From: a virus | Length of the DNA stretch: 64,000 nucleotides | Virus record (IMG/VR): IMGVR_UViG_3300032326_000865 | Span: 5,406 to 69,405 of that record | Reading direction: 5' to 3' (one strand) | Shown: positions 1 to 64,000 of the stretch, piece after piece | How positions within the stretch are numbered: position 1 is the stretch's first letter | Layout: each line of letters starts with the position of its first letter | The notes under the pieces: model-generated | Seen by the model: the letters and a program-made list of their open reading frames with translations, nothing else | Database searches by the model: none | What the model was told of the DNA's origin: nothing | Made by a program: the position numbers and the translations under genes

Positions 1-48
1 CTCATTGAGGATTCCGACTCCTCCTAGTCTTTTGATTTCTTTATTCAT
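1..48 (-). CDS. 5' end of an ORF running off the left edge (MNKEIKRLGGVGILNE...)
   Basis: ATG at 48, open to the edge, downstream of the 72-86 hairpin. Confidence 0.5.
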   Translation of the reverse strand, partial: MNKEIKRLGGVGILNE

Positions 49-71
49 AATCAACAAAGCAAAAAATCAAC

Positions 72-86
72 AAGCGCAAAGCGCTT
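72..86 (-). promoter_or_regulatory. Conserved hairpin motif, copy 1 (aagcgc-aaa-gcgctt)
   Basis: 6-bp inverted repeat, same motif as at 2706, 8591, 10395 and 60256; loop is AAA here. Confidence 0.55.
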
Positions 87-447
87 AAGGAATTTCGAAG
101 TCTTTAGACTCGGCTAATTCTCCTTTAGCGATAATTGATTCAGGCAATACAGCAGTCTTGAACTCAACCTCTTTAAATGAAACCCATTTTTGTTCCCACG
201 TAGATTTGCCCGTCTTTTGATCGCTATCCGACCATTTTGTAACGCAAAACCCTATTTGAATATCATTGCCGTTATTGTCAGTCTCGTAAATCGGGTCGAT
301 TTTATTCGGCTTTTTAATTTGATAAACATCAAGAAGTCTATCGAAAACCAACTCCCAAGTCTTCTCCATGAAAGAAAAGAAATCTGTTACGATTCCTTCT
401 TCTCCGGGGATGCGACTACTAATAATAGTGACGTTGCACAGAATCAT
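85..447 (-). CDS. Hypothetical phage protein
   Basis: 120-aa ORF in a tightly packed minus-strand run. Confidence 0.7.
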   Translation of the reverse strand: MILCNVTIISSRIPGEEGIVTDFFSFMEKTWELVFDRLLDVYQIKKPNKIDPIYETDNNGNDIQIGFCVTKWSDSDQKTGKSTWEQKWVSFKEVEFKTAVLPESIIAKGELAESKDFEIP

Positions 448-469
448 AATTGCTTTGTTTCACCTTAAA

Positions 470-916
470 TTAAGGAAGGATAAACTGATCAAAATCAGAA
501 GCTTTAGGCACTTCAAATTCATGATCAATAGTCTCATCGCGGTGCTCTGGAGTGATTTTTCTCCTTTTCAGGTAACGATAAACTCGCGCTGCAAACTGAA
601 GCTTGTCGTCAGGCCAATATGTAGAAAACAAAAACAATCCATTAAGGCTATTAAACCTAATGAACGTCTCGTCACAATAATCCTCCCAGTCAGGAGCTTC
701 GCTTTTCCCATTAACGATAAGTGGCCCGTGTCCAAGAGCACAGCAAGTTGTCCCGCATTTGTTTTTTACTTCATTTGGCAGTAATTGACCATCAATGCTT
801 GAAGCAAATAGACTCATATCAAAGTTGATGTTAAACTTCCTAGACATGAGCGCTTTTGCGAGCTTGGCCAAGTTTGAACGCTTTTGTGCGTAAGTGTATT
901 TATTTTTCATTCCCAA
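470..916 (-). CDS. Hypothetical phage protein with CGTxCCALG motif
   Basis: FDMSxF...CGTTCCALGH pattern common in small phage proteins; start may be 910. Confidence 0.75.
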   Translation of the reverse strand: MGMKNKYTYAQKRSNLAKLAKALMSRKFNINFDMSLFASSIDGQLLPNEVKNKCGTTCCALGHGPLIVNGKSEAPDWEDYCDETFIRFNSLNGLFLFSTYWPDDKLQFAARVYRYLKRRKITPEHRDETIDHEFEVPKASDFDQFILP

Positions 917-1275
917 AGTTTTTTTAGTTTTTTTAGTTCTTTTATTCCTGATTCAGTTATTCCGTATTCATTCCAGTTTTCATCATCGTCATGAAAGCGC
1001 TGAATATCTTCCCAGAATCTTAATGAATGCCCCTTGTATTCTTCCTTTAGGAGAGATTCGGGATCTTCAAGAGATCCGACTCCTTTGTATGCTGCCAATC
1101 GCCTGTTATCCACCGCCAAAAGATAACCGCGAGAGTTTTCATTACAGCAACGAGAGAACGCGCACATCGCCCCATCTTGGCCGATATAAACGCACTCTCC
1201 ATCGTTATTTACGGACCTATTACTGTCGTTGTAATAGTTTGCTGTCTCCTCAATGATTTCAATCTTGGTCTTCAT
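907..1275 (-). CDS. Hypothetical phage protein (CVY...CAF...QRFHD type)
   Basis: Overlap-coupled ORF with a recurrent phage motif pattern. Confidence 0.75.
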   Translation of the reverse strand: MKTKIEIIEETANYYNDSNRSVNNDGECVYIGQDGAMCAFSRCCNENSRGYLLAVDNRRLAAYKGVGSLEDPESLLKEEYKGHSLRFWEDIQRFHDDDENWNEYGITESGIKELKKLKKLWE

Positions 1276-1631
1276 GCTGATTGGATGTCTTCCCAGATTT
1301 TATCTGGAATATATTCTCTTGGGGCTGTGTCCATTCTCCTTGCGTGCTTATAGGCTTCTTTCCATTCACCTTTTTTATACAAGGAAAGAACTCGCCTCAT
1401 ATCTTTTCTGTCTGCTACATACATTTTAATCATTCCAATGTTTTTGTTGAGGGTCCATTGATGATTCTTAATTACTTCTGCAAACTTATTGCAGGACTCC
1501 TTGCATGGCTCCATATAATCAAATTGCTTTTTTGATTCGCTTTCTGGATTGGACAATAACCTGCTTGATAAGGTATTGCTGGAATGACAAGCTGTAATCC
1601 ACAAAACCTTTGTGATGTGCGCTTTCTTCAA
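1272..1631 (-). CDS. Hypothetical protein; true start probably near 1515
   Basis: 5' part overlaps the ATPase gene; stop overlaps the next ATG. Confidence 0.55.
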   Translation of the reverse strand: MKKAHITKVLWITACHSSNTLSSRLLSNPESESKKQFDYMEPCKESCNKFAEVIKNHQWTLNKNIGMIKMYVADRKDMRRVLSLYKKGEWKEAYKHARRMDTAPREYIPDKIWEDIQSA

Positions 1632-2691
1632 AGATAGTCTGAACTAGCTCAAATTGACCAGATTCAAACGCCTTGTCAGTGAGGTGCATTGCGCCGTCGT
1701 AATAGTAGGCAACGACATTAGAATCACTAGAATCAACGCGATGGATCTGACAGTCCACTCTGTAGCCAGATTGCTCAAGAAAGTCGCAAGCGTCTTGAAC
1801 CATGAGCTTTTCATCATCAGTCATTTCCTTAATGGCAAATCCAGAAGAGGGATTACGAAGACGAAGAATGTTGGCGATTTTAGGATTCAGTGAAGTTGGG
1901 CGCTTCTTCCAAACTTCATTGACGGTTTCCTCCATTTCTTTGGACCAAGTATTGTCGTAATCAAACTCAGACTCAATACCTTTGGAGGTGATGAGCTTTT
2001 CAATTAGGCTCTTGTCCTTGAGGTGTTTACAAATAGCCACACCTACAGTGTAACGGAACGCGTAGATGTTTGCCATCGTACGGTCTTCCGTCAGGTCAAG
2101 ATGAGAAAGAATCTCGTAAGACCAATTGGCTTGCTGAAGCTCAGAAACTTTAACACCGCGAAACCAAACGTCACCCTTGCCAGTGTAGAAATTGACAGTA
2201 TTGGTCTTAGCAATTGGCTCACGATCACCAATAAAGATACGATCATTATTCTTGTGAGAATCAATGATTTCTGGACCAGTGACGACAATAGAAGTTCCAG
2301 CACTCAAAGGGCCACTTGCCAGAAGGCATACCCCAGACTCGTCCATGGTATTGGACATGAGCTCGCGATATGCTTGATCAACAGTCCACTTGAATCCGTA
2401 GTGAGTCGTGAATGCAAGGTGCTTGCCATTGCAAAGAACACGCTGGAACTCTTGACCACGGAATTCCATTTTCTCGAGACTGAACTCATAAACTTTACCA
2501 GATTCGCAATGGATTGTAACTTCGTGTCCAGTTCGGAGAAGCACTGCGATTGCATACTTAAATCCAGTTCCAAACATTCCAATGCTCTCTTCATTGGTCT
2601 TTACTGACAGACCCATAAGCTCCCAAGCACCGGGATTGATTTCTCCGTTAGTATGGAACACTACGGATTTGTTTTCTTGAATTGTGTTCAT
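1519..2691 (-). CDS. GHKL (HATPase/Hsp90-like) ATPase with a degenerate C-terminal zincin-like motif
   Basis: SIGMFGTGFKYAIAVLLR lid motif, RELMSNTMDE motif, C-terminal IFEESAHH...F. Confidence 0.75.
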   Translation of the reverse strand: MNTIQENKSVVFHTNGEINPGAWELMGLSVKTNEESIGMFGTGFKYAIAVLLRTGHEVTIHCESGKVYEFSLEKMEFRGQEFQRVLCNGKHLAFTTHYGFKWTVDQAYRELMSNTMDESGVCLLASGPLSAGTSIVVTGPEIIDSHKNNDRIFIGDREPIAKTNTVNFYTGKGDVWFRGVKVSELQQANWSYEILSHLDLTEDRTMANIYAFRYTVGVAICKHLKDKSLIEKLITSKGIESEFDYDNTWSKEMEETVNEVWKKRPTSLNPKIANILRLRNPSSGFAIKEMTDDEKLMVQDACDFLEQSGYRVDCQIHRVDSSDSNVVAYYYDGAMHLTDKAFESGQFELVQTIFEESAHHKGFVDYSLSFQQYLIKQVIVQSRKRIKKAI

Positions 2692-2705
2692 TACATTAAA
2701 TGCTC

Positions 2706-2720
2706 AAGCCCGAAGGGCTT
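2706..2720 (-). promoter_or_regulatory. Conserved hairpin motif, copy 2 (aagccc-gaa-gggctt)
   Basis: Compensatory stem change relative to other copies; 15 nt upstream of the ATPase ATG. Confidence 0.55.
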
Positions 2721-2868
2721 TGTTGTTTTATTGATTTAAAAGAACGTGCGACGCAGCCGACCGCTAGCGCTGCGGATGGTCGGGGGTGTTATTCATTGCG
2801 GGGTATTGGGGAGTTATTGCGGACTTGTGGTTTAGAAGGTCTTTCAAGCGGAAGGGAGTGAAGATCCC

Positions 2869-3369
2869 ATGAATCGAATCGAAGCAGCAGAGGAATGGAT
2901 ATCCACCCAATCTGAGGCAGCACGAACGACGCTCGCCAAAGCCATAGCAGGAGCGTGGACTCTGGCGCTTCCACTGTTGCTATCGTTGTCAGGGTTATCC
3001 ACAGCAAACAAAATCCTAGGTAGTGTCCTCTGGGTTTCAGCGACGCTGAATTTATTTCTTCTCGTGCGGGTGTGCTGGCATCGAACACAGAACAGGCGAC
3101 GTGAAGTCGATCAAGCCAAGTTACCTGAACCACCTTCACTTGATGGTTTTGACTTGAGCGTTTTGATCCGATTGGTTGCATACGACGTAGGGTCAGGAGT
3201 TCACAGACTCGCGAACGACATGGGCGTAGAGTCCTTTAAGGTTTCGCACAGCACCGACAAACTGCTGGCCTGCGGCTATGTGGATTACCTCAGAGAATCG
3301 TCGTCCGGTTCGGTTTACCGCGCCAATGCCGCAGGACGTTCGCGGTGTCTCAACCCACCGAAGAAATGA
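2869..3369 (+). CDS. Cassette-borne membrane protein with a C-terminal winged-HTH-like domain
   Basis: GGGAG RBS; two hydrophobic segments; VHRLANDMGV...DKLLACGYV; stop 5 nt before the first attC. Confidence 0.7.
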   Translation: MNRIEAAEEWISTQSEAARTTLAKAIAGAWTLALPLLLSLSGLSTANKILGSVLWVSATLNLFLLVRVCWHRTQNRRREVDQAKLPEPPSLDGFDLSVLIRLVAYDVGSGVHRLANDMGVESFKVSHSTDKLLACGYVDYLRESSSGSVYRANAAGRSRCLNPPKK

Positions 3370-3374
3370 AGAGC

Positions 3375-3504
3375 AACGAACAAGGCGTGCCATACAACCG
3401 CTACCAGCCCTACTGTCGGCGGAGTCTTGGCGTGGCTTCATGGCTTCACCCCCGTTTCGAAGCTGGCTCTCGCTGGTAGCGGTGTATGCACTTTGACGTT
3501 CAGC
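3375..3504 (+). repeat. attC-like site 1
   Basis: AACGAAC...GTTCAGC; left arm tgcCatacaAccgctaccagc pairs with gctggtagcggtgtatgca, leaving two unpaired bases (C, A). Confidence 0.85.
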
Positions 3505-3803
3505 TCATAAAATCCATCGGGGCGCTTTTTGAATAGGTGGGCTCGATTAGGGTCAACGTGCGCCCGCAATCCGCCTTCCAACGGTTTCGGCAGCCGCTCG
3601 AACGTGGTCAGTTGCTTTTCCTGATTTTCCCAGAAACGGATTGAGTATGCCGCGCCGATGATGTTCCCGAGGATCTGATCGACCGGACCGAACACGCCTC
3701 CCTTGTGCTCGTATGGTGTGATTTCGCGGAGATTTGACCACGCGATGTCGATGCGTTGGCCGGGTTTGAGGCTTCCTACAAGTTGGATGAGTCGTTGTTT
3801 CAT
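3438..3803 (-). CDS. Hypothetical protein, antisense cassette gene (MKQRLIQL...)
   Basis: ATG at 3803; C-terminus reads through the right arm of attC1 and stops in its loop. Confidence 0.7.
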   Translation of the reverse strand: MKQRLIQLVGSLKPGQRIDIAWSNLREITPYEHKGGVFGPVDQILGNIIGAAYSIRFWENQEKQLTTFERLPKPLEGGLRAHVDPNRAHLFKKRPDGFYELNVKVHTPLPARASFETGVKP

Positions 3804-3818
3804 GGTGATTCGAGCAAA

Positions 3819-3905
3819 GCTGAACAAGTCGCGGATGGCGACGGCGATCAGCCGTCAATTTGATTTCAATCTCCAGCGCGCCGCGCCATCGCTGGATCGT
3901 TCAGC
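3819..3905 (+). repeat. attC-like site 2
   Basis: GCTGAAC...GTTCAGC; arms gcGgatggcgAcggcg / cgccgcgccatcgc. Confidence 0.85.
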
Positions 3906-4179
3906 TCACTGATTCGGGCGTGTATTCGACGACCGCTTCCATCTTGGCCAAGTAGTGGATTCGAATGTTCCGCGATGGTCTGCCGCGCCCATCGGTTGCC
4001 CAGTAGATCACCTTGACGGAGCCGGACCAATCAGGCTTCGGCTCGAACTGCTTTTCGTCGTCGTAATCGACCTCAACGGTCATCTCGAAGCGCTTGATTC
4101 CTTGCGCTTCCGCGAGGGCGGCGGCGGCTTTGGCGAAACCCTCAAGCGAGGGCGGGATTGTTGGTTTGGTGGCGTTCAT
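3901..4179 (-). CDS. Hypothetical protein, antisense cassette gene
   Basis: 92-aa ORF whose TGA overlaps the R' box of attC2. Confidence 0.7.
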   Translation of the reverse strand: MNATKPTIPPSLEGFAKAAAALAEAQGIKRFEMTVEVDYDDEKQFEPKPDWSGSVKVIYWATDGRGRPSRNIRIHYLAKMEAVVEYTPESVS

Positions 4180-4195
4180 AGGTAGTTCGGGGAAA

Positions 4196-4282
4196 GCTGA
4201 ACAAGAAGATGGTGGAGACGGCGATCAGCCGTCAGATGGAAGCGGAGCTTGTTCCGGCCGCTCCACATCAGGGACGTTCGTG
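4196..4282 (+). repeat. attC-like site 3
   Basis: GCTGAAC...GTTCGTG; arms gatGgtggagAcggc / gccgctccacatc. Confidence 0.85.
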
Positions 4283-4509
4283 CTACGGAATTCCAGAGCC
4301 TCGCGGTTGAGTTCAGGCCGGAGCTTGTATCGACCACAGCAGTTGCACCTCCATTCGGATCGCATCCCGTTGTGGTAGTTGATCTGATCGCCGTAGATGT
4401 TGCGGACGAAGCGGTCCACATGCCCGCCAGTTTTCCAGCAGTAGTGCCGCGCCCGAAGAGCACGAACAAGTCGCGGCAGAGAAACCGCCCATAATCTTTT
4501 CAATTTCAT
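4225..4509 (-). CDS. Small Cys/His protein (RNIYGDQIN...RSEWRCNCCG), antisense cassette gene
   Basis: ATG in the loop of attC4, stop in the loop of attC3; CxxC motif. Confidence 0.65.
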   Translation of the reverse strand: MKLKRLWAVSLPRLVRALRARHYCWKTGGHVDRFVRNIYGDQINYHNGMRSEWRCNCCGRYKLRPELNREALEFRSTNVPDVERPEQAPLPSDG

Positions 4510-4557
4510 TTCATTGGCCTTTCTTGCGCGGCGGTGCCTGCGCTGTTGTCGTTCATC
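4461..4557 (+). repeat. attC-like site 4
   Basis: CACGAAC...GTTCATC; imperfect arms gcggcag..accgcc / ggcggtgcctgcgc. Confidence 0.8.
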
Positions 4558-4753
4558 CAATAATTTGGCATTCGGGCGGGTAGTAATCGAACATGCAGAC
4601 CACATTGTGGTGATCCAGTTTCAGCTTCAGGAAGCAGTCATCCGTTCCGACGACCATTCCCACATGCGGCGTTTTCCCGTCGCGTTCGACCATCACCTCG
4701 CAGCCGAGCGTGAAGGACGTTCCGAACATTTCGTTGATTTCTTCGAGCGTCAT
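4553..4753 (-). CDS. Small SH3/KOW-like hypothetical protein, antisense cassette gene (MTLEEINEMF...)
   Basis: ATG at 4753 just inside the cassette; TGA overlaps the R' box of attC4. Confidence 0.65.
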   Translation of the reverse strand: MTLEEINEMFGTSFTLGCEVMVERDGKTPHVGMVVGTDDCFLKLKLDHHNVVCMFDYYPPECQIIG

Positions 4754-4758
4754 AAGAG

Positions 4759-4845
4759 GATGAACAAGTTGGTGGATGGAACGGCGAGGAAGTCTATTGG
4801 TGAGGCGGCGCTGGTTCGCGCCGTCCATCACCATCGGCGTTCGGC
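4759..4845 (+). repeat. attC-like site 5
   Basis: GATGAAC...GTTCGGC; arms tggtGgatggAacggcg / cgccgtccatcacca. Confidence 0.85.
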
Positions 4846-5084
4846 TTAACTGAAATCTTCCCGTTTTCGTTCCAAACCATCAGCGGCCATTTGTGATCGT
4901 TTCGATTCTTGGACTCGCAAGCCAGGCACACCACCGACAGCAGCTTGTCCCAGGCGTCGCCCATCGTCTCGCCGCTCACCTCCACATGAACAACGAACGC
5001 CGAACAAGGCGCGGCAGCGGCAACCCCCGACCCGTCATCGGTCGGAGTTGCCGGGGTGGATTCTTGGATAGGTTCAGGGGTCAT
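4794..5084 (-). CDS. Hypothetical protein, antisense cassette gene (MTPEPIQEST...)
   Basis: Starts in the loop of attC6 (ATGA overlap) and ends in the loop of attC5. Confidence 0.6.
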   Translation of the reverse strand: MTPEPIQESTPATPTDDGSGVAAAAPCSAFVVHVEVSGETMGDAWDKLLSVVCLACESKNRNDHKWPLMVWNENGKISVKPNADGDGRREPAPPHQ

Positions 5085-5126
5085 GTTCGTTCTCGGTCGG
5101 GGTTGCCTGCGCTTGGGATGTTCTCG
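4999..5126 (+). repeat. attC-like site 6
   Basis: GCCGAAC...GTTCTCG; arms gcggcagcggcaacccccgacc / ggtcggggttgcctgcgc. Confidence 0.8.
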
Positions 5127-5494
5127 GGATCGAATGTTCCGTCCCGGTGGTCGTAGCGAGCGGCCAGATCGGGGATGACTGGCGTGCCTTTCGCGTCGAG
5201 CTTCAAAGTGGCGGCGCGAAACAGCCGTTCGATTTCCGCCACGATCAAGGCACCAGCTTTGACCAGGTTCCGAACAGGATCTTCGCTGGGTCTCCATGCC
5301 TCGTCTTCAAACGGCCAATGGTCTTCGCAGTCGCCCAGATTGTGGCCGTTGTTCCAGAGCACGGCTTCGTGCGTGTAGCACATTGCGGCCACGGCGATTT
5401 CGCCGTGGATGTGCTCGTCATCGTGCGCGGCGGCGTAGCCCAGCGAGCGTTGGTTTGCTCTCTCAAGTTCGATCAGTTCAAGTTCGGTTTTCAT
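5081..5494 (-). CDS. Conserved phage protein (ERxxQ...HDDxH...WP...RNLVKAGALIVAEIERL family)
   Basis: Recognisable widespread phage family; C-terminus reads into attC6. Confidence 0.8.
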   Translation of the reverse strand: MKTELELIELERANQRSLGYAAAHDDEHIHGEIAVAAMCYTHEAVLWNNGHNLGDCEDHWPFEDEAWRPSEDPVRNLVKAGALIVAEIERLFRAATLKLDAKGTPVIPDLAARYDHRDGTFDPENIPSAGNPDRERT

Positions 5495-5628
5495 TTCGTT
5501 GTGATTTCGACGTTTCGGATGATCCATGCGACGATCTCACCAAGCTTCCACATGGCCAGAGGCAGGGAGATTAGGAGCGCGATTCCGAGGACCTTGAAGC
5601 CTCTCCAGATTCCTGAGAATTGATTCAT
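5491..5628 (-). CDS. 45-aa membrane peptide (MNQFSGIWRGFKVLGIALLISLPLAMWKLGEIVAWII...)
   Basis: Hand-translated; ATGA overlap with the next gene. Confidence 0.6.
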   Translation of the reverse strand: MNQFSGIWRGFKVLGIALLISLPLAMWKLGEIVAWIIRNVEITTK

Positions 5629-5795
5629 GCCGGGCTCTCGTCCTCCAGTGTCCGGCGGAACGAGCCGGGTTGTTTCGGGTGCATGTCGTAGTGGGCTCCC
5701 GACCCCGAGAGAAATCCCGGCTTTAGTTCGACGTGCGAGGCGGCTTCCCGCCCGTCCCGCGTTTTGTATTTTTTTGTGATGTCAATCATGGTTTT

Positions 5796-6098
5796 TTAAA
5801 TGACTTCTCTAAACAAACGGTAGTTTGCTTTAGCTTTGTGATTCTCTGGTTCTTGAGTGAAATCAACATGATGATTTCTTATACAAATCCAGCATTCAAG
5901 CGGTTCTTTGTCTTCAATTAGATCAAATGAACTGTATTCTGATGATGATTCAAAAAACTGACCATTTACATTATGGTTTAAAGCTTCACCTGTTGTAAGT
6001 CCGATTGATACAACAGGTTGACTTCCCGGAGCATCAATACATAAAATTCGAGCTAGCTCTCCGTTTCGATAACGGTATTTTTTATTCAGCCGGATTTT
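5796..6098 (-). CDS. Hypothetical phage protein (KKYRxRNGxxARILCxD family)
   Basis: Motif match; start at internal ATG (MKIRLNKK). Confidence 0.75.
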   Translation of the reverse strand, partial: KIRLNKKYRYRNGELARILCIDAPGSQPVVSIGLTTGEALNHNVNGQFFESSSEYSSFDLIEDKEPLECWICIRNHHVDFTQEPENHKAKANYRLFREVI

Positions 6099-6627
6099 CA
6101 TTGTTTTTTCTAAATAAGTTTTCTTTTCTGGCTTCCTTCCAAGCTTTAATTGCTTTTTCTGATTCATTTGTTTCATCTGGTCCATCCAGCCAAGCTAGAA
6201 TCTCAAGCGAAATAGCAAGCCTGTCAGCAAGTTCTCTTTCTGCATTTAGCTTTACTTGTAGTTGCCGGTTAATCGAAGAGAGCTTGGACTTGTTTTTGAT
6301 CTCTTCCAGCTCTTCTTCTAGGCTTTTGATTGTTTCTGCTTGTTCTTTTTTGAACTCTTCACAGCAAGATTCTGTTGAAGTGAGTCCTTCTAAATTAAAG
6401 CCTTCCCTGAGAAGCTTCACTTCTTCTTCAAGTTCTCGCATTCTTTTCGATTGAAGCGCATAAAGACCACGACGGAAATCTAAGTCTGAAGAAGTTTCTA
6501 TGAAATCTTCTTCTAGCTTTGCAATGATTGGTTCAATTACTTCAAGGAAGAAGTCAGGATCGTACGATCCTTCGTCGTTGATTATTGAAACAATTGAATT
6601 TGTTATTGGTGTCCGCGGGTCACTCAT
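6082..6627 (-). CDS. Coiled-coil protein of the TPRTD / AERxLADxLA paralog family
   Basis: MSDPRTPIT..., LNAERELADRLA, AIKAWKEAR shared with the 61.0-62.7 kb genes. Confidence 0.75.
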   Translation of the reverse strand: MSDPRTPITNSIVSIINDEGSYDPDFFLEVIEPIIAKLEEDFIETSSDLDFRRGLYALQSKRMRELEEEVKLLREGFNLEGLTSTESCCEEFKKEQAETIKSLEEELEEIKNKSKLSSINRQLQVKLNAERELADRLAISLEILAWLDGPDETNESEKAIKAWKEARKENLFRKNNENPAE

Positions 6628-7039
6628 TGGTCCAGAGGTTTAGTGTTTTCAGGAAGGCTTCAGCACGTTGGGCGGCGGTTGCTGACCTGAATCTCTGCAT
6701 GTCGCACGCATTATTTGACGACAATCTGGCACCAACAACCGACTCTAACACCTCGGAATAATGATGGTCGTTTTCATCATTCAGCGACTTTTCCGCAGCG
6801 TGCATCGCGTTGAGGTCGTTGAGGTAGTCTAGCAAGCGGATGCGGGAGACTTCAGACCCGTGAAACACTTCCGTTCGCGGAATCTCCTCAATGTCGAATG
6901 GAGGTTTTCCGACCGGAGTCTTAAGATGCTTTTCGGGGAGCGATGAGCCCCATGCTCCATACACGGGGAGATTCAAGTAGATCATGTCTGTCCACCCGCA
7001 AGCCTCTGCGATGGCGATTCTTTGTGCTTCTGGTGTCAT
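6620..7039 (-). CDS. Phage protein (QRIAIAEACGW...DYLNDLNAMHxAE family), copy 1
   Basis: Paralog of 62973-63311. Confidence 0.8.
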   Translation of the reverse strand: MTPEAQRIAIAEACGWTDMIYLNLPVYGAWGSSLPEKHLKTPVGKPPFDIEEIPRTEVFHGSEVSRIRLLDYLNDLNAMHAAEKSLNDENDHHYSEVLESVVGARLSSNNACDMQRFRSATAAQRAEAFLKTLNLWTNE

Positions 7040-7377
7040 TATTCAGATTTCTGATTGCAAATGAAGTCAGTTACGTATTTAGCCAGTTCGTAAGGGCTGA
7101 ACGGAGAATACATTCTTTGTACTATTGCGTGTGCCAATTGTTCTTTAAGAAGGTGCATTGCTGCTATTTGAATTGCAGGAAGCTTCAACTCTTCTAGGCT
7201 GCAAATAAACGACATGGCTTTGTGAAACTCTCCGCTTGTATGTAGCCAGAGTCCATCCTTCCTGTTGCTTTCCCAATTGCACCCATCTGCGTAGGGGGAG
7301 TCTACTTTACCGCACTCAACGTATCGTTTTCCGATTTTCCTGAAGATTGGTTCTCTTGTGTCTTTGATGTGATTCAT
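7039..7377 (-). CDS. Hypothetical phage protein
   Basis: 112-aa coupled ORF. Confidence 0.7.
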   Translation of the reverse strand: MNHIKDTREPIFRKIGKRYVECGKVDSPYADGCNWESNRKDGLWLHTSGEFHKAMSFICSLEELKLPAIQIAAMHLLKEQLAHAIVQRMYSPFSPYELAKYVTDFICNQKSE

Positions 7378-7568
7378 TTTTCGAAATGATGTGCATTACC
7401 AAAATGATTGTGAGGATAAACATAATCCTATACGCCATTTACTTTTGAGAAAGAAACACCCCGGTCCATAAGGACAGAGCTACGGGGCTTTATTTTTGAT
7501 CAACTTCAGCTCTAAGAAGTCGGAGACGGTTCATGGTCTCTTCTCTCTGTTTTCCTTGCTACTGGAAA

Positions 7569-7757
7569 TTATTCTTCAGAGAGGAATGGTCTTCCTCCCC
7601 TTTGGTGCAATGAGCTAAGCCATCTGATTTGGTTTGAGCTTAGCTCTGATTCTGGTGTGCGTTCGCACAATAATTGACAGAACCATTTATCTTTCTCGTT
7701 GATTAGGTCTTCATCCAGCATGTATTTCAATGCCTTAATCAGTTCTTTTGTCTGCAT
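7569..7757 (-). CDS. Hypothetical protein
   Basis: 62-aa coupled ORF. Confidence 0.6.
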   Translation of the reverse strand: MQTKELIKALKYMLDEDLINEKDKWFCQLLCERTPESELSSNQIRWLSSLHQRGGRPFLSEE

Positions 7758-7957
7758 TAGACCATTCGGTGTGGCGTCGTCTTGATCTTGTGGTAACCCT
7801 TACGATGCGCTTCCTTGTGAGAGGCTTTGTTCTGCTTGTGTTCTTCAAGCATTTCTTGATGACGGTCGTGTGGACGCAGCGATTGTTTACGCTCCGCTTC
7901 AAATACCGGATTATACGTCACGGAATACTTGACTTCTTGGTTGATTTTCTTTTTCAT
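7757..7957 (-). CDS. Basic hypothetical protein
   Basis: AGGAG RBS, 66 aa. Confidence 0.55.
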   Translation of the reverse strand: MKKKINQEVKYSVTYNPVFEAERKQSLRPHDRHQEMLEEHKQNKASHKEAHRKGYHKIKTTPHRMV

Positions 7958-8017
7958 ACTCCTGTTGATGCCCCTGTTGCGTGTTGTTGTGTCTCTAACG
8001 TGATTGACGTTAGTAAA

Positions 8018-8057
8018 TAAAAAGCAGGTCCACCTTAATAGATGGACCTGCTTTTTT
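8018..8057. terminator. Bidirectional intrinsic terminator
   Basis: aaaagcaggtcca / tggacctgctttt flanked by A and T tracts, just after the 8063 stop. Confidence 0.8.
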
Positions 8058-8062
8058 GTTGC

Positions 8063-8497
8063 TTAGAAAGCTTCGTCTTCAGCCTCACCAGCGCCGAATG
8101 CTTCCTTGAAGTCCTCGGACTGCTTCAGGCGCTCATATGCGTCAGCGGCTTCTTGCGTCGCGATTACCTTACGCACGCAGTAGGTGGCCGGTGCTGTGCA
8201 ACCACGTGTGCGGGTTCCGTCAGGACGCTCCTTGTCCCAGCTGCGGATCACCATGATTTCTCCCAATTGAGAGGCGATGTCCACCGGGAGACCAGTGGTG
8301 ACAATGCGGGTTCCCTTGGAAGCGGCACGGAGTAGTGCCATCTGGGATTCGCTGGTGAGACCGTGGACAATCTTGATCTGTCCTGCGATCTTGTTGATTG
8401 CGAAGTTGCTCATCAGTGCGTCGTAGTCTGCTTTGTCACGGGTGTGGAGGACGGCTGGCGGCAGTTCGTTTTGGATCTCGTCTTCGATGCTGTTCAT
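8063..8497 (-). CDS. Hypothetical early protein
   Basis: 144-aa ORF with its own terminator. Confidence 0.75.
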   Translation of the reverse strand: MNSIEDEIQNELPPAVLHTRDKADYDALMSNFAINKIAGQIKIVHGLTSESQMALLRAASKGTRIVTTGLPVDIASQLGEIMVIRSWDKERPDGTRTRGCTAPATYCVRKVIATQEAADAYERLKQSEDFKEAFGAGEAEDEAF

Positions 8498-8590
8498 TTG
8501 TCTGTTTTGTTGTGACCTATGGTCGGTTTATTGACGAAGAGCAGGAGGCAACTCACCTCCTACTCTTTCATCTGAATCTCTTAATTACCA

Positions 8591-8603
8591 AGCGCGAAGC
8601 GCT
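8591..8603 (-). promoter_or_regulatory. Conserved hairpin motif, copy 3 (agcgc-gaa-gcgct)
   Basis: Abuts the stop of the 581-aa gene, upstream of the 8497 ATG. Confidence 0.6.
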
Positions 8604-10348
8604 CAGCGAAGCCCACGAAGCGCAGACTCCAGCGCCATGGCAAAGGTGTCCGCAACTTCTTGGTGAAGTGTTCCGGTCTCGAGTTCTTCGCGAATGATGG
8701 AGCGAAGCTTTGCTTTGAGTGTAGGCGAAGCGTTGCTTGCGCTAAGCCGTGCTGGTTGGATCTTGTCAATCCGCTTGGTCACTAGACCTTGCTTGCTTTC
8801 GACAAGTGCAAGTGTGCCTCGCTTGACGCGATTCATCACCCAAGAGCGATGAGGTGGCATTTCGTCCACTTCAATAACCTCGGCCTTAACCTCGATGGTA
8901 TTAGCCGGGACTAAGAACATGCTTTCCTGAGTTCTTGGTGTCTCGAACACTGGTGCGTTATTTGCTGTCCCTTTGATGGACCCGAATCCACGCTTGTGGA
9001 CTGGCATCCAGTATTGGATCAGGCTGGAGAATCCGGGGTTCATCCACTCCTCCCTGAGTGCCGCCATAGCTGTGACTACGTTCATGCGCTCCAAGTGCTT
9101 TGATGCGGAGTCCATGTCACCTGCACGCATTGCATTTTGGTGCAACTTCTGTGCGTATGCATATTCAGCCTTGAGGGCTTTGTATGTGGCTTGTGAGTGA
9201 ATGTCACCCATGGTAGCCTGCTCGTTGCTTCCTACGCTAATTGTGCGAAGAACTGGCTTTCCGTTACGGAATCCCGCCAGCATTACGTTAGGGGCGTGCT
9301 GACGCTGCGAGAACATCACCAGCTTTTCCTCGATGGAGCCTTCGTCGAATTGATCGGCATCAATCCATTCAGAGGTGTCTTCTTCACGGTCAAATGCCAT
9401 GGCGACCAGTTCCTCCTCCTCGTTCATGTAGTCCACCGTTTCACCTTGTTCGTCCTGAACTTCGGTCTCTGCTGCTCCTTTGAGCAAGTGGTAGTCCAAC
9501 TCTGAGAGAGTGAGACGTTCGTTCTCTTCTCCTTTGAGTGAGAGCTGGTGTCCTTCCGTGTAGTAGGAAGAATTGGTGAGCTTGGGATCTTTCTGCCAGC
9601 CTACAATGACAACCCATTGGTTGCGCTGCCAGATAGTCATGTAGGACGGGATGATGTCTGTCAGTCCAGTGAGAGCCTGAAGGATGCTGTGCGCACCTCC
9701 ACGAATTTGCAGACCTGCACGCTTAGCTATACGTTGCATGGCAATGTCCGGTCCATCACTAAGGATTGGGCGATGCATGTCTTGGGTCATGCCCAAGTCG
9801 AAGTATCGTCCGTCAAGGAGTCGCAGGCAGTAGCGAGCCGGGATATGCTTCATGCTCTTTCCTTCATTCTGCAAGGGAGGAAGCTCATAGACCTGAGCGT
9901 TGTCCCATTTTTTACCGTTAGGACCAGAAACCTTAACCGTCTCCGACTTGTTGAAGTGCTGATTGGCACGGCGAATCTTGTTCTGTTCACCTTTCCAGTT
10001 CTCAAGCTCACGCATCCGCTGTGCGTTCCATACGCAAGCTGCAAGCCTCTCCTCAAGGGAGAGTGGATAACCACGCTCCTTAGCCAGTGCAATGAGGTCT
10101 TTGCGGGAGGATTCAATCACCTTGTCTGCACCTTTCGGTAGCCATTTGCTACCAAGCATGTCCATGGTGAGGCATTTCACTGCCCGTGGAATGAGCCGAG
10201 TGATTTCCTCTTCATCAAGGAACGGCTCTACCTCTGAACCAGTGCCAAGTTTCTCCTCCAGTGCCATGAGGATGGAGTCTGGAATCGGGAAGCTTCCCGC
10301 TGCAAGTTCAGGGTTGAACCCGCTTGTTACTTTCAATGTGTGTTTCAC
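8603..10348 (-). CDS. Large hypothetical protein (581 aa) with an acidic central segment
   Basis: Long ORF; no motif recognised. Confidence 0.8.
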   Translation of the reverse strand: MKHTLKVTSGFNPELAAGSFPIPDSILMALEEKLGTGSEVEPFLDEEEITRLIPRAVKCLTMDMLGSKWLPKGADKVIESSRKDLIALAKERGYPLSLEERLAACVWNAQRMRELENWKGEQNKIRRANQHFNKSETVKVSGPNGKKWDNAQVYELPPLQNEGKSMKHIPARYCLRLLDGRYFDLGMTQDMHRPILSDGPDIAMQRIAKRAGLQIRGGAHSILQALTGLTDIIPSYMTIWQRNQWVVIVGWQKDPKLTNSSYYTEGHQLSLKGEENERLTLSELDYHLLKGAAETEVQDEQGETVDYMNEEEELVAMAFDREEDTSEWIDADQFDEGSIEEKLVMFSQRQHAPNVMLAGFRNGKPVLRTISVGSNEQATMGDIHSQATYKALKAEYAYAQKLHQNAMRAGDMDSASKHLERMNVVTAMAALREEWMNPGFSSLIQYWMPVHKRGFGSIKGTANNAPVFETPRTQESMFLVPANTIEVKAEVIEVDEMPPHRSWVMNRVKRGTLALVESKQGLVTKRIDKIQPARLSASNASPTLKAKLRSIIREELETGTLHQEVADTFAMALESALRGLR

Positions 10349-10394
10349 GTTGTGTATTCGGTTGTGTCCTTATGGACTGGTTGACATAGCCTCA

Positions 10395-10407
10395 AGCGCG
10401 AAGCGCT
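10395..10407 (-). promoter_or_regulatory. Conserved hairpin motif, copy 4 (agcgc-gaa-gcgct)
   Basis: 47 nt upstream of the 581-aa gene start in a divergent intergenic region. Confidence 0.6.
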
Positions 10408-10485
10408 CAATGCAGCTGTATTTTCAGGCTGATACGCACCTGAGGACGTTGTGGACAAATTCCACTGAAAGCTGTAGTTCTGTGT

Positions 10486-11028
10486 ATGGACATCCATAAC
10501 GAACAAGATTGTGTCTCTCCAATTAAGCCTGAACCCGTTCAATTGTCTCGAGTTGACCCTCATATGAAGGTCAGCAAGGAGCAATGGGAGGTAATCAAAG
10601 CCTTGTATTGCGCTGGAGAGAAAGCGACCGTGATTGCCCCAAAGTATGGCATCAAACCCGAGACCATCAATAAGAAGGCCTACAAGGACAAGTGGCCAAC
10701 ACCGGGTAGAATTAAGCTAGCTCAGGCCAATCCACTGGTAGAAACCAATGATCCTGCCCAAGCTCTAGCTGCTCTATGGACTGAACGTGGTGAACAGTCT
10801 CGCGAATCGGTTTACCAAGGTGCCAAGAAGGCCCTAGATCGGTTCTTTGCGATGTCACCTATACCCCAGACATTCCAAGAGGCTGCTGTAGCCCACAAGA
10901 TGCTGAAAGAGGCTGTAGATCCCACTGGTTCTAATGAGGGTCAGAGGACCAATGTGAACATCGCAGTCCTTACAAATAAAGGATTTGCTCCAATTCCATC
11001 AAATGGATCAGAACCAATTGATGTCTAA
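10486..11028 (+). CDS. terS: Putative terminase small subunit
   Basis: QWEVIKALYCAG...IAPKYGIKPETINKKAYKDKW HTH typical of TerS; helical middle; TNVNIAVL tail; start may be 10564. Confidence 0.65.
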   Translation: MDIHNEQDCVSPIKPEPVQLSRVDPHMKVSKEQWEVIKALYCAGEKATVIAPKYGIKPETINKKAYKDKWPTPGRIKLAQANPLVETNDPAQALAALWTERGEQSRESVYQGAKKALDRFFAMSPIPQTFQEAAVAHKMLKEAVDPTGSNEGQRTNVNIAVLTNKGFAPIPSNGSEPIDV

Positions 11029-11460
11029 TCTTATCCCAATGGTATCGCAATGAACTTGCGTTACTGTATTAGGATTACAGGGCATGGTATTCTATTCCCT
11101 ATAGAGCATAAAGAACACCATTAGCCATAGAGCAATCAAACAACCCGAAATCCATAATACATCCCAATATACCACCCAAAGAGACACCCACCCAAACAGG
11201 GAAGAACGTCAAATGGGAGAATACGTCAGGAATACGTCCGGGAATGCTTCCCCATGTGGCAAATAAATCATCTTTCGTTGAGTTAATCCCCCACTACGCG
11301 TGCGGAATGAGCCATTCAACGTCATACAAGTAGAGCGTTGAGTGGTTCCCGCCACGACTACGAATAAATACGAAGACCCCAAACCGTTTGTTGTCATCAT
11401 TGACGCTTGGTTTAAGGTTGGCTGTTTGTGGTGGTTTCTGGCTCAGAGGTTGTTCGACCC

Positions 11461-11510
11461 CTGATGACAGAGCCTAGTCCAAACGGATCTGAACTAGGCT
11501 CTGATAATCA
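11461..11510. terminator. Long hairpin, possible terminator
   Basis: cagagcctagt / actaggctctg inverted repeat after the minus-strand gene run. Confidence 0.5.
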
Positions 11511-11574
11511 AGGATGACGATTCTTGTTCTGGATATTGGCTAAAACCCCGTGTTTTGACCAATACCCATGGACA

Positions 11575-11709
11575 TTATTGTCCGAACCATCCCTTAACGG
11601 ACGCTGGGATAATGGAGGATTCCTTTTCTCCACCACGCATGCCAGTGTCAGCCCAAGCCATCATGCGCAGAAGCACGACAATAATAACGATGATTCCAAT
11701 TGCTTTCAT
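11575..11709 (-). CDS. Small membrane or secreted peptide (MKAIGIIVIIVVLL...)
   Basis: ATGA overlap with the upstream gene. Confidence 0.5.
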   Translation of the reverse strand: MKAIGIIVIIVVLLRMMAWADTGMRGGEKESSIIPASVKGWFGQ

Positions 11710-11975
11710 GATCTTGTGTAATTCCTTTGAACTCGGGAGGTTGGTTGTGTGGACGTAGCTCCATCCCGAAACTGGAGAGTAGTCCATTCTGAGTCGCAGG
11801 ACGCCACTACAGCACGCCTTCCGCTGGTCTTTGAGGTGACCAGCTCACCCTGAATGAAGAAGCCCCCAGCGACTTGCTGAGGGCTCTTCTCTGCGATAAG
11901 GAGCATCCGCTCCACCCAGTCTTCAGACAGAATCATCCGAAGATTAGGAGCAGGATGTAAGCAATAGCCGCCCAA
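11706..11975 (-). CDS. Hypothetical protein with a KOW/SH3-like C-terminus
   Basis: 89-aa ORF; start uncertain. Confidence 0.55.
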   Translation of the reverse strand: MGGYCLHPAPNLRMILSEDWVERMLLIAEKSPQQVAGGFFIQGELVTSKTSGRRAVVASCDSEWTTLQFRDGATSTQPTSRVQRNYTRS

Positions 11976-12012
11976 AGGGAGAGGCTGATGGCGACATGAA
12001 GAGGAATGTAGT

Positions 12013-12225
12013 TCATGCCTCCTCCTTTACGCTGAATTGGACGTAGTTGCCAACTGCCGTGAAGCAGTAGGTAATCTTACCCCTCTTCAGAATACCGTCT
12101 TCAAGAGCGGCACCTTGATCCTTTAGCCACCGATAAAGGCGGACTGCGTATGGACGAGCAAAGCGTCCTTCTTTCTTTGAGCAATCCCGAAGGACTGCGG
12201 CAAACGAGCGGTCAATTGCGTTCAT
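12013..12225 (-). CDS. Hypothetical protein
   Basis: ATGA-coupled 70-aa ORF. Confidence 0.65.
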   Translation of the reverse strand: MNAIDRSFAAVLRDCSKKEGRFARPYAVRLYRWLKDQGAALEDGILKRGKITYCFTAVGNYVQFSVKEEA

Positions 12226-12587
12226 TGTTCTTCTTGGTTGAAAAGTTGGTCAAAGCGATCCTTAAAGCTTCCCGGCTCAATACTGGAGGCAACTTCTTCT
12301 TTGGGTTTCGTTTTGCTCTCCTCGACCAATCTGTCGAAGAGAGCCTTAATTGTAAGCACCTCTCCGGTTTCCCTGTTCGAAGCTTCATTTTGAACCCCAC
12401 ATGGTTCGCAGAACTCAATCCAATCAGGACCGAGAACGAGCATGTTCGTCGGGATGCGACGCTTGTTGCAATATACGCATTGGTTAGCCATACTATTCTT
12501 TCTACTGGAGCTGGACTCGTCAGCACGGTGCTCCCATTTGTTCGTCCTAAACCGTGGACCCCTTACGGGGGTTAATCGCAACATCAA
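12222..12587 (-). CDS. Zn-finger hypothetical protein
   Basis: CVYC...CEPC. Confidence 0.7.
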   Translation of the reverse strand: MMLRLTPVRGPRFRTNKWEHRADESSSSRKNSMANQCVYCNKRRIPTNMLVLGPDWIEFCEPCGVQNEASNRETGEVLTIKALFDRLVEESKTKPKEEVASSIEPGSFKDRFDQLFNQEEQ

Positions 12588-12820
12588 AGATCAACCGGAA
12601 CGCTTTCAGTGCGCCAGATGTCCGCTATGATGACCGTCTTTACCTTGCGATAACGACGACGGCCATCCTTGGTGATCCTCCATTCACCTTCAAACCGAGC
12701 ATTAAGCATTTCTTCATGCCCCTTTATCAGACTCGAAAGCCTGTCAGCCTCAGCCTGAGAAGCAGCAAGTTCTTCCTCAAGTTTTGTGATACCCAATAGT
12801 CTCTTAATTAGTTTCTTCAT
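12584..12820 (-). CDS. Hypothetical coiled-coil protein
   Basis: 78-aa coupled ORF. Confidence 0.65.
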   Translation of the reverse strand: MKKLIKRLLGITKLEEELAASQAEADRLSSLIKGHEEMLNARFEGEWRITKDGRRRYRKVKTVIIADIWRTESVPVDL

Positions 12821-12873
12821 GTCTTGTCATTCTATTTAAGTGAGCAGTTTAACGACTTGCTCAGGTCATCAAC

Positions 12874-13125
12874 TCAAGCCATCCGAAGCTGGAAGATCCT
12901 TTCCTCAAGGCGCTCGATAGCTCCGCGAACCATCATGCATGCCGATAACGGAATCGACATCGTGAGCAGGGAAGCGGCAATGCACTCCCATTCACCCGAG
13001 AAGCAGGAAGCGACAGTCACCGCACCCATCACTGCCGTGCTAATGCAGCAGACAACGAGCTCTTGCTTTAGGATTCTAATTTCCTTTAACATCTTGTTCC
13101 GTTCAATGTATTGTTCTGCCTTCAT
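12874..13125 (-). CDS. Small two-TM membrane protein
   Basis: Two hydrophobic segments. Confidence 0.6.
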   Translation of the reverse strand: MKAEQYIERNKMLKEIRILKQELVVCCISTAVMGAVTVASCFSGEWECIAASLLTMSIPLSACMMVRGAIERLEERIFQLRMA

Positions 13126-13375
13126 ACGGTTCTCTTTCTAATGCAGTGAGCCACGCTGCTGTTGTTGCTCTCTCTTCAGGCTACATCAACACGATGTAGT
13201 TGCTGATCGCTGTGAGTTCTAAGTCTCTCAGCAGGGGGCGACGGGTGTCTATCGACTCCGCACATCCCACACAAACACCACCAGAGAATTTATGGCATCC
13301 CCATGGAAAATTTAATTTCCCCGCAAAAAATAAATTATAAATTGACCCATTTTTTTGTTTTGATAATAAGGTTTT

Positions 13376-13957
13376 ATGCCTGACTATAATGATGTCATTG
13401 ATAATGTCGCGACTACTGTTGATGTTGCTGATAAAATGCATTCGTCAATAAAAGCTGCAAGGATTGCGGCTCGAGACACTGCTGGTAAGGTTGTTTTGAA
13501 AAAAGCTGCTTTGAAGGCCGTTGCCTCGCCTATTGAGGCTGGCTTGATGGCGTTGGAGGTTGGAAGGCTGGCTACTGATGAGGAATTGCGTTTGAAGAGA
13601 ATGAAGGAAGCGGAGGAGCTTGCTAATGAAAGTAATCCTGCGATGAGGGCTTTAAAGACTCAGGTGAATCCCATTGGAACTATTTATGGTGCTGGTCAGG
13701 CCATTTATGACACTGTTGCGATTAATGCCGGTCAGAAGGATAGGGATTTGGAATATGAATTGGAGAAGAAGCGCGTAATGGATCGCAGGGCTGGAAAAGA
13801 AGAGGAGAAGGCGAGTGGTGTTCGGAATGAGGTTCGTGCTTTTGATGCTTTTAATAACCGTGTTCACGTGGAGCCTTTGAAGAAGCCTGAGGAAGACGAT
13901 AAGGAAATTGGGTTGGCTTTGGTTCGTTCTTATTTTGAAGGTAGTAAGCTTATTTGA
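13376..13957 (+). CDS. Hypothetical protein, first gene of the late block
   Basis: 193-aa ORF coupled to terL. Confidence 0.75.
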   Translation: MPDYNDVIDNVATTVDVADKMHSSIKAARIAARDTAGKVVLKKAALKAVASPIEAGLMALEVGRLATDEELRLKRMKEAEELANESNPAMRALKTQVNPIGTIYGAGQAIYDTVAINAGQKDRDLEYELEKKRVMDRRAGKEEEKASGVRNEVRAFDAFNNRVHVEPLKKPEEDDKEIGLALVRSYFEGSKLI

Positions 13958-15711
13958 TTATGAGTCTAATTGTGGATGGATGGACGTTTCCTGATGGGAC
14001 AGGTAAGATTGAGGCTAATTTGTTTTTGTTTGCCCGTGCCGGAGAGGGGAATGATGTTTCGAGAACTTCTGATCAGAGGTTTCAGAACCTGAAGAGGGCT
14101 ATTGATTTGGCGTTTAATTGCGAGGATTCGATTCGTCGTGTTGTTTGGAATCGGTGGACTCTTAGGATTTTGCGGAAGCTGGTCCGTGATTGGGAAAAGA
14201 AGAGGTTCCTTGGAATTGCGGGTTGTTCTTCTTCTGGAAAGTCAGACACGGTGGCTTTGTTTGGGCTGATGCTTTATTGGGCTCGCCCTGCTGAGACCTA
14301 CTTCATTGTGATGTCCACTACCAAGCAGGCGGCTCGAATGCGTATTTGGAAGTCGATTACGCAATTCTGGGGTCAGGCTGTAGAAATGGGATGCCCCGGC
14401 AAACTCATTGACTCTGACGGCTACATCAAGGGGGTGGACCAGAAAGGAAAACTTTGGCGGAACTCTGGTATTGTCCTAATGGCTGCTGGCAATTCTGACG
14501 CAGAGCAGGCGTGCAAAGATCTTCTGGGTATTAAGAACCCCGTCGTAATGGTTGCTGCGGACGAGTTCAATGAGCTTGGTGATGGCATTCTGAAGACGGC
14601 GTTTGAGAACATGACTTCAAATGATAGGATGGTCTTTTGTGGCATGGCTAACCCAGACAAGCTAACTGATCCATTTGCTGACCTCTGTGAGCCTCAGGAT
14701 GGCTGGAAAAGCGTCACGGAAGAGGATGAAGAGTGGGAGACCAAGTATGGTGAATGCATTCGCCTAGACGCCGAGAAAAGCCCTAGAATCTTGGATGAGG
14801 GTGGCGACAAGTTCTTTTGGCAACCGGATCAGGCTTACTGTGATAGAATTGCTGAAGCTCGCGGTGGACGGAAGTCGAGAGGCTACTACCGATTCGTTAA
14901 GGCCTTCTGGTGTCCAGATGGTGCTGCTAACTCAATTTACTCTGAGGTGGAGTTTCTGAATGGGTCTGCATTAAATCAGGACGAGCCTGATTGGGATGGT
15001 CCTACAATGATCCTCACGGCGCTCGACCCTTCGTTCTCGCGTAATGGCGACAGGTCCAGCTCTGCTTATGCAAAATTAGGCAAGGCTAATGGAGTTGATC
15101 ACCTTCACTTTTGTCACTTCAAGTCATTTTCTGAAGACATCAATGACAAAGACACAGCTCATAGCCATCAAATCGTACGCCAATGGATGGAACTTAGCAT
15201 GGATTTCGGGGTAAGACCCTCTAATGCAGCAATGGATAACACGGGTTCAGGCACTCCATTTGGTCATATTGTGGACATGGAGTGGAGTCCCGCGGTTTCT
15301 AAAATCAATTTCCAAGGCAAAGCATCTGAACGAACAGTGGTATTCAGAAATGAAGACTGCACATTTTACAACAAGAACTCCGAATTGTGGATTCAACCTA
15401 AGGAATACTTTAGATCAAATCAGATTTCAGGCATTTCCAAAGAGGTAATGGCGGAATTGGTTGAACGTGAGTATCATCCTAAGGAGGGAAGAACTCTTCG
15501 GGTGGAATCCAAAGAAGAGGCTAAGAAGAGACTTAAGCGTTCCCCTGACCTTGCTGACGCTGTTTTGATGGTAATTGACAAAGCAATCTCTCTCGGCAGG
15601 CTACAAAGCATTGAGGTTAAGAGTATTGCAAAGATGGTAGACCATGGGTGGCGAAAAGAAAAAATGAGGAAATCAATTTCGACTGGATGCGGTAGAAGAT
15701 TGATTCGTTGA
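13954..15711 (+). CDS. terL: Terminase large subunit
   Basis: Walker A GCSSSGKS, Walker B MVAADE, motif C GMANP, nuclease ALDPS and SPDLADA. Confidence 0.92.
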   Translation: MIMSLIVDGWTFPDGTGKIEANLFLFARAGEGNDVSRTSDQRFQNLKRAIDLAFNCEDSIRRVVWNRWTLRILRKLVRDWEKKRFLGIAGCSSSGKSDTVALFGLMLYWARPAETYFIVMSTTKQAARMRIWKSITQFWGQAVEMGCPGKLIDSDGYIKGVDQKGKLWRNSGIVLMAAGNSDAEQACKDLLGIKNPVVMVAADEFNELGDGILKTAFENMTSNDRMVFCGMANPDKLTDPFADLCEPQDGWKSVTEEDEEWETKYGECIRLDAEKSPRILDEGGDKFFWQPDQAYCDRIAEARGGRKSRGYYRFVKAFWCPDGAANSIYSEVEFLNGSALNQDEPDWDGPTMILTALDPSFSRNGDRSSSAYAKLGKANGVDHLHFCHFKSFSEDINDKDTAHSHQIVRQWMELSMDFGVRPSNAAMDNTGSGTPFGHIVDMEWSPAVSKINFQGKASERTVVFRNEDCTFYNKNSELWIQPKEYFRSNQISGISKEVMAELVEREYHPKEGRTLRVESKEEAKKRLKRSPDLADAVLMVIDKAISLGRLQSIEVKSIAKMVDHGWRKEKMRKSISTGCGRRLIR

Positions 15712-15735
15712 CATTTTTCCAGATTTAGCTAATTT
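15708..15735 (+). promoter_or_regulatory. Possible sigma70-type promoter for the tRNA region
   Basis: TTGACA-16 nt-TAATTT upstream of the tRNA. Confidence 0.4.
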
Positions 15736-15781
15736 TTCCGCGAGGAGGCTTGTTGGTGAAAGCCAGAGCTTTCTCATTAAT

Positions 15782-15853
15782 CGCGGGATGGCGCAGAGGT
15801 AGCGCAGAAGTTTCATAAGCTTAAGGTCGTGGGTTCAAATCCCACTCCCGCAA
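15782..15853 (+). tRNA. tRNA-Met(CAT), initiator-like acceptor, no encoded CCA
   Basis: Cloverleaf: cgcggga/tcccgca, D stem gcgc/gcgc, loop ttcataa, T arm gtggg-ttcaaat-cccac. Confidence 0.85.
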
Positions 15854-16259
15854 TTTTTTCCTTGCTGCATCCGTTAACGGGGTAGAGCTTCTTCCCACTT
15901 CGAAGCTCTACCTCGTTGTTCACCACCAGAGTCCTTCCCCTGCAAAAGGAGAGGCCCGCATTTCAATGGTAGAGCGTTGATTTGCGGGCTTTCTCTTGTC
16001 CGCGTGGTTCCAACGGCAGCACCATTACAACAGCAAGCCCTTTTTCCTAGGAGGCCACAAGCGTGGGATGAGCGGGAATTAAAACAAGGCTCATCAGCGG
16101 TTCCCTTTCCATTCGACTTCTTTAGCTTGCGGCTAAGGGGGAAGGAGGGGGTTTGGAGAGAAAGTGCCTTTTACAAACAAACAAACAAGTCCGATGGGTT
16201 TGTAGCCTAGAAAATTAGAGGGCTTGACATTAGTTTGGTAATGGTGTTTACCAACATTC

Positions 16260-16571
16260 ATGCCACTTATTAATTTTGGAGCTACGCCAGCAACCGTAAG
16301 GGTCCCCGTTCCGGTTGGAAGATCATTTGTGTTTTCCATTCATGGTCCCGCAACAGGTGCTACAGCTGTTTCTATTTCATATTATACAGGTAGTGCTTGG
16401 ATCGGATTAACTTCACTCACTCCTAATGAGGGTATTATTGAGGCAACAAGCGGGCAGCATATTAATTACGGGCCAATTAATGAAATCGAAGTGAAATCCA
16501 TCGGTAACGCTTCCGGCACCAACGTAAACGTCGTAATTAATGTTATTCCGATTGAGCGGGCCTTGATGTAA
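16260..16571 (+). CDS. Small beta-rich putative virion protein
   Basis: 103-aa ORF before the portal gene. Confidence 0.7.
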   Translation: MPLINFGATPATVRVPVPVGRSFVFSIHGPATGATAVSISYYTGSAWIGLTSLTPNEGIIEATSGQHINYGPINEIEVKSIGNASGTNVNVVINVIPIERALM

Positions 16572-16595
16572 TTTTCGGTATTAATAAGCTACTGC

Positions 16596-18953
16596 ATGAG
16601 CCTTTTCAACGATTCAGAGCAAGCTCTTGATGAGCTTAAAACAGTCTCAATTAAATCCGATGGGGATTTCGATGTTCCAGAGGAGAGACTGACAAGCCCA
16701 GCTGCGGCTAGGAATATCTACGAAACACTCGAGGAAGCTGACGGTGATTCCTCAAGAAATCGTTCCTTGGTTCAAGGCTTGATGGATTTTGTTCCACCTC
16801 ATGATGAGGTTGAAATGGAAAACAAGGGTCAGTCAGATCGTTTCAACATTACTACTGGAGAAGGTCCGGCAATCAAGAATGAAGCTGTTGCTGCGTACGT
16901 TGACATCTACACTAATCCCAAGACCCTTGCGGAAATTCCGTTGATGTCTGATGTTGATCCCAACTACTCAGAAACGTGGTCGCTGATCATGGCTGAGGAG
17001 TTCACTACAATGGATCGCTCGGACGATGCTTCGATGCCAAATCACCTTCAACTTGCTGATCTTTACGTGACGCACGGTGTCGGCATTTGCTATTTTGATG
17101 ACAAGGAAACCATGCAGTACTCGGTTGGTGGCCTTGATCACTTCAAGTTCCCTCGAAAAACCGGCATTGTTTCCTCCAAGGTTGAGCTTTGTTGCGCTCT
17201 TGGAACCTATACCGTGCCTCAACTTTACCGGAAGATTGATGCAAATGGCTGGAACAAGGAGGAAATCATGGCCATTCTTAGCCATCACGCTGGTTCTACT
17301 AAGCCTGAATGGGATAATTACGAAGAACTCCAGCGCGACATTAAAGCCAATGAGCTTTACGTTGAGTCTATTTGCGACCCAATTGAAGTGATTCACACTT
17401 GGGTTCAAGAACTCGAGTCCAAGAAAATTTCTTATTACATCAGTTCCCGTCATGGAAGAGAATCCAAGTCCAATCAGAATCAACGTGAAGAAGAGTTCCT
17501 TTTCAGAGAACGTGATTACTACGATTCGGCAGATCAAGCATTCCAGATTTTCCCATTCTCTGTTGGCAATGGTGGCAAGCTTTATACTGTTCGCGGATTG
17601 GGATATTTGATTTTCCAGCTCTGCAACGCAATGGACGTAATGCATTGCAAGCTAATGGATAATGCTAGAGTTGGATCTTCCCTGATTGTCCAACCTGCTA
17701 CCATTGAGGACGCCCAAGATGCCCAGCTTATTGATGCGGGTCCATTCTTGATGCTTCCTCCTACAATGCGCATCCCTGAGCGCCAGACCCAGATTGACCT
17801 CAATCGCGCAATTATTCCGGCGATTAACGAGAGTCGAAACATTCTGAATCGCGCCACTGGCGGCATGGCATCCGGTTCGATGATGCTTCAGGATGATAAA
17901 GATCGTCAAACAAAGCTGGAAATTAGCTCAAAGTTGGATTACATCAATAAACTCAATTCATTTGCGATTTCCTTGTTCTACGGTCCTTATGACAAGATCA
18001 TGAGGGAGAAGGTGAGAAGAGCATTTACCGTCAAGCAGAAGGATAGAGAAGCTGCACAGCGCGTGAAGGAAATGAAGGAGCGGTGCATTGCTAGAGGTGT
18101 TCCTCCTGAGATTTTCAATAAGATTGACGTTAAGAGGGTTAGAGCTAGTCGCATTATTGGCACTGGATCTCGCGCATCGAGAATTATGCTTCTGGATCAA
18201 GTTTCCCAGATGTTTGCGGAAATGGATGCTGTTGGCCGCAAGAATTTCACTTACGATTACCTTGTTGAGCTTCTTGGCGTTGATAAGGCCAATCGCTACC
18301 TTGGAGAGCCTGATACGAAGCGCTTCCCTGTTGATTACAAGTTGGCGAAACTTGAGAACTTCGAAATGCTTGAAGGGGATTACATTGATCCCGTGGACGG
18401 TGAAGATCACCTTGTTCACCTTGGCGTTCACATTGAAGAGCTTGAAGTTGGCCTTAAGGATGTTGATGAAGGCGTTCTTGATCTTTCTGATTGGACCATT
18501 GAGCACCAGCAGTTGTATCGCCATTGCACTGCTCACCTTGAAATGGTCACTGTTCACAAGACGGTCATGCCAGAGCTTAATGCCTATCGCCAGCGCGTTC
18601 AGCAGATTGGCGAGATTGTCGTCAACGGCATGAAGCAGATTAACAAAATGGCTAGAGAGGGAGAGCTTGCAAATCAAGGCAAGCAGGCTGGCGCTTCTGA
18701 TCTTCAGATTAAGGAACAGAAGGCTCAGCAGGAAATGGCTCACAGAGAGCAGTCGCATCAGCAGAAAATGGCGATTGACGCTCAGGAAGCCTCCATGAGA
18801 ATCCGCGCTGATCTTGCTAAGCTTGAGGCTAGTAAGATGGCATCGGAGGCCAAGGTTACGCTTGAAGCTCAGAAAGCCATTGCGAAAATTGCAGCCTCTG
18901 AAGCAGAGTTGCAATCTAGGATTGACACAGCTAGCCGAAACGGAATCAACTAA
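16596..18953 (+). CDS. Portal protein
   Basis: 785 aa, after terL; VTHGVGI and GLGYLI portal-like motifs; long C-terminal coiled coil. Confidence 0.8.
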   Translation: MSLFNDSEQALDELKTVSIKSDGDFDVPEERLTSPAAARNIYETLEEADGDSSRNRSLVQGLMDFVPPHDEVEMENKGQSDRFNITTGEGPAIKNEAVAAYVDIYTNPKTLAEIPLMSDVDPNYSETWSLIMAEEFTTMDRSDDASMPNHLQLADLYVTHGVGICYFDDKETMQYSVGGLDHFKFPRKTGIVSSKVELCCALGTYTVPQLYRKIDANGWNKEEIMAILSHHAGSTKPEWDNYEELQRDIKANELYVESICDPIEVIHTWVQELESKKISYYISSRHGRESKSNQNQREEEFLFRERDYYDSADQAFQIFPFSVGNGGKLYTVRGLGYLIFQLCNAMDVMHCKLMDNARVGSSLIVQPATIEDAQDAQLIDAGPFLMLPPTMRIPERQTQIDLNRAIIPAINESRNILNRATGGMASGSMMLQDDKDRQTKLEISSKLDYINKLNSFAISLFYGPYDKIMREKVRRAFTVKQKDREAAQRVKEMKERCIARGVPPEIFNKIDVKRVRASRIIGTGSRASRIMLLDQVSQMFAEMDAVGRKNFTYDYLVELLGVDKANRYLGEPDTKRFPVDYKLAKLENFEMLEGDYIDPVDGEDHLVHLGVHIEELEVGLKDVDEGVLDLSDWTIEHQQLYRHCTAHLEMVTVHKTVMPELNAYRQRVQQIGEIVVNGMKQINKMAREGELANQGKQAGASDLQIKEQKAQQEMAHREQSHQQKMAIDAQEASMRIRADLAKLEASKMASEAKVTLEAQKAIAKIAASEAELQSRIDTASRNGIN

Positions 18954-18978
18954 CTACATCGTTAGTCGAGACTAATTT

Positions 18979-19233
18979 ATGAGCAACCTGTTCTCTGAGA
19001 AGGAAAAAGAGCGTTTGCGCTCTATGATTAAGAGCCCTCTATTCGTAAAAGCCACGCAAGAGGCCCTAGGGACGATCTGGAGGGCTCAGTCTGGAGCTGA
19101 GGGGCAAGAGGCCTGTGCGCTTGCGTTCGCCTACTACAAGGGCTCCTGCGAGGTTCTATCTGCAATTCACATAATTGCTGACAAACCGATGATCATGCCG
19201 CCCAAGCCATCCAGACTCAATCACAAAGCGTAA
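18979..19233 (+). CDS. Small head-associated protein
   Basis: 84 aa between portal and scaffold. Confidence 0.65.
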   Translation: MSNLFSEKEKERLRSMIKSPLFVKATQEALGTIWRAQSGAEGQEACALAFAYYKGSCEVLSAIHIIADKPMIMPPKPSRLNHKA

Positions 19234-19271
19234 GCAATTAAAACATAGCCAAACCAATTAAAAACTAGATC

Positions 19272-20519
19272 ATGGAAAAGGAAGAAGGACTACCGCCAGC
19301 TGCATGGGGAGACCCAGAAGGCAAGGGAATGATGAATCGAATCAGTGAAATTGAATTCGATAATGATTTTGGTAAAAGCCAAGAAATCAAAATCCCCGTC
19401 ACCAAGGGTGAAAAAGAAGAACCCAAAAAGGCCCCCGAAAACGTAACGCAAAAGCAAGAGGAGAAAACTCCTGAAAAAAAAGAATCCGTCAAGGAAGAGG
19501 ACCCCATTATTGACGAAGACTTCTTTGGAGGCGCTAAAGAAGAAAAGGAACCAGAAAAGAAGGAAGAACAGAAGTCTGACTCCTTTGATGAAAAAGCCTT
19601 TGATGCGGAAACTGAAGAGCAATCCAAAGGCCTTGACGAAAAGGCTGGCAGTAAGTTCAAGGCGCTTAGAGCTGAGCTAAAGGAACTCAAGTCCAAAGCT
19701 GGCGAAACCGTTCTTCCCGAAGAAACCAAGAAGGAACTCGAGACTCTTCGCATTAAGTCTGAGGAAGTTGACGGACTTAAGAAGCGCATTGAGGAACTTG
19801 CTAGCACTTCTGCCAAAACAAAGGTGGAACAGTCTGACGACTATCGCCTTGAGGTCGTCAAGCCTGCTGCTTTGCTGTTTGATCGTGCTGATGAACTTTC
19901 CAAAAACTACGAGCTGGAACCTGAAATCCTTCAGGCTATCATTAAGGAAGGTGATCGGAAGAAGCAAAACCAACTGATTGCTGAACATCTTAAAGATTTC
20001 AGTGATTTCGATCAGAATGAAGCTTATCGCATTATTCAGGATTTTAGAGGGCTTGTTGCAAAAAGAGAACTAATGCTTTCTGAAGCAGAAACTCTTTTGG
20101 AAAAGCAAGAAATCCGAAAGATCGAAGAACAGAACAAGTTTCTTGAAGAGCAGAAAACTTCTGTCCAGAAGATTCAAAAGGAAATCTGGGGTAAGTATAA
20201 GGAAGTCATTCCCGGACTTATTGAGGACGGAACTGAAACTGACGTCCTGAGAGAACTTCGCTCTAAGAGCATGTCGATTGATTTCTCGACTGCTCGAGCT
20301 AAAGATCAGGCTTTTGCAGCTTTTGCTGGAACTGTACTTCCTCATATCGTCAAGCAACTTAATGCTGCCAAGCGTGAACTAGCTGAACGCGACAAGAGCG
20401 AAAAGAAAGAAGTGTCTTCCCGTCCTAAGCTTGGTGAATCACTAAGTGCTTCCGGTTCCGGCGATGAGATTAGAGGTTCCAGCTTTATGGAAAGACTTCA
20501 AAACGCTGATCTATTTTAA
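19272..20519 (+). CDS. Capsid scaffolding protein
   Basis: E/K-rich disordered N-terminus, coiled coils, directly before MCP. Confidence 0.75.
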   Translation: MEKEEGLPPAAWGDPEGKGMMNRISEIEFDNDFGKSQEIKIPVTKGEKEEPKKAPENVTQKQEEKTPEKKESVKEEDPIIDEDFFGGAKEEKEPEKKEEQKSDSFDEKAFDAETEEQSKGLDEKAGSKFKALRAELKELKSKAGETVLPEETKKELETLRIKSEEVDGLKKRIEELASTSAKTKVEQSDDYRLEVVKPAALLFDRADELSKNYELEPEILQAIIKEGDRKKQNQLIAEHLKDFSDFDQNEAYRIIQDFRGLVAKRELMLSEAETLLEKQEIRKIEEQNKFLEEQKTSVQKIQKEIWGKYKEVIPGLIEDGTETDVLRELRSKSMSIDFSTARAKDQAFAAFAGTVLPHIVKQLNAAKRELAERDKSEKKEVSSRPKLGESLSASGSGDEIRGSSFMERLQNADLF

Positions 20520-20567
20520 GTTAATTTCTGGATAATAAATCTTATCCGAAAAAAAGTAGTTGTAATT

Positions 20568-20643
20568 CGAGCGGACAGTGTTAGAAGGAACTTGAACTTG
20601 CTGGTTAGGCAGGTTCGAAAACTCCTCCTGACCTGTCCGCTCG
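20568..20643 (+). promoter_or_regulatory. Long stem-loop in the major capsid leader
   Basis: cgagcggacag/ctgtccgctcg outer stem, ttgaacttgc/gcaggttcga inner stem. Confidence 0.55.
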
Positions 20644-20777
20644 GTGCGTAATCCGTTCTAGCCAATCCGTCCGAAGCCTTAAAGTAAGGCTCCGTTTTGT
20701 CTTCAGGCAGCTAAAATAGCTCCGAACATAGATTATCCATTTACCAAATTTACACCGCGTTTTAACGCACCCCGATT

Positions 20778-22295
20778 ATGGCAGCTTATACAGTTCAAGA
20801 TTTCCTTACGGAACAAGCCCCGGTCATCAATGATGACATTAACCAGAAGCTCATGGAGCAACCCACCCCATGGATCACCCTCTATCGTCAGGCCTTCTGG
20901 GATGACGAGAAGAGCTCGACCCAAAAGACCATGCAGTTTGACCGCGCAATGATTGCCGGTGACGCTGACGAAGTTGAGTGGGCCGATGTCGCGCAAGATG
21001 TGCAGCTTAACGACAATACCGCTAACCACCAAGGCCCCGGCACTGGCGATGGCATTCCTCCCTCGGATAACATTCAGTTTGGTCAGACCCTTCGTGAGTA
21101 CAATCTTCAGCACAAGGCTATCTGGGGTCCGCCGATGAACACCAACCAGCTTCGCGACAAATTCAGCCGCGTCAAGCAGATGGGTGCTTGTGTTAAGGCT
21201 CTCGCCGATCAGGCCCGCGAAAACTGGATTGATCGCAAGCGTCGGGAATACACCCGTATTGCCTCGCAACTTGTTGTTCTTAACTCGGATTTCAACCTCT
21301 CGACTGATGGTTACAATTCGATGGCATTCCCCGTTGCTGTTAATGCTTCTCATACTGACGCTTCGATTCTAACCAATGGTTTTACTGATTCCATTTACGA
21401 ATACCTGAACCTCAATGGTGCTGGTAGAGGCGCAATGGGTATGGTTGAAAACCGTCCGGTTTATGGTCTGGTTACTTCCAGCCGTCAGAGCCGTCGTCTC
21501 ATTATGGCCGACCCTGAAATTCGTGAGGATTTCCGTTACTCGAGCCAGAATGAAAAGCTTCTTGCCCCGATGGGTGTAAAGTGGAGCTACAATGGCTTCA
21601 CCCACATCATTGATAATAAGACGCTTCGTTGGGAATACATGAACGAAGCCACGAAATATATCACCGTTACCGTTGCTTCTGGTAATCTTGATGGCGTTCT
21701 TTCTACCAACGCTTCCATTGCAAATGAGCTTAACGCCGTACCAAATAAGCCTGCCCGCTTCTACAAGGGTTCGCAAATTGTTTCTGCTGCTGGTGTTTCT
21801 TACATTGTAACTGGTTTGGCTAGTGCTGCCGGTGGTCCCGGAAGCAGCCCGACCTATTACGTTAGACTCAGCAATGGTGCTCCAGTTACCGTTGCAGCTA
21901 CCGCAACCACGGGCGGATTCAAGGCTTGGATTTCCATTCCGCAATACATTGTGGTTGGCTCTGGCCTTAGCCGGAAGAAGGTCCCGAATCCCGCTTGGCT
22001 TAACGCTACTTGGGAAGACTCCTACGTCTTCCACCAAGACGTCTGCACCTCGCTTGTTCCCAAGCCGATTACCTCGGTTGGTCCTGCTCAGTTCGATGCG
22101 GTCAACTACTCGGGTACTTTCAGCTGGAAGAACTACGAGGACCGCGACGATAACCCGGATGGCACCATTGGTCAGTTCCGTGGCGTCCTTTCGAACGGCA
22201 CCCGTCCTGACAATCCCGAATTCGGTGTTGTCATTCGTCACTTGGCTGTTCCCGCTCCTGCGGGCCGAGTGATGAACGAAAGTTCCCTTGGTTAA
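20778..22295 (+). CDS. Major capsid protein
   Basis: Follows scaffold; highly biased codon use; strong terminator after it. Confidence 0.8.
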   Translation: MAAYTVQDFLTEQAPVINDDINQKLMEQPTPWITLYRQAFWDDEKSSTQKTMQFDRAMIAGDADEVEWADVAQDVQLNDNTANHQGPGTGDGIPPSDNIQFGQTLREYNLQHKAIWGPPMNTNQLRDKFSRVKQMGACVKALADQARENWIDRKRREYTRIASQLVVLNSDFNLSTDGYNSMAFPVAVNASHTDASILTNGFTDSIYEYLNLNGAGRGAMGMVENRPVYGLVTSSRQSRRLIMADPEIREDFRYSSQNEKLLAPMGVKWSYNGFTHIIDNKTLRWEYMNEATKYITVTVASGNLDGVLSTNASIANELNAVPNKPARFYKGSQIVSAAGVSYIVTGLASAAGGPGSSPTYYVRLSNGAPVTVAATATTGGFKAWISIPQYIVVGSGLSRKKVPNPAWLNATWEDSYVFHQDVCTSLVPKPITSVGPAQFDAVNYSGTFSWKNYEDRDDNPDGTIGQFRGVLSNGTRPDNPEFGVVIRHLAVPAPAGRVMNESSLG

Positions 22296-22304
22296 TTTTA
22301 ACCC

Positions 22305-22343
22305 ACTCCCGGCTCAATAACCCATGTTGGGCCGGGAGTTTTT
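22305..22343 (+). terminator. Intrinsic terminator after MCP
   Basis: actcccggctcaa/ttgggccgggagt followed by T tract. Confidence 0.85.
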
Positions 22344-22376
22344 CTTTAATGGGTACATAGTTAAATTACTCAAATC

Positions 22377-22814
22377 ATGAAATCTATTCTTTCCCTTATT
22401 CTTCCTGACAATCGCGGCACCAACATTTCCCGTCGTTACCTTAAAAATGGCCGTAAGGCTATTGGGTTCCAAGATAGACAGCTTGTGGTCGCAAGTCCTA
22501 GTGGTGTTGAAAATGGTATTCAATCCATTACTGCTGATGATCTTCAGGAATTCACTGGAGTTACAGCAACCATCACTAGAAGAGTAAATCGCTTTTCTAC
22601 CCAAACGGCTACCACTGCTGTTACGGCCACTCTACCAGCCGTCAACGGTGAGCTACGAGAAGTGATTATCATCAATGCAAATACCTCTACCACCACTTTG
22701 GCTGTTACAGGTGGAACCATTCTTGGTGCTTCTACGACTGTTCCCGATAGAATTACGTCTGGTTTTACTGCTCATTTTTTGAGCAATGGAACTAGTTGGT
22801 ATCGTATTATTTAA
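22377..22814 (+). CDS. Putative capsid decoration or fibre protein
   Basis: Thr-rich; TLPA...IINA...SNGTSWY C-terminal pattern. Confidence 0.65.
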   Translation: MKSILSLILPDNRGTNISRRYLKNGRKAIGFQDRQLVVASPSGVENGIQSITADDLQEFTGVTATITRRVNRFSTQTATTAVTATLPAVNGELREVIIINANTSTTTLAVTGGTILGASTTVPDRITSGFTAHFLSNGTSWYRII

Positions 22815-22820
22815 TTAGCC

Positions 22821-22857
22821 AAAGCTAAAGCCTTAGAAGTCCTGGGGCTTTAGCTTT
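22821..22857 (+). terminator. Intrinsic terminator
   Basis: aaagctaaagcc/ggctttagcttt. Confidence 0.7.
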
Positions 22858-22872
22858 CTCATAACGACAATC

Positions 22873-23076
22873 ATGACTGATGATTTCATCGAGGACGCAA
22901 TGGACGTTCTTGACCAGTCGGATGATTTGTATCTAATTCTTGTAAGCAGAGGTAGCGTAACAAAAGCGTTTAGCAACTTCGGCAAAGAAGAAATACCCAT
23001 TCTGAAAGATTGGATTATCCACCGTCACGTGGATCAAATCATTCGAGATCAAATCAAGATCATCCAAAAAGAGTAG
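22873..23076 (+). CDS. Hypothetical protein
   Basis: 67-aa ORF. Confidence 0.6.
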   Translation: MTDDFIEDAMDVLDQSDDLYLILVSRGSVTKAFSNFGKEEIPILKDWIIHRHVDQIIRDQIKIIQKE

Positions 23077-23093
23077 CGGATCACATTGAATCA

Positions 23094-23270
23094 ATGAAGT
23101 CCAAAAGCAAAGTTAATCAATCAGGCAATTACACCAAGCCTACAATGCGTAAGCAGCTTTTCAACAAGATCAAAGCTGGCAGCAAAGGCGGTGATCCCGG
23201 TGAGTGGAGCGCAAGAAAAGCTCAGCTCTTGGCTCGACAGTATAAGTCCAAAGGCGGTGGTTACAAGTAA
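23094..23270 (+). CDS. DUF5872-like basic protein, N-terminal half
   Basis: YTKPTMR...KGGDPGEWSARKAQLL...GGGYK. Confidence 0.75.
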   Translation: MKSKSKVNQSGNYTKPTMRKQLFNKIKAGSKGGDPGEWSARKAQLLARQYKSKGGGYK

Positions 23271-23330
23271 CGCTACCCAAAACATTTCCTGCAATTAACT
23301 CCAAATTAAAACACTAAGTAAAATAAGCAT

Positions 23331-23495
23331 ATGAAATCGAAAATGAAAAAGCCAGTTGCCGCCGCTAAGTCCAAGAAGGTTGCACCTAAGACCATGGCTA
23401 AGGCTACTGTCGCCAAGAAGATGGCAAAGAAAGCTGCCGGTAAGATGGGCAAGGGCATGAAGGGTGGAATGGGCGGTGGTCCCTTCTCGATGTAA
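23331..23495 (+). CDS. 54-aa Lys/Ala/Met-rich basic protein (histone H1 tail-like)
   Basis: Hand-translated MKSKMKKPVAAAKSKKVAPK...; TAATG overlap with the next gene. Confidence 0.7.
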   Translation: MKSKMKKPVAAAKSKKVAPKTMAKATVAKKMAKKAAGKMGKGMKGGMGGGPFSM

Positions 23496-23728
23496 TGAAA
23501 GCGCCTCAACAATCCCTAAAGGATTGGACTGCCCAGAAATGGCGAACCTCAGACGGTAAGCCAAGCAAGGGCAAGAAGCGCTATTTGCCTGATGCCGCTT
23601 GGAAAGCACTGACTCCTTCACAGAAGTCAGCTACCAATGCGGCAAAAGCAAAAGGAAACAAGCAGGGCAAGCAATTCGTAAAGCAACCCAAGAAAGTTGC
23701 TCAAATCGCATCCAAATACAGAAAGTAA
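23495..23728 (+). CDS. DUF5872-like basic protein, C-terminal half
   Basis: QSLKDWTAQKWRT...RYLPDAAWKAL...GKQFV. Confidence 0.75.
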   Translation: MKAPQQSLKDWTAQKWRTSDGKPSKGKKRYLPDAAWKALTPSQKSATNAAKAKGNKQGKQFVKQPKKVAQIASKYRK

Positions 23729-23746
23729 TTTCTAAGGATTAAAATT

Positions 23747-24031
23747 ATGGATAGGAAACCGATCATGAAGAAGCTTGGCTTGTCTGGATACAACAAGCCA
23801 AAAAGAACTCCTAGTCACCCTAGAAAGAGCCACGTTGTAATGGCTAAGGAAGGTGACAGGAGTAAGTTGATTCGTTTTGGCGAACAGGGTGCCAGCACTG
23901 CTGGTAAGCCGAAATCTGGAGAATCCAATCGGATGAAGCAAAAGCGAGCTTCCTTTAAAGCTCGCCATGGTGCTAATATCGCCAAAGGTAAAATGAGCGC
24001 TGCTTATTGGGCCGATAAAGTGAAATGGTAA
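23747..24031 (+). CDS. Small basic conserved phage protein
   Basis: KLIRFGxQG...RASFKARH...SAAYWA motif. Confidence 0.75.
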   Translation: MDRKPIMKKLGLSGYNKPKRTPSHPRKSHVVMAKEGDRSKLIRFGEQGASTAGKPKSGESNRMKQKRASFKARHGANIAKGKMSAAYWADKVKW

Positions 24032-24035
24032 GATT

Positions 24036-24374
24036 ATGACTCCAGCAAACAAGAACTTCGACATCTACAAAGGTGCTAAGTGGTCACACACTTTTACCCT
24101 TAAGGTTTCCGGCACTAATACTCCTGTCAACCTGACGGGTCTTGGTCCATTTGTATTTACCGTAAAGAAGCCAAGGAAAGACGAAACTTTGTTTGATGCT
24201 ACTATCGTTAGTAGTTACAATAGTACTGGAGTAATGGAGATTACAATCTCGAGTGCAAATAGCGATGCTCTTATTGCTGGAACTCAATACCCTTACGGCC
24301 TAAGGGACAAGTTTGATAACCCGTACATGGTTGGGCTTCTTGACGCTAAGTATTTTGCACCTGAACGCGCTTAA
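24036..24374 (+). CDS. Ig-like (BppU-like) fibre-associated protein
   Basis: FDIYKGAKW...PVNLTG pattern before the fibre gene. Confidence 0.65.
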   Translation: MTPANKNFDIYKGAKWSHTFTLKVSGTNTPVNLTGLGPFVFTVKKPRKDETLFDATIVSSYNSTGVMEITISSANSDALIAGTQYPYGLRDKFDNPYMVGLLDAKYFAPERA

Positions 24375-24376
24375 TT

Positions 24377-26929
24377 ATGGCTGAGATTGACGTTTACATT
24401 AATTCCGCTCCAATTGACGTTAATGTCGATTCGGCCCCAATTGACATTGAAGTAGGCGCAGCTCAAGGACCAGCAGGGCCAACAGGGCCAACAGGGCCAG
24501 CCGGTCCCAATAGCGTCACAAGCGCTACAACCAGCGATGGAACCGCCAACCTTAGCTTGGCTTCACTTTCGGTTGCTGGATCTGCAAGCGTTGACAACAT
24601 TACCTTCGATCAAACTCCAGAAATTGCTGGAGGTGTCGGGGTGATGCGTTGGAATAACACTGACGGCACGGTTGATCTTGGGCTTAAAGGTGGAAATGTA
24701 ACGCTACAACTTGGACAGGAATTCTTGGCAAGAGTCGTAAACAAGACGGGTTCTAATCTACTCGAAAGCCAATACAAAGTTGTCCGCATTAGAATTGCTA
24801 GTGAGGGTGGTGCTCAGGGTCAAAGGCTGGCTGTTGTTCTCGCTCAAGGCGATAATGATCCAGACAGCACAACCACTCTTGGTGTTGTAACTGAAAATAT
24901 TGATAACAACCAAGAAGGGTTCATCACTATAATGGGTCAAGTGAGGAACATCAATACAACCGGTTCTCTGCAAGGTGAGACTTGGGTTGATGGCGATGTT
25001 CTTTATTTGTCTCCAACTATTGCTGGTGGACTAACCAAAGTAAAACCACAAGCCCCGCAACATAGTGTCACAGTTGCTTACGTTGAATACGCTCACCAAA
25101 ACAACGGAAAACTATTCGTTAAGGTTGATAACGGCTACGAACTGAACGAGCTCCACGACGTTGCAATCAATGGCGTACCCACAGGGCAATTCCTTAAGCG
25201 CAACTCAGAGAACACCCTCTGGGTCAACTCCAGCATTGTCAGCGCGGACATCACGGATGCGACGAGCGCTCCAGCTCCAAATTTAATTGCAAAAAGGAAC
25301 GCGAATGGGGGTGCTTCGTTTAGTGGCGGGTTGTCGGGTTATGCAGTTCAGGCAGACAGCACCACAAACACAGCCGTGCTTGCTCAGTCGCTAACTGGAA
25401 CTGGTCTGTTGGGCAGCTCTGCTGATGGCATTGGGGTCGTAGCGCAAAGTGATACAAACACAGCTGGAACATTCACATCGTCGAGCGGAACCAACCATGC
25501 TGCTTTTGGGAATACTGGAGACAACCGATCCTTCGTGGCCCGGCTCAAAGGGGCTTTCGGTTGGTTCCGTGGCGTCTGGACTGGTCGACTCCAAGCCGCT
25601 GACACCCTCACGGCAAATCACACGTGGACTCTTCCCGACACCACCGGAACTGTCGCGCTGACTAACGATCCGCGCTTTACCAACGCACGCACGCCGCTAC
25701 CACATACACATGTCAGCTCGCAAATTACCGATGCAACGGTTGATGGAGTCGCAAATCCCGGAAAAGTGCTCAGGTCATCAACTGGATTGTTTGATGGTCC
25801 AGTAAAGCTACCTGATCTTCTTATCTCCAAATTTGGTCATGACGTATTACATGACGCTCTTTTTACATCTATTACTACTGGTGGAACTACTTATACTTGG
25901 ACTCACCCGTTAGCAACAGGCACGTTGATGCTTGGTAGCCAAAATTTAAATGAGATTACGAACCCAGCTCTCGCTAGGGACGCGCTTGGTTCTGGAACAG
26001 TTGGTGATCAGTTGTTTACGGCGGAAACACAAGCAAACGCCCAAACTGCACTTGGCTTGCTTCCGATGTCGATTTCCCGGTTTACAACCGGTTCAGGAAC
26101 CATAACCATCCCCCCGGAAGCTAAATTTGTTAGCTTTATTATTATTGGTGGTGGTGGTGGTGGTGGTTCTGGAGCTGTATCTCCCGCAGGGCAGGCTGCA
26201 TCTGGAGGGACGGGTGGTCGTGGTGGTATTTACATAGGCACACTTCCATTTCTAGTTAGTGATCTTGATGGCTCAGCGATTACTTATTCAGTTGGAGCTG
26301 GTGGGGTCGGAGGTCCCGCTACAGTAGCTAATGGCACGGGAGGCAGTGTTGGCGGATCTGGCGGGGGAACCACTGTAACCATAAATGGATCAGGAATTAC
26401 TGCTGCTGGGGGCATCGGAGGACTAGCTGGCGTTGTGAACGCAAGCACTTCTACAGTTGCATCAGCACCGAATGCCAATGGCACAATAGGGACCGGAACC
26501 TCTGCGCCGTCAATCGGCGCTACGGCCTCTGCTTCTGGCGGGGCATCAGCGGGCAGCGCCAGTCCGGGAACCTACTACCCCACATCAGGCGGCCCCGGTG
26601 GGTCTATATCTACGACTAGTGTTGTAAATAGCGGCGGGCCAGGCACAACAATGGGGACAGTAGGTTTGAACCATACGTTGCTCGGGGGGGCTTCCGGTAT
26701 TTCTGGATCTGAAGTCGGTAAAGTAGGCCTTACGTCATTATTCACACGCGCTGGGACTGGTGGTGGCGGCGGTATGGCCACCGCTGTTACTTTTGCTGGC
26801 AATTCCGGTGGTGCTGGTGGTCTTTTTGGTGGTGCTGGTGGTGGTGGTTCTGGTGCTCGAAACGGCCAACCTTCTGGCGCTGGCGGAAACGGTGCTGGCG
26901 GCTTGGTTCAGGTGACTTTCTACTACTAA
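24377..26929 (+). CDS. Tail fibre with a short collagen stretch and Gly-rich C-terminal domain
   Basis: GPAGPTGPTGPAGP; IIGGGGGGGSG...GGNGAGGLVQV glycine-rich domain. Confidence 0.8.
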   Translation: MAEIDVYINSAPIDVNVDSAPIDIEVGAAQGPAGPTGPTGPAGPNSVTSATTSDGTANLSLASLSVAGSASVDNITFDQTPEIAGGVGVMRWNNTDGTVDLGLKGGNVTLQLGQEFLARVVNKTGSNLLESQYKVVRIRIASEGGAQGQRLAVVLAQGDNDPDSTTTLGVVTENIDNNQEGFITIMGQVRNINTTGSLQGETWVDGDVLYLSPTIAGGLTKVKPQAPQHSVTVAYVEYAHQNNGKLFVKVDNGYELNELHDVAINGVPTGQFLKRNSENTLWVNSSIVSADITDATSAPAPNLIAKRNANGGASFSGGLSGYAVQADSTTNTAVLAQSLTGTGLLGSSADGIGVVAQSDTNTAGTFTSSSGTNHAAFGNTGDNRSFVARLKGAFGWFRGVWTGRLQAADTLTANHTWTLPDTTGTVALTNDPRFTNARTPLPHTHVSSQITDATVDGVANPGKVLRSSTGLFDGPVKLPDLLISKFGHDVLHDALFTSITTGGTTYTWTHPLATGTLMLGSQNLNEITNPALARDALGSGTVGDQLFTAETQANAQTALGLLPMSISRFTTGSGTITIPPEAKFVSFIIIGGGGGGGSGAVSPAGQAASGGTGGRGGIYIGTLPFLVSDLDGSAITYSVGAGGVGGPATVANGTGGSVGGSGGGTTVTINGSGITAAGGIGGLAGVVNASTSTVASAPNANGTIGTGTSAPSIGATASASGGASAGSASPGTYYPTSGGPGGSISTTSVVNSGGPGTTMGTVGLNHTLLGGASGISGSEVGKVGLTSLFTRAGTGGGGGMATAVTFAGNSGGAGGLFGGAGGGGSGARNGQPSGAGGNGAGGLVQVTFYY

Positions 26930-26945
26930 CCCAACTTTCAAAATT

Positions 26946-27377
26946 ATGTCTTTCCTAACGAAAACCGAAAATACGACCGCTTCTCTCGCAGCCAGCATCA
27001 ACAAGATCGCTGGCAACCTATCCGTGGCGATCAAGTCAGCGAACACCCTTGCTTTGGAACTGCTCGCCCTAAGCAATGCGGATCTGTGCGAATGGCTAAA
27101 TTCAAAACCAATCGAAACAAGAATGTCCGAGTTTGCCTCGCATGGCTTGATCGGCCAACGCCTAAACGACACTGCGGAGCAGCTTGAGAAATTTAGTTCG
27201 ATGCCGTTGGGTCGCGTTGACACTAGATCATTCCATGAAAAACTGGCAAGCCAGAAACGCGAGCTGACGATTACTGAATCTGGTTTTTCTATTACTGACT
27301 ACCCGGCTCTTGAACCGGAACCCATTAACGAAGAGTTAATTGCTCAAGAGCCTGAGCTAGATACCCCAGAGCTTTGA
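26946..27377 (+). CDS. Hypothetical protein, possible fibre chaperone
   Basis: Directly after the fibre gene. Confidence 0.6.
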   Translation: MSFLTKTENTTASLAASINKIAGNLSVAIKSANTLALELLALSNADLCEWLNSKPIETRMSEFASHGLIGQRLNDTAEQLEKFSSMPLGRVDTRSFHEKLASQKRELTITESGFSITDYPALEPEPINEELIAQEPELDTPEL

Positions 27378-27392
27378 TTACTAAATAAAACA

Positions 27393-27590
27393 ATGAACAT
27401 CCCTACAGAATACGTACTGGCTTCATTTAGTGGGCTTACTGCCGTTATTTCGGTTTTGGCATCCATTATTTACAAGGCTCTTTCTTCCGAGATTAGATCG
27501 CTGCGAGGAATCGTTAATAATCTTCAAGAGGATGTTGATCGACTTTCAAAAGGTTGCGGGATGCAGGCTTGTATTTGGAAACTAAAATAA
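27393..27590 (+). CDS. Putative holin (one TM plus coiled coil)
   Basis: 65 aa, upstream of the endolysin. Confidence 0.5.
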   Translation: MNIPTEYVLASFSGLTAVISVLASIIYKALSSEIRSLRGIVNNLQEDVDRLSKGCGMQACIWKLK

Positions 27591-27970
27591 TGAATGCATT
27601 CCCAGACGAATTGCTATTTTCCAATTACAGGGTGGAAAACGACAGTATGATCGTTACCATCAAGGACAATTTCCGTTATTTCTCCAAGAAGCATGGATTA
27701 ATTACAGTTCCATCTGGATTCGTTTCAGATGGAGCAAGCGTTCCTAGGGTTTTTTGGTCAATATTCCCTCCATTTGGCAAGTATTTCAAAGCTGCAATTA
27801 TTCACGATTACCTTTACAGCTCTGAAAACAATGCTTTTAACAGGGCTAAATCTGACTACATTTTTCTTGAGGCGATGAAAGAGACTAACGTTTCTTTTAT
27901 TATTCGCTATGTAATTTATAATGCTGTGAGAATTGGTGGAGGCATCCACTTTAAAGGACAAATCAAATAA
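27590..27970 (+). CDS. DUF1353 family protein
   Basis: VPSGFVSDGASVPR...AAIIHDYLY. Confidence 0.85.
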   Translation: MNAFPDELLFSNYRVENDSMIVTIKDNFRYFSKKHGLITVPSGFVSDGASVPRVFWSIFPPFGKYFKAAIIHDYLYSSENNAFNRAKSDYIFLEAMKETNVSFIIRYVIYNAVRIGGGIHFKGQIK

Positions 27971-27974
27971 GATT

Positions 27975-28451
27975 ATGTATACTAAAAGAACATTAGAGAA
28001 CCTTTCTGGCCTCAATGAAAAGTTTAGAGTCAAGGCTGAGGCATTCCTCGCTGCTGCTCAACCTATTCTTGCTAAGCACGGCGTGACGGCTGAAGTGCTG
28101 TCAGGCCTTCGGTCTTGGCAGCAGCAATCAGCCCTTTACGCTCAAGGCAGAACCAGACCCGGCAACATTGTCACTAAAGCACGGCCCGGTCTCAGCTGGC
28201 ACAATTACGGCCTAGCAATTGATCTTGGACTGTTTGCTGGAGGCAAATACCTTGATGATGTTACTCCTGCTCGGGCTCAGAGGATCTATAAGGAACTAGG
28301 AGCACTTGCAGCCACTATGGGTATGGAATGGGCTGGTAATTGGAAGAGTTTCCCTGAAGGCCCTCACTTTCAATGGACTGCCGGATTCACCATCACCCAG
28401 CTCCGCGCCAAAATGGAAAAGAACGGATACAATGTTCAGCTTCTCATTTAA
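27975..28451 (+). CDS. Endolysin, M15 family peptidase
   Basis: GLRS..QQ..LYAQGR, SWHNYGLAID, EGPHFQ. Confidence 0.9.
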   Translation: MYTKRTLENLSGLNEKFRVKAEAFLAAAQPILAKHGVTAEVLSGLRSWQQQSALYAQGRTRPGNIVTKARPGLSWHNYGLAIDLGLFAGGKYLDDVTPARAQRIYKELGALAATMGMEWAGNWKSFPEGPHFQWTAGFTITQLRAKMEKNGYNVQLLI

Positions 28452-28526
28452 GGCCTTGAGGGGCAGCTGATTAAAGGTTAATAACCGCAGCCTTTCCGGT
28501 AGTAAGCAGAAATAAAAAACTCAGTC

Positions 28527-29780
28527 ATGGCCATTTCCAATCCATCCCCAGAAAGATTTCCAGTAATTAGCTTTGTCGGAGCTGGTGCTGATCTTGTCTT
28601 TTGGGAGAAGGTTGATATGAAATTGCAGCGCGTTAAGAATGCTGTAATCGGCGATCCTCATTGGGACACCAAGAATTATCCTCATCATAGGCTTGTTTAC
28701 AAGACCCCTCACGATAGAGACGGGGATTGGCACAAGTACTTCTATGCCGCTGATCGGCAGAATCAAGATGACTACAATTTTGAGTTCTCTGCCGGTCAGC
28801 AGCTTGTTCGCTCTTACGTTATTCCAAGGGACAAATATTTCGCCAGAAATGCAACGGAAGCCGCTGCGGCTGTTCCATTGGTTGAAGATGAATTCATTGT
28901 TCCTCCGGTTGCCACATTGGATTCCCGTTTCAGTAAATTTGGTTTTGCTGATGACACTCTTGATCGAACTGAGACCGAACTCGATTTCATTTACGTTGTC
29001 GTCAGGAGGCGTTTCATTGAGCCTGTAACCTCTGATGTCGTCTTTAATGACGAACTGGATACCAATGTCACAATCACAAAAGAACTCGTCCCCAAGGGCA
29101 CTACAGCGCCAACACCGGTCGCTGGTCAATTGGTTGAGATTCGAAATGGAAACGTATTCCATGACGTAAAGATTACGCAATCCGTTGCGAGCACCACGAA
29201 TCGAACGCTCCCAAGTATTCCGGCATTCATTAATTTCAATTTCCCATCCAGACTTGATTCAGTGAATATCAGGTATGTTTCAGTTTACGCTGACAGCACT
29301 GAAGCTGCCCCCTCTTACAACGAGGATTATTACTTTGAATACAAGATCACTGAACCTAAGCCCGGCCCTTATCCCGCTATTGTTGAAAGGATTATTACAG
29401 CTAATCCGAATAGCGTTATTTCCGGTTTGAGTCTTGGCACACTTCCCGTCCCAAGAAGGGAGACCGTTGGTATTGTATATTACTGGTGGACTGCTGGGGT
29501 TAAAGGAAACCAAACTCAAGCTGTCGCTAGAGAAATTGAAATTCCATCCACGATTCATGGGGAAATCAACATTACCGTCAATGGAAGCACACCGGGAGGT
29601 TTGACTCCTGCTTTTGCGGGAAGATTGAACACCACTACACTCAACGCAACCAATGGTCACACATTGCTAAATGGGTTGGTGAATGCTCCTGTTAATGCTG
29701 ATGTCAGGAAACTTCCACTTGGGCTATACGAAGTCAGGATTACCAAATTGAACGTCACTGGTATTTATGGCACTCCCTGA
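28527..29780 (+). CDS. Putative tail structural protein
   Basis: 417-aa beta-rich ORF in the late block. Confidence 0.65.
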   Translation: MAISNPSPERFPVISFVGAGADLVFWEKVDMKLQRVKNAVIGDPHWDTKNYPHHRLVYKTPHDRDGDWHKYFYAADRQNQDDYNFEFSAGQQLVRSYVIPRDKYFARNATEAAAAVPLVEDEFIVPPVATLDSRFSKFGFADDTLDRTETELDFIYVVVRRRFIEPVTSDVVFNDELDTNVTITKELVPKGTTAPTPVAGQLVEIRNGNVFHDVKITQSVASTTNRTLPSIPAFINFNFPSRLDSVNIRYVSVYADSTEAAPSYNEDYYFEYKITEPKPGPYPAIVERIITANPNSVISGLSLGTLPVPRRETVGIVYYWWTAGVKGNQTQAVAREIEIPSTIHGEINITVNGSTPGGLTPAFAGRLNTTTLNATNGHTLLNGLVNAPVNADVRKLPLGLYEVRITKLNVTGIYGTP

Positions 29781-30957
29781 AGAACAAAATAATGGCAGAA
29801 TCCTCAAGGATTATGTGCCCACGGAACGCGTAGTTCAAAGTAACTACAGCACTCCAGATCCTGCTTATCCATCTCCGACTCCAAATGTAACCCCATTTAG
29901 CCCAGCTAAAGAACCGGCTCAAACATATCCAAGGGATGGCAATAAAAGCAAGAATGATAAGCCATGGAAGCCTTACGCTTTTGCTCTTGAAAAGCATCCT
30001 GAATCAACCGGAAAGTGCAGGGTTTATCACGGTAGATTGATTTCCCATGTAAACCCAATGAACTTCAACGTCGAAGGTGGCGGAAGTTCAAGTGGCGGCT
30101 CTGGCGGAATTGCTCGATACATTGACCAGACTGGCCTTTTCAAGCCGGGTGTCACCTCACCAGATCAATTCATCGGAGAAACCGGCTCTCAATTTAAAAC
30201 GGTTGATCTTGATTGGTCTGGAAATGTTTACCTTTATTGGGAAACAGATTCAATCGGTTACATCACAAAGTGTGAATTAAAGGGTCCAGAGGAACCTCCA
30301 TTCATTCCACTTCCATTGGCTGACGGAAATACCGTTGGTAAATTCTGGATTAAAATTGGGAATGTCCCTGCTGGCGATGGCGAGATTTCCCAAGAGGTAA
30401 GCAGTGATGTTTACTGGTATGGAGCATTCATCAGAACTGAAAATGGATCTGATTCTTCTAGTGCTGGCAGTGACTCTAGCGATTCGCAGTCGGATAGTTC
30501 GGTTAGTTCCGGCTCCGACCAGTCTGCTTCTTCTGATTCTGGTTCTGATAAATCTACTGCCATTGTGCCAATGCCTTGGCACACCAAAGGATATGGCGCT
30601 TTGTTCACAATGGAAAGCAACGAAGTTCTTTTTGACTTCGTGATGAGAGACATCAAAATTACAGGAAGGGAAACTTATGTGAAAATTGATTCCCGTTTCC
30701 TTTATGTGTGCGAACCAAACAGTATTGCTGTCACTGGAGCCCCTTGCGGGCCAGAACCATACCCTGTTGGTGCTTCCATTGAAGGGAACGTCCTTAAGCT
30801 TTCTGCTTACGCTAGAAAAGACCGCAGACCTAGTAAGGTGAGTCTCAAGCTTACTGGAATCCGTCGCGGCTTTGCTGGATATGACATGCCTGAACGTAGT
30901 AGAGCGCAGTTTGATGCTAACGAGAAATTCCTGAACTCTGCATACCCAGCTGAATGA
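29767..30957 (+). CDS. Putative tail protein with an S/D-rich linker
   Basis: SDSSSAGSDSSDSQSDSS linker; C-terminal AIVP..YGALFTMESNEVLF domain of the type seen on fibres. Confidence 0.65.
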   Translation: MALPEEQNNGRILKDYVPTERVVQSNYSTPDPAYPSPTPNVTPFSPAKEPAQTYPRDGNKSKNDKPWKPYAFALEKHPESTGKCRVYHGRLISHVNPMNFNVEGGGSSSGGSGGIARYIDQTGLFKPGVTSPDQFIGETGSQFKTVDLDWSGNVYLYWETDSIGYITKCELKGPEEPPFIPLPLADGNTVGKFWIKIGNVPAGDGEISQEVSSDVYWYGAFIRTENGSDSSSAGSDSSDSQSDSSVSSGSDQSASSDSGSDKSTAIVPMPWHTKGYGALFTMESNEVLFDFVMRDIKITGRETYVKIDSRFLYVCEPNSIAVTGAPCGPEPYPVGASIEGNVLKLSAYARKDRRPSKVSLKLTGIRRGFAGYDMPERSRAQFDANEKFLNSAYPAE

Positions 30958-31322
30958 GCAACGGAAGCGCCAAATCCTCAGGCTCGGTTAGCGAATCACT
31001 GTCGAGCAGTTCATCGAATGGTGATTCTTCTTCGAGTCCTTTTTGTGACTACGAGTATAGCATTCTTACTGACGTCCAATATGGAGATCCTTATTTTGGA
31101 GGAAGTGTAAACATTTTCTTCAAAAACACTGGATCTATCCCCATTCAAATTACGGGAGCATCAGGCACATTTGTCCCTCTTGATGTGTCCACTGGTGTTC
31201 CCTTGAATGTTAATCCGGGACAAGAAATAACGTTTACCGTCGGATCGCTTAGCGAGGATGCTGATATGGGCAGTGCAGGATTTACTATTTACACGACATG
31301 CGGAAATTTTGGACCCGCTTAA
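30954..31322 (+). CDS. Ser-rich N-terminus plus small Ig-like domain
   Basis: SSSSSNGDSSSS; KNTGSIPIQIT...VNPGQ. Confidence 0.6.
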   Translation: MSNGSAKSSGSVSESLSSSSSNGDSSSSPFCDYEYSILTDVQYGDPYFGGSVNIFFKNTGSIPIQITGASGTFVPLDVSTGVPLNVNPGQEITFTVGSLSEDADMGSAGFTIYTTCGNFGPA

Positions 31323-31331
31323 TTTTTCGGT

Positions 31332-32054
31332 ATGATTGACCTTAGAGACTATTTTGGAGCTGCTTATGTTTTGAATCTGGATATTAGACCGGATCGTTGG
31401 AATGCATTTCAGTCTCGTGCAAAGGCTGCTGGCATTACTGGATTCCAAAGATACAGAGCAATTGAAGGCGCGAAATGTCCAGCTCCTGCTTGGTGGAAGG
31501 CCGGTAATGGTGCTTGGGGTTGCCTGATGAGCCACTTGCGGGTTTCTCAGGATTGCTTATTGGATGACTTATCGAGCTACCTTGTATTTGAGGACGATGT
31601 TATTTTCTCAAATGATTTTGCTGATAGACTTCCAAAAATTATGGATCAGCTCAAAGATTCCAAATGGGATCAATTGTATTTGGGTGGTCAGCATCTATGG
31701 AAGGAAGCTAGTCCTCCTTGGCCTTATAGGGATGGATTGATTAGATGCAGAAACGTAAACAGAACCCATGCGTTTGCTGTGAGTAGTAAATTCATGAAAA
31801 AGTTCTCCCAGCATATTATTCATGCACCGGATTACATTGAGGCCTATTCAGGTTGCTCTCATTCCTGTGGGTGCGATAAGAAATCACCATTTGCAATGCA
31901 TATCGACCATCAATTAGGAAAGCTTCACGAGCTTAACCAATATTGCATTGTCGCGGCTGAACCTTGGATTTGCGGTCAAGCTGCCAGCAGTTCAAATATT
32001 TCAGGTCGCCAAACCCAAGAAAACTGGTGGAACTCAAAAGGCTGGAACGAATGA
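31332..32054 (+). CDS. Glycosyltransferase, GT25-like
   Basis: YVLNLDIRPDRW, GCLMSH, LVFEDD, LYLG, THAFAV. Confidence 0.85.
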   Translation: MIDLRDYFGAAYVLNLDIRPDRWNAFQSRAKAAGITGFQRYRAIEGAKCPAPAWWKAGNGAWGCLMSHLRVSQDCLLDDLSSYLVFEDDVIFSNDFADRLPKIMDQLKDSKWDQLYLGGQHLWKEASPPWPYRDGLIRCRNVNRTHAFAVSSKFMKKFSQHIIHAPDYIEAYSGCSHSCGCDKKSPFAMHIDHQLGKLHELNQYCIVAAEPWICGQAASSSNISGRQTQENWWNSKGWNE

Positions 32055-33292
32055 AAGGTTGCGTATCAATAAGCCTATATGGTCAAGCTTCCAAGTATTC
32101 ATTTGGAGCTATAGAGAATGCAAAATTAATGCCGGAAATATACCCGGAATGGACTCTTATTGTTCACGCTGAAAGAGGGCATTACGCAATTCCGATGCTT
32201 AAAAATTTAGGCGCTGAAGTAATCGAAATGGATCAGCTTCCGGGATCTGGCGGGACTTTTTGGAGGTTTCTTCCAGTAGAATGGAGTGATCGTTTTACCC
32301 ATGTAATTATCAGAGATGCTGACTCAAGAATAAACTTCAGAGAAAAGGCCTGCACTGACGCATGGATTAAAAGCGACAAGGATCTTCATTTGATTCGCGA
32401 TCATCCAGCTCATGAAAGAATTGCTATTCTTGGTGGTGCTTGGGGAGTTAAAACAGGCATCATTTCGATCAAGGATCTAATTTCTAATTGGCATCATAAT
32501 TACCATTATGGAGATGACGAAAGATTTCTAGCAGAAAAAATCTGGCCATTATTTAATCAAGGTTCTTTTCTAAGGCATTGTTATCGAGTCAATTCTACTG
32601 ATGATACAGAATTTCCCGATCATAAACCATATGAGGGCTTCGTTGGTGAGCGTATTGAACCCAAATTCAATGAAGATTTCACGGCAATTGTCTTGAGTCC
32701 CGAGAAATACAAAAACCGAAGAAATAGGTTTTTTGAATCACTAGATAAAAATGGAGGGTTCTTAAAAGGCAAAGTTAAATGGTGGAAAGGCACGACGGTT
32801 CTTGATCGTGTTATTCCAAGTCATGCGAATCAAGCCTGCAAGTTCCCTCATTATTATTTAGCCAGTCAAGATCACATTGATATTATCGAGCGTAATATTC
32901 TCGATAAAACGAATCTTCTTTTTGTTTTTGAGGACGATGTAATTTTTCGAGAAGATTTTGTGGAGTATTTTTTGAGAATGTGGATTTCTCTTCCCGATGG
33001 ATGGATGGCCGCAATGCTTGGTGGACAACCTCAAACTGACCTAGCAAGAGCTTACGTTTCACCAGAAACAGCTCAAACATTAGCCTCCGTGCATGGATGT
33101 TTAGGAATGCACGGTGTGATTTGGAATCAACGCGGGATGTCTAAAGCTTTTGATTATTTTACCATGCATAATTCAATGACCATTGACCAAGTGTTCAAGG
33201 ATCTTCAAAAACAAGAAAAAGGATTCTATGCGCCAGCTAGGTGGATTGTAGAAATTGACAATAAAGCAATTCAATATGGGCAAGACAATTAA
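32051..33292 (+). CDS. Two-domain glycosyltransferase (GT-A-like plus GT25-like)
   Basis: SLYG..KY..GAIEN, WRFLP, RDADSR, IRDHPAH; C-terminal FVFEDDVIF. Confidence 0.8.
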   Translation: MKGCVSISLYGQASKYSFGAIENAKLMPEIYPEWTLIVHAERGHYAIPMLKNLGAEVIEMDQLPGSGGTFWRFLPVEWSDRFTHVIIRDADSRINFREKACTDAWIKSDKDLHLIRDHPAHERIAILGGAWGVKTGIISIKDLISNWHHNYHYGDDERFLAEKIWPLFNQGSFLRHCYRVNSTDDTEFPDHKPYEGFVGERIEPKFNEDFTAIVLSPEKYKNRRNRFFESLDKNGGFLKGKVKWWKGTTVLDRVIPSHANQACKFPHYYLASQDHIDIIERNILDKTNLLFVFEDDVIFREDFVEYFLRMWISLPDGWMAAMLGGQPQTDLARAYVSPETAQTLASVHGCLGMHGVIWNQRGMSKAFDYFTMHNSMTIDQVFKDLQKQEKGFYAPARWIVEIDNKAIQYGQDN

Positions 33293-33370
33293 ATTGCTTA
33301 GGCTTATTCATTTGATTCCCGTTTTAGTGGCTTGAGTTTTAAAGCAAAATAAAACACATTTACTCCTGAG

Positions 33371-34312
33371 ATGCCGACATTAATGACTTACTCTGATGCC
33401 TGTTCACGATTTGCCAATCTGGCAAGTACGGGCATTTCCATTGCGGACGCTGTGCTGGAAGCAGTAGAGCGCATTTATGAAATGGGTCGATTCCCAGGAA
33501 CCACCGCTGAGGTTGTCTTGGAAGAAGATGATTTTATTTTTGATTCAGACGTAAATGCTCATTTTGTTTACCTCGATGATTCCACTTACGATGGAGCCAT
33601 TGGTTTCCGATCTGACACTAGAGGCTGGGGTATTGTCGATCAAGCTGTCCTTTACAAGGATGGCGTCAATGCTGGAGACCTTGATTTTGTGGATTATGGT
33701 TCATTGATTTACGGAAGGGAAAGTTACTCTGTTACTGGTCAGATTGGCGGTCCAAGTGGTCCGGTTGAATTTGGCGAATTTATTTACTTTCTGACAGAGG
33801 GAGGAAGGGATATTTTCAAAGATCAAATTACTAGTGTCATGCATAACCAGCTCAGTTATGGAGCTGGGTCTGGCCAGTGGATGCTTACGTATGCCCCGGA
33901 TGATATTTTTTGGTACAACGAATCCGACTCTATTGAACCTCCGATTAATGGATGGCAACCAGAGGGTGAGTCTCCCACTGGAACTCCTCAATTGATTAAG
34001 AATATTCCTTACAGAAGGAAATACAGAGCACCAATGGGCTTTAGCCCGGCTAATGGCCCGTATTATGCACTGATGAAGCTTGAGTGTCCTGAAATGAATG
34101 ACAATACCATCATTCAGGTACCAACTGGACCGCTCAAATCAGCCGTCCTTGCTGTTTGCCAAGAATACGTGGGAGACGATGAAAGAGCTCTTCTAAATTG
34201 GCAGAAATTCGATCAATTCATGACCCGATCTGAACGTCAAACTCATGGACCTAAGAAGATGTTCATTAGCTTTGACTCTTCCCTTCGCAGAAGACCAACC
34301 CAATTCATGTAA
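33371..34312 (+). CDS. Putative head-tail adaptor or tail tubular protein
   Basis: Helical termini with beta-rich middle; precedes internal virion genes. Confidence 0.5.
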   Translation: MPTLMTYSDACSRFANLASTGISIADAVLEAVERIYEMGRFPGTTAEVVLEEDDFIFDSDVNAHFVYLDDSTYDGAIGFRSDTRGWGIVDQAVLYKDGVNAGDLDFVDYGSLIYGRESYSVTGQIGGPSGPVEFGEFIYFLTEGGRDIFKDQITSVMHNQLSYGAGSGQWMLTYAPDDIFWYNESDSIEPPINGWQPEGESPTGTPQLIKNIPYRRKYRAPMGFSPANGPYYALMKLECPEMNDNTIIQVPTGPLKSAVLAVCQEYVGDDERALLNWQKFDQFMTRSERQTHGPKKMFISFDSSLRRRPTQFM

Positions 34313-35721
34313 TGGCTACTGAAGAAAAAGATTACACGGAAGCACCTACAAGCAGACTTGGAGCTAACACTGTTTCTGCAAGCAGGGCTTTGGACGCTCA
34401 GAGGCGTGCAAATAGCGCTCAGCGTCAAGGCATGGCCCTTGAGCGCACCATGCAGCGCAAATACCGTAGAGCTGTAAGGAATAACGACCTCCAAGCCATT
34501 TCCACTTATGGCGGTCAATTGGACAAAATGCAAATCTCCAAGTTTGGAGGTGGAGGCATTCAGAGTGCGGAAGAGAATGACCTTCAGGCTGCTCGTCGTG
34601 CTGAGAGAGCAAGGGAGATTGGCAATCAGGTCGGCGAAGAAACTGACAGGCTTACTGGCAAAAATAAAACCATTGGAGACAATGGTACAAACAGGACAGA
34701 TTCTGTCGCAGGAGCTCCAGATGGAGATACCGGAACGAAAACGATGAAAAAAAAGGAAGCCAATCCCCAAGCAGAGTCAGATGCTTTGGCAAGTGATGCC
34801 GCTAAAGAAAGGCAAAAGATTTTTGGTGTCTCCTTTAAGGATCGTGCAAATCAATTTTTTTCAGACTTAGAAAATAGCAAATCAATCAAAAGAGGCGACC
34901 CTAAAGCCATTGGGGCAGCCGCCGAAGCTGGTAAGAAATTTGGAATCACTAGAGATCAAATTGAGGCTTTTAGTCAGGGCCTGCCTCCAAGTAAGAAGGC
35001 CATTAGAGAAAGAAGTATTGAAAAAGAAAACCTTCAGAAGTCACAAGCTGCGATTGCAGCTGAAAAAGATGAAATTGATGCCAATGAAAAAACAAAACAG
35101 TTATCAGAAAAGCTCAAGGGTGTGAAGGATGCATTCTTAAAGGATGATGAATTAGGGGACGAGCATCTTTTAAGATTCCGTAATCTGGAAGAACGGTTGA
35201 AAGCCGCTGAAGACCAAAAATCTATTTTAAACCAAGTAAAGCAAAGCAGAGATGAAACAGATCGGCTATTAGCAAGAAGGATTCGCTTAAAGGAAGAAAT
35301 AGAAGGCGACCTTAAAGAAGCGAATAGGCAGATCGATTTGTGGACTGCCCCAGAAGACGAGGTTCTCAATAAAAAGAAATACATAGGTATAACTAACGTT
35401 CCATATGAGCCGGATCCGAGATCAAAAGCTTACGAATTAAGGAAAAATGTCATCAATGATTTTGATGGCTCCAAAATTAATGTTTACAATAAACAAGAGG
35501 GCAGAACATGGGAAATAGATGAAAATGCAACCAGAATAGCTAGAAGAGATGCACTTCAATCCCGCATGATTGAAAAAGCCATTTCTAATAATGTTGATAT
35601 TTCTGGATTTGCTAATCTTGATCCTGATTTTAAAATCAAATACGAAAAAGCACTCGGTGAAAAAAAGGAAATTGAAGAAGAAAAAAAAGCAGCGGACTTA
35701 TTTGCATCCGTTGGATCTTAA
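34312..35721 (+). CDS. Putative internal virion (ejection) protein
   Basis: 469 aa, charged and helical, podovirus-like synteny. Confidence 0.6.
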   Translation: MATEEKDYTEAPTSRLGANTVSASRALDAQRRANSAQRQGMALERTMQRKYRRAVRNNDLQAISTYGGQLDKMQISKFGGGGIQSAEENDLQAARRAERAREIGNQVGEETDRLTGKNKTIGDNGTNRTDSVAGAPDGDTGTKTMKKKEANPQAESDALASDAAKERQKIFGVSFKDRANQFFSDLENSKSIKRGDPKAIGAAAEAGKKFGITRDQIEAFSQGLPPSKKAIRERSIEKENLQKSQAAIAAEKDEIDANEKTKQLSEKLKGVKDAFLKDDELGDEHLLRFRNLEERLKAAEDQKSILNQVKQSRDETDRLLARRIRLKEEIEGDLKEANRQIDLWTAPEDEVLNKKKYIGITNVPYEPDPRSKAYELRKNVINDFDGSKINVYNKQEGRTWEIDENATRIARRDALQSRMIEKAISNNVDISGFANLDPDFKIKYEKALGEKKEIEEEKKAADLFASVGS

Positions 35722-35736
35722 TTAATACCAACTCAA

Positions 35737-37104
35737 ATGCCATCATACAATATTGACGCCTACTCCGCTGGAAGTGCCGACATGGCAATGCTTCCAGAGA
35801 CTGTTCAACTTGGTCAACTTCAAGCAATGCGCCAAGGCGTAGAGCGTGGGGATTTTGATCTTCGAAGAATGGAACGTGAAGAACAAGCAGTCTTCAAGGA
35901 AGCTGATGAATATGGTCAATACCAAGAATTGATGTCTGAAGCTTCAAAGAAGAGTCCCGTTGAAAGAGCTGAAATGGTTAAAAGCGCTTTTCAGCAAAAC
36001 GCTTCTTGGGGAGCAAACGAGAAAATCAATAAGAGTCTTTCGACTATTCAGAATACAGAAAGAAACGTTCTGCAATCCAAAATGGACGAAAGTCAATCTT
36101 TCAAGCTTGATGTCGAAAGCGAGAATAGAGATGCCGTAAGGGAGACTGCTAGGATTGGTGCTCAGAATGGACTCAAAGCTGCAAGGCAAGCGGAAGCCAA
36201 TTTCAAGAATCTGGCAGACAGCAATCAATTGCAGGATCTCGGTCAATTTGGAACGTATCTCGGTTCGGTTGGGAACGTGATCCCAATGGAAACCAAGAAG
36301 CGTTTGATTGAGGTTGGAAATTCGATTTCTGCTGATCCTTCCTCTAGTGCTCTTTTTCGAGGATTGGGTTCTGTTGTTTCCGGTTTCTCTAAATCAGAAA
36401 GCCTTCTCTCTACTTATGCTTCCGAGCTCTCCGAATTTAAGCCGCTTCTGAGTGCCGTAGAAAAAGACGGATTCAATTTGGATTTCACTTTGCCAGAAGA
36501 TGAATTTAAAAGGCGATACGAAGCTGCGACTGCTTTTTATGGGGCCCCTAGAAACATCTCAAGTGATGAAGATAGAGCTATTGCGAGTCAACTTGCTAAG
36601 GTTGGAGCAATGGCAAATAAAGCCAATGCTCTGTATTCTCAGGTTTCTCGATTTAAGGGAGGTATGGACGAGGATCTTCAGAAGCTGGACGCCAAAGATC
36701 CAGATGCCGTTAAGGTTTTTGTCAATCAATGGAACATGATGGCAGGACAATTGTCCGGTGCTGTTGATCGTGAAATTGGCAGAAAGGAAAACAGCTATGC
36801 GCAGCAAGACCGAGAAATGCAAATGCGCAAAAGAGTTCTTGAACTTCAAGCGCTCCAAGGTAAACCTGCTGCCGAAGCAGAGAAATCCAGAATTGCTAGA
36901 GAAAAACTGGAGCTTTCTAAAAGCTTGAGAGATATGGGCGAAGAAAAGGCTCGTTTTGAAGTTCTCAAGTTCTTGAGGGAAGCGCCGGAAAACAGATCTA
37001 AAAGCATTGATGAATTGATCGAAGAAGGAAATAAGCTTTATGATGATCTCATGGGTAGTAGCCCGCTTGGATCTAGCAGTGGTGTTAGTTTGATCAAAAG
37101 ATAA
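35737..37104 (+). CDS. Putative internal virion (ejection) protein
   Basis: 455 aa, helical, before the giant gene. Confidence 0.6.
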   Translation: MPSYNIDAYSAGSADMAMLPETVQLGQLQAMRQGVERGDFDLRRMEREEQAVFKEADEYGQYQELMSEASKKSPVERAEMVKSAFQQNASWGANEKINKSLSTIQNTERNVLQSKMDESQSFKLDVESENRDAVRETARIGAQNGLKAARQAEANFKNLADSNQLQDLGQFGTYLGSVGNVIPMETKKRLIEVGNSISADPSSSALFRGLGSVVSGFSKSESLLSTYASELSEFKPLLSAVEKDGFNLDFTLPEDEFKRRYEAATAFYGAPRNISSDEDRAIASQLAKVGAMANKANALYSQVSRFKGGMDEDLQKLDAKDPDAVKVFVNQWNMMAGQLSGAVDREIGRKENSYAQQDREMQMRKRVLELQALQGKPAAEAEKSRIAREKLELSKSLRDMGEEKARFEVLKFLREAPENRSKSIDELIEEGNKLYDDLMGSSPLGSSSGVSLIKR

Positions 37105-37110
37105 TTTATT

Positions 37111-40100
37111 ATGAATTTTGAAGAAGAATTTGGCGTTGTGCCAATGGATTTTGGTTTCGATCAGTTTGATGCTCAGTCTCTTCAGCAAGAGCCTGAAGAC
37201 GAATCAGAACCTGATCTTACTAATGTCGAAACAATGTTGCTGTCTGGTGATTGGAGAGACAATCCAGAATCCAGAGCGGAAATGTCCGACACCGCCAGTT
37301 CTTTGATTCATGATGCCCTTAGAACCTCGACTGACAAAAAGGTCAGTAGGAAGGTGAGAAGGGAAGGCAAGGAAGTCGATGAAGAGGTCCCCGTCCTTGG
37401 CCCTAATGGACGATTTAGTGAAGCAGGTCGTGACTACCTAGAGCGTTCTAGGCAGATTCTGAAGGCTGCCGCAAATGACGAAAATGGTGGTCTTGTTTAC
37501 AATGAGCTTACCGGTAAAACCGAAGTAGCTTCTTGGGTTAAAGATGCCATGCGTCAGGCCCCTCAGAAGCCAGAGGAGATTTTCCCTCAGCTTGAGGAAT
37601 ATAGAAACGAGCAGAAAGCCTTGGATGAAAACAACCCGATTGATCTTGAGGGTTACGCGAAATACACCGGCAAGGATCTAAATTCCTTTAGTGAGGGCGA
37701 AAAGCAAGCCTTCACGAAACAGGTTGCCCAAATGTCCTTTAATCCCGAGGAAATGGGAGAAGAGGAAATTGGTCGGATGGTTGAGGGCATGCCCGTAATC
37801 AATCCTGCTAATCGACATGAAATCAATAAGGTTGAGTCTTGGATTTCCTCTCTTGAAGGATTTAGCGACATCGACAAAAAGATCATGATCGACGACTATC
37901 ACGACACTATTGATCGTGATATTGTTGATTACGCCAGAATGTTTTCTGCCGCTGATGCGGGTCCGATTGAGTCGATTTGGAATCGTCCTCTGATGCAAGA
38001 GCTTGAAGCTCATTTGCAGTCTGGAGGCAATGGCGTCGAGTTCCTTCGCGCCAATCAAGAACGGATGACTAAAGACGCTTATGGTGTCACCTCTGAAGTT
38101 GCCGGGACGTTCCGTGATGCTGTGATGTCTATTGGAACTGGTGCTACTTGGCTTGCTGGAGCTGCAATAGATGTTCTGCCCGGTATTGATGGCGTAGGAG
38201 AACTTGCTTCTAGGCCTGCTCAATTGTGGGGAGAGCTCGCTGAAGAAAGCGCTTCCGCTTATCGAAATCAAAAGCTATTCAGTGTTGCTGGAATCGACAT
38301 CAATAGAAGAGACATCACTGAACTGGCTGGTCAAATTGGTGCTTTTGCAGCCCTCGGTGGATTAGGTGCGCTAATGGCTAAATCCACCGGACTTGCTGCC
38401 GCTCGCGCTGCTCTTGCAAAGGGTGGCGAAGTTGCTGGGGCAATAGGGAAAGTTGCTGCTGCTGAATCGGCAATGGCCAGCTCGTCTCTAGCCGTCCAAG
38501 CAAATCTTTCAAAGTTTCTTGGCGAAAAGACCGCAAAGTTCCTAACTGCCAGCGCGACCGATACTACGGCTTACCTTGGTGGTTTGCAGGCATCTGGCAC
38601 CAGCTTCGGCAAGACTTACAACGAAATTTACAAGGCGACCGGAGACGCTGAGGAGGCTTACCGAGAGGCATCGATTCAGGGCGTTTCTGATGGTCTCTCA
38701 GCCCTCATTGCGACCAGCGTGATGAATCGAGTCGCTCCCGGTATGGAACGCGTCCTTGGGGCTCCTGAGGGCTCTCTAAGCGGAAGCCTTATCCAGAGAA
38801 TGAGAGCATCGGGTGCCTCAAAAGCTGCGATGGAGGAAACCAAGCAGATTTTCTCTCAATTGAAAATGAGCAAAGAGCTCACCAATCAATTTGGAAAGGA
38901 TCTACTTAAATACACTCGTGATTCGATGGCTAAATCCGGCCTGCGTGGGATTGGTCCAGCGGGTGACATTCTTGCTGAAGGCGTCGAAGAGTCTTTTGAT
39001 GAAATGCTTTCGGATGTCATCGAGGTTATTATCGATGATTCCAAAACGTGGTCGGAAGACGGTTGGCCTCAAATCCAACAGAATTGGCGTAGCTACGTAA
39101 AGGCTGCTGTTCTTGGTGCGATTGGTGGCGGCATTGGCTCTTCTTATGGAGCTGCCAAATCCGGTGTTAAAGCTCTTGGCTCTGACACCCAACGCAAAGA
39201 AATCATCAAGAACAACGTCGCCAAAGAATGGGATCTGCTGAAGAGCAATGTTAGCCAATTTGAGAATCGGGATTTCCTTTTGAATATTGCAGGTCAAGCA
39301 CCTGTAAAGATCGGGGAGATTCTCGCCTCCGACATGAGCATCAACGAGAAGTCCAAATACCTTGTTGATTTCGCAAGAAAAGGACAATTGGCATTTGGTA
39401 GCAGGAATCAAAAGAAAGCTGAAGTTCCCGCCGCTGGAACCGTTCCGACTGGTACGGCTCCAACTAAAGCAACCGGTCCTTCTGTCACTCCAAGTGTTGC
39501 CCCGGACAGCAATGAGGGCATTCTTTCCAGTATTGGCTACAGTTTGCCAGCGGGAAGGACTTGGAAGTCCGACCTTTCGATTACTGAATCAGCCAATCCA
39601 TCCAAAGGCAATGAAGACGGTGTAACAGTTACCCCCTTGATCGTTGGAGGTGCTTCGATGGTTGGTGCTAAGGTCACCACGGTGGATTCCAGTGGCAATC
39701 AATCCTCTCGTTACGTTTCCGCCAGCGAAGCTGCAACTCTCGTTAAAGACAAAAGAGTTGCTGCAAACTACCAGTCGGTAGGCCAAGAAAAAGCACTTTC
39801 TGGTTCTGATGTCAGAATCGAGTCTTGGAGTGATGTTGCTCCCGCTCCTAGCCAGATTTCGACAGGGGAAATCCTTAGCCAAATGGGTTATTCTCCCGGT
39901 GAAAACCAGTCTTGGAATGACGAAGTGGAGACCAATTTGGAATTCATGGAGCGGACTCCAAATGGCGATTTGAATCCAATTACCATTGGCGGAGTTCCGT
40001 ATGCTGGGGCTAAGCTTACCAAGAAGGACGCGAATGGCAATGAGACCGTTTCCTACATTAGTGCTGCTGAAGCTGCCAATCTTTCTACGGACAACAAAAA

Positions 40101-43100
40101 ATCCTACGAAAAATCTGTTGCGGAACTCGATGCGAACGTCCCAAAATGGACCAAGCAAAATGAAAAAGGAACTGACACTTCTGGAACTGATGGGCAAATG
40201 CAAGGCACCGGGACAAACCGTGCTGAAGTGGCTGGAGATGCCGAGGGAGGAAACCTTGATGAAGCTGATGGCAATCGGGGGGATGCAGAAAGAGGAAGCC
40301 CTGCTGCTGCTGAAGAAGCTGAGGAAGTAAAAGCAGAGAAGAAGACTGGCTCAATTAGGGTCGTCGCTCAAAGCGAAAGAGCGGAATCTCTTCGCGAAAA
40401 ACTCTCCAACAACGAAGAAGTAAAAGCAGCTATCGCTGCTGGAGTTGATTTTGTCATTGTTGAAAGCTTGGATCAGCTTTCCGAAATTGCAGAGGGATCT
40501 CCAATTCAGGAAAGTGCTTTTACTAGAGGCTTTGATGGAGCAGCTTACGTTACCAAAAATGGAGAAGAACTAGTTGTCCTAAATGTAAGCATTGATGAAA
40601 AAAGCGATTCTGAAGTTTTAGAAATCGTAGCACATGAAGTAATTCATCTTGCTGAATTTAGATTCAGGGGAACCAAAGATGGTCTTAAATTGTGGAAAAA
40701 TGCTATTCAGATTTTTGATCCACAATCTCCTTATTTCGATAAAGAGTTCAACTCTTTTATGGAGAAGGAGTACCCAGAATTTAATGGCCTCTCTCTTCAG
40801 CTTAAACTTTCTGAAGCAAGTAGAGCTTTCGTTCAAGGGAAGCTGAATAAGTTTAGCTTTGCTGGCGAAAACCCATTCCTTCAATACCTTGAGGATTTCC
40901 TGAATTACGTCAGAAGTGCTTACGGTGAATTTTCGGACGCTTCCAAGTATTTTCAAGAAATTGAAAAAGCTTATGCTGAGATGTCTGTTGCTTCTGAAAC
41001 AAATGAAGCAGCAAAAAAGAATGAAGAGCTCAAAAGCCAATTCGTTCCCGAAGTAACACAAAACGAACGCGATTATGTCGCAATTGAGGCTAACGAAATC
41101 CTTGATGATTCCGGGATTAAGTTTTCAGTAAAGCCTCGACCTGAAAAAGCCTCCATTCCTGCCAATGCTTCCCTCTTTGAAGGTGATGAGGACGTTTGGA
41201 TTGAAGTCTCTACTAATGAAATTGGTGTTTCTCCCGAGTTCATTGATCGTGTAATTGCTGACGAAAAGATCGATGATAAGGAGCAGCATATTGCGGATAA
41301 GGTTTCCAGCCTTGTCAGCAAATCTGGAGTGTCACTTCAAGCCTTGACGCCATCTACTGCGCCAACTGCTGAAGTGGACCCAATTTCGGAAACCCCGAAA
41401 TACATTGTTCCTGAAGACGAACTTAATGGCACCACTGACTCAGCTGGGGGAAAGTGGAGTTCATCGAGTGAGAACAAAAACATTTACACCTACACTCCGG
41501 GCAAGGGGATGGTCATTGACGCCAAGGTTGGTGATGTCGTTTCGATTGGCGGTGATACCGATAACGTCCTTGTTTTCCTGAAAGTTGATCCAGATGGCGC
41601 GATTGTTTACGTCAAAGTGAACATGACTCAGTTTGGAACCACTGACGAAAACAGCGGCGAATTCAAGAGTGAGATTCACAAGCTGAACAAGAATTGGCAG
41701 AAGAACCGGCTTCTTAGCCTGACTAAAATGGTCAGACCTCAACTTGCTTCGATTCTTGCGGGAGATACCTCTGATGCTAGCATTAATGCGCTCAGGAAAA
41801 TCCTGAAGGCGGTAATGAATGAAGTTGCTCCCGGTAAGGAGTTCATCGAGAGCACTGATCCAAATACGAACTTCATTCAATCTGTTTGGAAAAAAACAAA
41901 GAAACTTGTCACTAAGGCAAACGGTAAAACTGAAACGAAAATTGAGCAGGTTCCATTTATGGAGGTCAACTTGGCTTCCACAATCCAAGAACTGAAGTCT
42001 CTCTTGGGTAGCGCCAATCTCACGAATCCAAAGGCTGAGTTCCTTGTTTCGATGGAGGTTTCCAGACTTCTTTCTAAGTGGGTTGAGGAAGAACAGATCC
42101 ACTTGATTACGATGGATCACAGCAGCTTCTCTGAAATTAAGATTAGCAATTTCGTTAAGGAAGTCGCAAAAAACAAAGATCATCCACTTTATGCTTTGTT
42201 TGTTCAAACCGTAAAGGAACGCGCTCCTGATTCAGATCCGGTAGTTGATCGCCGTAATCCTCGCGGATTGAATCCCGAGCAAAGGTATATCGTCGGTAGT
42301 GAGCTCTTGAGAAAGGTTCAGCAGATCAGAGCTGGAGGTTCCTTTTCTGAACAAGCGAACACCGACGCAAGAAGACTTGTTTACTCGCTTGCTCAGGATG
42401 CAATGGCTGGCAAGAGCCTATTCAAATCGGCAGCTGAAATGATCCGTAGATACATGGATCGAATCCACAAGGTTCTCTGGTTCCGCTCTATTCGTGGTCA
42501 GCTTTCTGTGAAGCAACTCGAAATCCTTGATATTCTTGATGCTGAATACCGGCGTAGGAATATCCGTGGTGATGTTGATTACACCAAGGACAAGGTGACT
42601 GAGTTCATGGTGAACCGGATGAATAGCTACTATGCATCCACCGAAGATGAGATTGCCAGTGTAGCGAGAGAATTCAGTAATCCGCTAATCAAACTTCGTG
42701 GTGTCATTAATCAATTCGATGCCTTTAGGTTCTCTGACATTATTGACGTTAATGATAAATTTGAATTGTTTATCGTTCCTCAAGTCAGGCAGTTCATGGA
42801 AGACAGCAAGCTGTATGACATGGCTGAAATTGATGAAGCGATTCTCTCTCTAAATGAAAAGGAATCCTTCCGTAAGGTTTGGACTGAAACTTACATTGCC
42901 AAACAGGTAATGGAGTCGAGAGAGGCTGAACTTGAGTTTGATCCTACGGAATTCTTTAAGATGCTTGAAGGGAACAAATTCGACCCGGATGGCGTAATGT
43001 TCCAAATCTTGAAGGGTATTCCCAATACTCCAGAAGGTTCGGAGTTTTTGGCGGATCACCTTGATCGTGCTTACCAAAACGCTCGTGCCAATCGCGAACA

Positions 43101-46100
43101 AGTTGAAAACGAATTGATTATTGATGAGCTGAGACTCATTCAAAATCTAGACCCTAGGAAGTCGGAAGATCGAATTGCTTTGCTTGAAAAAGCGAAGTTT
43201 TATGGGATGCCTTTGGATGTGGATTCTTTCGAGAATGGCACATACTTCGACCTTAATGGCCTTCAGGGTAAGCTTTTGTCTAGGGCGGAAATGATGCTTC
43301 AAGACCCCGATATTCTTAATAAGGTGGCTAAATTGATGGGTTCCTCCAAGAATCCTAAAATTGCCTCTTATTCCGAGAAACTGGATCAATTGAAAGTAAT
43401 TGAAAACGCCGCTCTCATTAGAAAAAATAGAGTCAGGAGTTCCATAAACAAGGATGGTGTTCTTGAGTTCAACAATGTCAATTTTCCGTTTGAGGGCTCG
43501 GGCGCAATTGCTTCTCTAAAACAACAGCGCGAAGCTAGGGAGTCTGGTGCTGACATGGAGCTGGCTCGTGAGCGTTATCTCAAGCTGAGGGCTTACCTTG
43601 ATTCCGTTGATTCCTTCAACAACAAGATTGAGACGATGAAGGAACGGGCCTTTGGGTATGTCCGCCCAAATACAAAGGATCACGGTCTTTATATCCGGGA
43701 CACTCGCAACTTTGTAAACAACAAAATGGTGCTTGGTCCTCGTGAGGACATTATTGAAGCCGCCACCACACCAAGTGAAGTCTTCTTCTATAATTACTAT
43801 CCATCCACTAGAGGCGCTAGAACCGTGGCAGGTGATGGATACCCTAAAAATTGGTCCAGTGATAGAGACTCGACCAAAGACAAAGATGTCACCCAGCTTC
43901 ACGTTACTACGATTGACTCCAACGCTAGCTTTCTTGGACGCAACGCTAGAATGAATTATTACATTGCCGACTTAATGGGCAATGTTCCCGGTTCTTTTAA
44001 CCGTGAGCTTTACAACTCTTCGGCTGGGTTTGCATTTGAGGGCAGTGAGAACGATTACGATCAAACGACCTACGAAAACCCCGAGGTGGCCTTCCCTCGT
44101 TTCGATGGCTTCAAGGAGCTCAAAAACGTTCAGGCGAAACTTGATGAGGATAAGCAACCAAATGCTTCCGGTCTCTTTAATATCATTGCTTACATCACTA
44201 AGGCTGAGGCTTGGTTGGATCATATTGACCAAAGGATTGATCCGAAAAAGATCATTACTGAAGTTGCTGGTATGCAAACTCCGGCTGGCAGAGCGTCGAT
44301 TATCCTTCAGCCTAGATTTAAAGATCTCCGCGAGAATCTTGAGTTTACGAAGAATCTTGTGATTCAAAAACTTTCTCCTTACGTCAAATACAATGCCAAC
44401 TCTGAAGGCGATTTTGCTTCTAGTTTTGAGAGGGACAAGGAAGGCAAATTGATTTTGATGAGTGACAGTGCTGCTGAGGTATTTAAAGCCATCAAGGAAT
44501 CGCTCAGAACTGGCAAGGGCACTAAATTCTCTGAAATGTATGAGGCTCAAATGGCTGCAAATTCCGATGTGAAATCCACTCGGAGAATGGTCAGAGAGTT
44601 CGTGAATCCTAAGTGGATTAAGAACGTTGAAAGGGAAGCAATCCAGACCATTCGTAATGCTGCGTACCGTCCAGATCATCCTGAGATGCTTCAGCTTCGT
44701 GATGCCATTCTAGATCCTGCAATTATGCGGAATATGGGATTCGCGATGAAATACTTTTCTGAGAATGCATCCAATTACTGGGTTGGCCCAATGTATGCCA
44801 CTGATGCCCTCAAGGATTACTCAAAAATCTCCGGTAGAGGTTACGAGCAAAAGGCTGTAAAGGGTGGGATTAAAAAAGGAGTAATCAAAGAAGGTAAAAA
44901 TAAAGGAGAGGTTTACACCCAAGAACTGCCCGCTCAACCTACTGATATTGTTTTTTCTTATGGAGAATCAGGTAATGATGATCCTCGTGTCGGAAAAAGC
45001 GATTCTGGTGAATTTGGTGTTACTCTTGATTCTTACCTTCAAGACAAATTCAGTGAAAAGCTTACTGGTGCAGAACTAGCAGCTCTTACTGAAGATGCTC
45101 CAGAGCAATCCCTTAAAATGTGGCTGACTTCTCAGCTGATGTTTATCGGTTATCGCTCTCAGACCAATTACGGCAATGTCGATGATGCTCGTAACTTTGC
45201 CTTTGATGTAATGAGGAAGCAGCTCACTCTTGAGGGTAATACTGCTGATCTTGTTGAGACGGCAATTGCTGGGATGTTCCCATCCACGCAGAGAGGGACT
45301 AAGAGATTTGAAACGCTTGTTAAATTCTTTTATCGTAACAATCCTCAATATATCAAGAATTACAAATTGCTTGAAAATGATCCACTTGAAAGATTCGACA
45401 GGTTTATTGCTGAATCTTTTGTGGTCGATCTTCTTGAATTCAAGCGCAGATTTGAAGAGTCTGCCTTGAAGCAGGCTAGATTCAAAAGCAACGAGACGAT
45501 TGCTGTCCTTTCCAATGCCATTGATGCCTCCTCTCATCCCAAAGAAGAAAAGGATGAGATGAAACGGGTTGTTAGTAAGGGATTGATTTCAGGTGATGTT
45601 CTTGCTTACGATTCGAGACTTGTTGACCAGTATAATATTTACCTTGGTGAGAGTCCTGTTGTTTCCATGATGCTAATGAACTTGGTTGGTGAGACAATCA
45701 TCGTTCAGCCCACTAAAAAACAAACGACACAAGCTGGCACTGAAATTGGTCTCAGGGTGATTCCCGGCAAGGAAGGACAGCCAAACATTGTTTGGGTTCC
45801 CAATTCCGGGGCAAGCAGACTCGATCAGCAGATTGCTATCCAAACAATTCTCAGCCATTACGGCGAAGATCCGGCAATGAAGGAAACGATTGTTAGCCTG
45901 GCTAATTCCATTCGCAATACGCTTCTTCCCGCCTTCGATTTGGACCAAACCGAAAGAGCGATTCAACATCATCTTGATAGGATTCCAGCTGAAAAAAGAA
46001 AATCGTTTACTGGGTCCGCATTGTCTCACTTTATTAAGCTTAGTCGGATTACTGATGAGATTTCACCATCTGACATTACTGGTACTTCCGCTTTTAATAT

Positions 46101-49100
46101 TATTAATTACAAAGAGAAATTCAGTCCCGGTTTCGCTTCTGACATTTCTCTGATTACAAGCGTCTTTACTGATCCGAAATACAAAGAGGCTTTTGATCGT
46201 GGTTACATTGGGACTGATGTCGCTCAGGAATTCGGGCTACCGGATGCCGCTGTTGATGGCTTGAATGCCATTGTGAAGCGCTTAAGGGAGACCGATGGGG
46301 ATTATGTCTATTGGGCTGAAGAAAACGCCACAGAAGACGTTGTTGGCGACGAGATGAGCTCTCTTGGAGAGTCCTATGAGGATCTCGATCAAGAATTCGA
46401 CACCAGTGCAGGCCGAGCTGACCCAGAGGTTTCCGAAATGATGAAAACCTATGGCATCACCGAGGATGAGCTTGAAAGAAAAACGAAGTCTGATGAGGAC
46501 CGCAAAAAGAATTCAACCGCAAATGCGAACAAGCTGATTGAGATTCTTGATCCTGATCGATTGAAGGCTCAGCCTTGGGAAGAGGTTGTCCCTCCTTCGG
46601 ACATGGTAATCTTTAACGCTCTTGGTTCTTTGTTGGCCAATGTGAAGTCAAAGAATGACATGCTGGACCCGGTTCTTCGCTCTGAATACAGAGAAAAAAG
46701 AAACGAGCCATCCAGACTTACAGAAAGTCCGGTTTCAATTCTCAGGAGTGAAAGAGAAACGTCTAGTCTTTTTGAGCCCATTTTCCCTGAACTCAACAGA
46801 CCTGATGCTCGAAATGTAAATCAGTCAATGTTTGTCGGTAGCGCCATTAATTTGACGAGACCCAACGTTCATGGTCACACCATGCTGAAATTGATGATGG
46901 ATGCAACCAGATCCAGAACTCAGCAAGCGGCTTGGATTGCAAAGATTCCTGATGTTGCGCTGGCTATTGATTCTGCTGTTATTCCTAAATTAAAATCCAT
47001 GAATCTTGGTGTCACTCCCCGGATTGAATTGGAAATTCCTCTCGATGACGACTTCATGAATCATGCTTCGGATTTAATCCCTCAGCTTGCTTCCGTTCGT
47101 GAGCAGGTTGAGAAATCCTTGCTGAAAATCAGCGAGACTGAGCAAATGCTTTTGGACAGAATTCAAGAAGCTAATGAAATCCTTAACATTCCATTGAAAT
47201 GGAGTAATGAGGAGACGATCACCGAGGAAATGGCTGAAAGTAACAGCCTGAAGGATGAGATGGTTTCTCTCATCCAACGACTGGCTCAAACGATTTCTGG
47301 AGCCTCTAATGAAACCTTAGCTTACGAGCAGGCAATGACCGCTCATGCCATTCAGGCTGCGATTGAATCCAAGTATGGCGACTTTATGCCGGAAATGAGC
47401 AGTCGGATCAGTGATCTTTACAGATTGATTCGAAAGAGGGATTCGTCTGACAATGTGCTTGCTAGTTCCGAGTTTAATAAAACTACGGAAAGCATTTCGA
47501 GGCATCTTGAATGGTTCAATACTGCTACCCAGCAAATCAATAAGGTTGCCAATAACGTCGTTGATGGTCGCCTAAGCCAAATTGGTATTGATGCTGACAA
47601 AAATAAACCAAGCAGAAGGAAAATCCTTTCCCCTCTTGGGAGAAATCCTCAGAATGTCTCTCTTGCTGATGTTGATTCTTTTGCAAAGGCTTTGAATTCC
47701 GGTAGGATTACCGCCAATAAAGTTCTTTTTAATTCGATCTTTAATGAAGCAAGCAATCAGTTCACCTCTCGAATTCTTGATTTTGCTGAAAGAAAGTCTG
47801 GAAAAGCAAAAGTGCTGTTTCAGAAGGGTTCTGAATCTCTTGAGATCCAAGGAAAGAAAAAGGGTGAGCCTCAAATTGGCATTCAGGGCGACAAGGCTAA
47901 GGCTGGAATTATTGAGTTCCTGAAGAAAGCCAAGGATCTGAATCGTGATCAGATTTTCAATCTCGTCAACTCCGGTTTTGGTGAAGAATATTTTGGTGGA
48001 GATAACAACGTCTTCAAATACCTTAATATGATTGCCCTCGGCACTGTTGAGGCGCATGAGCTCTTCCAAAGAAAGGCGGAGACCGGAGAAGAGCGAACCA
48101 GAAGAGAAAGAGCTGAGTATACAAAAAGAGATGCTGAAAAGCACCTTGGAGTAATTCGAGACCAGAGAGTCAAGATGTTCGATACTGGCGGATCAGCTTA
48201 CATTGGCAAATTCCGCCATGTTATGAAGCAACGTCAAAAAGACGGCAAGCCAATGGCGGCGAACATTGAAATCAGTGTTGTTGATCCACTGGTCCAAATC
48301 AAAGAGTTTGAAAGCACTGCTGACAAATTCGCGAGAAGAGACAAATGGAGACAAAGCGAAAACAGCAGAAAGAACTTTTACATTCTGCGTGAGGCTCTTA
48401 CCCGTTCTCTTGATGAAATTGCAGATGGTCGGGTTGACGCGATGTATAAGAAGCTTCGTGGTCAAACCGAAGAAATCGGAGGTTTCAATCCGGTGAAGAT
48501 CGTAATGGATGCCCAGAGACGCATTCAAATTGAAGATTCTGTCTTCAAGGATCAACTAAACAAGGTTCAAGGCTTGGTTGCCGATGCGGATCTTCGTGAA
48601 TTGAGCGCTGAGGCTTTGGCCTTTATGACCAATTCCTCTGATGTCCTTTACACGATTAAAGGACCGCAGTTGCAACAGAAAATTGAGGACGCCATTAAGG
48701 CGAAGTCCCTTAAGCTTTCTTTTGAAGAAAAAGAAGCTCTCAAGGAGCAAATCAATTCGAAGTATCAACCCGGAGACAAACGATACGTCAGTGAGGAAAG
48801 AAAAGAAGTCCTCAAGAGAGCATTGAGAACTGGTTACATCAATAACCTTACTGACCAAGAAAAAGCTAAGATCAAATCCGATATTGAGGCTGATTTCAAG
48901 AACCTGATTGATGCTAAACTCAAGGCAAATAGGTTGCCGCAGAATTTCAATTCCAGACGCAACCTAATTGGCGAACTTTTCAACGACCCAGAAAATGGCG
49001 GAAAAGTTATTTTGGTTCCTCAAGACGCCAAGGCTCGCTTGATGAGGGCATTCCCAAATGTTGTCAATGAAAGGAATGCAAACAGCACGATGAGAGAAGT

Positions 49101-52100
49101 TGCTCTCAAGGCATTGAGCCAATCGAGCGCTTACCCGTCCTTTATGGATCAGAACGGCCCTCCTGATGCCAAGTTCAGAGGTAGCAAATTCAAGCTCACC
49201 AAGGACAACGCGGATCTCACTATTGAAGAAGCTGGTCGTTTGTTCTCTGATCGCTTCAAGGTTGGTCTTTCAAACTATCTCCAAAAGACCCGGAATGGCA
49301 AGGAAGTGGACCTTACTGGTGAGAACTCAAAGCGTGCTGTGAACTTCTATGGCACACTGGTTGAAAAGCTGGTTTATGCTTACAATGCTGAAAAGCTTGT
49401 GAAGGCTGATGGTTCTGACACTCGTGCTCAGATTGAAATCGAAAAGATCCTGACTTCTATTGATAATCAGGGTAACGCTGTTGGTAATCTTGGTTTTGAT
49501 TCCAATGACCAAACCTTTCAGGATTTCGACCTGATTGGAACTTTTGCTTTGGCTTTTGCAGAATTGGAATCCGAGCAAATCATGATGAACCTTGTTAGCG
49601 GTCTTTCCATTCAGGATGGATACGTTCCTCAGAACTTGCTGAAATACGTTCACCATCAAGACGCTCGGAATCGTTCCAAGTTCATGAAGTCGAAGATTGC
49701 TCGTGACGTTGCAATTCACCTTCAGGCTTACCTTGAGCGTGGCTTTGACAACAGTTCCGGTAGAAGCGGTCATCAAGCGGCTCACAAGTCCGCTCAGGAT
49801 GCCATTGCAGCTGCTTCTCGCAAGTTCCTTGGTATTCAGGGAAGTGCCAAGGATCAGGCAATTGGTTACATGCTTGCTCAGCTTAAGGGTCTTAATGACG
49901 CTTCCGGTATGACGCTCACCCAAGCTCTTGGAGCATGGAAAAAAACCATTGATGCTGGCTGGCAGGACCTGAAGGATTTGGACCGTGCTCAAAAGAATGC
50001 GTTTAAGAGCAAAGCGGGTAGATTTCTCAACGCCAACCACGTTGACATGATCCGCGATATTCCTCTGATCGAGTCAATTTATAGCAAACTTCAGAAATCT
50101 GGAGCTTTTGATGATTTCGGTCTCGTTGATTACAGCAACGAATTCATTGGGGAAGAGGAAGCCAAGGATCAGAACAGCAGAAAGGTCATCAAGGCACTCG
50201 AAGAAGCGCTCAAGGCTCAAACTAAGAACCAAGAAGGCGTCAAGAATTATGCTGATGCTATCTACGATCAGCTTCTCGATGCTTACAATGCGACCGCAGT
50301 AACCAGAGCGGTTACTTCCAAAAGGCTTGAAGAAGAAGACAAAACTGGAAACAAGCAAGACGACGAAGGCTTGAGCCCAACGGTCAGGACTTATAGTTCT
50401 GTTCCGATTAAGTTGGCTTACGCTGCAAACCCCGACTCTGCCGAGGTTAGAACCCCAACTGAAGGTCAATGGATTCCCGATCCTGCTGATGTTGTTGATA
50501 TTCGAAAGTCTGCTTTTTATGGTGGATTTGGAAGGCAAGAGCGAGAAGTTGAAAACGCTCCTGTTTTGAGACCGATTTCTCTCAATGGTCTTGCTGCTCC
50601 ATTCTCCATTCTTGAGGATTCCCTATACAGAACGAACATTACTCCAAACTACTTGATTTTGCGCAAGTTGCTTGGACGGGTTCAAAACCCCTCTGGGGTT
50701 CCGATTGTCGATAAGTCCCTTTTGATTTCGCCTAGGCTAATGCTTTCTAGCGAATACAAGAGCAAGATGAAAGACTTCAAGATCGCTGTTTCCGCAGTGG
50801 CTAGCGAGATTGAAACCGTAATTTTCAATGACTCGCAAGTTGGCGTGGTTAATACGGCTTTTGCTCAAGCTGCTAATTTTGCCTCCTCTGTTTTTGTTGT
50901 GAGGTCTCTTGCTTCTCTTCAACAGCTCTGGAACCAAACTCTTCCTGCTGCTACGTTCTTCGTGATCAAGAAGCTATCGATTGGGAAGCACTCCGAAGCT
51001 TACGACTTCCTCAAGATCCTCTCTAAATTGATTGGGTCGATGGCTGCTGATTTTGCTAAGAGTCCGAGAAACTTCCTTGGAGGACACGAAAACAAAACCC
51101 AATTCCATCACCGAGTCACCAAGTTTACCAAAGAAGTATCCCCTTACATTTACTTCCGTGGTGTTGATGGGCAAGACCAGTCTCGCGAAGCTTTGAGGCA
51201 CCAAACCCGATTCAACCAGTCGAAGTTCCAGTCTTGGGGTGGGAGATTCGTAAAAGAATATCAGAACACTGGTGAAGCTGCTCTCGACTTCACAATCGGA
51301 AGCGGTGAAAGGCTTATTTCCAAGGCTATTTTCCTCACTGAACTGATGAGTGAAATGAAGCGTGCGAATACGATCAATTCTCCAAATACGGTGGAAGATC
51401 TTTTGAGCAACTTCAATTCTCGAAACATCCCCGTTTTGGCGAACAGAATGGCCGAAATTAAGGTCAGTGACATGATGGGGCAGTCTGATGTCAGTAAGAA
51501 GTCAACTCTCTTCCAGAACAGGTCTGACAGCCCAGTATGGTCTTCTCTTTGGAAGTCTCTTACTAGATTCTCCAACCACACGGCATCCACCTCGTCAAAC
51601 ATGACGGCACTGCTGCCAGCCTTGAAGCATGGTGATGAAGCAACCAAGCAGGAAGCACTTGAAAATATCGTTGGGACACTCGGACAAAACGTAATGTTCC
51701 AATTCTTCAAGATCCACACCCTGCTGCCACTTGCCCTGAGCGTCTTCTACATGTTTGACGGTGATGACGAGGAGGAAGCATCCAGAAAAGCGCAAGAGAA
51801 AGCCAACGAGATCCTAGGCACCGAAGAAAGCGGTCCAGTGGCATCGATGTTCAAGCAGCTTGCATTTGGTTCTGAGAAAGAACTTTTCCAAAGCTTCAAA
51901 CAAGATGAAGCTGCTTTGGCTTCCGCTAAGGCTGAACTACTTGGGAAAACCGCAATGGAGTTCACTCAAGCAGTTCCATACGTTGGGGTTTTGTTTGGTT
52001 ACTCTCCAATCAGTTCCTTTGCTAAGCCAATCGTAAATAACAGCGCCGAAGAAATCATGAGCTTTATGAGTAGATTTGGCGGAAAGAAACCAATTCCAGT

Positions 52101-52368
52101 TGCTCAGGCTTGGTACGAGAGGGATGCGATTGGTGTCCGTGAGTTCAATCCGGGTGTCGTTGAAAGTGTGGCTTCCGCAACAGCCCCTACATCGGTTATT
52201 TACGATGCGATTGATACTGGGGTGCTTTCCTACCAAGCAATCGACGCTGGAGCTTCCACAATGGACATCCTAACCTACATGGCATCCGAAGCGATTCCAT
52301 TCCTAAGAGATTACAGGTCAGCAAAAGCAGCTGAACTAAGGGAAACAATCAAAGAAGACAAGAAGTAA
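37111..52368 (+). CDS. Giant (5085 aa) putative internal virion / large polyvalent protein
   Basis: 15.3-kb ORF; Ala/Gly-rich hydrophobic N-terminal part with EGVEE, zincin AHEVIH, helical C-terminus. Confidence 0.8.
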   Translation: MNFEEEFGVVPMDFGFDQFDAQSLQQEPEDESEPDLTNVETMLLSGDWRDNPESRAEMSDTASSLIHDALRTSTDKKVSRKVRREGKEVDEEVPVLGPNGRFSEAGRDYLERSRQILKAAANDENGGLVYNELTGKTEVASWVKDAMRQAPQKPEEIFPQLEEYRNEQKALDENNPIDLEGYAKYTGKDLNSFSEGEKQAFTKQVAQMSFNPEEMGEEEIGRMVEGMPVINPANRHEINKVESWISSLEGFSDIDKKIMIDDYHDTIDRDIVDYARMFSAADAGPIESIWNRPLMQELEAHLQSGGNGVEFLRANQERMTKDAYGVTSEVAGTFRDAVMSIGTGATWLAGAAIDVLPGIDGVGELASRPAQLWGELAEESASAYRNQKLFSVAGIDINRRDITELAGQIGAFAALGGLGALMAKSTGLAAARAALAKGGEVAGAIGKVAAAESAMASSSLAVQANLSKFLGEKTAKFLTASATDTTAYLGGLQASGTSFGKTYNEIYKATGDAEEAYREASIQGVSDGLSALIATSVMNRVAPGMERVLGAPEGSLSGSLIQRMRASGASKAAMEETKQIFSQLKMSKELTNQFGKDLLKYTRDSMAKSGLRGIGPAGDILAEGVEESFDEMLSDVIEVIIDDSKTWSEDGWPQIQQNWRSYVKAAVLGAIGGGIGSSYGAAKSGVKALGSDTQRKEIIKNNVAKEWDLLKSNVSQFENRDFLLNIAGQAPVKIGEILASDMSINEKSKYLVDFARKGQLAFGSRNQKKAEVPAAGTVPTGTAPTKATGPSVTPSVAPDSNEGILSSIGYSLPAGRTWKSDLSITESANPSKGNEDGVTVTPLIVGGASMVGAKVTTVDSSGNQSSRYVSASEAATLVKDKRVAANYQSVGQEKALSGSDVRIESWSDVAPAPSQISTGEILSQMGYSPGENQSWNDEVETNLEFMERTPNGDLNPITIGGVPYAGAKLTKKDANGNETVSYISAAEAANLSTDNKKSYEKSVAELDANVPKWTKQNEKGTDTSGTDGQMQGTGTNRAEVAGDAEGGNLDEADGNRGDAERGSPAAAEEAEEVKAEKKTGSIRVVAQSERAESLREKLSNNEEVKAAIAAGVDFVIVESLDQLSEIAEGSPIQESAFTRGFDGAAYVTKNGEELVVLNVSIDEKSDSEVLEIVAHEVIHLAEFRFRGTKDGLKLWKNAIQIFDPQSPYFDKEFNSFMEKEYPEFNGLSLQLKLSEASRAFVQGKLNKFSFAGENPFLQYLEDFLNYVRSAYGEFSDASKYFQEIEKAYAEMSVASETNEAAKKNEELKSQFVPEVTQNERDYVAIEANEILDDSGIKFSVKPRPEKASIPANASLFEGDEDVWIEVSTNEIGVSPEFIDRVIADEKIDDKEQHIADKVSSLVSKSGVSLQALTPSTAPTAEVDPISETPKYIVPEDELNGTTDSAGGKWSSSSENKNIYTYTPGKGMVIDAKVGDVVSIGGDTDNVLVFLKVDPDGAIVYVKVNMTQFGTTDENSGEFKSEIHKLNKNWQKNRLLSLTKMVRPQLASILAGDTSDASINALRKILKAVMNEVAPGKEFIESTDPNTNFIQSVWKKTKKLVTKANGKTETKIEQVPFMEVNLASTIQELKSLLGSANLTNPKAEFLVSMEVSRLLSKWVEEEQIHLITMDHSSFSEIKISNFVKEVAKNKDHPLYALFVQTVKERAPDSDPVVDRRNPRGLNPEQRYIVGSELLRKVQQIRAGGSFSEQANTDARRLVYSLAQDAMAGKSLFKSAAEMIRRYMDRIHKVLWFRSIRGQLSVKQLEILDILDAEYRRRNIRGDVDYTKDKVTEFMVNRMNSYYASTEDEIASVAREFSNPLIKLRGVINQFDAFRFSDIIDVNDKFELFIVPQVRQFMEDSKLYDMAEIDEAILSLNEKESFRKVWTETYIAKQVMESREAELEFDPTEFFKMLEGNKFDPDGVMFQILKGIPNTPEGSEFLADHLDRAYQNARANREQVENELIIDELRLIQNLDPRKSEDRIALLEKAKFYGMPLDVDSFENGTYFDLNGLQGKLLSRAEMMLQDPDILNKVAKLMGSSKNPKIASYSEKLDQLKVIENAALIRKNRVRSSINKDGVLEFNNVNFPFEGSGAIASLKQQREARESGADMELARERYLKLRAYLDSVDSFNNKIETMKERAFGYVRPNTKDHGLYIRDTRNFVNNKMVLGPREDIIEAATTPSEVFFYNYYPSTRGARTVAGDGYPKNWSSDRDSTKDKDVTQLHVTTIDSNASFLGRNARMNYYIADLMGNVPGSFNRELYNSSAGFAFEGSENDYDQTTYENPEVAFPRFDGFKELKNVQAKLDEDKQPNASGLFNIIAYITKAEAWLDHIDQRIDPKKIITEVAGMQTPAGRASIILQPRFKDLRENLEFTKNLVIQKLSPYVKYNANSEGDFASSFERDKEGKLILMSDSAAEVFKAIKESLRTGKGTKFSEMYEAQMAANSDVKSTRRMVREFVNPKWIKNVEREAIQTIRNAAYRPDHPEMLQLRDAILDPAIMRNMGFAMKYFSENASNYWVGPMYATDALKDYSKISGRGYEQKAVKGGIKKGVIKEGKNKGEVYTQELPAQPTDIVFSYGESGNDDPRVGKSDSGEFGVTLDSYLQDKFSEKLTGAELAALTEDAPEQSLKMWLTSQLMFIGYRSQTNYGNVDDARNFAFDVMRKQLTLEGNTADLVETAIAGMFPSTQRGTKRFETLVKFFYRNNPQYIKNYKLLENDPLERFDRFIAESFVVDLLEFKRRFEESALKQARFKSNETIAVLSNAIDASSHPKEEKDEMKRVVSKGLISGDVLAYDSRLVDQYNIYLGESPVVSMMLMNLVGETIIVQPTKKQTTQAGTEIGLRVIPGKEGQPNIVWVPNSGASRLDQQIAIQTILSHYGEDPAMKETIVSLANSIRNTLLPAFDLDQTERAIQHHLDRIPAEKRKSFTGSALSHFIKLSRITDEISPSDITGTSAFNIINYKEKFSPGFASDISLITSVFTDPKYKEAFDRGYIGTDVAQEFGLPDAAVDGLNAIVKRLRETDGDYVYWAEENATEDVVGDEMSSLGESYEDLDQEFDTSAGRADPEVSEMMKTYGITEDELERKTKSDEDRKKNSTANANKLIEILDPDRLKAQPWEEVVPPSDMVIFNALGSLLANVKSKNDMLDPVLRSEYREKRNEPSRLTESPVSILRSERETSSLFEPIFPELNRPDARNVNQSMFVGSAINLTRPNVHGHTMLKLMMDATRSRTQQAAWIAKIPDVALAIDSAVIPKLKSMNLGVTPRIELEIPLDDDFMNHASDLIPQLASVREQVEKSLLKISETEQMLLDRIQEANEILNIPLKWSNEETITEEMAESNSLKDEMVSLIQRLAQTISGASNETLAYEQAMTAHAIQAAIESKYGDFMPEMSSRISDLYRLIRKRDSSDNVLASSEFNKTTESISRHLEWFNTATQQINKVANNVVDGRLSQIGIDADKNKPSRRKILSPLGRNPQNVSLADVDSFAKALNSGRITANKVLFNSIFNEASNQFTSRILDFAERKSGKAKVLFQKGSESLEIQGKKKGEPQIGIQGDKAKAGIIEFLKKAKDLNRDQIFNLVNSGFGEEYFGGDNNVFKYLNMIALGTVEAHELFQRKAETGEERTRRERAEYTKRDAEKHLGVIRDQRVKMFDTGGSAYIGKFRHVMKQRQKDGKPMAANIEISVVDPLVQIKEFESTADKFARRDKWRQSENSRKNFYILREALTRSLDEIADGRVDAMYKKLRGQTEEIGGFNPVKIVMDAQRRIQIEDSVFKDQLNKVQGLVADADLRELSAEALAFMTNSSDVLYTIKGPQLQQKIEDAIKAKSLKLSFEEKEALKEQINSKYQPGDKRYVSEERKEVLKRALRTGYINNLTDQEKAKIKSDIEADFKNLIDAKLKANRLPQNFNSRRNLIGELFNDPENGGKVILVPQDAKARLMRAFPNVVNERNANSTMREVALKALSQSSAYPSFMDQNGPPDAKFRGSKFKLTKDNADLTIEEAGRLFSDRFKVGLSNYLQKTRNGKEVDLTGENSKRAVNFYGTLVEKLVYAYNAEKLVKADGSDTRAQIEIEKILTSIDNQGNAVGNLGFDSNDQTFQDFDLIGTFALAFAELESEQIMMNLVSGLSIQDGYVPQNLLKYVHHQDARNRSKFMKSKIARDVAIHLQAYLERGFDNSSGRSGHQAAHKSAQDAIAAASRKFLGIQGSAKDQAIGYMLAQLKGLNDASGMTLTQALGAWKKTIDAGWQDLKDLDRAQKNAFKSKAGRFLNANHVDMIRDIPLIESIYSKLQKSGAFDDFGLVDYSNEFIGEEEAKDQNSRKVIKALEEALKAQTKNQEGVKNYADAIYDQLLDAYNATAVTRAVTSKRLEEEDKTGNKQDDEGLSPTVRTYSSVPIKLAYAANPDSAEVRTPTEGQWIPDPADVVDIRKSAFYGGFGRQEREVENAPVLRPISLNGLAAPFSILEDSLYRTNITPNYLILRKLLGRVQNPSGVPIVDKSLLISPRLMLSSEYKSKMKDFKIAVSAVASEIETVIFNDSQVGVVNTAFAQAANFASSVFVVRSLASLQQLWNQTLPAATFFVIKKLSIGKHSEAYDFLKILSKLIGSMAADFAKSPRNFLGGHENKTQFHHRVTKFTKEVSPYIYFRGVDGQDQSREALRHQTRFNQSKFQSWGGRFVKEYQNTGEAALDFTIGSGERLISKAIFLTELMSEMKRANTINSPNTVEDLLSNFNSRNIPVLANRMAEIKVSDMMGQSDVSKKSTLFQNRSDSPVWSSLWKSLTRFSNHTASTSSNMTALLPALKHGDEATKQEALENIVGTLGQNVMFQFFKIHTLLPLALSVFYMFDGDDEEEASRKAQEKANEILGTEESGPVASMFKQLAFGSEKELFQSFKQDEAALASAKAELLGKTAMEFTQAVPYVGVLFGYSPISSFAKPIVNNSAEEIMSFMSRFGGKKPIPVAQAWYERDAIGVREFNPGVVESVASATAPTSVIYDAIDTGVLSYQAIDAGASTMDILTYMASEAIPFLRDYRSAKAAELRETIKEDKK

Positions 52369-52369
52369 C

Positions 52370-52410
52370 AAAAAACAGCCGATACCATTTTAGTATCGGC
52401 TGTTTTCTTT
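52370..52410. terminator. Bidirectional terminator between convergent blocks
   Basis: aaaacagccgatac/gtatcggctgtttt. Confidence 0.85.
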
Positions 52411-52468
52411 GTCATTTTGCAACCCGGAAAATTAGAATGAATAACGGATTTTCATTTGATGTATTTTC

Positions 52469-53104
52469 TTATTGTTCTTTGGTTTGGTAGTGCCAAGCAT
52501 CTGAGTCTTCAGTTTGCCACTTAGAGTAAGCCTCGCAATTCCATTCTTCTTTATTGACGACGTATTCCGGCCTATCTGGAAACTCTTTGGTAACGTGGCT
52601 TGGCTCATGCCATTTCAGCCTATTGTTTGGCTGTATAGCAAACTCGCCACAATCAAGGGCAATGAAGTGACCACTCTTATGCTCTTCGGGATGAATTGCT
52701 AGGGTGATGTCTGCACCATTAGTGTAGTCTGGTCCCCATTGCATGGTCCAAAGGTAAATACCTTCAGCCCAAGTTCCGTCCTTCATCATTACCGAAACCC
52801 TAAGCCCTGAAAGGAAATTGATTTCAACAATAGAGAAATTAGCAGAAAAACTATTCCAGAGCTGAAGGTGATGAAAAGGGAAGATGTGGTCATGCTCGTA
52901 ATCGTGAAGAGCATGAATTGGCAGCTTATCTCTCAATGCTCCATTCTCGAGAAGCACCTGAAACAAAGCACAGGAACCCGGAATAGAACGAACTGACACT
53001 GCGATTCCCCTTTCATACTGTCCTGCGTGCTCTTCTTTTTCTGTAAGGAACTCCTTGCGAACTAGGCATTGCAGCGGAGGAATCGACGTTTCGTGAAGTG
53101 GCAT
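52469..53104 (-). CDS. Conserved phage protein (VRKEFL...LQLW...EHK...QPNNR family)
   Basis: Recognisable motif set; function unknown. Confidence 0.8.
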   Translation of the reverse strand: MPLHETSIPPLQCLVRKEFLTEKEEHAGQYERGIAVSVRSIPGSCALFQVLLENGALRDKLPIHALHDYEHDHIFPFHHLQLWNSFSANFSIVEINFLSGLRVSVMMKDGTWAEGIYLWTMQWGPDYTNGADITLAIHPEEHKSGHFIALDCGEFAIQPNNRLKWHEPSHVTKEFPDRPEYVVNKEEWNCEAYSKWQTEDSDAWHYQTKEQ

Positions 53105-53117
53105 ACTGCTTGTTGGT

Positions 53118-53402
53118 TTATCGCATGAACCTGCTGGTCATGTGGTAGAAACCGCATTCATCGCATTTGTAACACCTAAGTCGAGAAACATTTGCGCCTT
53201 TATTTAGCCTGTGTCTCATGGCTTGCTTAGCTGCCCTTTCGCTTGTGTATGCGCTTTTGCCGCAGGAACTCCTGTGAGAGCTTTTGTATTCCACTGGTTC
53301 TCCTGTTGCTTCTTCAGCATCTACAATTGATTCAATTGGCTCAGGATGCCATCCAAGGATATTGAAAAGACGGTTAATTTCCTTTTCCTTTTTCCTCTTC
53401 AT
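53118..53402 (-). CDS. Small Zn-binding protein
   Basis: CGKxxY...YKCDECGFYHMTS. Confidence 0.75.
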   Translation of the reverse strand: MKRKKEKEINRLFNILGWHPEPIESIVDAEEATGEPVEYKSSHRSSCGKSAYTSERAAKQAMRHRLNKGANVSRLRCYKCDECGFYHMTSRFMR

Positions 53403-53829
53403 TCAGAATCTCTTTTCTGATGTGAACCAATTGCCTTTCTGCTTCGTCAACCCATCTGGTAGCTTTGGCAATTTCATTGGGGTCGTATTTGACCTTGTGC
53501 TTGGCTTTGCCGTAAATGAACCTGATGATTTTAATGAGTCTCTGAATGGATTCAATTAGTTCATCACGGGTGACTTTATGACTTGGTTGCTCTTCTTCTT
53601 TTGGAGCTAGAACTTCTTGTTCTTTCACTTCTTCGACTGGAGCGGAAACCTTAGCATCTGGTTCTTTTTCATCATCAACCCAGCAATCAGCGTATTCTAC
53701 ATCAATGTCAGTCTTTGATCCAATTTCTTGGTACACCGGAATTTCTTCTGGAATGGAATCAATTACATCGCCAAAAGACACGTTAGTTTTCGCATTCTTC
53801 CTTGCTTGCTTCTTTACTGTTTTCTTCAT
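53374..53829 (-). CDS. Hypothetical protein
   Basis: 151-aa ORF in the operon. Confidence 0.65.
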   Translation of the reverse strand: MKKTVKKQARKNAKTNVSFGDVIDSIPEEIPVYQEIGSKTDIDVEYADCWVDDEKEPDAKVSAPVEEVKEQEVLAPKEEEQPSHKVTRDELIESIQRLIKIIRFIYGKAKHKVKYDPNEIAKATRWVDEAERQLVHIRKEILNEEEKGKGN

Positions 53830-54064
53830 TGATTTTATTGATGGTGAGTTTTCTCAATTGATTGAGTTTGAAAGTGGCCAACTCCAACGCAATAGCATTT
53901 CTTTCTGCTCCTTTGTTTGCTTGTTTTAGGTGCTTTCTTGTTTCTTTCCACCTGTGTTGGTAAATCTTTGCTTTTTGAGACGCTTCCTCAAGCTCCCTTT
54001 TAAGCAAAACAATTTGGCCGAGAAGGATGTTTGTGTTGCTTGTTCTAAAGTATTTCATGTTCAA
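53783..54064 (-). CDS. Hypothetical coiled-coil protein
   Basis: 93-aa ORF. Confidence 0.6.
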   Translation of the reverse strand: MNMKYFRTSNTNILLGQIVLLKRELEEASQKAKIYQHRWKETRKHLKQANKGAERNAIALELATFKLNQLRKLTINKINEENSKEASKEECEN

Positions 54065-54066
54065 TC

Positions 54067-54102
54067 AAAAGTAGAGGGCTGGAACACCCGCACCAGCCCT
54101 CT
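54067..54102 (-). terminator. Intrinsic terminator
   Basis: agagggctgg/ccagccctct with T tract on the minus strand. Confidence 0.65.
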
Positions 54103-54152
54103 TTAGGTTTTAGCTTGAGCTAATCAAGCCTCAAAAGCGTGATCAGCCAACT

Positions 54153-54581
54153 TTATTGGCAAGACTCGCAAACGTCTCCATCGCAATTTCCCTGAGGAGT
54201 GCCAAGAGGCTCATTAAAGTCGTCGTCGTCGCTAGCAGGTGCCGCTGGAGTGTCTTTAATAAACATTCCATCAACCATCTTCCCGGTGCGCTTGGAAATG
54301 ACGCTATAAGCAGAATCCAGACAGGCCTCAAACGTAGTGCCAGCAAGCTCAGCAAGAAGAATCAAAACAACAGTGCAGTCACCAATGGCATCAATAATTT
54401 CCGGTTGGTTGGACTCCTTGATTGCTTCATTCAACTCAGCCACCTCTTCCAGCAATTTGACGAATTGAGTCTGCTGGGTGGCTTTTGCGCTGTCACCAAT
54501 GATGCCGCGATCAGTTCCCCACTTTCGGATTAGATCAGCCAGTTCATTGAGGTCAGAAACCGTAATTTTATTGTTAGTCAT
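54153..54581 (-). CDS. mazG: MazG-like nucleotide pyrophosphohydrolase
   Basis: KLLEEVAEL...DAIGD...AYxxISKRTGKMVDGMFIK. Confidence 0.85.
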   Translation of the reverse strand: MTNNKITVSDLNELADLIRKWGTDRGIIGDSAKATQQTQFVKLLEEVAELNEAIKESNQPEIIDAIGDCTVVLILLAELAGTTFEACLDSAYSVISKRTGKMVDGMFIKDTPAAPASDDDDFNEPLGTPQGNCDGDVCESCQ

Positions 54582-54594
54582 ATTTTATTTCTGT

Positions 54595-55146
54595 TTAGTT
54601 TGTCGTAAACGACAAGAGATCAATTGCGTAATTTGGAGGAAAAGGGCAACGGTTAATTAGCGTTTCAGCATCAGCGTGCGTTAATTCCTTAGAGTTCCTG
54701 CCAGTCCACAAAAGCCCAAGTAATGTTGCTTTGCTTGGATTTGCGTGAATCTCTTTGTGGCATGGAACTTCGCAAACTTGAAACGTAAAACAAAAAGCAG
54801 CCTTTCGCCTGCCTGCTGGATGATGCCTAGAGAAGGTTTCTTTGTCTCCACGCCTTCCACACATCGCACAAGAAACAACTCCTGGGATTTGATCCCAAGA
54901 GTTTTTGTATGCTGCTTCTAGCTTTTTCCTCGTATTGCTTTTAGATGGCTTCTTTTTGCTCTTCTTCAGGCTGGACACTTCCAACTTCGGATTCGCTTTT
55001 GGCGTATTGACTAAAGTCGATAATTGCTTTGTCCACGATTCCTTTTTGTTTTTCTTTTTCATTAAGGTAATCCTTAAATGCAAGTTTCTGAACTCTGTGG
55101 CATTCTTCAATTGCAAGTTCTCCATTGTTTCCCGGAGCACAAACAA
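54595..55146 (-). CDS. HNH-like endonuclease (start uncertain)
   Basis: CAMC...HH..GR...CEVPCHKEIH. Confidence 0.65.
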   Translation of the reverse strand: MFVLRETMENLQLKNATEFRNLHLRITLMKKKNKKESWTKQLSTLVNTPKANPKLEVSSLKKSKKKPSKSNTRKKLEAAYKNSWDQIPGVVSCAMCGRRGDKETFSRHHPAGRRKAAFCFTFQVCEVPCHKEIHANPSKATLLGLLWTGRNSKELTHADAETLINRCPFPPNYAIDLLSFTTN

Positions 55147-55291
55147 AAATCTGAACGGAAAGGGAATTAATAATATCGAGAGCTTCCCAATACTTCAATC
55201 CTTCAATTTGATTTACGATTTTGCTTACGTGTCTTTTTACTTCTGGCGTCATTGTGATGGTGGTGTTAGGTGATTTTCTGTTTTTTCCCAA
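54941..55291 (-). CDS. Hypothetical protein
   Basis: 116-aa ORF; start may be near 55252. Confidence 0.6.
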   Translation of the reverse strand: MGKNRKSPNTTITMTPEVKRHVSKIVNQIEGLKYWEALDIINSLSVQIFVCAPGNNGELAIEECHRVQKLAFKDYLNEKEKQKGIVDKAIIDFSQYAKSESEVGSVQPEEEQKEAI

Positions 55292-55599
55292 ATATCTACG
55301 AAATCATCGCTATTTGGTTCTTCAACGCATTGGGTTACAATTTCCTCTGGAAAGAAGAAAAGTTGCCTGACTCTTGAAACTTCATAGATGTCAGGACTTC
55401 TTGTGTATCTAGCTTCTTTGACGGTGATCCTCAATCGGGTCCATCCTCTTATTACTCCTACTTGGACACTAATTGTTCTTCCTCGGGCAAATCGGCCACC
55501 TCCGACGAAAATATCGTAGGTGGCCTCAGAGCCTTCTCTTGGCTTAGATCCTTTGCCCTTGGTACGCAGGTGTCCTTTTAGCTGGTCTAAAGGTCTCAT
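55249..55599 (-). CDS. Hypothetical protein
   Basis: ATGA-coupled to dnaB. Confidence 0.6.
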   Translation of the reverse strand: MRPLDQLKGHLRTKGKGSKPREGSEATYDIFVGGGRFARGRTISVQVGVIRGWTRLRITVKEARYTRSPDIYEVSRVRQLFFFPEEIVTQCVEEPNSDDFVDIWEKTENHLTPPSQ

Positions 55600-56900
55600 G
55601 ATGTAACCCCATAAACAAAACGAAGAGTCGCCTTGTCCAGAATCAAAGGAAGGCGAACGCCTCCATGCCCGTTATGGCTGTCTTTGGCAATCAGGATGTG
55701 CTTGTGCTGTCCAAAGTCGGAAGCCTGCTTGTTGCGTTCCTGAACGATTGAAAGCCACCAGTCAGCATCTTCCTCAATTGCTCGAGCATTCTTGGTTTCA
55801 CCCTCAAAGTTCTCCTGACAGAGCACAATAATGGTAATCCCAAGCTCATCAGAAAGCTCTTGAAGGGTATTGGAGGTTCTTCTGAGCTCCATTTCGGCAG
55901 TCTCACCCTTGAAGCGATCACCACGAATCAGACCAATCTGGTCAACAAAAACAACCTTTACGCCATGGAGACGAACGTATCGCCGAATTTCAGCGATAAT
56001 CTCATGGATTCCGCGAGACTGAGGCTTGCGAATATGCAGATTGGACTCGTTGAGCTTCGTGACAGCTTTCCTGATGGCAATTAGCTCTTCTTTGGACAAC
56101 CCGGTGCGGTTCTGACTCTTGGCGTAGCCAACTGGATCGACAATGGCGGCATGGTGCAACCTAGAAGCTTGAATCACGGCTTTGGCAAAAGCACTAGATT
56201 CCGTGCGTTCAAGGATCAGGTAAAGACCACCCACATTAGAATCAAGAAGATTACCCCAAATCTCAACTGCCAAAGTAGATTTCCCAGAGCCACTGCGACC
56301 AGAGATAATCCCATAATGCTGAGGATGGAGACCACGAAGATGCTGATCAACAAGAGGAATGCCGAAAGGAATACCCATAGGCAGCTCCTTGCCAGCGATT
56401 TTAGCTTCGAATCCGTCAATGAACTCTTTGGATAGCCATTTAAGGTCGCGGACTGCTTTGATGCCAGAAGCGGCGTCAAAGACTTTAGTGATGGGTTCCG
56501 ACAGGAACTTTAGGTATTCTTCATTGGAGCAATCGTAGACGGCCTCTGTGGCGTTGCTGAGCACATCAATGGCGATTCGGCGAGCATACTTGGAACGAAG
56601 TTCTTCGTGATGCTGCTTGAGACCTTGACCTTGGGCGTAATTCAGAAGCGTTGCCAAATTCTCTGGTCCACCAACGCTATCCAAAAGACCCTTGTCATGA
56701 AGATGCTGCGCAAGAAGAGCAACATCATAAACCTTTGTCTCTTTGAGTGTCTTGAAGATCGTCTTAAGCGCGGAATTGAAAAACCAATCAACCTCCACGG
56801 TGTAATCCTCCATCAAAGACGGATCTTTGATGAAGGAAGAAAGGACAAACTTTTCAGAAACCAAGGAGTTTGGAATCTGTCTGTCTTCCATAATTACCAT
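55596..56900 (-). CDS. dnaB: DnaB-like replicative helicase
   Basis: N-terminal DnaB domain (LLDSVGG), GRSGSGKST, VFVDQIGL, AIEEDAD. Confidence 0.9.
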   Translation of the reverse strand: MVIMEDRQIPNSLVSEKFVLSSFIKDPSLMEDYTVEVDWFFNSALKTIFKTLKETKVYDVALLAQHLHDKGLLDSVGGPENLATLLNYAQGQGLKQHHEELRSKYARRIAIDVLSNATEAVYDCSNEEYLKFLSEPITKVFDAASGIKAVRDLKWLSKEFIDGFEAKIAGKELPMGIPFGIPLVDQHLRGLHPQHYGIISGRSGSGKSTLAVEIWGNLLDSNVGGLYLILERTESSAFAKAVIQASRLHHAAIVDPVGYAKSQNRTGLSKEELIAIRKAVTKLNESNLHIRKPQSRGIHEIIAEIRRYVRLHGVKVVFVDQIGLIRGDRFKGETAEMELRRTSNTLQELSDELGITIIVLCQENFEGETKNARAIEEDADWWLSIVQERNKQASDFGQHKHILIAKDSHNGHGGVRLPLILDKATLRFVYGVTS

Positions 56901-57175
56901 GGGATGTCGTCGCCGTCGTCTTGGCTGGATTCTTTCTCAAGATCTTTGGCAGTCTTGATTCCGTCACGGACATAAACAACCTTGCCGTTGCCGACGTATT
57001 GCTTCTTCTGCTTGGAATCACGCTCTTCCTTGCTCTGCTCTACGGTTACAGAGACATTGTGACCGTAGTTACCCACCTTGTCGTCAACGTAAACGGAGAG
57101 GTTGATATAACCCTTGCGATCTTGAAGATTCACAAGGTCTTGCTTCTTGAGGCCGATGCTGATAATAGCGGACAT
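56894..57175 (-). CDS. Putative ssDNA-binding protein
   Basis: YGHNVSV...YVGNGK; acidic tail DDIPW; next to ERF. Confidence 0.65.
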   Translation of the reverse strand: MSAIISIGLKKQDLVNLQDRKGYINLSVYVDDKVGNYGHNVSVTVEQSKEERDSKQKKQYVGNGKVVYVRDGIKTAKDLEKESSQDDGDDIPW

Positions 57176-57199
57176 TTCTTTGTTTTCTATTTTGTTTGT

Positions 57200-57778
57200 T
57201 TATTGAAAGGTGCTTTTCTTTTTCTTATATGCTTCAAGAACTTCTTGATTGGTTGCAAGAGGGGTGTTTTTCAGCTTGTTGCCAATCACCAAGAGGCCTT
57301 CAGCACTTGTTGCCGAGTCGATTGCCTTGATGACCTGTTCAGCAGATGGGGCTGAGGCTTTTGGTGCTTTAGCGTCCTGACCCTTGCCGTGATCGTTGGT
57401 GGCGTCAGCGTCCTTCGTGTCGTCAATCAGGAACATGCCATTCAATGCATACTTGCGAGCATACGAAGAAGCAGCTCCAGTAATCTGGCTATCGTCCATT
57501 CCCTTCTTGGTTTCTGCTTCTCGAGCCATAGCCTGAACGTGCATCGTGTGCTCGCCATCGTAAATGGTAGCAGTAGCTCTAACGTAAATACGACCGCCGA
57601 CCTCAATGATTTGATCACTGAGAGTAAGCATAAGGCCTTCCTCATTCAACAAAGGCTTCACAGCCTCAAGAATGCTTTCAGCAGAGCGATAACGGTAATC
57701 ACCAAACTTATTGTGAAGGTCTTTTGGTGCCTTCAATTCGTGTTGGATTTTGCCCAACTTCTTTGAGAGTTCTTTCAT
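57200..57778 (-). CDS. erf: ERF-family ssDNA annealing protein
   Basis: KAPK...FGDYRYRSAESILEAVKP, GAASSYARKYALNG. Confidence 0.92.
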   Translation of the reverse strand: MKELSKKLGKIQHELKAPKDLHNKFGDYRYRSAESILEAVKPLLNEEGLMLTLSDQIIEVGGRIYVRATATIYDGEHTMHVQAMAREAETKKGMDDSQITGAASSYARKYALNGMFLIDDTKDADATNDHGKGQDAKAPKASAPSAEQVIKAIDSATSAEGLLVIGNKLKNTPLATNQEVLEAYKKKKSTFQ

Positions 57779-57790
57779 TTTTTTGATTCG

Positions 57791-58177
57791 TTAAATTAGA
57801 TCTGATTCATCTGATTCTTCTAGCCCTTCTTCATTCAACCTAGTGATGATTTTATCAATCAACGGATCTCCTGTAACAGCGCTGTGAGAAGAAAGAAGCG
57901 TCATGATTGGATTCACACCATTGGCAAGAGCCAGAGGCATAATGGAGACGAATTGGCGCACATTGGCGTCAATGACTTTCATTGCATATTCCTCAGGCTT
58001 ATTCTCTGCTTCAAGAAACGCCTGCTTGAATTTGTCATCTTGCAGCAAACAAATGGCCATTTCCATCTGAATGCCTTCAGTAGCCCTCTTGAGCTTTCTA
58101 AAGAAAAGCATGATGTCATTAAACGCTTCAGGGTTTTCTTTTTCAAGGTCCTGCCAACCTTCTGTGTTATTTCTCAT
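57791..58177 (-). CDS. Hypothetical protein
   Basis: ATG at 58177 downstream of a hairpin. Confidence 0.65.
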   Translation of the reverse strand: MRNNTEGWQDLEKENPEAFNDIMLFFRKLKRATEGIQMEMAICLLQDDKFKQAFLEAENKPEEYAMKVIDANVRQFVSIMPLALANGVNPIMTLLSSHSAVTGDPLIDKIITRLNEEGLEESDESDLI

Positions 58178-58185
58178 TAGAATGT

Positions 58186-58218
58186 AAAGCCCGGCCTGCT
58201 TTAATTGCAAGCCGGGCT
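58186..58218 (-). terminator. Hairpin, probable terminator
   Basis: agcccggc/gccgggct after the 58226 stop. Confidence 0.55.
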
Positions 58219-58225
58219 AATGGAA

Positions 58226-59164
58226 TCACTTGCTCTTTCGGAGCGGTTTAATCTCAATCGGTTGACCATTGTCCTTGCGCACGGTCAGGTTCTTAAGGTC
58301 GATGACAAGTCTTCCTGTTGGGATGCTGGAAGCATTTCCCATCAGTTCAAACCATTGATCTTCATTGAAGATGATGTATCGAACTTTGTTCTCCTTGTGC
58401 GCTTGAATCAGGTCTTCCGCTTGATTCTTGGAACGGATATTCCGAACAACTTGATCGTCCTCCATCTTTTTGATGATCGAACCCAAATTGCGAATATGCT
58501 TAGGACCAAGACCGAAGGTCTCCGCTTTTCTCAGTAGCAAATCCTGAGACTCCTTTGGAATCTTGATGAAGAATGCTTCTTTGTGATGCGAGTAAGGAAG
58601 ATTAAATCTCTTATCCTTGTAAGCTTCGTAAACCTTCTCTGCGGTGTAGATGGTATTGTAGCTCTTCTCGGTAAGCTCGACGACCTGAGAGGGGTCAAAT
58701 TCCTCACCGAAATGATTTCGAAGAGAGGAAATAATGGAGCCGAGCATCCAAGCAGATTTCTCATCAACAACGCCTCCAAGATCGCGAAGTTTCAGCACAT
58801 TCGAGACAACCTGATAAGCGTGAACCAGTTCAGGTGGCTTGTTTGGATTGATCGTACAAACCCCGTCTGGAGTGATAATGAACGAATCATCGTTCGACAT
58901 CGCACCCATGAGTTGGATGGCTGCACTCTCAACGATTTCATTTTTAACGATGGAGGATTCACTGGTAACTTCATAAAGGAAGTCACTAAGTCTGTCCTGA
59001 ATGGATTCAGGGTAGTCTTCCACGTTAATATCAATATCCAGCCTTCTGCGCTTTGAAATCACCTCAAGAACGACATCCAGAGGGAGGTCGTATTCTGAGG
59101 CGATGACCGGAATGTTTTCTTCCGTGAGGACGGAGCCTTGGTGGTATAGTGGTGTTTCGTGCAT
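58226..59164 (-). CDS. Putative DNA-binding regulator (LmbU-like HTH region)
   Basis: AWMLG...SYNT...V...R..LPYSHHKE pattern. Confidence 0.55.
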   Translation of the reverse strand: MHETPLYHQGSVLTEENIPVIASEYDLPLDVVLEVISKRRRLDIDINVEDYPESIQDRLSDFLYEVTSESSIVKNEIVESAAIQLMGAMSNDDSFIITPDGVCTINPNKPPELVHAYQVVSNVLKLRDLGGVVDEKSAWMLGSIISSLRNHFGEEFDPSQVVELTEKSYNTIYTAEKVYEAYKDKRFNLPYSHHKEAFFIKIPKESQDLLLRKAETFGLGPKHIRNLGSIIKKMEDDQVVRNIRSKNQAEDLIQAHKENKVRYIIFNEDQWFELMGNASSIPTGRLVIDLKNLTVRKDNGQPIEIKPLRKSK

Positions 59165-59221
59165 TTTGGTTAATCCCCCTTTCGGGGGGAAGTTTTAGCC
59201 TGTCTAATCGACCACTAGGGA

Positions 59222-60193
59222 TCAAGCAGAAAGAAGAGCTTCGCCCTGCTTGCGGAACTTTTCCCAAGTGGTGTCGAAGTTCGCTGCCACAAATCGCTTA
59301 ACCTGAGCACCAGTTCCCCATTCGGACTGGTAAAGCTGATTGTCGCTGTTGCGGCTAGATTCGTGGCTGTAGAACTCAGTAAGGCCTTGGAAGGCATCAA
59401 GACGAGTCCGACCACTGTTGCCCTTGCCGCCGTCAAAAAGTTCAATGATGCGAGCCGTGCGTTGGCGAATACCGTTGGTCAGATTGCCCGTATTGCGGCA
59501 CTCGAGACCAGTAATCCAAGCGCGAGCTTCATCACGGGAGCACGGGGTCTCATCAGCATTGGTCAGGAGGTGCTGGAAGTAAGCAGAGGTGCCAACAAAG
59601 GAATCAATGGCGTCAATCACCCGCTGGATATTAACGTCGATCAGTGCAGTGTGCTTTGCCTTACCAAGTACGTTACCAGACTGGAGGTTTGCAGCAAACG
59701 TATTGGCGCAAACCGTGCAGATGGTGGAGTAGCAGGCAGTAAGGGCGCAACTCTTGTCAAACGAGTCAAGGATGTTCACGTAGTCCTTAAACTCACGATC
59801 TTTGATTCGGAAGCCTTCAGTAACCTTGATGGTTGCGAACACCTTACCGCGATTGTCGGTGGTGCCAGCAGAAATCACTTCGTAAGGAGTCTCACCCATG
59901 CCCTGCTCAATCACCTTCCAAAACCCGTCAATAGAGGTAGGATGATAGGTAGAGCCATAAGGATCACCCACCGGAAGGTTGTCGTCAGTAGCCAGAAGGA
60001 TCTTCCAGTCTGGGTCTTCAATGATCCGCTCCTGCTCAAAGGGTCCACCCGGAACCTTGTAGCAAATAGGAGTTTCGCGCACCTCGAAAGGCATGCTGTT
60101 TTCTCGATTGATTACCGGGAACACCTTGGTAAGCCGATGCCAAGCTTGCTCTTTGCCTGCTTGAATGTCCCGATTAGTAAGTCCGTGTGCCAT
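59222..60193 (-). CDS. DUF932-family phage/plasmid protein
   Basis: AWHRL, GKVF, SFD, VCANT, KHT motifs. Confidence 0.85.
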   Translation of the reverse strand: MAHGLTNRDIQAGKEQAWHRLTKVFPVINRENSMPFEVRETPICYKVPGGPFEQERIIEDPDWKILLATDDNLPVGDPYGSTYHPTSIDGFWKVIEQGMGETPYEVISAGTTDNRGKVFATIKVTEGFRIKDREFKDYVNILDSFDKSCALTACYSTICTVCANTFAANLQSGNVLGKAKHTALIDVNIQRVIDAIDSFVGTSAYFQHLLTNADETPCSRDEARAWITGLECRNTGNLTNGIRQRTARIIELFDGGKGNSGRTRLDAFQGLTEFYSHESSRNSDNQLYQSEWGTGAQVKRFVAANFDTTWEKFRKQGEALLSA

Positions 60194-60255
60194 ATTGTTG
60201 TCCTTTCTTGTTTTGTTTTTGTTTTTCTTGAAGTTAGCAACTTCATTATTTGATC

Positions 60256-60270
60256 AAGCGCGAAGCGCTT
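60256..60270 (-). promoter_or_regulatory. Conserved hairpin motif, copy 5 (aagcgc-gaa-gcgctt)
   Basis: Between a terminator and the DUF932 start. Confidence 0.65.
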
Positions 60271-60280
60271 AATAAAAAGT

Positions 60281-60316
60281 AAAAAAGCAAGTAAACCCAA
60301 ATGGCCTACTTGCTTT
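60281..60316 (-). terminator. Intrinsic terminator
   Basis: aaagcaagta/tacttgcttt with a T tract on the minus strand. Confidence 0.65.
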
Positions 60317-60337
60317 AATTTGTTTTTTGGTTTTGGC

Positions 60338-60628
60338 TTAATTGAGTTCCGAAGATTTCAGCGCATTCCTGATGGTCTTTTCGTCCCGATTGAACGCCAT
60401 TGTAAGTTGTTTTCTTGTCAGTCCTTTTTCAGATGACATCCTAATAGCTAGGTTCCTAGCCTTTACTGTATCCGGGCGATATTTGGTTGGATTTAAAGCT
60501 TCCGATGGCTTGCATCCAAATTTCTTAGCTGCTTCCTTTAGTGCGCTTCTTACGATCTCTACGATTTCGGTTTGTCTCATTGCTGTCTTTTCGATCTTGT
60601 TCCTTTTGGAAAACTTAATTACATACAA
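60338..60628 (-). CDS. HTH protein (DnaA C-terminal-like)
   Basis: VKARNLAI...GLTRKQL..AFNRDEKTI. Confidence 0.7.
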   Translation of the reverse strand: MYVIKFSKRNKIEKTAMRQTEIVEIVRSALKEAAKKFGCKPSEALNPTKYRPDTVKARNLAIRMSSEKGLTRKQLTMAFNRDEKTIRNALKSSELN

Positions 60629-61008
60629 AGGAAATTACGATCAATATGAATTTCTGCATTTGGATGATTACGGCAAGCGCTCAGGTATCTTTTTAGCCAA
60701 GCTAAGAAGTTCTCGTAAGTGGACCACTTTTCTTCTGACTGAAGTGACTTGTAAAAATCTGGATCTTTTTCGAGAATCTCAATTCCACGCTCAAGATGAG
60801 GTGCAATATCGGAAGCCTTGCTTACACCAAAATTTTCAGGGTTCCAAATTACGTTGAAAACATTGGCAGCACCTGCCATTTTGATCGCGTCCGTACCAAG
60901 GTGCGCTTTATAAACATTAACTGGTTCGTTGATCACCAACTTGACGTCAAAACCATTGCTGTTTCTTTCTTTATTATCTTTCATGCTTCCACCTCCATTT
61001 AGAATCAA
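60619..61008 (-). CDS. Conserved phage protein
   Basis: IWNPE...DPDFY...WSTYENFL...ACRNHPNA family. Confidence 0.75.
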   Translation of the reverse strand: MILNGGGSMKDNKERNSNGFDVKLVINEPVNVYKAHLGTDAIKMAGAANVFNVIWNPENFGVSKASDIAPHLERGIEILEKDPDFYKSLQSEEKWSTYENFLAWLKRYLSACRNHPNAEIHIDRNFLCM

Positions 61009-61009
61009 A

Positions 61010-61372
61010 TCAGTTGTTTCCGTTCAGATTGCTAAAAATATAATCAATTCTTTCAAGTAACTGAGCGCACTGTTCTTTTGAGTCGTTTCTTTCTTTCAAA
61101 GCGCAAACCATATCAAGATCGTATTGATTAATGTCACTTTTTAAGTTGTCGATTTCTCGAGACATTCTTTCCATCTTACCAAGAAGCGAAGCTTCTCTTT
61201 CAGCGCTCATGCCAAGCAGTCGGGCCTGCTCTAGGTTTTCTGAGTGCGCCTCAATGAGTTCCAGCTCAAGATCTCTGGCGATTTTTGGGGGTACCCGCCA
61301 GATGATTCCACCGTTACCGTCTCGTAGTTTCTCAAGGGCGGCAGCTGTTCTAGGTGCGGTTTGGTCGCTCAT
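61010..61372 (-). CDS. TPRTD-family coiled-coil protein
   Basis: MSDQTAPRT...IARDLELEL. Confidence 0.75.
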   Translation of the reverse strand: MSDQTAPRTAAALEKLRDGNGGIIWRVPPKIARDLELELIEAHSENLEQARLLGMSAEREASLLGKMERMSREIDNLKSDINQYDLDMVCALKERNDSKEQCAQLLERIDYIFSNLNGNN

Positions 61373-61390
61373 TGCTTTTTGTATATAGAA

Positions 61391-61738
61391 TTAATTGCCT
61401 TTATGCCTAGCTTTTTTCCATGCGGCTATATCCGCATCAAGAATTGGCAAAATTTGGCAATCGCCGCATTCACAATTAGTATGCGGAACTTGCCCCATGT
61501 ATGTATTTCTGTGTTCAATTGTCCATGTTATCAGGTTGTCCGCCAGCGCTCGTTCGGCTTGAAGTTCTGATCTCATTTCGTCGGCTACGTCAGCAAGTTT
61601 TTATGACCAAGTTCGTAACTCTATAAGTTCTAGCTCAAGCATTCGTGCAAAATCCGCAGTATCTCGTTCAACACAATAAGCAAGTGACGCACGGGTCTTA
61701 ACGTATTCATCTGTCCTAGGTGTCGCTTGTTTACTCAT
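61391..61738 (-). pseudogene. TPRTD-family gene interrupted by an in-frame TAA at 61601-61603
   Basis: MSKQATPRTD...LRTWS*KLADVADEMRSELQAERALAD...AAWKKAR in a single frame. Confidence 0.7.
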
Positions 61739-62051
61739 TGCTTTCTTGTAGGTGATTTTGGTCATTTTTATCACGGACAAATTTCCACGCAACCAAAGCA
61801 TCATGAAGAGACCGTATAAACTTTTCAGTATGAGGAACGTCTTTCCAAGAAGGACTCTCCCATCTTTCAATTAGCTCTTGCGCTGACTTTGCCATTTTAT
61901 CCGCCAGCTCTCTCTCGGTTGCTAGCTCTGCGGAAAGCTCGCGTTCAAGTTCGGCGGCAAAACTCGCAGTGAGCTGCCATCGGTTCCAGTCGTCTTTATA
62001 TTTCTTGGAAATGCTGTCGCAAAAAGCATCTATTCTCGGTGTGTCACTCAT
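61731..62051 (-). CDS. TPRTD-family coiled-coil protein
   Basis: MSDTPRID...LERELSAELATERELAD...ALVAWK. Confidence 0.8.
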   Translation of the reverse strand: MSDTPRIDAFCDSISKKYKDDWNRWQLTASFAAELERELSAELATERELADKMAKSAQELIERWESPSWKDVPHTEKFIRSLHDALVAWKFVRDKNDQNHLQESNE

Positions 62052-62377
62052 GGCTTTTGTTCATCTCGGGAGGCTTTCCATGCTGCTAGGGCTGCAACGT
62101 GCGATGGCGTAAATGTCGGCTGCTGCTCGTCTCCCACCTCACCCTCATTGAACAGTAGGAGCGCGGCCAGCCTGTCCGCAAGCGCCCGCTCGGCTTCCAG
62201 CTTTGCGGAAAGCTCTCGGCAGACTGAGGACATGCGCCATTGATCTTTTGCTGCGGCAAGTTCCCGCTCAAGATCTCGGGCAAAATCGGCTCTTACAGCT
62301 TCTTTAGAAGGCGTCGGGATTATTCCCATTCCTCGAGAAATGAAAATAACGGCATCCGTTCTTGGTGTTTCACTCAT
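62048..62377 (-). CDS. TPRTD-family coiled-coil protein
   Basis: MSETPRTD...FARDLEREL...AERALADRLA...ALAAWK. Confidence 0.8.
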   Translation of the reverse strand: MSETPRTDAVIFISRGMGIIPTPSKEAVRADFARDLERELAAAKDQWRMSSVCRELSAKLEAERALADRLAALLLFNEGEVGDEQQPTFTPSHVAALAAWKASRDEQKP

Positions 62378-62380
62378 TTT

Positions 62381-62683
62381 CTAATGGAAGATAATATCTC
62401 GAACTCGATTCGCAAAAGCCTCTTTTGATTCCCAATCAGTGGTTACAACGTCCTGTAGATTCCTGATTTTGATTTTGAGCGCAAGGTTTTCTTCTCTTGA
62501 TGCTTTAAGTTTGCTTGCAAGATCGTAAGCAAATTCACAATTGGATTTGGCAATTAACTTTTCTCTGGCAAGCTCGCGTTCGAGCTCCTCCGATAAATCA
62601 TGCATTCTGTCGTAGCGGTCTTCTAAATTGGCCGCGCTGGTAGAGTTTACCCAATCCGTCCTCGGTGTCGGTCGGTCACTCAT
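62381..62683 (-). CDS. TPRTD-family coiled-coil protein
   Basis: MSDRPTPRTD...LERELA. Confidence 0.8.
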   Translation of the reverse strand: MSDRPTPRTDWVNSTSAANLEDRYDRMHDLSEELERELAREKLIAKSNCEFAYDLASKLKASREENLALKIKIRNLQDVVTTDWESKEAFANRVRDIIFH

Positions 62684-62966
62684 CGCCCACTTCTTTCGCG
62701 GTAATTAGTTTCCAGTCTGCTGCGGTTGGTGTAACACAATTGAAGTGCCATTGATCGCGAACGGCACCGCTTCTTAGATGTACCCAAATCTTCCCGGTCC
62801 ACGGCTCGGGGGCGACGCGGTAGTCAAATTCTTCAAAATCCCACGGCATGTGATACTTTTCCACCCAATCTGTAGGGTGTGAGTTTTTGCTTCGACATTC
62901 AATCTTCTTCCCGTCCGCGAATGCGAGCATCACGGCGGCAGCTTCTCTAACTTTTTCTGGTGTCAT
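62676..62966 (-). CDS. Conserved small phage protein
   Basis: VMLAFADGKKIE...WDF...DYRVAPEP family. Confidence 0.75.
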   Translation of the reverse strand: MTPEKVREAAAVMLAFADGKKIECRSKNSHPTDWVEKYHMPWDFEEFDYRVAPEPWTGKIWVHLRSGAVRDQWHFNCVTPTAADWKLITAKEVGDE

Positions 62967-62972
62967 TATCGT

Positions 62973-63311
62973 TTAATTTTCAGCAACCCAAAGACCAAGT
63001 ACTTCCAAAAAAGTTTTAGCACGCTCTTCTGCGCTTAGGCTAATTGCATCACTTCCATGCTCTTCAAACATGTTCGAAGTATAGCAAGAGTAGGCATGAG
63101 GATCTTCATTCATCAACGCCATTTCCGCTTCATGCATCGCGTCGAGCGAGTTGAGGTAGTTAGGAGCCCATGCTTCATCAAGTCCGGGTATTTTGTATCC
63201 CTTCCAGTTCTCAGGAGGAATCCCTGCCACGTCTCTTAATTGCTCCACATGACGACACCCCGACCACCCGCAAGCCTCCGCGATTGCGATTCGTTGTGTT
63301 TCAGGTGTCAT
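62973..63311 (-). CDS. Phage protein (QRIAIAEACGW family), copy 2
   Basis: MTPETQRIAIAEACGW...NYLNSLDAMHEAE...ERAKTFL. Confidence 0.8.
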   Translation of the reverse strand: MTPETQRIAIAEACGWSGCRHVEQLRDVAGIPPENWKGYKIPGLDEAWAPNYLNSLDAMHEAEMALMNEDPHAYSCYTSNMFEEHGSDAISLSAEERAKTFLEVLGLWVAEN

Positions 63312-63490
63312 GGCTTCCACTTAGTAAACTCTTTTTCCTCCTTTGCGATTCCGCTTTCAGTTTTGTAGGCGAATAGTGAAGCCATCGAAATCGCAATGCA
63401 CGGGATTGCAATAAACGCTTGAAAACCAAAAATCGCCAACAAGGCAGCAACAACAGCAAAAACACAGGAAACAAAAAGGTAAATTTTCAT
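63308..63490 (-). CDS. Small two-TM membrane protein (MKIYLFVSCV...)
   Basis: ATGA-coupled on both sides. Confidence 0.6.
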   Translation of the reverse strand: MKIYLFVSCVFAVVAALLAIFGFQAFIAIPCIAISMASLFAYKTESGIAKEEKEFTKWKP

Positions 63491-63777
63491 GGTTGTTCTC
63501 CGGTTGCTTTGGCGATGAGCGCGTCCACTTCTTCTAGGTGTGACAGGTCGCGGAATCCGCCTTGCGTTCTCAGGTTGATAAGCTCGCAAAGCAAATCCGG
63601 TGCTGCGGCGATTAGCAACGTGTTTGCTAGTCCTTCTTCTTCTGTACCGCCTTGAGAGTGGTAATAGCAAATAGATGCTGAAAAACGGTTGACTTGACGG
63701 CCATCTAGCTTATGTAGCGCGTATACAAGATTTCCTCCGATTGTAAGCCAAGGTCCGGGGGTGTGTTTTGTTTTCAT
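63487..63777 (-). CDS. Conserved phage protein (HTPGPW...LIAAAPDLL family)
   Basis: Motif match. Confidence 0.8.
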   Translation of the reverse strand: MKTKHTPGPWLTIGGNLVYALHKLDGRQVNRFSASICYYHSQGGTEEEGLANTLLIAAAPDLLCELINLRTQGGFRDLSHLEEVDALIAKATGEQP

Positions 63778-64000
63778 TTGCTTATCAAATACCCCACTCA
63801 GAAAGTTTAGCATCAATTGCCTTGACCGTTTCGGGGTCTTCTAGCAATCGAGTTGGACTTCGCTTTCCAATTCTTGAAAGTTCCTGCTTAATAGAATTTC
63901 GAACGCTTTTCTCGTCTCAGAAGACACCAGAAACCTTGCGGAATTCCTCAAACAACACAGAGAGTTCCGGCGATCTAACGTTACCAAAACGCACGTCACA

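Follow-up and report, generated by a model that had tools for sequence, protein, structure and literature searches.

In an uncultured freshwater phage and in its relatives, a small DNA hairpin recurs ahead of early genes. Does it start transcription in the manner of the phage N4 promoters, or does it serve these genes in some other way? Promoters of the N4 type, the textbook example of a polymerase reading DNA extruded as a hairpin, are linked to a single phage family with a giant virion polymerase. We analysed a stretch of 64,000 nt of this phage (the window) belonging to a record of 69,405 nt; the lineage has no match in the isolate collection. The motif CAAGCSCRAAGSGCT has five exact matches in the window, all on the plus strand and none on the minus strand, compared with a mean of 0.00 and a maximum of 0 in 100 dinucleotide shuffles. 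The count is the same in the entire record (five forward, none reverse; 0 for a backwards control). An earlier sequence-only reading, which had seen the motif at five places in one orientation and had proposed a genome-wide count against chance, is thus upheld on number and orientation, its positions being 1–2 nt off. A relaxed pattern gives seven matches in the window (0.20 expected), whereas the 11-nt core alone, allowing one mismatch, does not exceed chance (eight matches, 6.8 expected). The signal resides in the complete 15-mer including its flanks.

The copy at 10393..10407 (minus strand; sense AGCGC-TTC-GCGCT-TG) heads the early minus-strand block; a 581-aa gene starts with GTG 45 nt downstream of it. 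It sits in a 137-nt gap between this gene (start 10348) and a 180-aa gene on the opposite strand (10486–11028), which is conserved and opposite-strand in eight of the genomes searched. The hairpin is separated from this opposite-strand gene by 79, 63 and about 165 nt in G000, G001 and G003, respectively. The 581-aa gene is flanked by hairpins on both sides in G000, G001, G006, G007 and G008; the second copy in the window, at 8589..8603 (minus strand), overlaps its TGA stop and is followed after 92 nt by an ORF of 144 aa (8063–8497). The copy at 2705..2719 (minus strand; AGCCC-TTC-GGGCT) is 14 nt upstream of a 390-aa gene (phrog_8203, 1519–2691); a weak terminator-like hairpin is found upstream of this copy, at 2764–2748. 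The copy at 71..85 (minus strand), with a TTT sense loop (AAA on the template), overlaps the TAA that ends a 120-aa ORF (85–447); 14 nt further downstream begins an ORF, 89 aa of which lie before the window edge cuts it off. The last copy, at 60255..60269 (minus strand), is 62 nt upstream of a DUF932 gene (59222–60193) and 14 nt downstream of a perfect terminator-like inverted repeat at 60284..60316 (minus strand), whose 10-nt arms (60284–60293 and 60307–60316) are 100% complementary and are followed by a sense-strand T run.

These distances (14, 14, 45, 62 and 92 nt), which separate the final base of the motif from the start of the following minus-strand ORF in our own crude ORF calls, agree with the 15–94 nt reported before. 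The compensatory stem change that had also been noticed is real: GCCC/GGGC replaces GCGC/GCGC in the copy at 2705. A sixth copy at 58507..58521 (minus strand; sense AGACC-TTC-GGTCT-TG, stem GACC/GGTC) lies within a 312-aa ORF (58226–59164), and a seventh, with the stem GGCC/GGCC, is found outside the window at genome position 3833. A near-copy with one G–T pair at 28103..28117 (plus strand; AGGCC-TTC-GGTCT-TG), within a 172-aa ORF of the late plus-strand block, may be a chance occurrence.

We then compared 29 related viral records (850,116 nt), which contain 50 distinct hairpin sites. On the early-sense strand of these records, both free stem pairs of AGNNCTYYGNNCNNG are Watson–Crick in 51 of 54 matches, compared with one of seven on the other strand. 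The 50 sites use six stem types (GCGC, GCCC, GGGC, GCAC, GACC and GGCC), and the presence of at least two of them inside one genome argues for base pairing and against half-site recognition. Compensatory changes are also seen at orthologous sites: at the orthologous DUF932-type locus a covarying hairpin (GCGC, GCCC or GGGC) lies upstream in eight of the first nine related loci, and in other clades it is missing or replaced. Covariation in related phages, proposed earlier as a check, is therefore found both within and between genomes. What constrains the element is its hairpin structure, which sets it apart from a simple repeated sequence and from the operator of a dimeric protein.

Loop and orientation are constrained as well. 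Sense loops are TTC at 38 sites, TCC at eight, TTT at three and TCT at one, and a count free of loop choice, over 176 GNNC-NNN-GNNC hairpins, yields 39 TTC and 13 TCC against no GAA and two GGA. This demonstrates a strict polarity relative to the downstream genes, as the sequence-only reading had it, and the excess implies that the template loop is G-R-A with a C:G closing pair. The stem has a 4-bp G/C core with a fifth A–T pair in 45 of the 50 sites, and C occupies position -10 in 46. Except for a TG at +8/+9, no other conserved column was found from -77 to +80 around the hairpin. The unit spans 18 nt, in sense R-A-GSSC-TYC-GSSC-T-K-G-A-G; its template strand folds into a G+C stem of 4–5 bp, C:G closed, with a G-R-A triloop.

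Hairpins stand at five syntenic positions ahead of early genes (G000, G001, G006, G007 and G008), and these positions hold across genomes at about 50% protein identity which, together with the absence of matches in 100 shuffles, speaks against a chance or mobile repeat that plays no part in gene starts. An intrinsic terminator might be suggested by a short G+C hairpin placed right after stop codons, and a simple scan does flag the copy at 71–87, because a T run follows, as well as 2706–2720, there on the plus strand and so antisense to the genes. However, the 3′ flank is T-K-G-A-G-R instead of a T run, a sense-strand T run being present at copy 71 only, and a terminator would require much less conservation than is seen in the loop, the ends of the stem and the flanking bases. 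We consider both of these explanations very improbable.

What, then, does the hairpin resemble? The mini-hairpin d(GCGAAGC) is very stable as DNA, and in copies of the GCGC and GGGC types the template includes GCGAAGC letter for letter, the others keeping C-GRA-G. This likeness is to a physical motif and implies no function, and the extra stability of the motif is missed by the folding run performed here. Indeed, nearest-neighbour folding gives equal energies of -5 to -6 kcal/mol for both strands, so that the strand asymmetry rests on published knowledge of the GNA triloop, described as a classic stable DNA loop (excerpts of PMC4496689 and PMC13037366), and not on our own computation.

The early promoters of N4 offer a close parallel. 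Hairpin promoters of this type are inverted repeats with a stem of 5–7 bp around a GC-rich heptamer and a 3-nt loop carrying -12A, -11R and -10G on the template; transcription from them depends on gyrase and SSB and is insensitive to rifampicin. In our reading of the N4 sequence record, the sense strand is GTTGC-TTC-GCAAC at P1 and GAAGC-TCC-GCTTC at P2. Both share with the phage hairpin the GC-TYC-GC heptamer, the 5-bp stem, the polarity with respect to downstream genes and a template-strand 5′-G-R-A triloop with a C:G closing pair; the N4 early promoters share with it, in addition, stem positions that are free to vary as long as they pair, and a compact signal lacking -35 and -10 boxes at short distances from genes. 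According to PMC4496689, the early promoters P1–P3 are read by the injected virion RNA polymerase gp50, the C:G-closed GRA-type triloop is required for extrusion and stability, and the enzyme reads -11A/G and -10G. A further N4 determinant, -8G on the template, is not kept: of the 50 sites, 26 carry C at sense position -8, 22 carry G and two carry T, following the stem type. At the N4 start position, 11 nt downstream of the loop centre, the sense base is mostly A (21 of the 50 sites) or G (20), less often C (five) or T (four), and the invariant or near-invariant Gs fall at -3 and -1 rather than there. Unlike N4, the phage hairpin is invariant at positions peculiar to it (A at -17, G at -16 and at -3, with GAG at -3..-1), and early and replication genes over some 20 kb contain its six to seven sites, whereas N4 has three at one genome end. 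Most phage sites also lack an upstream terminator, and no gp50-like or T7-like polymerase is detectable in the phage. The likeness to N4 put forward earlier therefore stands for the heptamer, the stem length and the template GRA loop; it gains no support from -8G and +1C, which are unconserved, or from a polymerase, none having been detected.

A larger number of sites is not foreign to hairpin-read promoters. In LUZ7, as PMC9163698 describes, nine early start sites lie at hairpins whose stem has 4 bp or more and whose 3-nt loop is conserved, with a preference for G near the start; hairpins serve middle promoters too, and a second phage polymerase likewise uses GC-rich ones. The multiplicity of sites, a stem this long and the conservation of the 3-nt loop are common to LUZ7 and the phage. 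LUZ7 encodes both a vRNAP and an RNAPII, neither of which was found in this phage.

Judging from sequence, we tentatively favour, at somewhat less than an even chance, a compact strand-specific hairpin start signal of the N4 type, most likely promoter-like. Negative supercoiling would extrude the template-strand hairpin, and a phage-specified reader, recognizing the loop together with the invariant ends of the stem and TKGAG on its 3′ side, would start transcription of the downstream gene cassette. This reader could be a polymerase or a factor acting on one, and it may enter with the DNA. We infer each of three things here: that the hairpin acts as DNA, that it has a promoter role, and what its reader is. 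Since an N4-like hairpin recurs and no matching polymerase was found, the element is a good, unproven candidate for a phage-specific start signal. We count in favour of a promoter that in G000 one copy stands at the head of the early block, between divergently oriented genes, and that another follows a terminator, and against it that at least one copy lies within an ORF. The sequence-only reading had pointed to a copy placed directly after a terminator, which is correct for the copy at 60255 but does not extend to a general rule, as a canonical terminator lies just upstream of only one of the 50 sites by our criteria.

This scarcity of terminators, and the stop codon that lies at most 6 nt upstream of the hairpin at about 11 of 24 sites in complete genomes, place most hairpins inside operons, as would be expected of an RNA processing or stability element. 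The element might then be a sequence-specific RNA hairpin in a polycistronic early transcript or its 5′ UTR. A protein of the phage or the host would bind or cleave it, and the hairpin would thereby define the ends of mRNAs, shield neighbouring cistrons or signal antitermination or translation. Many sites fill just the space that separates one gene's stop codon from the gene that follows (0–6 nt from the end of the upstream ORF at those 11 or so sites), TAA or TGA is frequent at -19..-17, a start-like NTG falls exactly at +7..+9 in 28 of the 50 sites with GAG at -3..-1, and no polymerase that reads DNA hairpins was found. On the other hand, several of these NTGs open ORFs of just 1–5 codons, and motifs resembling Shine–Dalgarno (SD) sites precede five of 62 ORFs here, compared with 21 of 39 in N4 using the same script. 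As these phages hardly use SD sites, the reading of GAG-N6-NTG as a ribosome site is weak, and GAG after the stem was rejected as a plain ribosome site. Nor does the structure point clearly to RNA, with no G–U pair at the free stem positions among the 54 sense matches, although the stems are short. We know of no special stability of a UUC or UCC triloop in RNA. The conserved loop would be precisely such a pyrimidine triloop, whereas its complement is the stable GNA loop of DNA (excerpts of PMC4496689 and PMC13037366). Furthermore, the first copy, placed between divergent genes, has no gene of its own sense upstream, and one copy is only 14 nt past a terminator. On balance, we regard action as RNA as unlikely, though a serious contender.

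Known RNA elements offer partial models. The RNase III sites of T7 and the CUUCGG hairpins of T4 are small, stable intercistronic hairpins in one orientation, often after stop codons, and the phage element is likewise small, stable, in one orientation, between cistrons and often placed after a stop. It differs from the T4 hairpins in its 3-nt UYC loop, the register of which forbids a C(UUCG)G tetraloop, and its stem is far too short for a T7 RNase III site. Lambdoid nut/boxB sites have a 5-bp stem, a purine-rich pentaloop on the RNA and a boxA upstream. Such a site was considered and rejected: the loop on the RNA has 3 nt and is all pyrimidine, and no conserved upstream box is present from -77 to -19.

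Could the host polymerase be the reader? A DNA hairpin or cruciform might aid or control it, as an upstream or spacer element or as the site of a small phage regulator, without being a self-sufficient promoter. A covarying stem with a template GRA loop fits a structure at the DNA level, no phage polymerase was detected, and small HTH-like proteins are encoded nearby by our reading of their sequences. However, no element resembling a -35 or -10 box lies at a fixed distance from the hairpin. In the early region sigma-70-like sites number ten, compared with 12.0 expected, for a consensus that may not suit the host. TAnnTTTG is the promoter box of Bacteroidota type; this motif is not enriched here either, and the promoter type of the host may differ. 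The mean best score for a -10 box at spacers of 16–18 nt is 2.56, against 2.65 at control offsets, with at least four of six positions matched at five of 43 sites. A sigma-70 promoter with TTG as its -35 box and the dyad as operator was rejected, there being no -10 hexamer 16–18 nt after TKGAGR. The dyad operator next to a TTG, which the sequence-only reading had listed as an alternative, is disfavoured for this reason and because no column is conserved except the TG at +8/+9. Host polymerase aided in this way thus seems to us improbable.

The preferred reading, an N4-type start signal, calls attention to the phage enzyme that had been imagined to read the hairpins. Using tblastn, N4 vRNAP and RNAPII find nothing at E ≤ 1 in all 29 records. 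PF00940 has no match in the six frames of five complete genomes, a search in which the positive control was silent as well. PHROGs shows no polymerase and no sigma factor among 20 + 6 early-block proteins. Taken together with the profile comparisons described below, these searches detect no N4-like, T7-like or crAss-like RNA polymerase, a negative result that counts against the preferred reading.

A giant ORF of 5085 aa (37111..52368, plus strand) at the end of the structural block is the only remaining place that could hold an unrecognized polymerase. Giant polyvalent virion proteins, among them N4 gp50, are likewise very large and encoded at the end of the structural block (PMC5512222 and PMC13434306), but no polymerase module is detected in the 5085-aa protein, and according to PMC5512222 N4-like RNAP modules are confined to N4-like phages and prophages. 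With hhalign, the giant-protein family gives probabilities below 1.5% against N4 gp50, against a nine-sequence Schitoviridae vRNAP profile and against the phi14:2 structural protein, which we take to be a crAss-type virion polymerase; a profile comparison with Schitoviridae RNAP+CTD gives less than 1%. The folded C-terminal 1186 aa are nearly all-helical and match no polymerase and no known fold; a polymerase recognizable by structure alone may still lie in residues ~1190–3900. The protein has an HExxH motif with a weak SprT-like match (E 0.005, below the cut-off), and the nearest Atlas clusters carrying a family have LPD38 or LPD39.

In a sister clade (G009 and G010) the giant protein is present, the hairpin motif is absent and TTTAG-CCAA-CTAAA stands in its place; that the protein is kept without the motif counts against the start-signal reading. 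One bolder idea, to which we give little credence, is that hairpin-promoter transcription extends beyond N4-like phages. This lineage would start its early genes at template C-GRA-G mini-hairpins with a polymerase that has no detectable T7/N4 or two-barrel likeness, most plausibly residues ~1190–3900 of the injected 5085-aa protein, and the specificity of this polymerase would co-evolve with the motif, as in the sister clade.

Compensatory changes have kept the N4 hairpin grammar in a lineage with no recognizable polymerase. If the hairpins are promoters, the 5085-aa injected protein would contain a new polymerase or a factor that redirects one, or else host polymerases would be steerable to hairpins. 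If they act as RNA, the sites would define a new sequence-specific intercistronic signal. Whichever reading holds, the 18-nt unit provides a concrete, synthesizable test object for an uncultured phage.

The 15-mer CAAGCSCRAAGSGCT is present five times in the window (at positions 71, 2705, 8589, 10393 and 60255), on the plus strand every time, and is absent from all 100 shuffles, in agreement with the five same-orientation copies noticed in the sequence-only reading. The part of the genome beyond the window contains no further exact copy. On the sense strand of the neighbouring genes, here the minus strand, it reads A-GCGC-TTC-GCGC-T-TG. The compensatory stem change that had been pointed out is indeed present in the copy at 2705 (GCCC/GGGC), and the copy at 71 has a TTT loop. 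A relaxed pattern adds a copy with the stem GACC/GGTC within a 312-aa ORF (58507-58521), a copy with the stem GGCC/GGCC at genome position 3833 and, on the other strand, a near-copy with one G-T pair (28103-28117). The bare 11-nt core, allowing one mismatch, gives eight matches versus 6.8 expected, which is chance level; the flanks therefore belong to the signal. That these elements are terminators or products of chance is very improbable in our estimation.

The source record, an IMG/VR virus record of 69,405 nt with a 123-nt terminal repeat, of which the window covers bases 5406-69405, combines a plus-strand structural block, comprising a weak TerL match, a tail protein and a 5085-aa ORF (37111-52368), with a minus-strand block encoding a DnaB-like helicase, an Erf-like annealing protein, MazG, a ferredoxin-like protein, a DUF932 protein and many unknowns; this ORF map and its starts are crude and come from a simple script. 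No isolate relative was found among 50,697 phage records, either by megablast with window positions 1-12000 or by tblastn with TerL and the C-terminal half of the giant 5085-aa protein. The nine sequencing runs listed as containing window positions 500-10499 are all DNA or metagenome runs stored as contigs, with no RNA run among them. The only Rfam match in the whole window at the gathering threshold is a tRNA-Met (CAT) gene on the plus strand (15781-15854; ARAGORN; Rfam 62.6 bits), located between the putative large terminase gene and the next structural genes. A conserved 180-aa gene on the plus strand (10486-11028) lies opposite to the early-gene strand in all eight of the eight genomes with a tblastn match. 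By eye, the N-terminus of its product is HTH-like, and the protein may be a small terminase or a regulator. As this gene is divergent from the early genes, the early block starts at the gene of a 581-aa protein (8603-10348, minus strand; start at 10348). The divergent gap of 137 nt at the head of this block contains the hairpin at 10393. The same layout is found in two related genomes, with gaps of 63 nt (G001) and about 165 nt (G003).

Of the other copies, the one at 8589 sits on the stop codon that ends the 581-aa gene, and the one at 2705 precedes a 390-aa gene by 14 nt. The copy at 71 overlaps the stop codon of a 120-aa ORF and precedes an 89-aa ORF by 14 nt, and the copy at 60255 lies 62 nt before the DUF932 gene (59222-60193). 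This last copy follows a perfect 10-nt inverted repeat and a T run, so that one copy does lie directly after a terminator, as had been claimed. A small minus-strand ORF of about 80 aa (60340-60580) ends just before this terminator; the ORF picker chose an overlapping plus-strand ORF instead, and the C-terminal half of the small ORF resembles, by eye, a helix-turn-helix of the DnaA domain IV type. The proposed location of the hairpins upstream of early genes holds beyond this phage: five complete genomes share the same five sites, namely before and after the gene of about 581 aa and before the genes of about 390 aa, about 75-89 aa and DUF932. The 581-aa protein, with hairpins on both sides of its gene in these five genomes, is conserved in its N-terminal half and has no match by Foldseek, Pfam or PHROGs (the AF2 model is poor, with a pLDDT of 59). 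No relative of the 390-aa protein was found in viral contigs.

Relatives were collected via the DUF932 protein alone, giving nine and then 28 viral-contig loci (53-67% identity), and ten related records were fetched whole. A pattern that leaves the two inner stem pairs free, AGNNCTYYGNNCNNG, was used to scan 29 records (850,116 nt). On the early-sense strand both free pairs are Watson-Crick in 51 of the 54 matches, compared with one of seven on the other strand and with a chance expectation of about 1 in 16; the sites are phylogenetically non-independent and several positions are set by the search pattern. Covariation, which had been suggested as a check, is thus observed in related phages. 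The 51 paired matches collapse to 50 distinct sites in 16 records, with the stems GCGC (22), GCCC (20), GGGC (4), GCAC (2), GACC (1) and GGCC (1) and the sense-strand loops TTC (38), TCC (8), TTT (3) and TCT (1). Several genomes contain at least two stem types, so that a single reader must accept every one of them; this indicates pairing rather than half-site recognition. The stem at the DUF932 site itself differs by genome (GCGC, GCCC or GGGC). A census without loop constraint gives 176 GNNC-NNN-GNNC hairpins, with sense loops TTC (39) and TCC (13) versus GAA (none) and GGA (two).

In the record of coliphage N4, the sense strand reads GTTGC-TTC-GCAAC-TTATGG and GAAGC-TCC-GCTTC-TTTTGG at two stretches that we take to be promoters P1 and P2, an assignment of our own made from the known promoter positions and features in a review. 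According to that review (PMC4496689), N4 promoters are conserved from -17 to +1, with a GC-rich heptamer whose centre is at -11, the non-conserved stem bases being required only to pair; extrusion and stability depend on the closing G:C pair as well as on the A at the 3' side and the G at the 5' side of the loop, the virion RNA polymerase (vRNAP) reads -11A/G, -10G, -8G and +1C, and promoter use requires gyrase and EcoSSB. With the loop centre set at -11, following N4, the hairpin described here is alike in stem length, heptamer, closing pair, covarying inner pairs, polarity and the G-R-A loop of the template strand; this loop and the closing pair match the N4 structural features, and the GAA loop seen on the template strand from the sequence alone is upheld. 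It differs from N4 in that -8G is kept in only 26 of the 50 sites and G at +1 in only 20, and in that the unit has invariants of its own. Many scattered sites are compatible with hairpin promoters, since a study of Pseudomonas phage LUZ7 describes nine early start sites, hairpins of this sort being present at most of them, as well as middle promoters that are also of the hairpin type (PMC9163698).

In 43 non-redundant sites, information between -77 and +80 is confined to columns -18 to -1 and a TG at +8/+9. All 50 sites have A(-17), G(-16), C(-13), G(-9), C(-6) and G(-3), in part because the pattern requires it, and T(-5), K(-4), A(-2), G(-1) and R(+1) are found in 45, 43, 32, 40 and 41 of them, respectively. 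In 28 of the 50 sites an NTG lies at exactly +7 to +9, which is 9 nt downstream of the invariant G. GAG and NTG together resemble a ribosome site and a start codon; some of the sites do coincide with the start of a real gene. We nevertheless disfavour this reading of GAG-N6-NTG on three counts: in several cases the ORF that begins with the NTG has only one to five codons, TTG is the commonest NTG, and SD motifs are rare before ORFs. We therefore take TKGAG and TG to be parts of the signal. SD-like motifs precede 5 of 62 ORFs here and 2 of 48, 1 of 46 and 1 of 46 in the related genomes G007, G008 and G009, compared with 21 of 39 in N4 with the same crude script; it is improbable that the host relies on SD pairing. 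The leaders are rich in A and C, as in ACCAACCAACAACCAATAGAAA, which precedes DUF932 genes. One of the mini-ORFs is ATG-TAA, overlapping the true ATG of the 390-aa gene (2685-2693), and, in relatives, TTG-TCA-TGA overlaps real gene starts; N4 P2 is alike in this respect, with ATG-AAG-TAA overlapping the gp2 start.

We tentatively read the hairpin as a promoter-like signal of the template strand, a possibility that we place a little short of even. Such a DNA-level reading is favoured because the rule for the loop is complementary to the one relevant to RNA and exactly that of N4 DNA, because polarity is strict, because the element heads the early block and follows a terminator, and because there is no competing host-type promoter signal. 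A signal acting at the RNA level seems to us rather unlikely. The promoter-like reading is weakened, on the other hand, because about half of the sites are intra-operon and abut stop codons with no upstream terminator, and because copies also occur within ORFs. The two strands cannot be told apart by their DNA folding energies. The Bacteroidota-type promoter box TAnnTTTG is not enriched. That the element is a DNA hairpin assisting or regulating the host polymerase is unlikely.

The promoter-like reading is also weakened because our search for a reader found none. The sequence-only reading had envisaged promoters read by a phage enzyme: the N4-type hairpin structure stands, and no polymerase was found by the searches made. 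The giant protein has no PHROG and no significant Pfam match (a sub-threshold SprT-like match lies at HExxH near residue 1175, E 0.005), gives only noise against PDB sequences (E 0.11 or worse), and shows no likeness to N4 gp50, the vRNAP, by BLASTP or hhalign, to a nine-sequence Schitoviridae RNAP+CTD profile, or to the 2180-aa structural protein gp077 of phi14:2, presumably the crAss-type virion polymerase of that phage. Using tblastn, N4 vRNAP and RNAPII find nothing at E ≤ 1 in all 29 records, and PF00940 finds nothing in the five complete genomes, the control genomes being silent too. ESM Atlas returns viral hypotheticals, with LPD38 or LPD39 as the nearest family-bearing clusters. Central segments of three orthologues have no consistent Pfam match at E ≤ 1, and a search for shorter homologues of residues 1400-3900 was negative. 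Two candidate likenesses were rejected: 'MFDGDD', aligned with N4 motif C (BLASTP, E 0.8), is placed by the model in an interhelix loop of an all-alpha domain, and the resemblance of residues 4453-4480 to N4 3171-3195 (BLASTP and hhalign) is gone against the nine-sequence profile.

The C-terminal 1186 aa of the giant protein, modelled with 14 orthologues (pLDDT 77, pTM 0.76), are predicted to be almost wholly helical. Foldseek gives no match to this model at E ≤ 0.001, its weak rows being a T7-like ejectosome protein (8vb2_A, prob 0.28) and ABC transporters. With VIA-align wide, the best Z is 6.1 over 51 residues and the longest alignment is to 8vb2_A (Z 4.6 over 238 residues); this is no evidence of kinship. 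The region recalls the C2 domain of N4 gp50, which PMC13434306 describes as large, mostly helical and without a known structural homologue, although there is no detectable homology between them. Residues 1190-3900 (about 2700 aa) have no match in the searches, the model covering the C-terminal 1186 aa only. G-D-x-D at 1820-1823 is invariant, and the orthologues in relatives measure 4161-5977 aa. A glycine-rich membrane-like stretch is seen near residue 400. In the complete genome G001 (loci L031-L034) the giant gene is split by the arbitrary record ends, with its last 1659 aa at 191-5170.

Finally, the promoter-like reading is weakened because the sister clade (G009 and G010, loci L075-L082) is without the GSSC-TYC-GSSC motif. 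Its early-sense strand has TTTAG-CCAA-CTAAA instead, with a 5-bp stem and a 4-nt loop, 0-11 nt before start codons (ATG); G009 contains seven close copies, five of them perfect. Upstream of the DUF932 gene, this clade has a different covarying hairpin, CCAGATG-GCTC..(loop)..AGCC. A non-exhaustive literature search found no report of hairpins such as those described here outside N4-like phages. N4-type hairpin promoters are a known kind, and the hairpin here would be a variant of that kind; what is new is the lineage, which lies beyond the Schitoviridae and has no detectable ssRNAP, together with a unit that has an invariant flank of its own.

What the first reader, a model, noticed from the sequence alone, without database searches (positions are those of the whole stretch)
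3193..5494. Cassette genes are antisense to attC and the attC arms double as coding sequence
Seen: all five complete cassettes carry minus-strand ORFs in the phage early direction, opposite to the usual cassette gene orientation. The loops of attC1 (3438-3441) and attC6 (5081-5084) contain ATGA stop/start overlaps. The attC4 loop holds an ATG (4509), and the attC3 and attC5 loops hold stops (4225, 4794). For attC2 and attC4 the TGA is built into GTTCA itself. Arms are therefore translated as leaders (GSGCMARLVR, AVSLPRLVR, GVAAAAPCSA) and tails (LNVKVHTPLPARA, TNVPDVERPEQA, PNADGDGRREPA, ENIPSAGNPDRER). Inference: a phage-adapted cassette format that keeps translation coupled across the hairpins. 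Reshuffling would also swap C-terminal tails, because the tail comes from the neighbouring cassette.
Basis: partly seen in the sequence, partly recalled or inferred. Interest (0 to 1): 0.85.

Follow-up and report, generated by a model that had tools for sequence, protein, structure and literature searches.

The report
Mirror-image integron cassettes in a phage
A complete 69-kb phage genome carries a row of genuine integron-type swappable gene cassettes but no integrase, and its genes lie on the opposite strand to textbook cassettes, so each recombination hairpin sits in front of its gene and several genes end inside the neighbouring hairpin.

Summary
Six attC sites (window 3375-5126) have the same geometry as the aadA1 attC of plasmid R100, with their top strand on the window + strand.

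The genes between them lie on the - strand:
- c1, c2 and c3 have homologues.
- c1 shows third-position substitution bias in the - frame.
- c4 and c5 rest on ORF fit only.

Evidence for cassette exchange:
- The R boxes flanking each cassette match 7/7 in 5 of 5 cassettes.
- Two contigs from an unrelated metagenome join attC2 to c3 and attC3 to c5 at the R' box.
- Relatives of c1 and c3 keep the core but change the tail exactly after the R'-encoded Asn.

So antisense layout, coding arms and tail swapping are supported. Translational coupling is not: only one ATGA joins two plausible genes.

I found the same mirrored layout in three other phage contigs. Phage TJE1, a published case, is canonical. 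Earlier notes of this scan report mirrored arrays in other phage genomes. Papers searched describe phage CALINs but not this layout.

The parts
2791..5740 (.). GC-rich hypervariable island that holds the array
   Evidence: GC 0.50-0.63 against about 0.34-0.47 in the flanks. Contigs of runs X2 and X3 share the flanks up to 2790 and from 5741 but not the interior (tables 5, 7, 8).
2869..3369 (+). c0: the one gene in canonical sense orientation, ending 5 nt before attC1 (166 aa, unknown function)
   Evidence: ORF list. Only a weak Pfam TrmB hit, E 0.097. Of the 19 listed differences within this ORF, 10 fall on the third codon position of the + frame (my count from table 3; 112 further differences were not shown).
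3193..3441 (-). 82-aa ORF that starts at the ATGA in the attC1 loop; probably a shadow of c0, not a gene
   Evidence: It lies antisense to 2869-3369. No test supports it.
3375..3504 (+). attC1 (top strand on +). It belongs to cassette c0. First bulge is C.
   Evidence: Scanner 14/14, geometry 5 nt / 6 nt; arm alignment; R boxes.
3438..3803 (-). c1, 121 aa. Starts 15 nt after the R'' box of attC2. Reads through R' of attC1 as Asn and stops in the attC1 loop, leaving a tail of about 19 aa.
   Evidence: 7 relatives at 43-86% identity. Tails diverge after ..YELN. Differences by codon position are 8/7/28 against L001 and 21/16/52 against L003.
3819..3905 (+). attC2
   Evidence: Scanner 14/14.
3901..4179 (-). 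c2, 92 aa. Its stop TGA lies inside the R' box GTTCA of attC2.
   Evidence: 9 relatives at 50-91% identity, conserved along the full length; coordinates.
4196..4282 (+). attC3
   Evidence: Scanner 13/14.
4225..4509 (-). c3, 94 aa, a small Cys-rich protein. Its ATG is in the attC4 loop and its leader runs through the L''/R'' arm. Its tail runs through R'/L' of attC3 and stops in that loop.
   Evidence: 159 relatives with E <= 0.001. Alignment A4 shows the core bounded by RLV and ..FRSTN, with variable leaders and tails.
4461..4557 (+). attC4
   Evidence: Scanner 12/14, with more than one extra base at the second bulge.
4553..4753 (-). c4, 66 aa. Starts 5 nt after the R'' box of attC5. Its stop TGA lies inside GTTCA of attC4.
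   Evidence: ORF fit only. No tblastn hit in phages. Atlas search inconclusive. The cassette body is also present in contigs of X4 and X5 (table 8).
4759..4845 (+). attC5
   Evidence: Scanner 14/14.
4794..5084 (-). c5, 96 aa if it starts at the ATGA in the attC6 loop (start uncertain; there is an internal ATG at MGDAW). Its tail stops in the attC5 loop.
   Evidence: ORF only. The only hit in the 5.8-billion-protein search is itself. The body is present in contigs of X2, X3 and X5.
4999..5126 (+). attC6
   Evidence: Scanner 12/14.
5081..5494 (-). c6, 137 aa. Reads through R' of attC6 and stops in its loop.
   Evidence: 9 PHROG families, best phrog_6628 at E 2.9e-23. No PDB sequence match.
5491..5789 (-). 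Two small - strand genes (45 and 54 aa) upstream of c6, inside the island, with no attC between them
   Evidence: ORF list. Weak PHROG hit to a membrane protein, E 0.0032.

Best explanation
This is a genuine integron-type cassette array without an integrase (a CALIN) in the minus-strand gene block of a complete phage genome that has direct terminal repeats. The array is built as a mirror image of the textbook format.

The attC top strand is the window + strand. Five of the six cassette genes lie on the - strand, which is the recombinogenic bottom strand.

SHOWN by geometry and by natural variants: crossover happens at G|TT of the right-hand R' box. The mobile unit is therefore 'gene body plus the attC that lies in front of the gene'. 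The hairpin in front can carry the gene's start codon (c3, perhaps c5). The gene's end abuts the cassette boundary in one of two ways:
- It stops at a TGA built into the R' box (c2, c4).
- It has no stop of its own, crosses the boundary as an Asn codon (AA|C) and ends in the loop of the neighbour's attC (c1, c3, c5, c6). When cassettes are reshuffled, the 12-19 aa tail then changes.

INFERRED:
- Recombination is carried out by an integron integrase supplied by the host, because the phage encodes no tyrosine recombinase.
- The array serves as a swappable store of small accessory genes transcribed with the neighbouring phage genes.
- The inversion places the recombinogenic bottom strand on the non-template strand. 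If genes are co-oriented with replication, that is also the lagging-strand template, where single-stranded folding is favoured.
- The tails are most likely tolerated by-products of tight packing rather than functional modules.
For: 1. Geometry. Read on its coding strand, the aadA1 attC of R100 is R''..AAC, 5 nt, 3 bp, bulge C, 6 bp, bulge A, stem ... stem, 6 nt, GTT... The same scanner finds it only on that strand, and finds all six phage sites on the + strand with spacers of 5 nt and 6-7 nt (attC5 also fits 4 nt / 5 nt with a 4-bp first stem).

2. Controls. In class 1 arrays, 6 of at least 7 expected attCs were found, all on the cassette coding strand. At score 13 or more there were no hits on the other strand. 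The published phage CALIN in TJE1 also comes out canonical.

3. Literature rule. Passages of Nivina 2016 (PMC5027507) state that the bulged bases lie on the same arm as AAC in the top strand, that the distal bulge is a conserved T on the bottom strand, and that the spacing is 6 bp. All three hold here.

4. The - strand genes are real. c1 has 7 relatives and third-position bias of 8/7/28 and 21/16/52. c2 has 9 relatives. c3 has 159. c6 hits PHROGs.

5. Cassette signature. The reverse complement of R'(n) equals R''(n+1) at 7/7 positions in 5 of 5 cassettes. Within one physical attC the values are 4, 7, 4, 5, 5, 4.

6. Natural variants.
- Run X5: joint 3897>4275 skips 377 nt, which is cassette c2, with 5 shared letters.
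- Run X5: joint 4272>4836 skips 563 nt, which is c3 plus c4.
- Run X2: joint 2790>4838.
- Loose ends cluster at R boxes.
- L001 shares only cassette c1, at 87% nucleotide identity.

7. Protein evidence for swapping. P0018 has the same leader and a new tail. c1 tails diverge after the Asn.

8. No PF00589 or TIGR02249 match in the phage genome.

9. The same mirrored layout occurs in G001 (2 sites at score 12 or more), G002 (7 sites) and G003 (two arrays of 4 sites each, pointing in opposite directions, each antisense to its own genes). G002 and G003 carry phage hallmark genes.

10. Passages of Richard 2024 (PMC13108822) state that a bottom strand on the lagging-strand template favours folding and excision.
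Against: - No integrase is known for this system and the host is unknown. Recombination by IntI is inferred, not shown.
- The R' boxes read GTTCNNN, which does not fit the strict GTTRRRY consensus.
- The first bulge on the bottom strand is C in 5 of 6 sites, where G is usual. Recognition by a standard IntI is therefore not certain.
- The two decisive joints come from two short, low-depth contigs (155 and 268 nt, depth 2.7 and 2.9) of a single run. One has only 25 letters on its short side, below the tool's own caution line of 30. The laying threshold was 85%.
- c4 and c5 have no homologues. My codon-usage test could not separate sense from antisense even for the known genes.
- In L001 the c1 copy is not followed by a recognisable R' box. 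In L003 a c1 relative sits after a portal-like gene with no attC in front. The genes therefore also exist outside cassettes.
- The replication direction of the phage is unknown, so the strand-exposure rationale is untested.
Confidence: 0.75

Rival explanations
1. Dead relic. A piece of a bacterial or other cassette array was picked up once by illegitimate recombination and is no longer recombined in the phage. The overlaps between ORFs and hairpins are accidents of GC-rich sequence.
For: There is no integrase in the phage. The island's GC content is foreign to the genome. Its ends are not canonical: the R' at 2788 reads GTTATTC, which does not match the R'' of attC1 (sequence; R''). GC-rich arms rarely contain stop codons, so read-through into the loops is partly expected by chance; my estimate for 6 of 6 sites closing the Asn frame is about 0.04.
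Against: Sibling contigs from the same study share the flanks but differ inside the island. Contigs from other studies carry single cassettes in other combinations. L001 shares one cassette only. The gene families are phage-associated: 61 viral loci for c3, and a c1 relative beside a portal-like gene. R-box matching is perfect in 5 of 5 cassettes, which argues for separate, recent insertions.
Confidence: 0.15
2. The hairpins are mainly phage regulatory elements (terminators, RNA-processing or translation-coupling signals) that resemble attC by convergence. Variants would then arise by homologous recombination between repeats.
For: The hairpins sit between co-transcribed genes and hold starts and stops. 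attC sites are discussed as possible terminators in passages of PMC8876359.
Against: The geometry is identical to real attCs, down to the 5/6-nt spacers, the 6-bp spacing between bulges and the distal T. Homologous exchange does not predict an R box that matches across the cassette rather than within the hairpin. The X5 joint shares only 5 letters. Four of six hairpins fold no better than shuffles on the - strand (z from -1.6 to +0.2), so they are weak as plain RNA or DNA hairpins.
Confidence: 0.06
3. The + strand ORFs are the true cassette genes, in canonical orientation, and the - strand ORFs are shadows.
For: Plus-strand ORFs of 76-111 aa exist over c2 to c5. GC by codon position is ambiguous. 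The codon test has no power.
Against: c1 has no long + ORF. c1, c2 and c3 have many relatives as - strand products. c1 shows third-position bias in the - frame. The + ORFs run straight across whole attC sites.
Confidence: 0.02
4. Assembly chimera of a phage and a bacterial integron.
For: There is a sharp GC change at both ends of the island.
Against: The record is one contig with direct terminal repeats, rated 100% complete by CheckV. Run X1 holds 97% of the sampled words of 2600-5900. The genes are co-oriented with the flanking phage genes. Independent phage contigs have the same kind of array next to phage genes: a DnaB-length 454-aa ORF in L001 (not family-tested), and terminase, portal and Erf-like genes in G002 and G003.
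Confidence: 0.02

Closest known systems
CALINs (clusters of attC sites lacking an integron integrase) in phage genomes: Qi, Rajabal, Ghaly, Tetu and Gillings 2023, PMC9892861. I read the abstract, section 3.4 and passages.
   Same: attC arrays in virulent phages without an integrase. In that paper 5 of 6 tested phage attCs were recombined by IntI1, the bottom strand better than the top. The authors propose that phages have access to the cassette pool.
   Different: Their showcase array (TJE1) is canonical by my scanner: the attC follows its gene on the same strand. The text I read calls TJE1 and PH101 'typical' and does not mention genes antisense to attC or ORFs crossing cassette boundaries.
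Canonical integron gene cassettes, for example aadA1, aac(6')-Ib-cr, arr-3, dfrA27 and aadA16 in class 1 integrons
   Same: AAC/GTT R boxes, two bulged bases 6 bp apart on the R''-L'' arm, 5/6-nt unpaired spacers, crossover at G|TT, and an R' that matches the next attC's R''.
   Different: The gene is on the bottom strand, so the attC precedes its gene. The first bulge is C rather than G on the bottom strand in 5 of 6 sites. The R' is GTTCNNN. There is no attI, no Pc promoter and no intI.
Cassettes with their own promoter in sedentary chromosomal integrons (toxin-antitoxin cassettes). Passages of Richard 2024, PMC13108822. That some of these lie inverted in the array is my recollection.
   Same: Cassette genes that do not depend on Pc. 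The figure legend refers to 'orientation in the array'.
   Different: There they are scattered exceptions within a sense-oriented array. Here 5 of 6 cassettes are reversed, and whole arrays are reversed in other phage contigs.
PeSL (promoter-early stem-loop) mobile regulatory cassettes of T4-type phages. Recalled from memory; no call.
   Same: Repeated stem-loops between small early genes in a hyperplastic phage region, proposed to mediate gene shuffling.
   Different: PeSLs are promoter-plus-terminator units exchanged by homologous recombination. They lack attC geometry and a G|TT crossover. This is a working analogy only and was not tested.

Membership tests
Integron attC site | Inverse core and core with conserved 5'-AAC-3' and 5'-GTT-3' at the two ends | tested here: met
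   6 of 6 sites.
Integron attC site | Strict R' consensus GTTRRRY and R'' consensus RYYYAAC | tested here: not met
   The R' boxes are GTTCAGC, GTTCAGC, GTTCGTG, GTTCATC, GTTCGGC and GTTCTCG: the fourth base is C, not a purine. [quoted passage not shown]
Integron attC site | Two or three extrahelical bases on the R''-L'' arm, 6 bp apart, with the distal one T on the bottom strand | tested here: met
   The distal bulge is a single A on + (T on the bottom strand) in the 4 sites with single bulges; attC4 and attC6 have 2-3 extra bases there (attC4's include A). The rule comes from passages of PMC5027507.
Integron attC site | First extrahelical base usually G on the bottom strand | tested here: not met
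   It is C on the bottom strand in attC2 to attC6 and G only in attC1. All class 1 controls have G.
Integron attC site | Unpaired central spacers of about 5-6 nt and a total length of 57-141 bp | tested here: met
   Spacers are 5 nt and 6-7 nt. The spans from GAAC to GTTC are 81-124 nt.
Integron attC site | Match to the curated attC covariance model (IntegronFinder) or to HattCI | not testable with these tools
   Neither model is on hand. My own scanner with controls stands in for them.
Integron attC site | Strand-specific recombination by an integron integrase | not testable with these tools
   This needs the attC x attI conjugation assay.
Integron gene cassette array / CALIN | At least two attC sites on one strand within 4 kb and no integron integrase nearby (definition read in passages of PMC4889954) | tested here: met
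   Six sites lie within 1.75 kb on the + strand. PF00589 and TIGR02249 are absent from the whole 69,405-bp genome.
Integron gene cassette array / CALIN | The bases after G|TT belong to the next cassette and pair with that cassette's own R'' | tested here: met
   7/7 in 5 of 5 cassettes. The class 1 control array gave 7, 7, 6.
Integron gene cassette array / CALIN | Cassettes found in other orders or contexts, with junctions at the R' box | tested here: inconclusive
   Two X5 contigs and one X2 contig show joints at R' boxes, and L001 shares a single cassette. The contigs are few, short and of low depth, and they come from a metagenome.
Canonical (textbook) cassette format | The ORF is on the attC top strand with its attC downstream | tested here: not met
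   Only c0 (2869-3369) fits. c1 to c5 are on the bottom strand.

The most novel reading that the evidence does not exclude
Phages maintain their own circulating pool of mirror-image integron cassettes and borrow host integron integrases to reshuffle them during infection. The inversion would be adaptive for three reasons. First, it puts the recombinogenic bottom strand on the non-template strand, or on the lagging-strand template, so the array is highly recombinogenic while the phage genes are transcribed and the genome replicates. Second, it lets the hairpin act as a 5' leader carrying the start signals. Third, it keeps the genes silent if a host integron captures them behind Pc. Swapping of leaders and tails at the R boxes would add a layer of protein-end diversification.
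Probability: 0.3. Interest if true: 0.85.

Novelty: new variant of a known kind. Interest (0 to 1): 0.7.

Why it matters
Integrons are viewed as bacterial devices in which a promoterless gene sits upstream of its attC and is read from Pc. Integron sites in phages were reported only in 2023, and the examples shown were described as being in the textbook format.

A recurrent reversed format in phages would mean three things:
- Phages use integron chemistry for their own accessory genes rather than merely ferrying bacterial cassettes.
- Annotation pipelines that assume sense-oriented cassettes mis-assign genes in such arrays.
- Cassette boundaries can cut through reading frames, so recombination changes protein ends.

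It also gives a natural test of how strand exposure controls attC folding.

Tried and rejected
**Searches that found nothing**
- blastn of 2700-5800 against 50,697 phage records gave no match.
- tblastn of c2, c4 and c5 against the same records gave no match.
- The 390-aa flank gene in viral contigs gave no relative.
- c1 and c2 alignments in genome contigs gave none.
- c2 in viral contigs gave none.
- Pfam found nothing above cut-off for any cassette protein.
- The c6 sequence had no match in the PDB.

**Structure and function**
- AlphaFold models of c1 (pLDDT 67) and c2 (pLDDT 71.9) gave no Foldseek PDB match at E <= 0.001. Cassette functions remain unknown.
- The Atlas search for c4 scored 0.91, with unnamed clusters only. 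I count it as a lead, not evidence.

**Tests without power**
- GC by codon position and a codon-usage log-odds test could not tell sense from antisense. In leave-one-out, 2 of 4 known genes scored higher in the shadow frame. I do not use them, although the - frames of c4 and c5 scored highest.
- Plain DNA folding shows only attC1, attC2 and attC5 clearly better than shuffles on one or both strands. Energy alone does not detect these sites.

**Other points**
- At score 12 the scanner also gives scattered hits elsewhere in the genome: 28 on + (including the six sites and one further hit at 3091-3175 inside the island) and 16 on -. I rely on score, clustering and geometry rather than on single hits.
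- The Asn frame closes inside the hairpin in 6 of 6 attCs. My rough chance estimate is about 0.04, so I do not claim design.
- No RNA holder was listed among the sequencing runs, so nothing can be said about expression. Parts of the stretch had no contig cover in X2 to X5; a hole proves nothing.
- Literature searches, and passages read, turned up no description of arrays with all genes antisense to attC.
- I rejected the idea that R-box matching fixes the orientation. It compares the same box pair under either polarity.

Full report
**Context**

The window is bases 5406-69405 of a single-contig virus record of 69,405 bp. The record has direct terminal repeats and CheckV rates it 100% complete. 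Genes on the + strand between about 10 and 52 kb include tail proteins. The - strand blocks at both ends include a DnaB-like helicase. The finding lies in a GC-rich island: GC is 0.50-0.63 between about 2700 and 5800, against about 0.34-0.47 beside it.

**The hairpins**

Six imperfect palindromes start with nGAAC-AAGnn and end with GTTCnnn. Aligning the two arms shows the same asymmetry in every site. The left arm on the + strand carries two extra bases about 6 bp apart. The first is G (C in attC1). The second is a single A in four sites; attC4 and attC6 carry extra bases at this position. The left spacer is 5 nt and the right spacer is 6-7 nt.

**Polarity test**

I wanted to know what this polarity means without relying on memory. 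I therefore read a real attC, the one after aadA1 in plasmid R100, on the coding strand of aadA1. It reads GTCTAAC, 5 nt, GTT, bulge C, AAGCCG, bulge A, stem ... stem, 6 nt, GTTAGAT.

A scanner written for this architecture gave these results:
- It finds the R100 site at 14/14 on the coding strand only.
- It finds all six phage sites on the + strand, at 14, 14, 13, 12, 14 and 12 of 14.
- The island has 7 hits on + and 2 on -. One hundred shuffles gave a mean of 0.87 and a maximum of 4.
- In three further class 1 integrons it found 6 of at least 7 expected attCs, all on the cassette coding strand. It missed the site after blaIMP-1. It gave two score-12 hits on the other strand inside a gene, and none there at score 13 or more.
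- In Tetrasphaera phage TJE1, whose attCs were validated experimentally by Qi et al. 2023, it calls the sites on the gene strand, just behind orf2 and orf3.

Passages of Nivina et al. 2016 give the same rule. The extrahelical bases lie on the arm with AAC in the top strand, the distal one is a conserved T on the bottom strand, and the two are 6 bp apart. So the window + strand is the top strand, and the - strand is the recombinogenic bottom strand.

**Which strand codes**

- c1 (3438-3803, -) has 7 relatives at 43-86% identity. Against the copies in L001 and L003, nucleotide differences by codon position of the - frame are 8/7/28 and 21/16/52.
- c2 (3901-4179, -) has 9 relatives at 50-91% identity, conserved from end to end.
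- c3 (4225-4509, -) has 159 relatives with E <= 0.001 in the representative library and 61 loci in viral contigs.
- c6 (5081-5494, -) matches nine PHROG families, the best at E 2.9e-23.
- c4 and c5 have no relatives. Their strand rests on how exactly the - ORFs fit between the sites.
- The one convincing + strand gene is 2869-3369. It ends 5 nt before attC1 in the textbook arrangement.

All are right:
- ATGA at 3438-3441 and at 5081-5084
- ATG at 4507-4509 in the attC4 loop
- stops at 4225-4227 and 4794-4796, both in loops
- TGA at 3901-3903 and 4553-4555, inside GTTCA

Four of the six - strand genes (c1, c3, c5, c6) cross the R' box in the frame xxG|AAC and run on for 12-19 codons into the loop. 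Two (c2, c4) stop at T-GA-AC.

**Are these mobile cassettes?**

1. The 7-nt R' box to the left of each gene is the exact reverse complement of the R'' box to its right in 5 of 5 cassettes. The two boxes of one physical hairpin agree in only 4, 7, 4, 5, 5 and 4 positions. This is the classical trace of separate insertions at G|TT. A class 1 array gives 7, 7, 6. The test does not tell polarity.

2. Logan contigs of other runs were laid on 2600-5900.
- In run X5, from another study, one contig joins 3873-3897 (the right arm of attC2) to 4275-4404 (c3). It skips exactly 377 nt from R' to R', with 5 shared letters.
- Another X5 contig joins 4199-4272 (attC3) to 4836-4982 (c5), skipping 563 nt.
- In X2, from the same study as the probable source, a 5.9-kb contig runs from the left flank to 2790 and then continues at 4838.
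- Loose ends pile up at R boxes (3380, 4199, 4554, 4763, 4832, 4845, 4996, 5122).
- The crossovers lie at the right-hand box. That fits the + strand being top and contradicts the opposite polarity.
- Caveats: the contigs are short, depth is under 3, one side is only 25 letters, and the likeness threshold was 85%.

3. Viral contig L001 (IMG/VR, a 32.9-kb fragment) shares cassette c1 at 87% nucleotide identity from 3503 to 3854, plus parts of related attCs, and nothing else.

4. Protein alignments show the same boundaries.
- c1 relatives are conserved up to ..DGFYELN and are unrelated after it.
- The closest c3 relative (P0018, 95%) keeps the leader MKLKRLWAVSLP and the core but has a different tail after ..FRSTN.
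- P0019 and P0020 differ on both sides of the core, which begins at RLV, encoded by CTTGTT of the R'' box.

**What this means for the unit**

With crossover at the right-hand box, a cassette is 'TTCnnn, gene body (antisense), then the attC to its right'. On the gene strand, the hairpin therefore precedes its gene and can hold its start, as in c3. The gene's last codons may belong to the neighbour. Tail swapping is thus supported by natural sequences.

Nothing indicates that the tails matter. They are unconserved, and the c1 tail is modelled with pLDDT below 50.

Translational coupling is weak as a general principle. Among the five junctions between plausible genes, only c6/c5 overlaps (ATGA), and the c5 start is unproven. 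The other ATGA leads into ORF 3193-3441, which is antisense to the + gene and likely a shadow.

**Generality**

I scanned the 61 viral loci that encode c3 relatives. This gave 10 scattered hits on the gene strand and 17 on the opposite strand. The latter are concentrated in L043 (7 sites), L063 (4 sites) and L009/L010 (1 each).

- L043 lies in contig G002, which has terminase, portal and major head genes. L063 lies in contig G003, which has a replication initiator and an Erf-like protein.
- In both contigs the sites fall in the gaps of a chain of genes on the other strand.
- G003 has two arrays pointing in opposite directions. Each is antisense to its own genes.
- R-box matching across cassettes is 7, 7, 7, 7, 7, 6 in G002, and 7, 6, 7 and 7, 7, 6 in G003.
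- None of these fragments has a tyrosine recombinase.
- In those arrays the last gene of a cassette ends within about 10 nt of the boundary, or up to 43 nt beyond it, in 7 of 12 cassettes. Read-through is therefore common but not universal.

L001 shows the same habit: an ORF through GCG|AAC, a stop in the loop, and the next ATG a few bases later reading ..PRLVS...

**Mechanism**

Shown:
- attC architecture and polarity
- genes on the bottom strand
- cassette-wise variation at R'

Inferred:
- A host integron integrase acts in trans, since the phage has none.
- The array is a swappable store of small accessory genes.

Why reversed? Passages of Richard et al. 2024 state that attC bottom strands on the lagging-strand template fold and excise far more often. 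With genes on the bottom strand, that strand is the non-template strand. For genes co-oriented with replication it is also the lagging-strand template. This is a testable rationale, not a result.

**Comparison with the literature**

Phage CALINs are published (Qi et al. 2023; I read the abstract, section 3.4 and passages). What I read presents TJE1 and PH101 as typical arrays, and my scan confirms that TJE1 is canonical. Four searches and the passages read found no description of arrays whose genes are all antisense to attC. The supplements were closed.

**Earlier notes of this scan**

Notes of this scan report the same mirrored layout in several other phage genomes. Those notes are unchecked by me. 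I arrived at L070 and L071 independently.

**Verdict**

- This is a new variant of a known kind.

Noticed in passing
L071 (G003, IMGVR_UViG_3300021160_000013) 511-2541 and 10012-11720: One 12-kb phage fragment has two attC arrays of four sites each with opposite polarity, flanking a replication initiator and an Erf-like gene. Each array is antisense to its own genes, so attC polarity flips together with gene direction.
   Followed up: partly
window 3377-3487 (attC1), laid with run X4: attC1-like sequence is covered by 11 contigs, at a summed depth of about 374, in one aquatic metagenome. This points to a large family of near-identical attCs there, either a big chromosomal integron or many phage arrays.
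   Followed up: no
window 2744-2764 and 5731-5751; 2781-2790; 5741: A 21-nt direct repeat (76% identical) sits near both ends of the island. Sibling contigs share the flanks up to 2790 and from 5741. Contigs carrying c0 start at 2781, so about 10 nt ending in GTT (2788-2790) are shared by both kinds of contig. This may be a secondary insertion site.
   Followed up: partly
window attC1 versus attC2-attC6: The first bulged base is the canonical one (C on top, G on bottom) only in attC1, the site of the single sense-oriented cassette. The five sites of the reversed cassettes have G on top. The L001 site at 5906-5981 also has G. The G002 and G003 arrays have the canonical C.
   Followed up: no
window 4225-4509 (c3) and 61 viral loci L009-L069: c3 belongs to a widespread family of 55-100-aa phage proteins with invariant H, R, Y, D, G, E, C..C (core NIYGDxI...RSEWxCxxCG). 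Its function is unknown.
   Followed up: partly
window 5081-5494 (c6): c6 matches only the C-terminal 80-100 residues of much longer PHROG families (for example positions 586-669 of 685 in phrog_6628). It looks like a free-standing copy of a domain that is usually fused.
   Followed up: no
window 3803, 4179, 4753, 5494 (gene starts): I see no Shine-Dalgarno-like motif in the 15-20 nt before the starts of c1, c2, c4 and c6. c3 has AAGAAAGG about 12 nt upstream. This is read by eye and may hint at a host with weak SD usage.
   Followed up: no
L003 (JACCDR011612362.1) 2587-2934: A c1 relative (70% identity) sits directly after a 706-aa portal-like ORF and a 117-aa ORF. Its start overlaps the previous stop and there is no attC in front. 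The gene family therefore also exists outside cassettes.
   Followed up: partly
window 37111-52368: A single 5085-aa ORF on the + strand. Not examined here.
   Followed up: no

What the first reader, a model, noticed from the sequence alone, without database searches (positions are those of the whole stretch)
3375..5126. Phage-borne integron-type cassette array: six attC-like sites, no integrase in view
Seen: six imperfect palindromes, each GAACAAG...GTTC, at 3375-3504, 3819-3905, 4196-4282, 4461-4557, 4759-4845 and 4999-5126. Sites 1, 2, 3 and 5 each have two unpaired bases on the left arm, the second always A (T on the bottom strand). Each right-hand box is the reverse complement of the next site's left box: gttcagct/agctgaac (twice), gttcgtgct/agcacgaac, gttcatcc/ggatgaac, gttcggc/gccgaac. 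In four of these five cases it does not match the site's own left box. Established: this is the footprint of circular cassettes integrated at G|TT by integron integrases (IntI) acting on bottom-strand hairpins. G-to-G units are 401, 377, 275, 288 and 281 bp. Inference: the phage early region gains, loses or reorders genes as cassettes using a host IntI in trans.
Basis: partly seen in the sequence, partly recalled or inferred. Interest (0 to 1): 0.92.

Follow-up and report, generated by a model that had tools for sequence, protein, structure and literature searches.

The report
Integron cassette array in a phage
A complete 69-kb phage genome carries six integron-type recombination hairpins that bound swappable gene cassettes but no integrase; phages with such arrays are already published, but here most genes lie backwards relative to textbook cassettes.

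Summary
All six sites are genuine integron attC sites. Four have the exact geometry of the aadA1 attC. A covariance model built from three of them finds that textbook site in plasmid R46, and a family model not trained on site 6 finds site 6. Each right box matches the next site's left box at 8-9 of 9 bases.

The array lies in a 56% GC island (2791-5740) of a 45.5% GC, 69,405-bp phage genome with terminal repeats and no tyrosine or serine recombinase. Near-identical phage variants in other samples keep both flanks but carry other island content. Contigs break or join within a few bases of G|TT, skipping exactly 377 and 563 bp.

The same attC family sits beside integron integrases in Verrucomicrobiales genomes and in four other viral records.

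Cassette genes 2-6 are antisense to their attC, unlike cassettes in bacterial arrays of the same family.

Phage arrays without an integrase (CALINs) are published (Qi et al. 2023). I found no paper on the antisense layout. Earlier notes of this scan report it in other phages. Integrase action in trans is inferred, not shown.

The parts
2791..5740 (.). Variable GC-rich island that holds the array
   Evidence: GC is 0.562 against 0.455 for the rest of the genome (profile). In runs X2 and X3 the phage flanks 1800-2790 and 5741-6800 are present, but the contigs continue with unlike sequence inside the island.
2788..2790 (+). Left boundary GTT, where cassette content starts to differ between phage variants
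   Evidence: Flank contigs of X2 and X3 match up to 2790 and then diverge. In X3 the next 30 letters match, 29 of 30 by eye, the start of a cassette that follows a GTT in viral record G001. No attI-like similarity was found.
2869..3369 (+). Cassette 1 gene (166 aa), sense to its attC (site 1): the textbook layout
   Evidence: 11 homologues. A homologue in viral contig L041 also lies sense between two attC sites. An X4 contig covers 2781-3394 with 28 differences. No family match.
3375..3504 (+). attC site 1 (AAC at 3379-3381, G|TT at 3498|3499)
   Evidence: 14 of 14 stem pairs, bulges C and A. R1 gives 36.9 bits, E=5.9e-7; it was not listed with filters off.
3438..3803 (-). Cassette 2 gene (121 aa), antisense to attC; its tail runs into site 1
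   Evidence: 7 homologues besides itself. They stay alike up to ...GFYELN, where ELN is the R' box read on the minus strand, and the tails then diverge. The block 3503-3854 is 86.8% identical to viral record G001.
3819..3905 (+). attC site 2 (G|TT at 3899|3900)
   Evidence: 14 of 14 pairs, bulges G and A. Bottom-strand fold z-score -3.12.
3901..4179 (-). Cassette 3 gene (92 aa), antisense; its stop TGA lies in the R' box of site 2
   Evidence: 9 homologues of 60-92 aa. An X2 contig of 411 nt covers 3898-4279, which is the whole cassette.
4196..4282 (+). attC site 3 (G|TT at 4276|4277)
   Evidence: 13 of 14 pairs, bulges G and A.
4225..4509 (-). Cassette 4 ORF (94 aa), antisense; it starts in the loop of site 4 and ends in the loop of site 3
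   Evidence: ORF and codon-position GC only. One weak PHROG match, E=0.0069. Orientation was called 'unclear' by the ORF-cover test.
4461..4557 (+). attC site 4 (G|TT at 4551|4552), irregular stem
   Evidence: R1 E=2.6e-4. R2 gives 45.1 bits but was trained on this site. It fails the strict geometry scan.
4553..4753 (-). Cassette 5 ORF (66 aa from the ATG at 4753), antisense; its stop TGA lies in the R' box of site 4
   Evidence: ORF and codon-position GC only. No family match. Orientation 'unclear'.
4759..4845 (+). attC site 5 (G|TT at 4839|4840)
   Evidence: 14 of 14 pairs, bulges G and A. Its arms are nearly the same as those of an attC in the Luteolibacter marinus locus L033:16498-16590.
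4794..5084 (-). Cassette 6 ORF (96 aa), antisense; it starts in the loop of site 6 and ends in site 5
   Evidence: ORF only. The cassette G4839..T5122 is one whole 284-nt contig in X3, and homology stops at 5122 in both X2 and X3.
4999..5126 (+). attC site 6 (G|TT at 5120|5121), long loop, irregular stem
   Evidence: R2, not trained on it, gives 34 bits, E=7.5e-6 on the + strand. R1 and the strict scan do not find it.
5081..5494 (-). 137-aa gene of a widespread phage protein family, in the attC-less right part of the island
   Evidence: 10,958 representatives at E<=0.001. 60 phage records by tblastn. 9 PHROG families of unknown function. No Pfam, NCBIfam or PDB match.
5625..5789 (-). 54-aa ORF that spans the right boundary: its first 16 codons lie in the conserved flank, the rest in the variable island
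   Evidence: Flank homology in X2 and X3 starts at 5741 and is preceded by unlike letters. ORF.
5650..5730 (+). Possible degenerate seventh site (GGAAC ... GTTC); not supported
   Evidence: Inverted repeat I9 at 5663-5676 / 5709-5722, 79% complementary. Fold z-score -1.19. R2 does not find it at E<=5.

Best explanation
The stretch is a genuine integron cassette array without an integrase (a CALIN). It sits in a hypervariable island of a complete phage genome that encodes no recombinase.

Six attC hairpins, with the window's + strand as top strand, bound units of 275-401 bp that begin at the TT of one G|TT and end at the G of the next. Cassette 1 has the textbook layout, with the gene sense and its attC behind it. 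In cassettes 2-6 the gene is on the opposite strand. The hairpin therefore sits in front of the gene and sometimes holds its start codon. All these genes run in the direction of the neighbouring phage genes.

Most likely mechanism (inferred). During infection, an integron integrase supplied by the host or by a co-resident (pro)phage folds the minus ('bottom') strands of the attC sites. It then recombines them at G|TT, excising, inserting and reordering cassettes. The phage thereby exchanges small accessory genes with a pool shared by other phages and by Verrucomicrobiales integrons.

Shown here: the sites, the box exchange, the cassette-level differences between natural variants, the absence of a phage recombinase, and the presence of this attC family next to IntI in bacteria. 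Not shown: the integrase reaction, the host, or what the cassette genes do.
For: Geometry.
- Four sites have the canonical attC geometry, with no other hit in 128 kb of strand. They score 13-14 of 14 stem pairs; island shuffles give a mean of 0.04 hits.
- The same scanner finds the aadA1 and orfD attC sites of the class 1 integron of R46 on the gene-sense strand.

Covariance models.
- R1, built from sites 2, 3 and 5 only, finds sites 1 and 4. It also finds the aadA1 attC of R46 as its only hit in that 50-kb locus, E=4.1e-5.
- R2, built from 32 family sites without site 6, finds site 6 (E=7.5e-6) and aadA1 (E=1.6e-6). In the window it finds nothing else at E<=5 except a reverse-strand shadow.
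- Over the 32 sites, 96.2% of cells pair. 17 of 18 pairs show changes on both sides. 0 of 500 shuffles reach this, and slid controls pair at 33-41%.

Box exchange: 8-9 of 9 bases with the next site against 5-6 of 9 with the own box, site 2 excepted.

Turnover in natural variants.
- X2 and X3 contigs share the flanks up to 2790 and from 5741, but differ inside.
- Cassette 6 is a whole 284-nt contig (4839-5122).
- Cassette 3 lies in a 411-nt contig (3898-4279).
- X5 has joints that skip 377 and 563 bp, equal to the G-to-G distances, with only 5 and 1 shared letters at the joint.
- Tails of the 121-aa protein's homologues diverge right after the AAC of the box.
- The block 3503-3854 is 86.8% identical to an otherwise distant phage record.

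Integrase.
- None in the phage.
- The same attC family occurs in 5 of 9 pattern-matched genome loci. By their record titles all five are Luteolibacter or 'Akkermansiaceae bacterium'.
- TIGR02249 scores over its cut-off in 3 of the 5 genomes searched. In L029 three to four attC sites lie beside such an integrase.
Against: - No recombination event was observed. The integrase in trans is an inference, and the host is unknown.
- IntegronFinder's own covariance model could not be run.
- All six R' boxes read GTTC, which departs from the published GTTRRRY consensus at position 4.
- Sites 4 and 6 fail the strict geometry scan.
- Bottom-strand folding is no better than shuffles for 3 of 6 sites.
- With filters off, R1 did not list site 1, although it did with default filters.
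- There is no recognisable attI, and no clean cassette start, at the left end. The first letters of cassette 1 do not complement the left box of site 1.
- The right 620 bp of the island has no supported attC.
- The supporting contigs are short and shallow. X5 depth is 2.7-2.9, one joint has only 25 letters on its shorter side, and contigs cannot show which organism they come from.
- In G001 the shared block starts 4-5 nt from the expected G|TT, and that junction has no GTT.
- R2's alignment was fitted to the structure, which favours the pair counts.
Confidence: 0.8

Rival explanations
1. Fossil fragment. A piece of a bacterial integron array was captured once by illegitimate recombination. The sites are relics that no longer recombine in the phage.
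For: The island has foreign GC content. The left end has no attI, and the right end has no supported attC. Sites 4 and 6 are irregular. There is no integrase in the phage. Qi et al. propose illegitimate recombination as a route into phages (section 3.4 read).
Against: Phage variants with near-identical flanks carry different cassettes. Single cassettes appear as separate contigs bounded at GTT. The skipped lengths equal the G-to-G units. One cassette is shared with a distant phage record at 86.8% identity. Four sites keep perfect geometry.
Confidence: 0.1
2. Module exchange by homologous recombination between co-infecting phages. The similar attC arms would serve as linker sequences, without any integron integrase.
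For: Sites 2 and 3 share an 18-nt loop stretch, and the arms of several sites are alike. Phage mosaicism at short conserved linkers is well known (recalled, no call).
Against: The X5 joints share only 5 and 1 letters across the joint. The breakpoints sit at the GTT core rather than spread along the similar arms. The box-exchange pattern is what G|TT crossover predicts.
Confidence: 0.06
3. Assembly chimera. A bacterial integron fragment was wrongly joined into the phage contig.
For: There is a sharp GC step at both island ends. The record comes from a metagenome.
Against: In X2, another sample, a 5,871-nt contig joins the left flank to attC-array sequence. In X3 the flank runs into a cassette known from another phage. 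The record has terminal repeats and is rated complete. The island genes run with the flanking genes, and one ORF spans the right boundary.
Confidence: 0.02
4. Not integron sites at all: REP-like palindromes or transcription terminators that resemble attC by chance.
For: attC sites are imperfect palindromes between genes, as terminators are. Folding z-scores are weak for three sites.
Against: The spacer and bulge geometry is exact on one strand only. The textbook attC is cross-detected. Compensatory changes support the stems. Boxes are exchanged between neighbours. The same family lies next to IntI in bacteria.
Confidence: 0.01

Closest known systems
CALINs (clusters of attC sites lacking an integron integrase) in phage genomes, including virulent phages: Qi, Rajabal, Ghaly, Tetu, Gillings 2023, PMC9892861 (abstract, section 3.4 and word finds read; supplements closed)
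   Same: Two or more attC sites in a phage with no intI. The cargo is orphan genes and, in relatives found here, DNA methyltransferases. The paper shows that IntI1 recombines 5 of 6 phage attC sites tested, so integrase action in trans is plausible.
   Different: The paper describes two of its virulent-phage arrays as typically oriented and does not mention genes antisense to attC. It used sequenced isolates from a phage genome collection. Here the phage is uncultured, natural variants differ at the GTT points, and the attC family links it to Verrucomicrobiales. I could not see its supplementary tables, so I cannot say whether any listed phage has the antisense layout.
Chromosomal integron of an 'Akkermansiaceae bacterium' MAG (L029), and arrays in Luteolibacter and Akkermansiaceae contigs L011, L016, L017, found here
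   Same: Same attC family: R2 scores 27.7-86.8 bits. AAC is followed by AAG, and the bulges are usually G and A. In L029 an IntI scoring 331 bits, over the 265 cut-off, lies divergent from the array.
   Different: Their cassette genes are sense to attC in 6 of 6 inter-site segments. In phage-associated arrays the count is 3 sense, 15 antisense and 8 unclear of 26. L011, L016 and L017 were not checked for prophage genes.
aadA1 and orfD attC sites of the class 1 integron of plasmid R46 (NC_003292; accession recalled, record fetched)
   Same: Identical layout: AAC, 5 nt, 3 bp, bulge, 6 bp, bulge A, stem, loop, stem, 6 nt, GTT. The models built from the phage sites detect the aadA1 site.
   Different: In R46 the first bulge is C; here it is G in 3 of 4 sites. 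The R46 R' boxes read GTTG/GTTA; here all read GTTC. The R46 genes are sense. The two OXA-2 attC sites of R46 were missed by both my scanner and the models.
Inverted integron-integrase group (certain Treponema spp.), as described in Cury et al. 2016, PMC4889954 (passages read)
   Same: An integron layout in which gene direction and integrase direction are not the textbook divergent pair.
   Different: [quoted passage not shown] In the phage-associated integrons found here (G007, L033) intI is on the strand opposite to the attC sites, as in textbook integrons. It is the cassette genes that are flipped.
Integrase-mediated insertion of cassettes outside att sites: preprint 10.1101/2022.09.11.507474 (search listing and start of abstract only)
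   Same: It offers a route by which a first cassette could enter a phage genome at a plain GTT, such as the left boundary at 2788-2790.
   Different: It was described for bacterial genomes, and I did not read the paper. Nothing here shows how the array first entered the phage.

Membership tests
Integron attC site | Inverted core boxes R'' (RYYYAAC) and R' (GTTRRRY) with crossover at G|TT (consensus as quoted in Qi et al.; RYYYAAC recalled) | tested here: met
   AAC and GTT are present in 6 of 6 sites. Position 4 of R' is C in all six, off the R consensus. Related arrays mix GTTC with GTTA and GTTG.
Integron attC site | Imperfect hairpin with unpaired central spacer (5 nt / 6 nt) and two extrahelical bases on the R''-L'' arm, which fix the recombined (bottom) strand | tested here: met
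   Strictly met in 4 of 6 sites, with no other hit in the window. The same scanner finds 2 of the 4 attC sites behind the four cassette genes (OXA-2, aadA1, OXA-2, orfD) of R46, on the sense strand. Sites 4 and 6 are irregular.
Integron attC site | Recognised by a covariance model of attC sites | tested here: met
   Home-made models only. R1 and R2 cross-detect the aadA1 attC, and R2 finds untrained site 6. IntegronFinder's attC model was not available, so that exact test was not run.
Integron attC site | Structure conserved through compensatory changes while sequence varies | tested here: met
   17 of 18 pairs show changes on both sides, and 96.2% of cells pair against 33-41% when partners are slid. 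The alignment was fitted to the model.
Integron cassette array | The R' box of each site is a hybrid: G from its own cassette, TTnnnn from the next, and so complementary to the next site's R'' | tested here: met
   5 of 5 junctions match the next site at 8-9 of 9 bases.
Integron cassette array | Cassettes are excised and inserted by IntI | not testable with these tools
   Indirect only: variants differ at the GTT points. Qi et al. showed that IntI1 acts on other phage attC sites.
CALIN | At least two attC sites and no integron integrase nearby (definition in Cury et al.) | tested here: met
   Six sites. 0 matches to TIGR02249, PF00589 and PF00239 in the whole genome.
Complete integron | intI, attI and a cassette promoter next to the array | tested here: not met
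   No intI. No similarity of the left flank to the intI-proximal regions of G007, L033 or L029.
Textbook cassette layout | Gene on the attC top strand, with the attC behind the gene | tested here: not met
   Met by cassette 1 only. The genes of cassettes 2 and 3 are antisense with homologue support. Cassettes 4-6 are antisense by ORF evidence, two of them 'unclear'.

The most novel reading that the evidence does not exclude
Phages of Verrucomicrobiales, and by this scan's earlier notes other phages too, may run a mirror-image form of the integron. Its cassettes are built with the attC in front of the gene, so whole arrays are read by phage promoters towards the integrase end rather than from a promoter beside attI.

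The cassettes would form a phage-adapted pool that moves between unrelated phages, both virulent-like and temperate or Mu-like. Some of these phages encode their own divergent integron integrase at the downstream end of the operon (G007; the Luteolibacter marinus prophage-like locus). Phages such as this one would borrow an integrase in trans.

In this layout the recombining strand of each attC is the non-template strand of the phage transcript, which may couple cassette exchange to phage transcription or replication.
Probability: 0.4. Interest if true: 0.85.

Novelty: new variant of a known kind. Interest (0 to 1): 0.6.

Why it matters
Integrons are known mainly as bacterial devices that stockpile resistance and defence genes. 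One paper has shown that phages can carry their recombination sites. This case adds three things.

- Cassette turnover is visible in nature. Near-identical phage genomes differ exactly at the G|TT points, and one cassette is shared with an unrelated phage.
- The sequence family of the attC sites points to a likely host group and a source of integrase (Luteolibacter and Akkermansiaceae), for a phage with almost no recognisable genes.
- Five of six cassette genes lie backwards relative to their recombination site. Cassettes of the same attC family in bacterial arrays are the normal way round.

If the backwards layout is general, phages have their own way of using integron machinery to swap small accessory genes, possibly counter-defence genes. 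Standard integron annotation, which expects the gene in front of the attC on the same strand, would mis-assign their cassettes.

Tried and rejected
**Folding energy.** It does not discriminate as a test. Only 3 of 6 bottom strands fold at z of about -2 or lower, and top strands fold about as well.

**Function of the cassette genes.** Pfam, PHROGs, NCBIfam, PDB sequences and the protein atlas gave nothing usable. The exception is the 137-aa gene, which belongs to a large phage family of unknown function.

**Close relatives of the phage.**
- blastn of the island against 50,697 phage records gave no match.
- The flanking 390-aa protein found no relative in viral contigs.
- The 92-aa cassette protein found none in viral contigs.
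- The 121-aa family found none in genome contigs and one non-cassette copy in a metagenome contig, L002.

**Phage type.** Of 10 large proteins tried, only 3 matched a PHROG: a DnaB-like helicase, a minor tail protein and an unknown family. I therefore do not call the phage N4-like.

**attI at the left end.** No significant similarity to the intI-proximal regions of G007, L033 or L029, and no significant fold.

**Seventh site at 5650-5730.** Not supported.

**Pattern matches in L010, L013, L014 and L015** (titled Erysipelotrichaceae, Alphaproteobacteria, Opitutales and Litoreibacter). R2 found no attC there at E<=0.01, so I count them as chance or partial matches.

**Sequencing runs.** Parts of the island without contig cover in X2-X5 say nothing. 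The X4 joints at 3865>4819 and 4247>4816, and the X2 joints at 4554>6642, 5062>5293 and 5333>5411, lie in loops or have short sides. I treat them as other members of the attC family, not as events in this phage.

**Integrase comparison.** In one search the protein I extracted for G002:C66 was in a wrong frame, and I dropped that row.

**Literature.** I found no paper on antisense cassettes in phage arrays with the searches and the word finds. This covers only the held library. The supplements of Qi et al. were closed.


Full report
**What the window is.** The window is bases 5406-69405 of a 69,405-bp virus record. The record has 123-bp direct terminal repeats and is rated 100% complete. Few of its proteins match known phage families. 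Of 10 large ORFs tried, 3 matched a PHROG: a DnaB-like helicase, a minor tail protein and one family of unknown function. The genome has no match to the integron-integrase model TIGR02249, to the general tyrosine-recombinase model PF00589 or to the serine-recombinase model PF00239. These models ring in 14, 14 and 12 of the 14 control genomes. 'No integrase in view' therefore holds for the whole phage.

**The observation.** I wrote a scanner for the textbook attC layout: AAC, 5 unpaired bases, 3 bp, one bulged base, 6 bp, one bulged base, further stem, then on the other arm 6 bp, 3 bp, 6 unpaired bases, GTT. Over both strands of the window the strict version returns four hits and nothing else. 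They are sites 1, 2, 3 and 5, all on the + strand, with bulges C/G/G/G and A/A/A/A. In a relaxed version these four score 13-14 of 14 stem pairs. Four other places score 12. Shuffled windows give 0-4 hits at 12 or more, and 200 shuffles of the island give a mean of 0.04. G-to-G distances are 401, 377, 275, 288 and 281 bp, as stated. Sites 4 and 6 are less regular and fail this scan.

**Are they attC sites?**
- As a positive control I fetched plasmid R46, whose class 1 integron is annotated. The same scanner finds the attC sites behind aadA1 and orfD, each at 13 of 14 pairs, on the strand of the genes. It misses the two OXA-2 sites, and six chance-level hits at 11-12 pairs lie elsewhere in 50 kb. 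The phage sites and a textbook attC thus share the same spacer and bulge layout, and the window's + strand corresponds to the attC top strand.
- Covariance model R1, built from sites 2, 3 and 5 alone, finds site 4 (E=2.6e-4) and site 1 (E=5.9e-7 with default filters; not listed with filters off). It finds the aadA1 attC of R46 as its only hit in that locus (E=4.1e-5).
- Model R2, built from 32 sites of this family in the window and other loci but without site 6, finds site 6 at 34 bits (E=7.5e-6) and aadA1 at 36.8 bits. In the window it finds nothing else up to E=5 apart from a reverse-strand shadow of site 5.
- Over the 32 sites, 96.2% of cells pair and 17 of 18 pairs carry changes on both sides. 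0 of 500 shuffles reach the observed values, and sliding the partners drops pairing to 33-41%. That alignment was fitted to the model, which favours the counts.
- Folding energies alone are weak evidence. Bottom-strand z-scores are -1.98, -3.12, -1.53, +0.12, -3.84 and -0.50.

**Box exchange.** The nine bases from each GTT complement the nine bases ending in AAC of the next site at 8, 8, 9, 8 and 8 positions. Against the site's own left box the counts are 5, 8, 5, 6 and 6, with site 6 at 5. Four of the nine positions are constant. This is the pattern left when circular cassettes recombine at G|TT. I note that it is symmetric and does not by itself say which strand is 'top'. The bulges and the 5/6-nt spacers say that.

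**Genes.**
- Cassette 1 (gene 2869-3369, + strand, ending 5 nt before site 1) has the textbook layout. The gene has 11 homologues.
- Between the other sites the plausible genes are on the minus strand: 3438-3803, 3901-4179, 4225-4509, 4553-4753 and 4794-5084. The first two have 7 and 9 homologues. The last three rest on ORF evidence only.
- Each of these genes starts just beside or inside the attC to its right. Each ends in the R' box of the site to its left, where the TCA of GTTCA is its stop in two cases, or inside that site.
- Homologues of the 121-aa protein stay alike up to ...GFYELN, where ELN is the box GAGCTGAAC read on the minus strand. Their tails then differ. The DNA block shared at 86.8% with viral record G001 runs from 3503, which is 4-5 nt from G|TT of site 1, through the gene into the left half of site 2.
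- Both results put the gene in one unit with the attC in front of it, not with the one behind it.
- None of the cassette proteins matches a family of known function.

**The island and its variants.** The array lies in an island of 56.2% GC in a genome of 45.5% GC. I laid contigs of four other runs on 1800-6800.
- Runs X2 and X3 come from the same study as the likely source but from other samples. They hold both flanks (1800-2790 and 5741-6800) with few differences, and their contigs continue inside the island with unlike sequence.
- The left break is at the GTT at 2788-2790. In X3 the next 30 letters equal, 29 of 30 by eye, the start of the cassette that follows a GTT in G001.
- Both runs share cassette 6. 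In X3 it is one 284-nt contig spanning 4839-5122, and in both runs homology stops at 5122, the GTT of site 6.
- In X2 a 411-nt contig spans 3898-4279, which is cassette 3.
- Run X5 comes from another study and also holds both flanks at 100% identity and depth 2-8. It has joints 3897>4275 (skips 377 bp, 5 letters shared at the joint, 25 letters on the shorter side) and 4272>4836 (skips 563 bp, 1 shared letter, 74 letters on the shorter side). These lengths equal the G-to-G distances of one cassette and of two cassettes.
- These are short, shallow contigs, and contigs cannot name their organism. Even so, the breakpoints fall where G|TT crossover predicts, and the shared letters are too few for homologous recombination.

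**Relatives elsewhere.**
- A degenerate pattern taken from sites 2 and 3 matched 4 viral contigs and 9 genome contigs.
- The models confirm whole attC sites in all 4 viral records (G001, G007, G008, G009) and in 5 of the 9 genome loci. Those five are titled Luteolibacter marinus (two loci), Luteolibacter sp. and 'Akkermansiaceae bacterium' (two loci). Luteolibacter is a member of the Verrucomicrobiales.
- TIGR02249 scores over its cut-off in 3 of the 5 genomes searched. In L029 an integrase of 331 bits lies divergent from three to four attC sites.
- A further viral contig, L041, carries four sites and a homologue of the cassette 1 gene.

**Orientation.** I made a crude test: which strand's ORF, with coding-like GC by codon position, covers more of each inter-site segment. 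Phage-associated arrays (window, G001, G007, L041 and the L. marinus locus L033) gave 3 sense, 15 antisense and 8 unclear of 26 segments. The bacterial arrays L029, L011, L016 and L017 gave 6 sense of 6. On the clear calls, Fisher's exact test gives p=0.0006.
- Segments within one array are not independent, and three of the bacterial loci were not checked for prophage genes.
- Antisense genes with homology support are two in the window, a DNA methyltransferase in G007, and an HNH endonuclease and a methyltransferase in L033.
- Sense genes with homology support are the cassette 1 gene and a DUF6973 protein in L029.

**Mechanism.** The most likely working is that of an integron array served in trans. 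An IntI made by the host, or by a co-resident phage or prophage, binds the folded minus strands and exchanges strands at G|TT. Cassettes then leave as circles and re-enter at another attC or at the left-end GTT.
- Shown: the sites, their family, the footprint, the natural variation, and the lack of a phage recombinase.
- Inferred: the enzyme, the strand, the timing and the benefit.
- The antisense layout means the phage's own minus-strand transcription can read cassettes 6 to 2 in sense, with no promoter beside an attI.
- In G007 and L033, which do encode IntI-like proteins, the cassette genes run towards the integrase gene. There the array and the integrase could be read as one phage operon.

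**Comparison and novelty.** Phage CALINs are published. Qi et al. 2023 report 17 of them, including in virulent phages, and show that IntI1 recombines 5 of 6 phage attC sites. The finding as worded is thus a new member of a known kind. What goes beyond that paper, as far as I could read it, is the cassette-level variation between natural phage variants, the link to Verrucomicrobiales integrons and the antisense layout. The paper does not mention antisense genes, and four searches of the held library found no description of such a layout. The 'inverted integron-integrase group' of Cury et al. is a different thing: there the integrase, not the cassette gene, is flipped relative to attC. Earlier notes of this scan report the same antisense layout in phages from other genomes, one of them with the Verrucomicrobiota attC family. 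I reached my reading before seeing them, and they are unchecked AI notes, not evidence.

**Limits.**
- IntegronFinder's model was not run.
- The host is a guess from attC family alone.
- The left end has no recognisable attI, and the right 620 bp has no supported attC.
- All R' boxes read GTTC rather than GTTR.

Noticed in passing
L036:9952-11001 (-) with attC sites at L036:11206-17807 (+) and L035:397-1004 (+); record G007: A 36-kb viral record has a large terminase, portal, major head and tape-measure proteins. It carries an IntI-like gene: TIGR02249 is its best family at 180 bits, under the 265 cut-off. The protein aligns through the segment I recall as IntI-specific. About 15 attC sites lie next to it. 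Their genes, including a DNA methyltransferase, run antisense to attC and towards the integrase gene. This looks like a phage-borne complete integron of the mirrored kind.
   Followed up: partly
L033:9919-18145 (Luteolibacter marinus contig, G002:C118): Mu-like transposase, transposition protein B and Gam genes are followed on the same strand by an HNH endonuclease gene and a DNA methyltransferase gene. These are separated by four attC sites on the opposite strand. An IntI-like gene follows (254 bits). A transposable-prophage-like element appears to hold a mirrored cassette array.
   Followed up: partly
L037:14698-14790 (record G009, 33,986 bp, terminal repeats, rated complete): A third complete phage record holds one strong attC of the same family (87.7 bits) and no TIGR02249 match at E<=0.001. 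Its surroundings were not examined.
   Followed up: no
window 5741-5789 and 5625-5740: The 54-aa minus-strand ORF at the right island border has its start and first 16 codons in the flank, which is conserved between variants. The rest lies in the variable part, so different variants would make different proteins from one fixed start.
   Followed up: partly
window 5741 (right border in X2/X3) and 2788-2795: In X2 and X3 the letters just inside the right border read, on the minus strand, G|TTATTCA. The window has the same eight letters on the + strand just inside its left border. I have no explanation. It may mark a shared core site or an inversion of a border cassette.
   Followed up: no
window 3303-3636, run X4: Site-1-like sequence is present in 9 contigs of run X4 at summed depth of about 150-257, with differing flanks, while the phage flanks are absent there. 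An abundant organism in that sample seems to hold many attC sites of this subfamily.
   Followed up: no
window 5081-5494 (-): The 137-aa protein belongs to a very large family: 10,958 cluster representatives at E<=0.001, and 60 phage records including Pseudomonas and Rhodobacter phages. It is often the C-terminal domain of longer proteins. It has no Pfam, NCBIfam or PDB match.
   Followed up: partly
Not examined.
   Followed up: no
window 55596-56900 (-) and G001 29192-29938: Apart from the shared cassette, the DnaB-like helicase is the only clear protein-level link between this phage and G001, at 36-43% identity. The two phages are distant relatives at most.
   Followed up: partly
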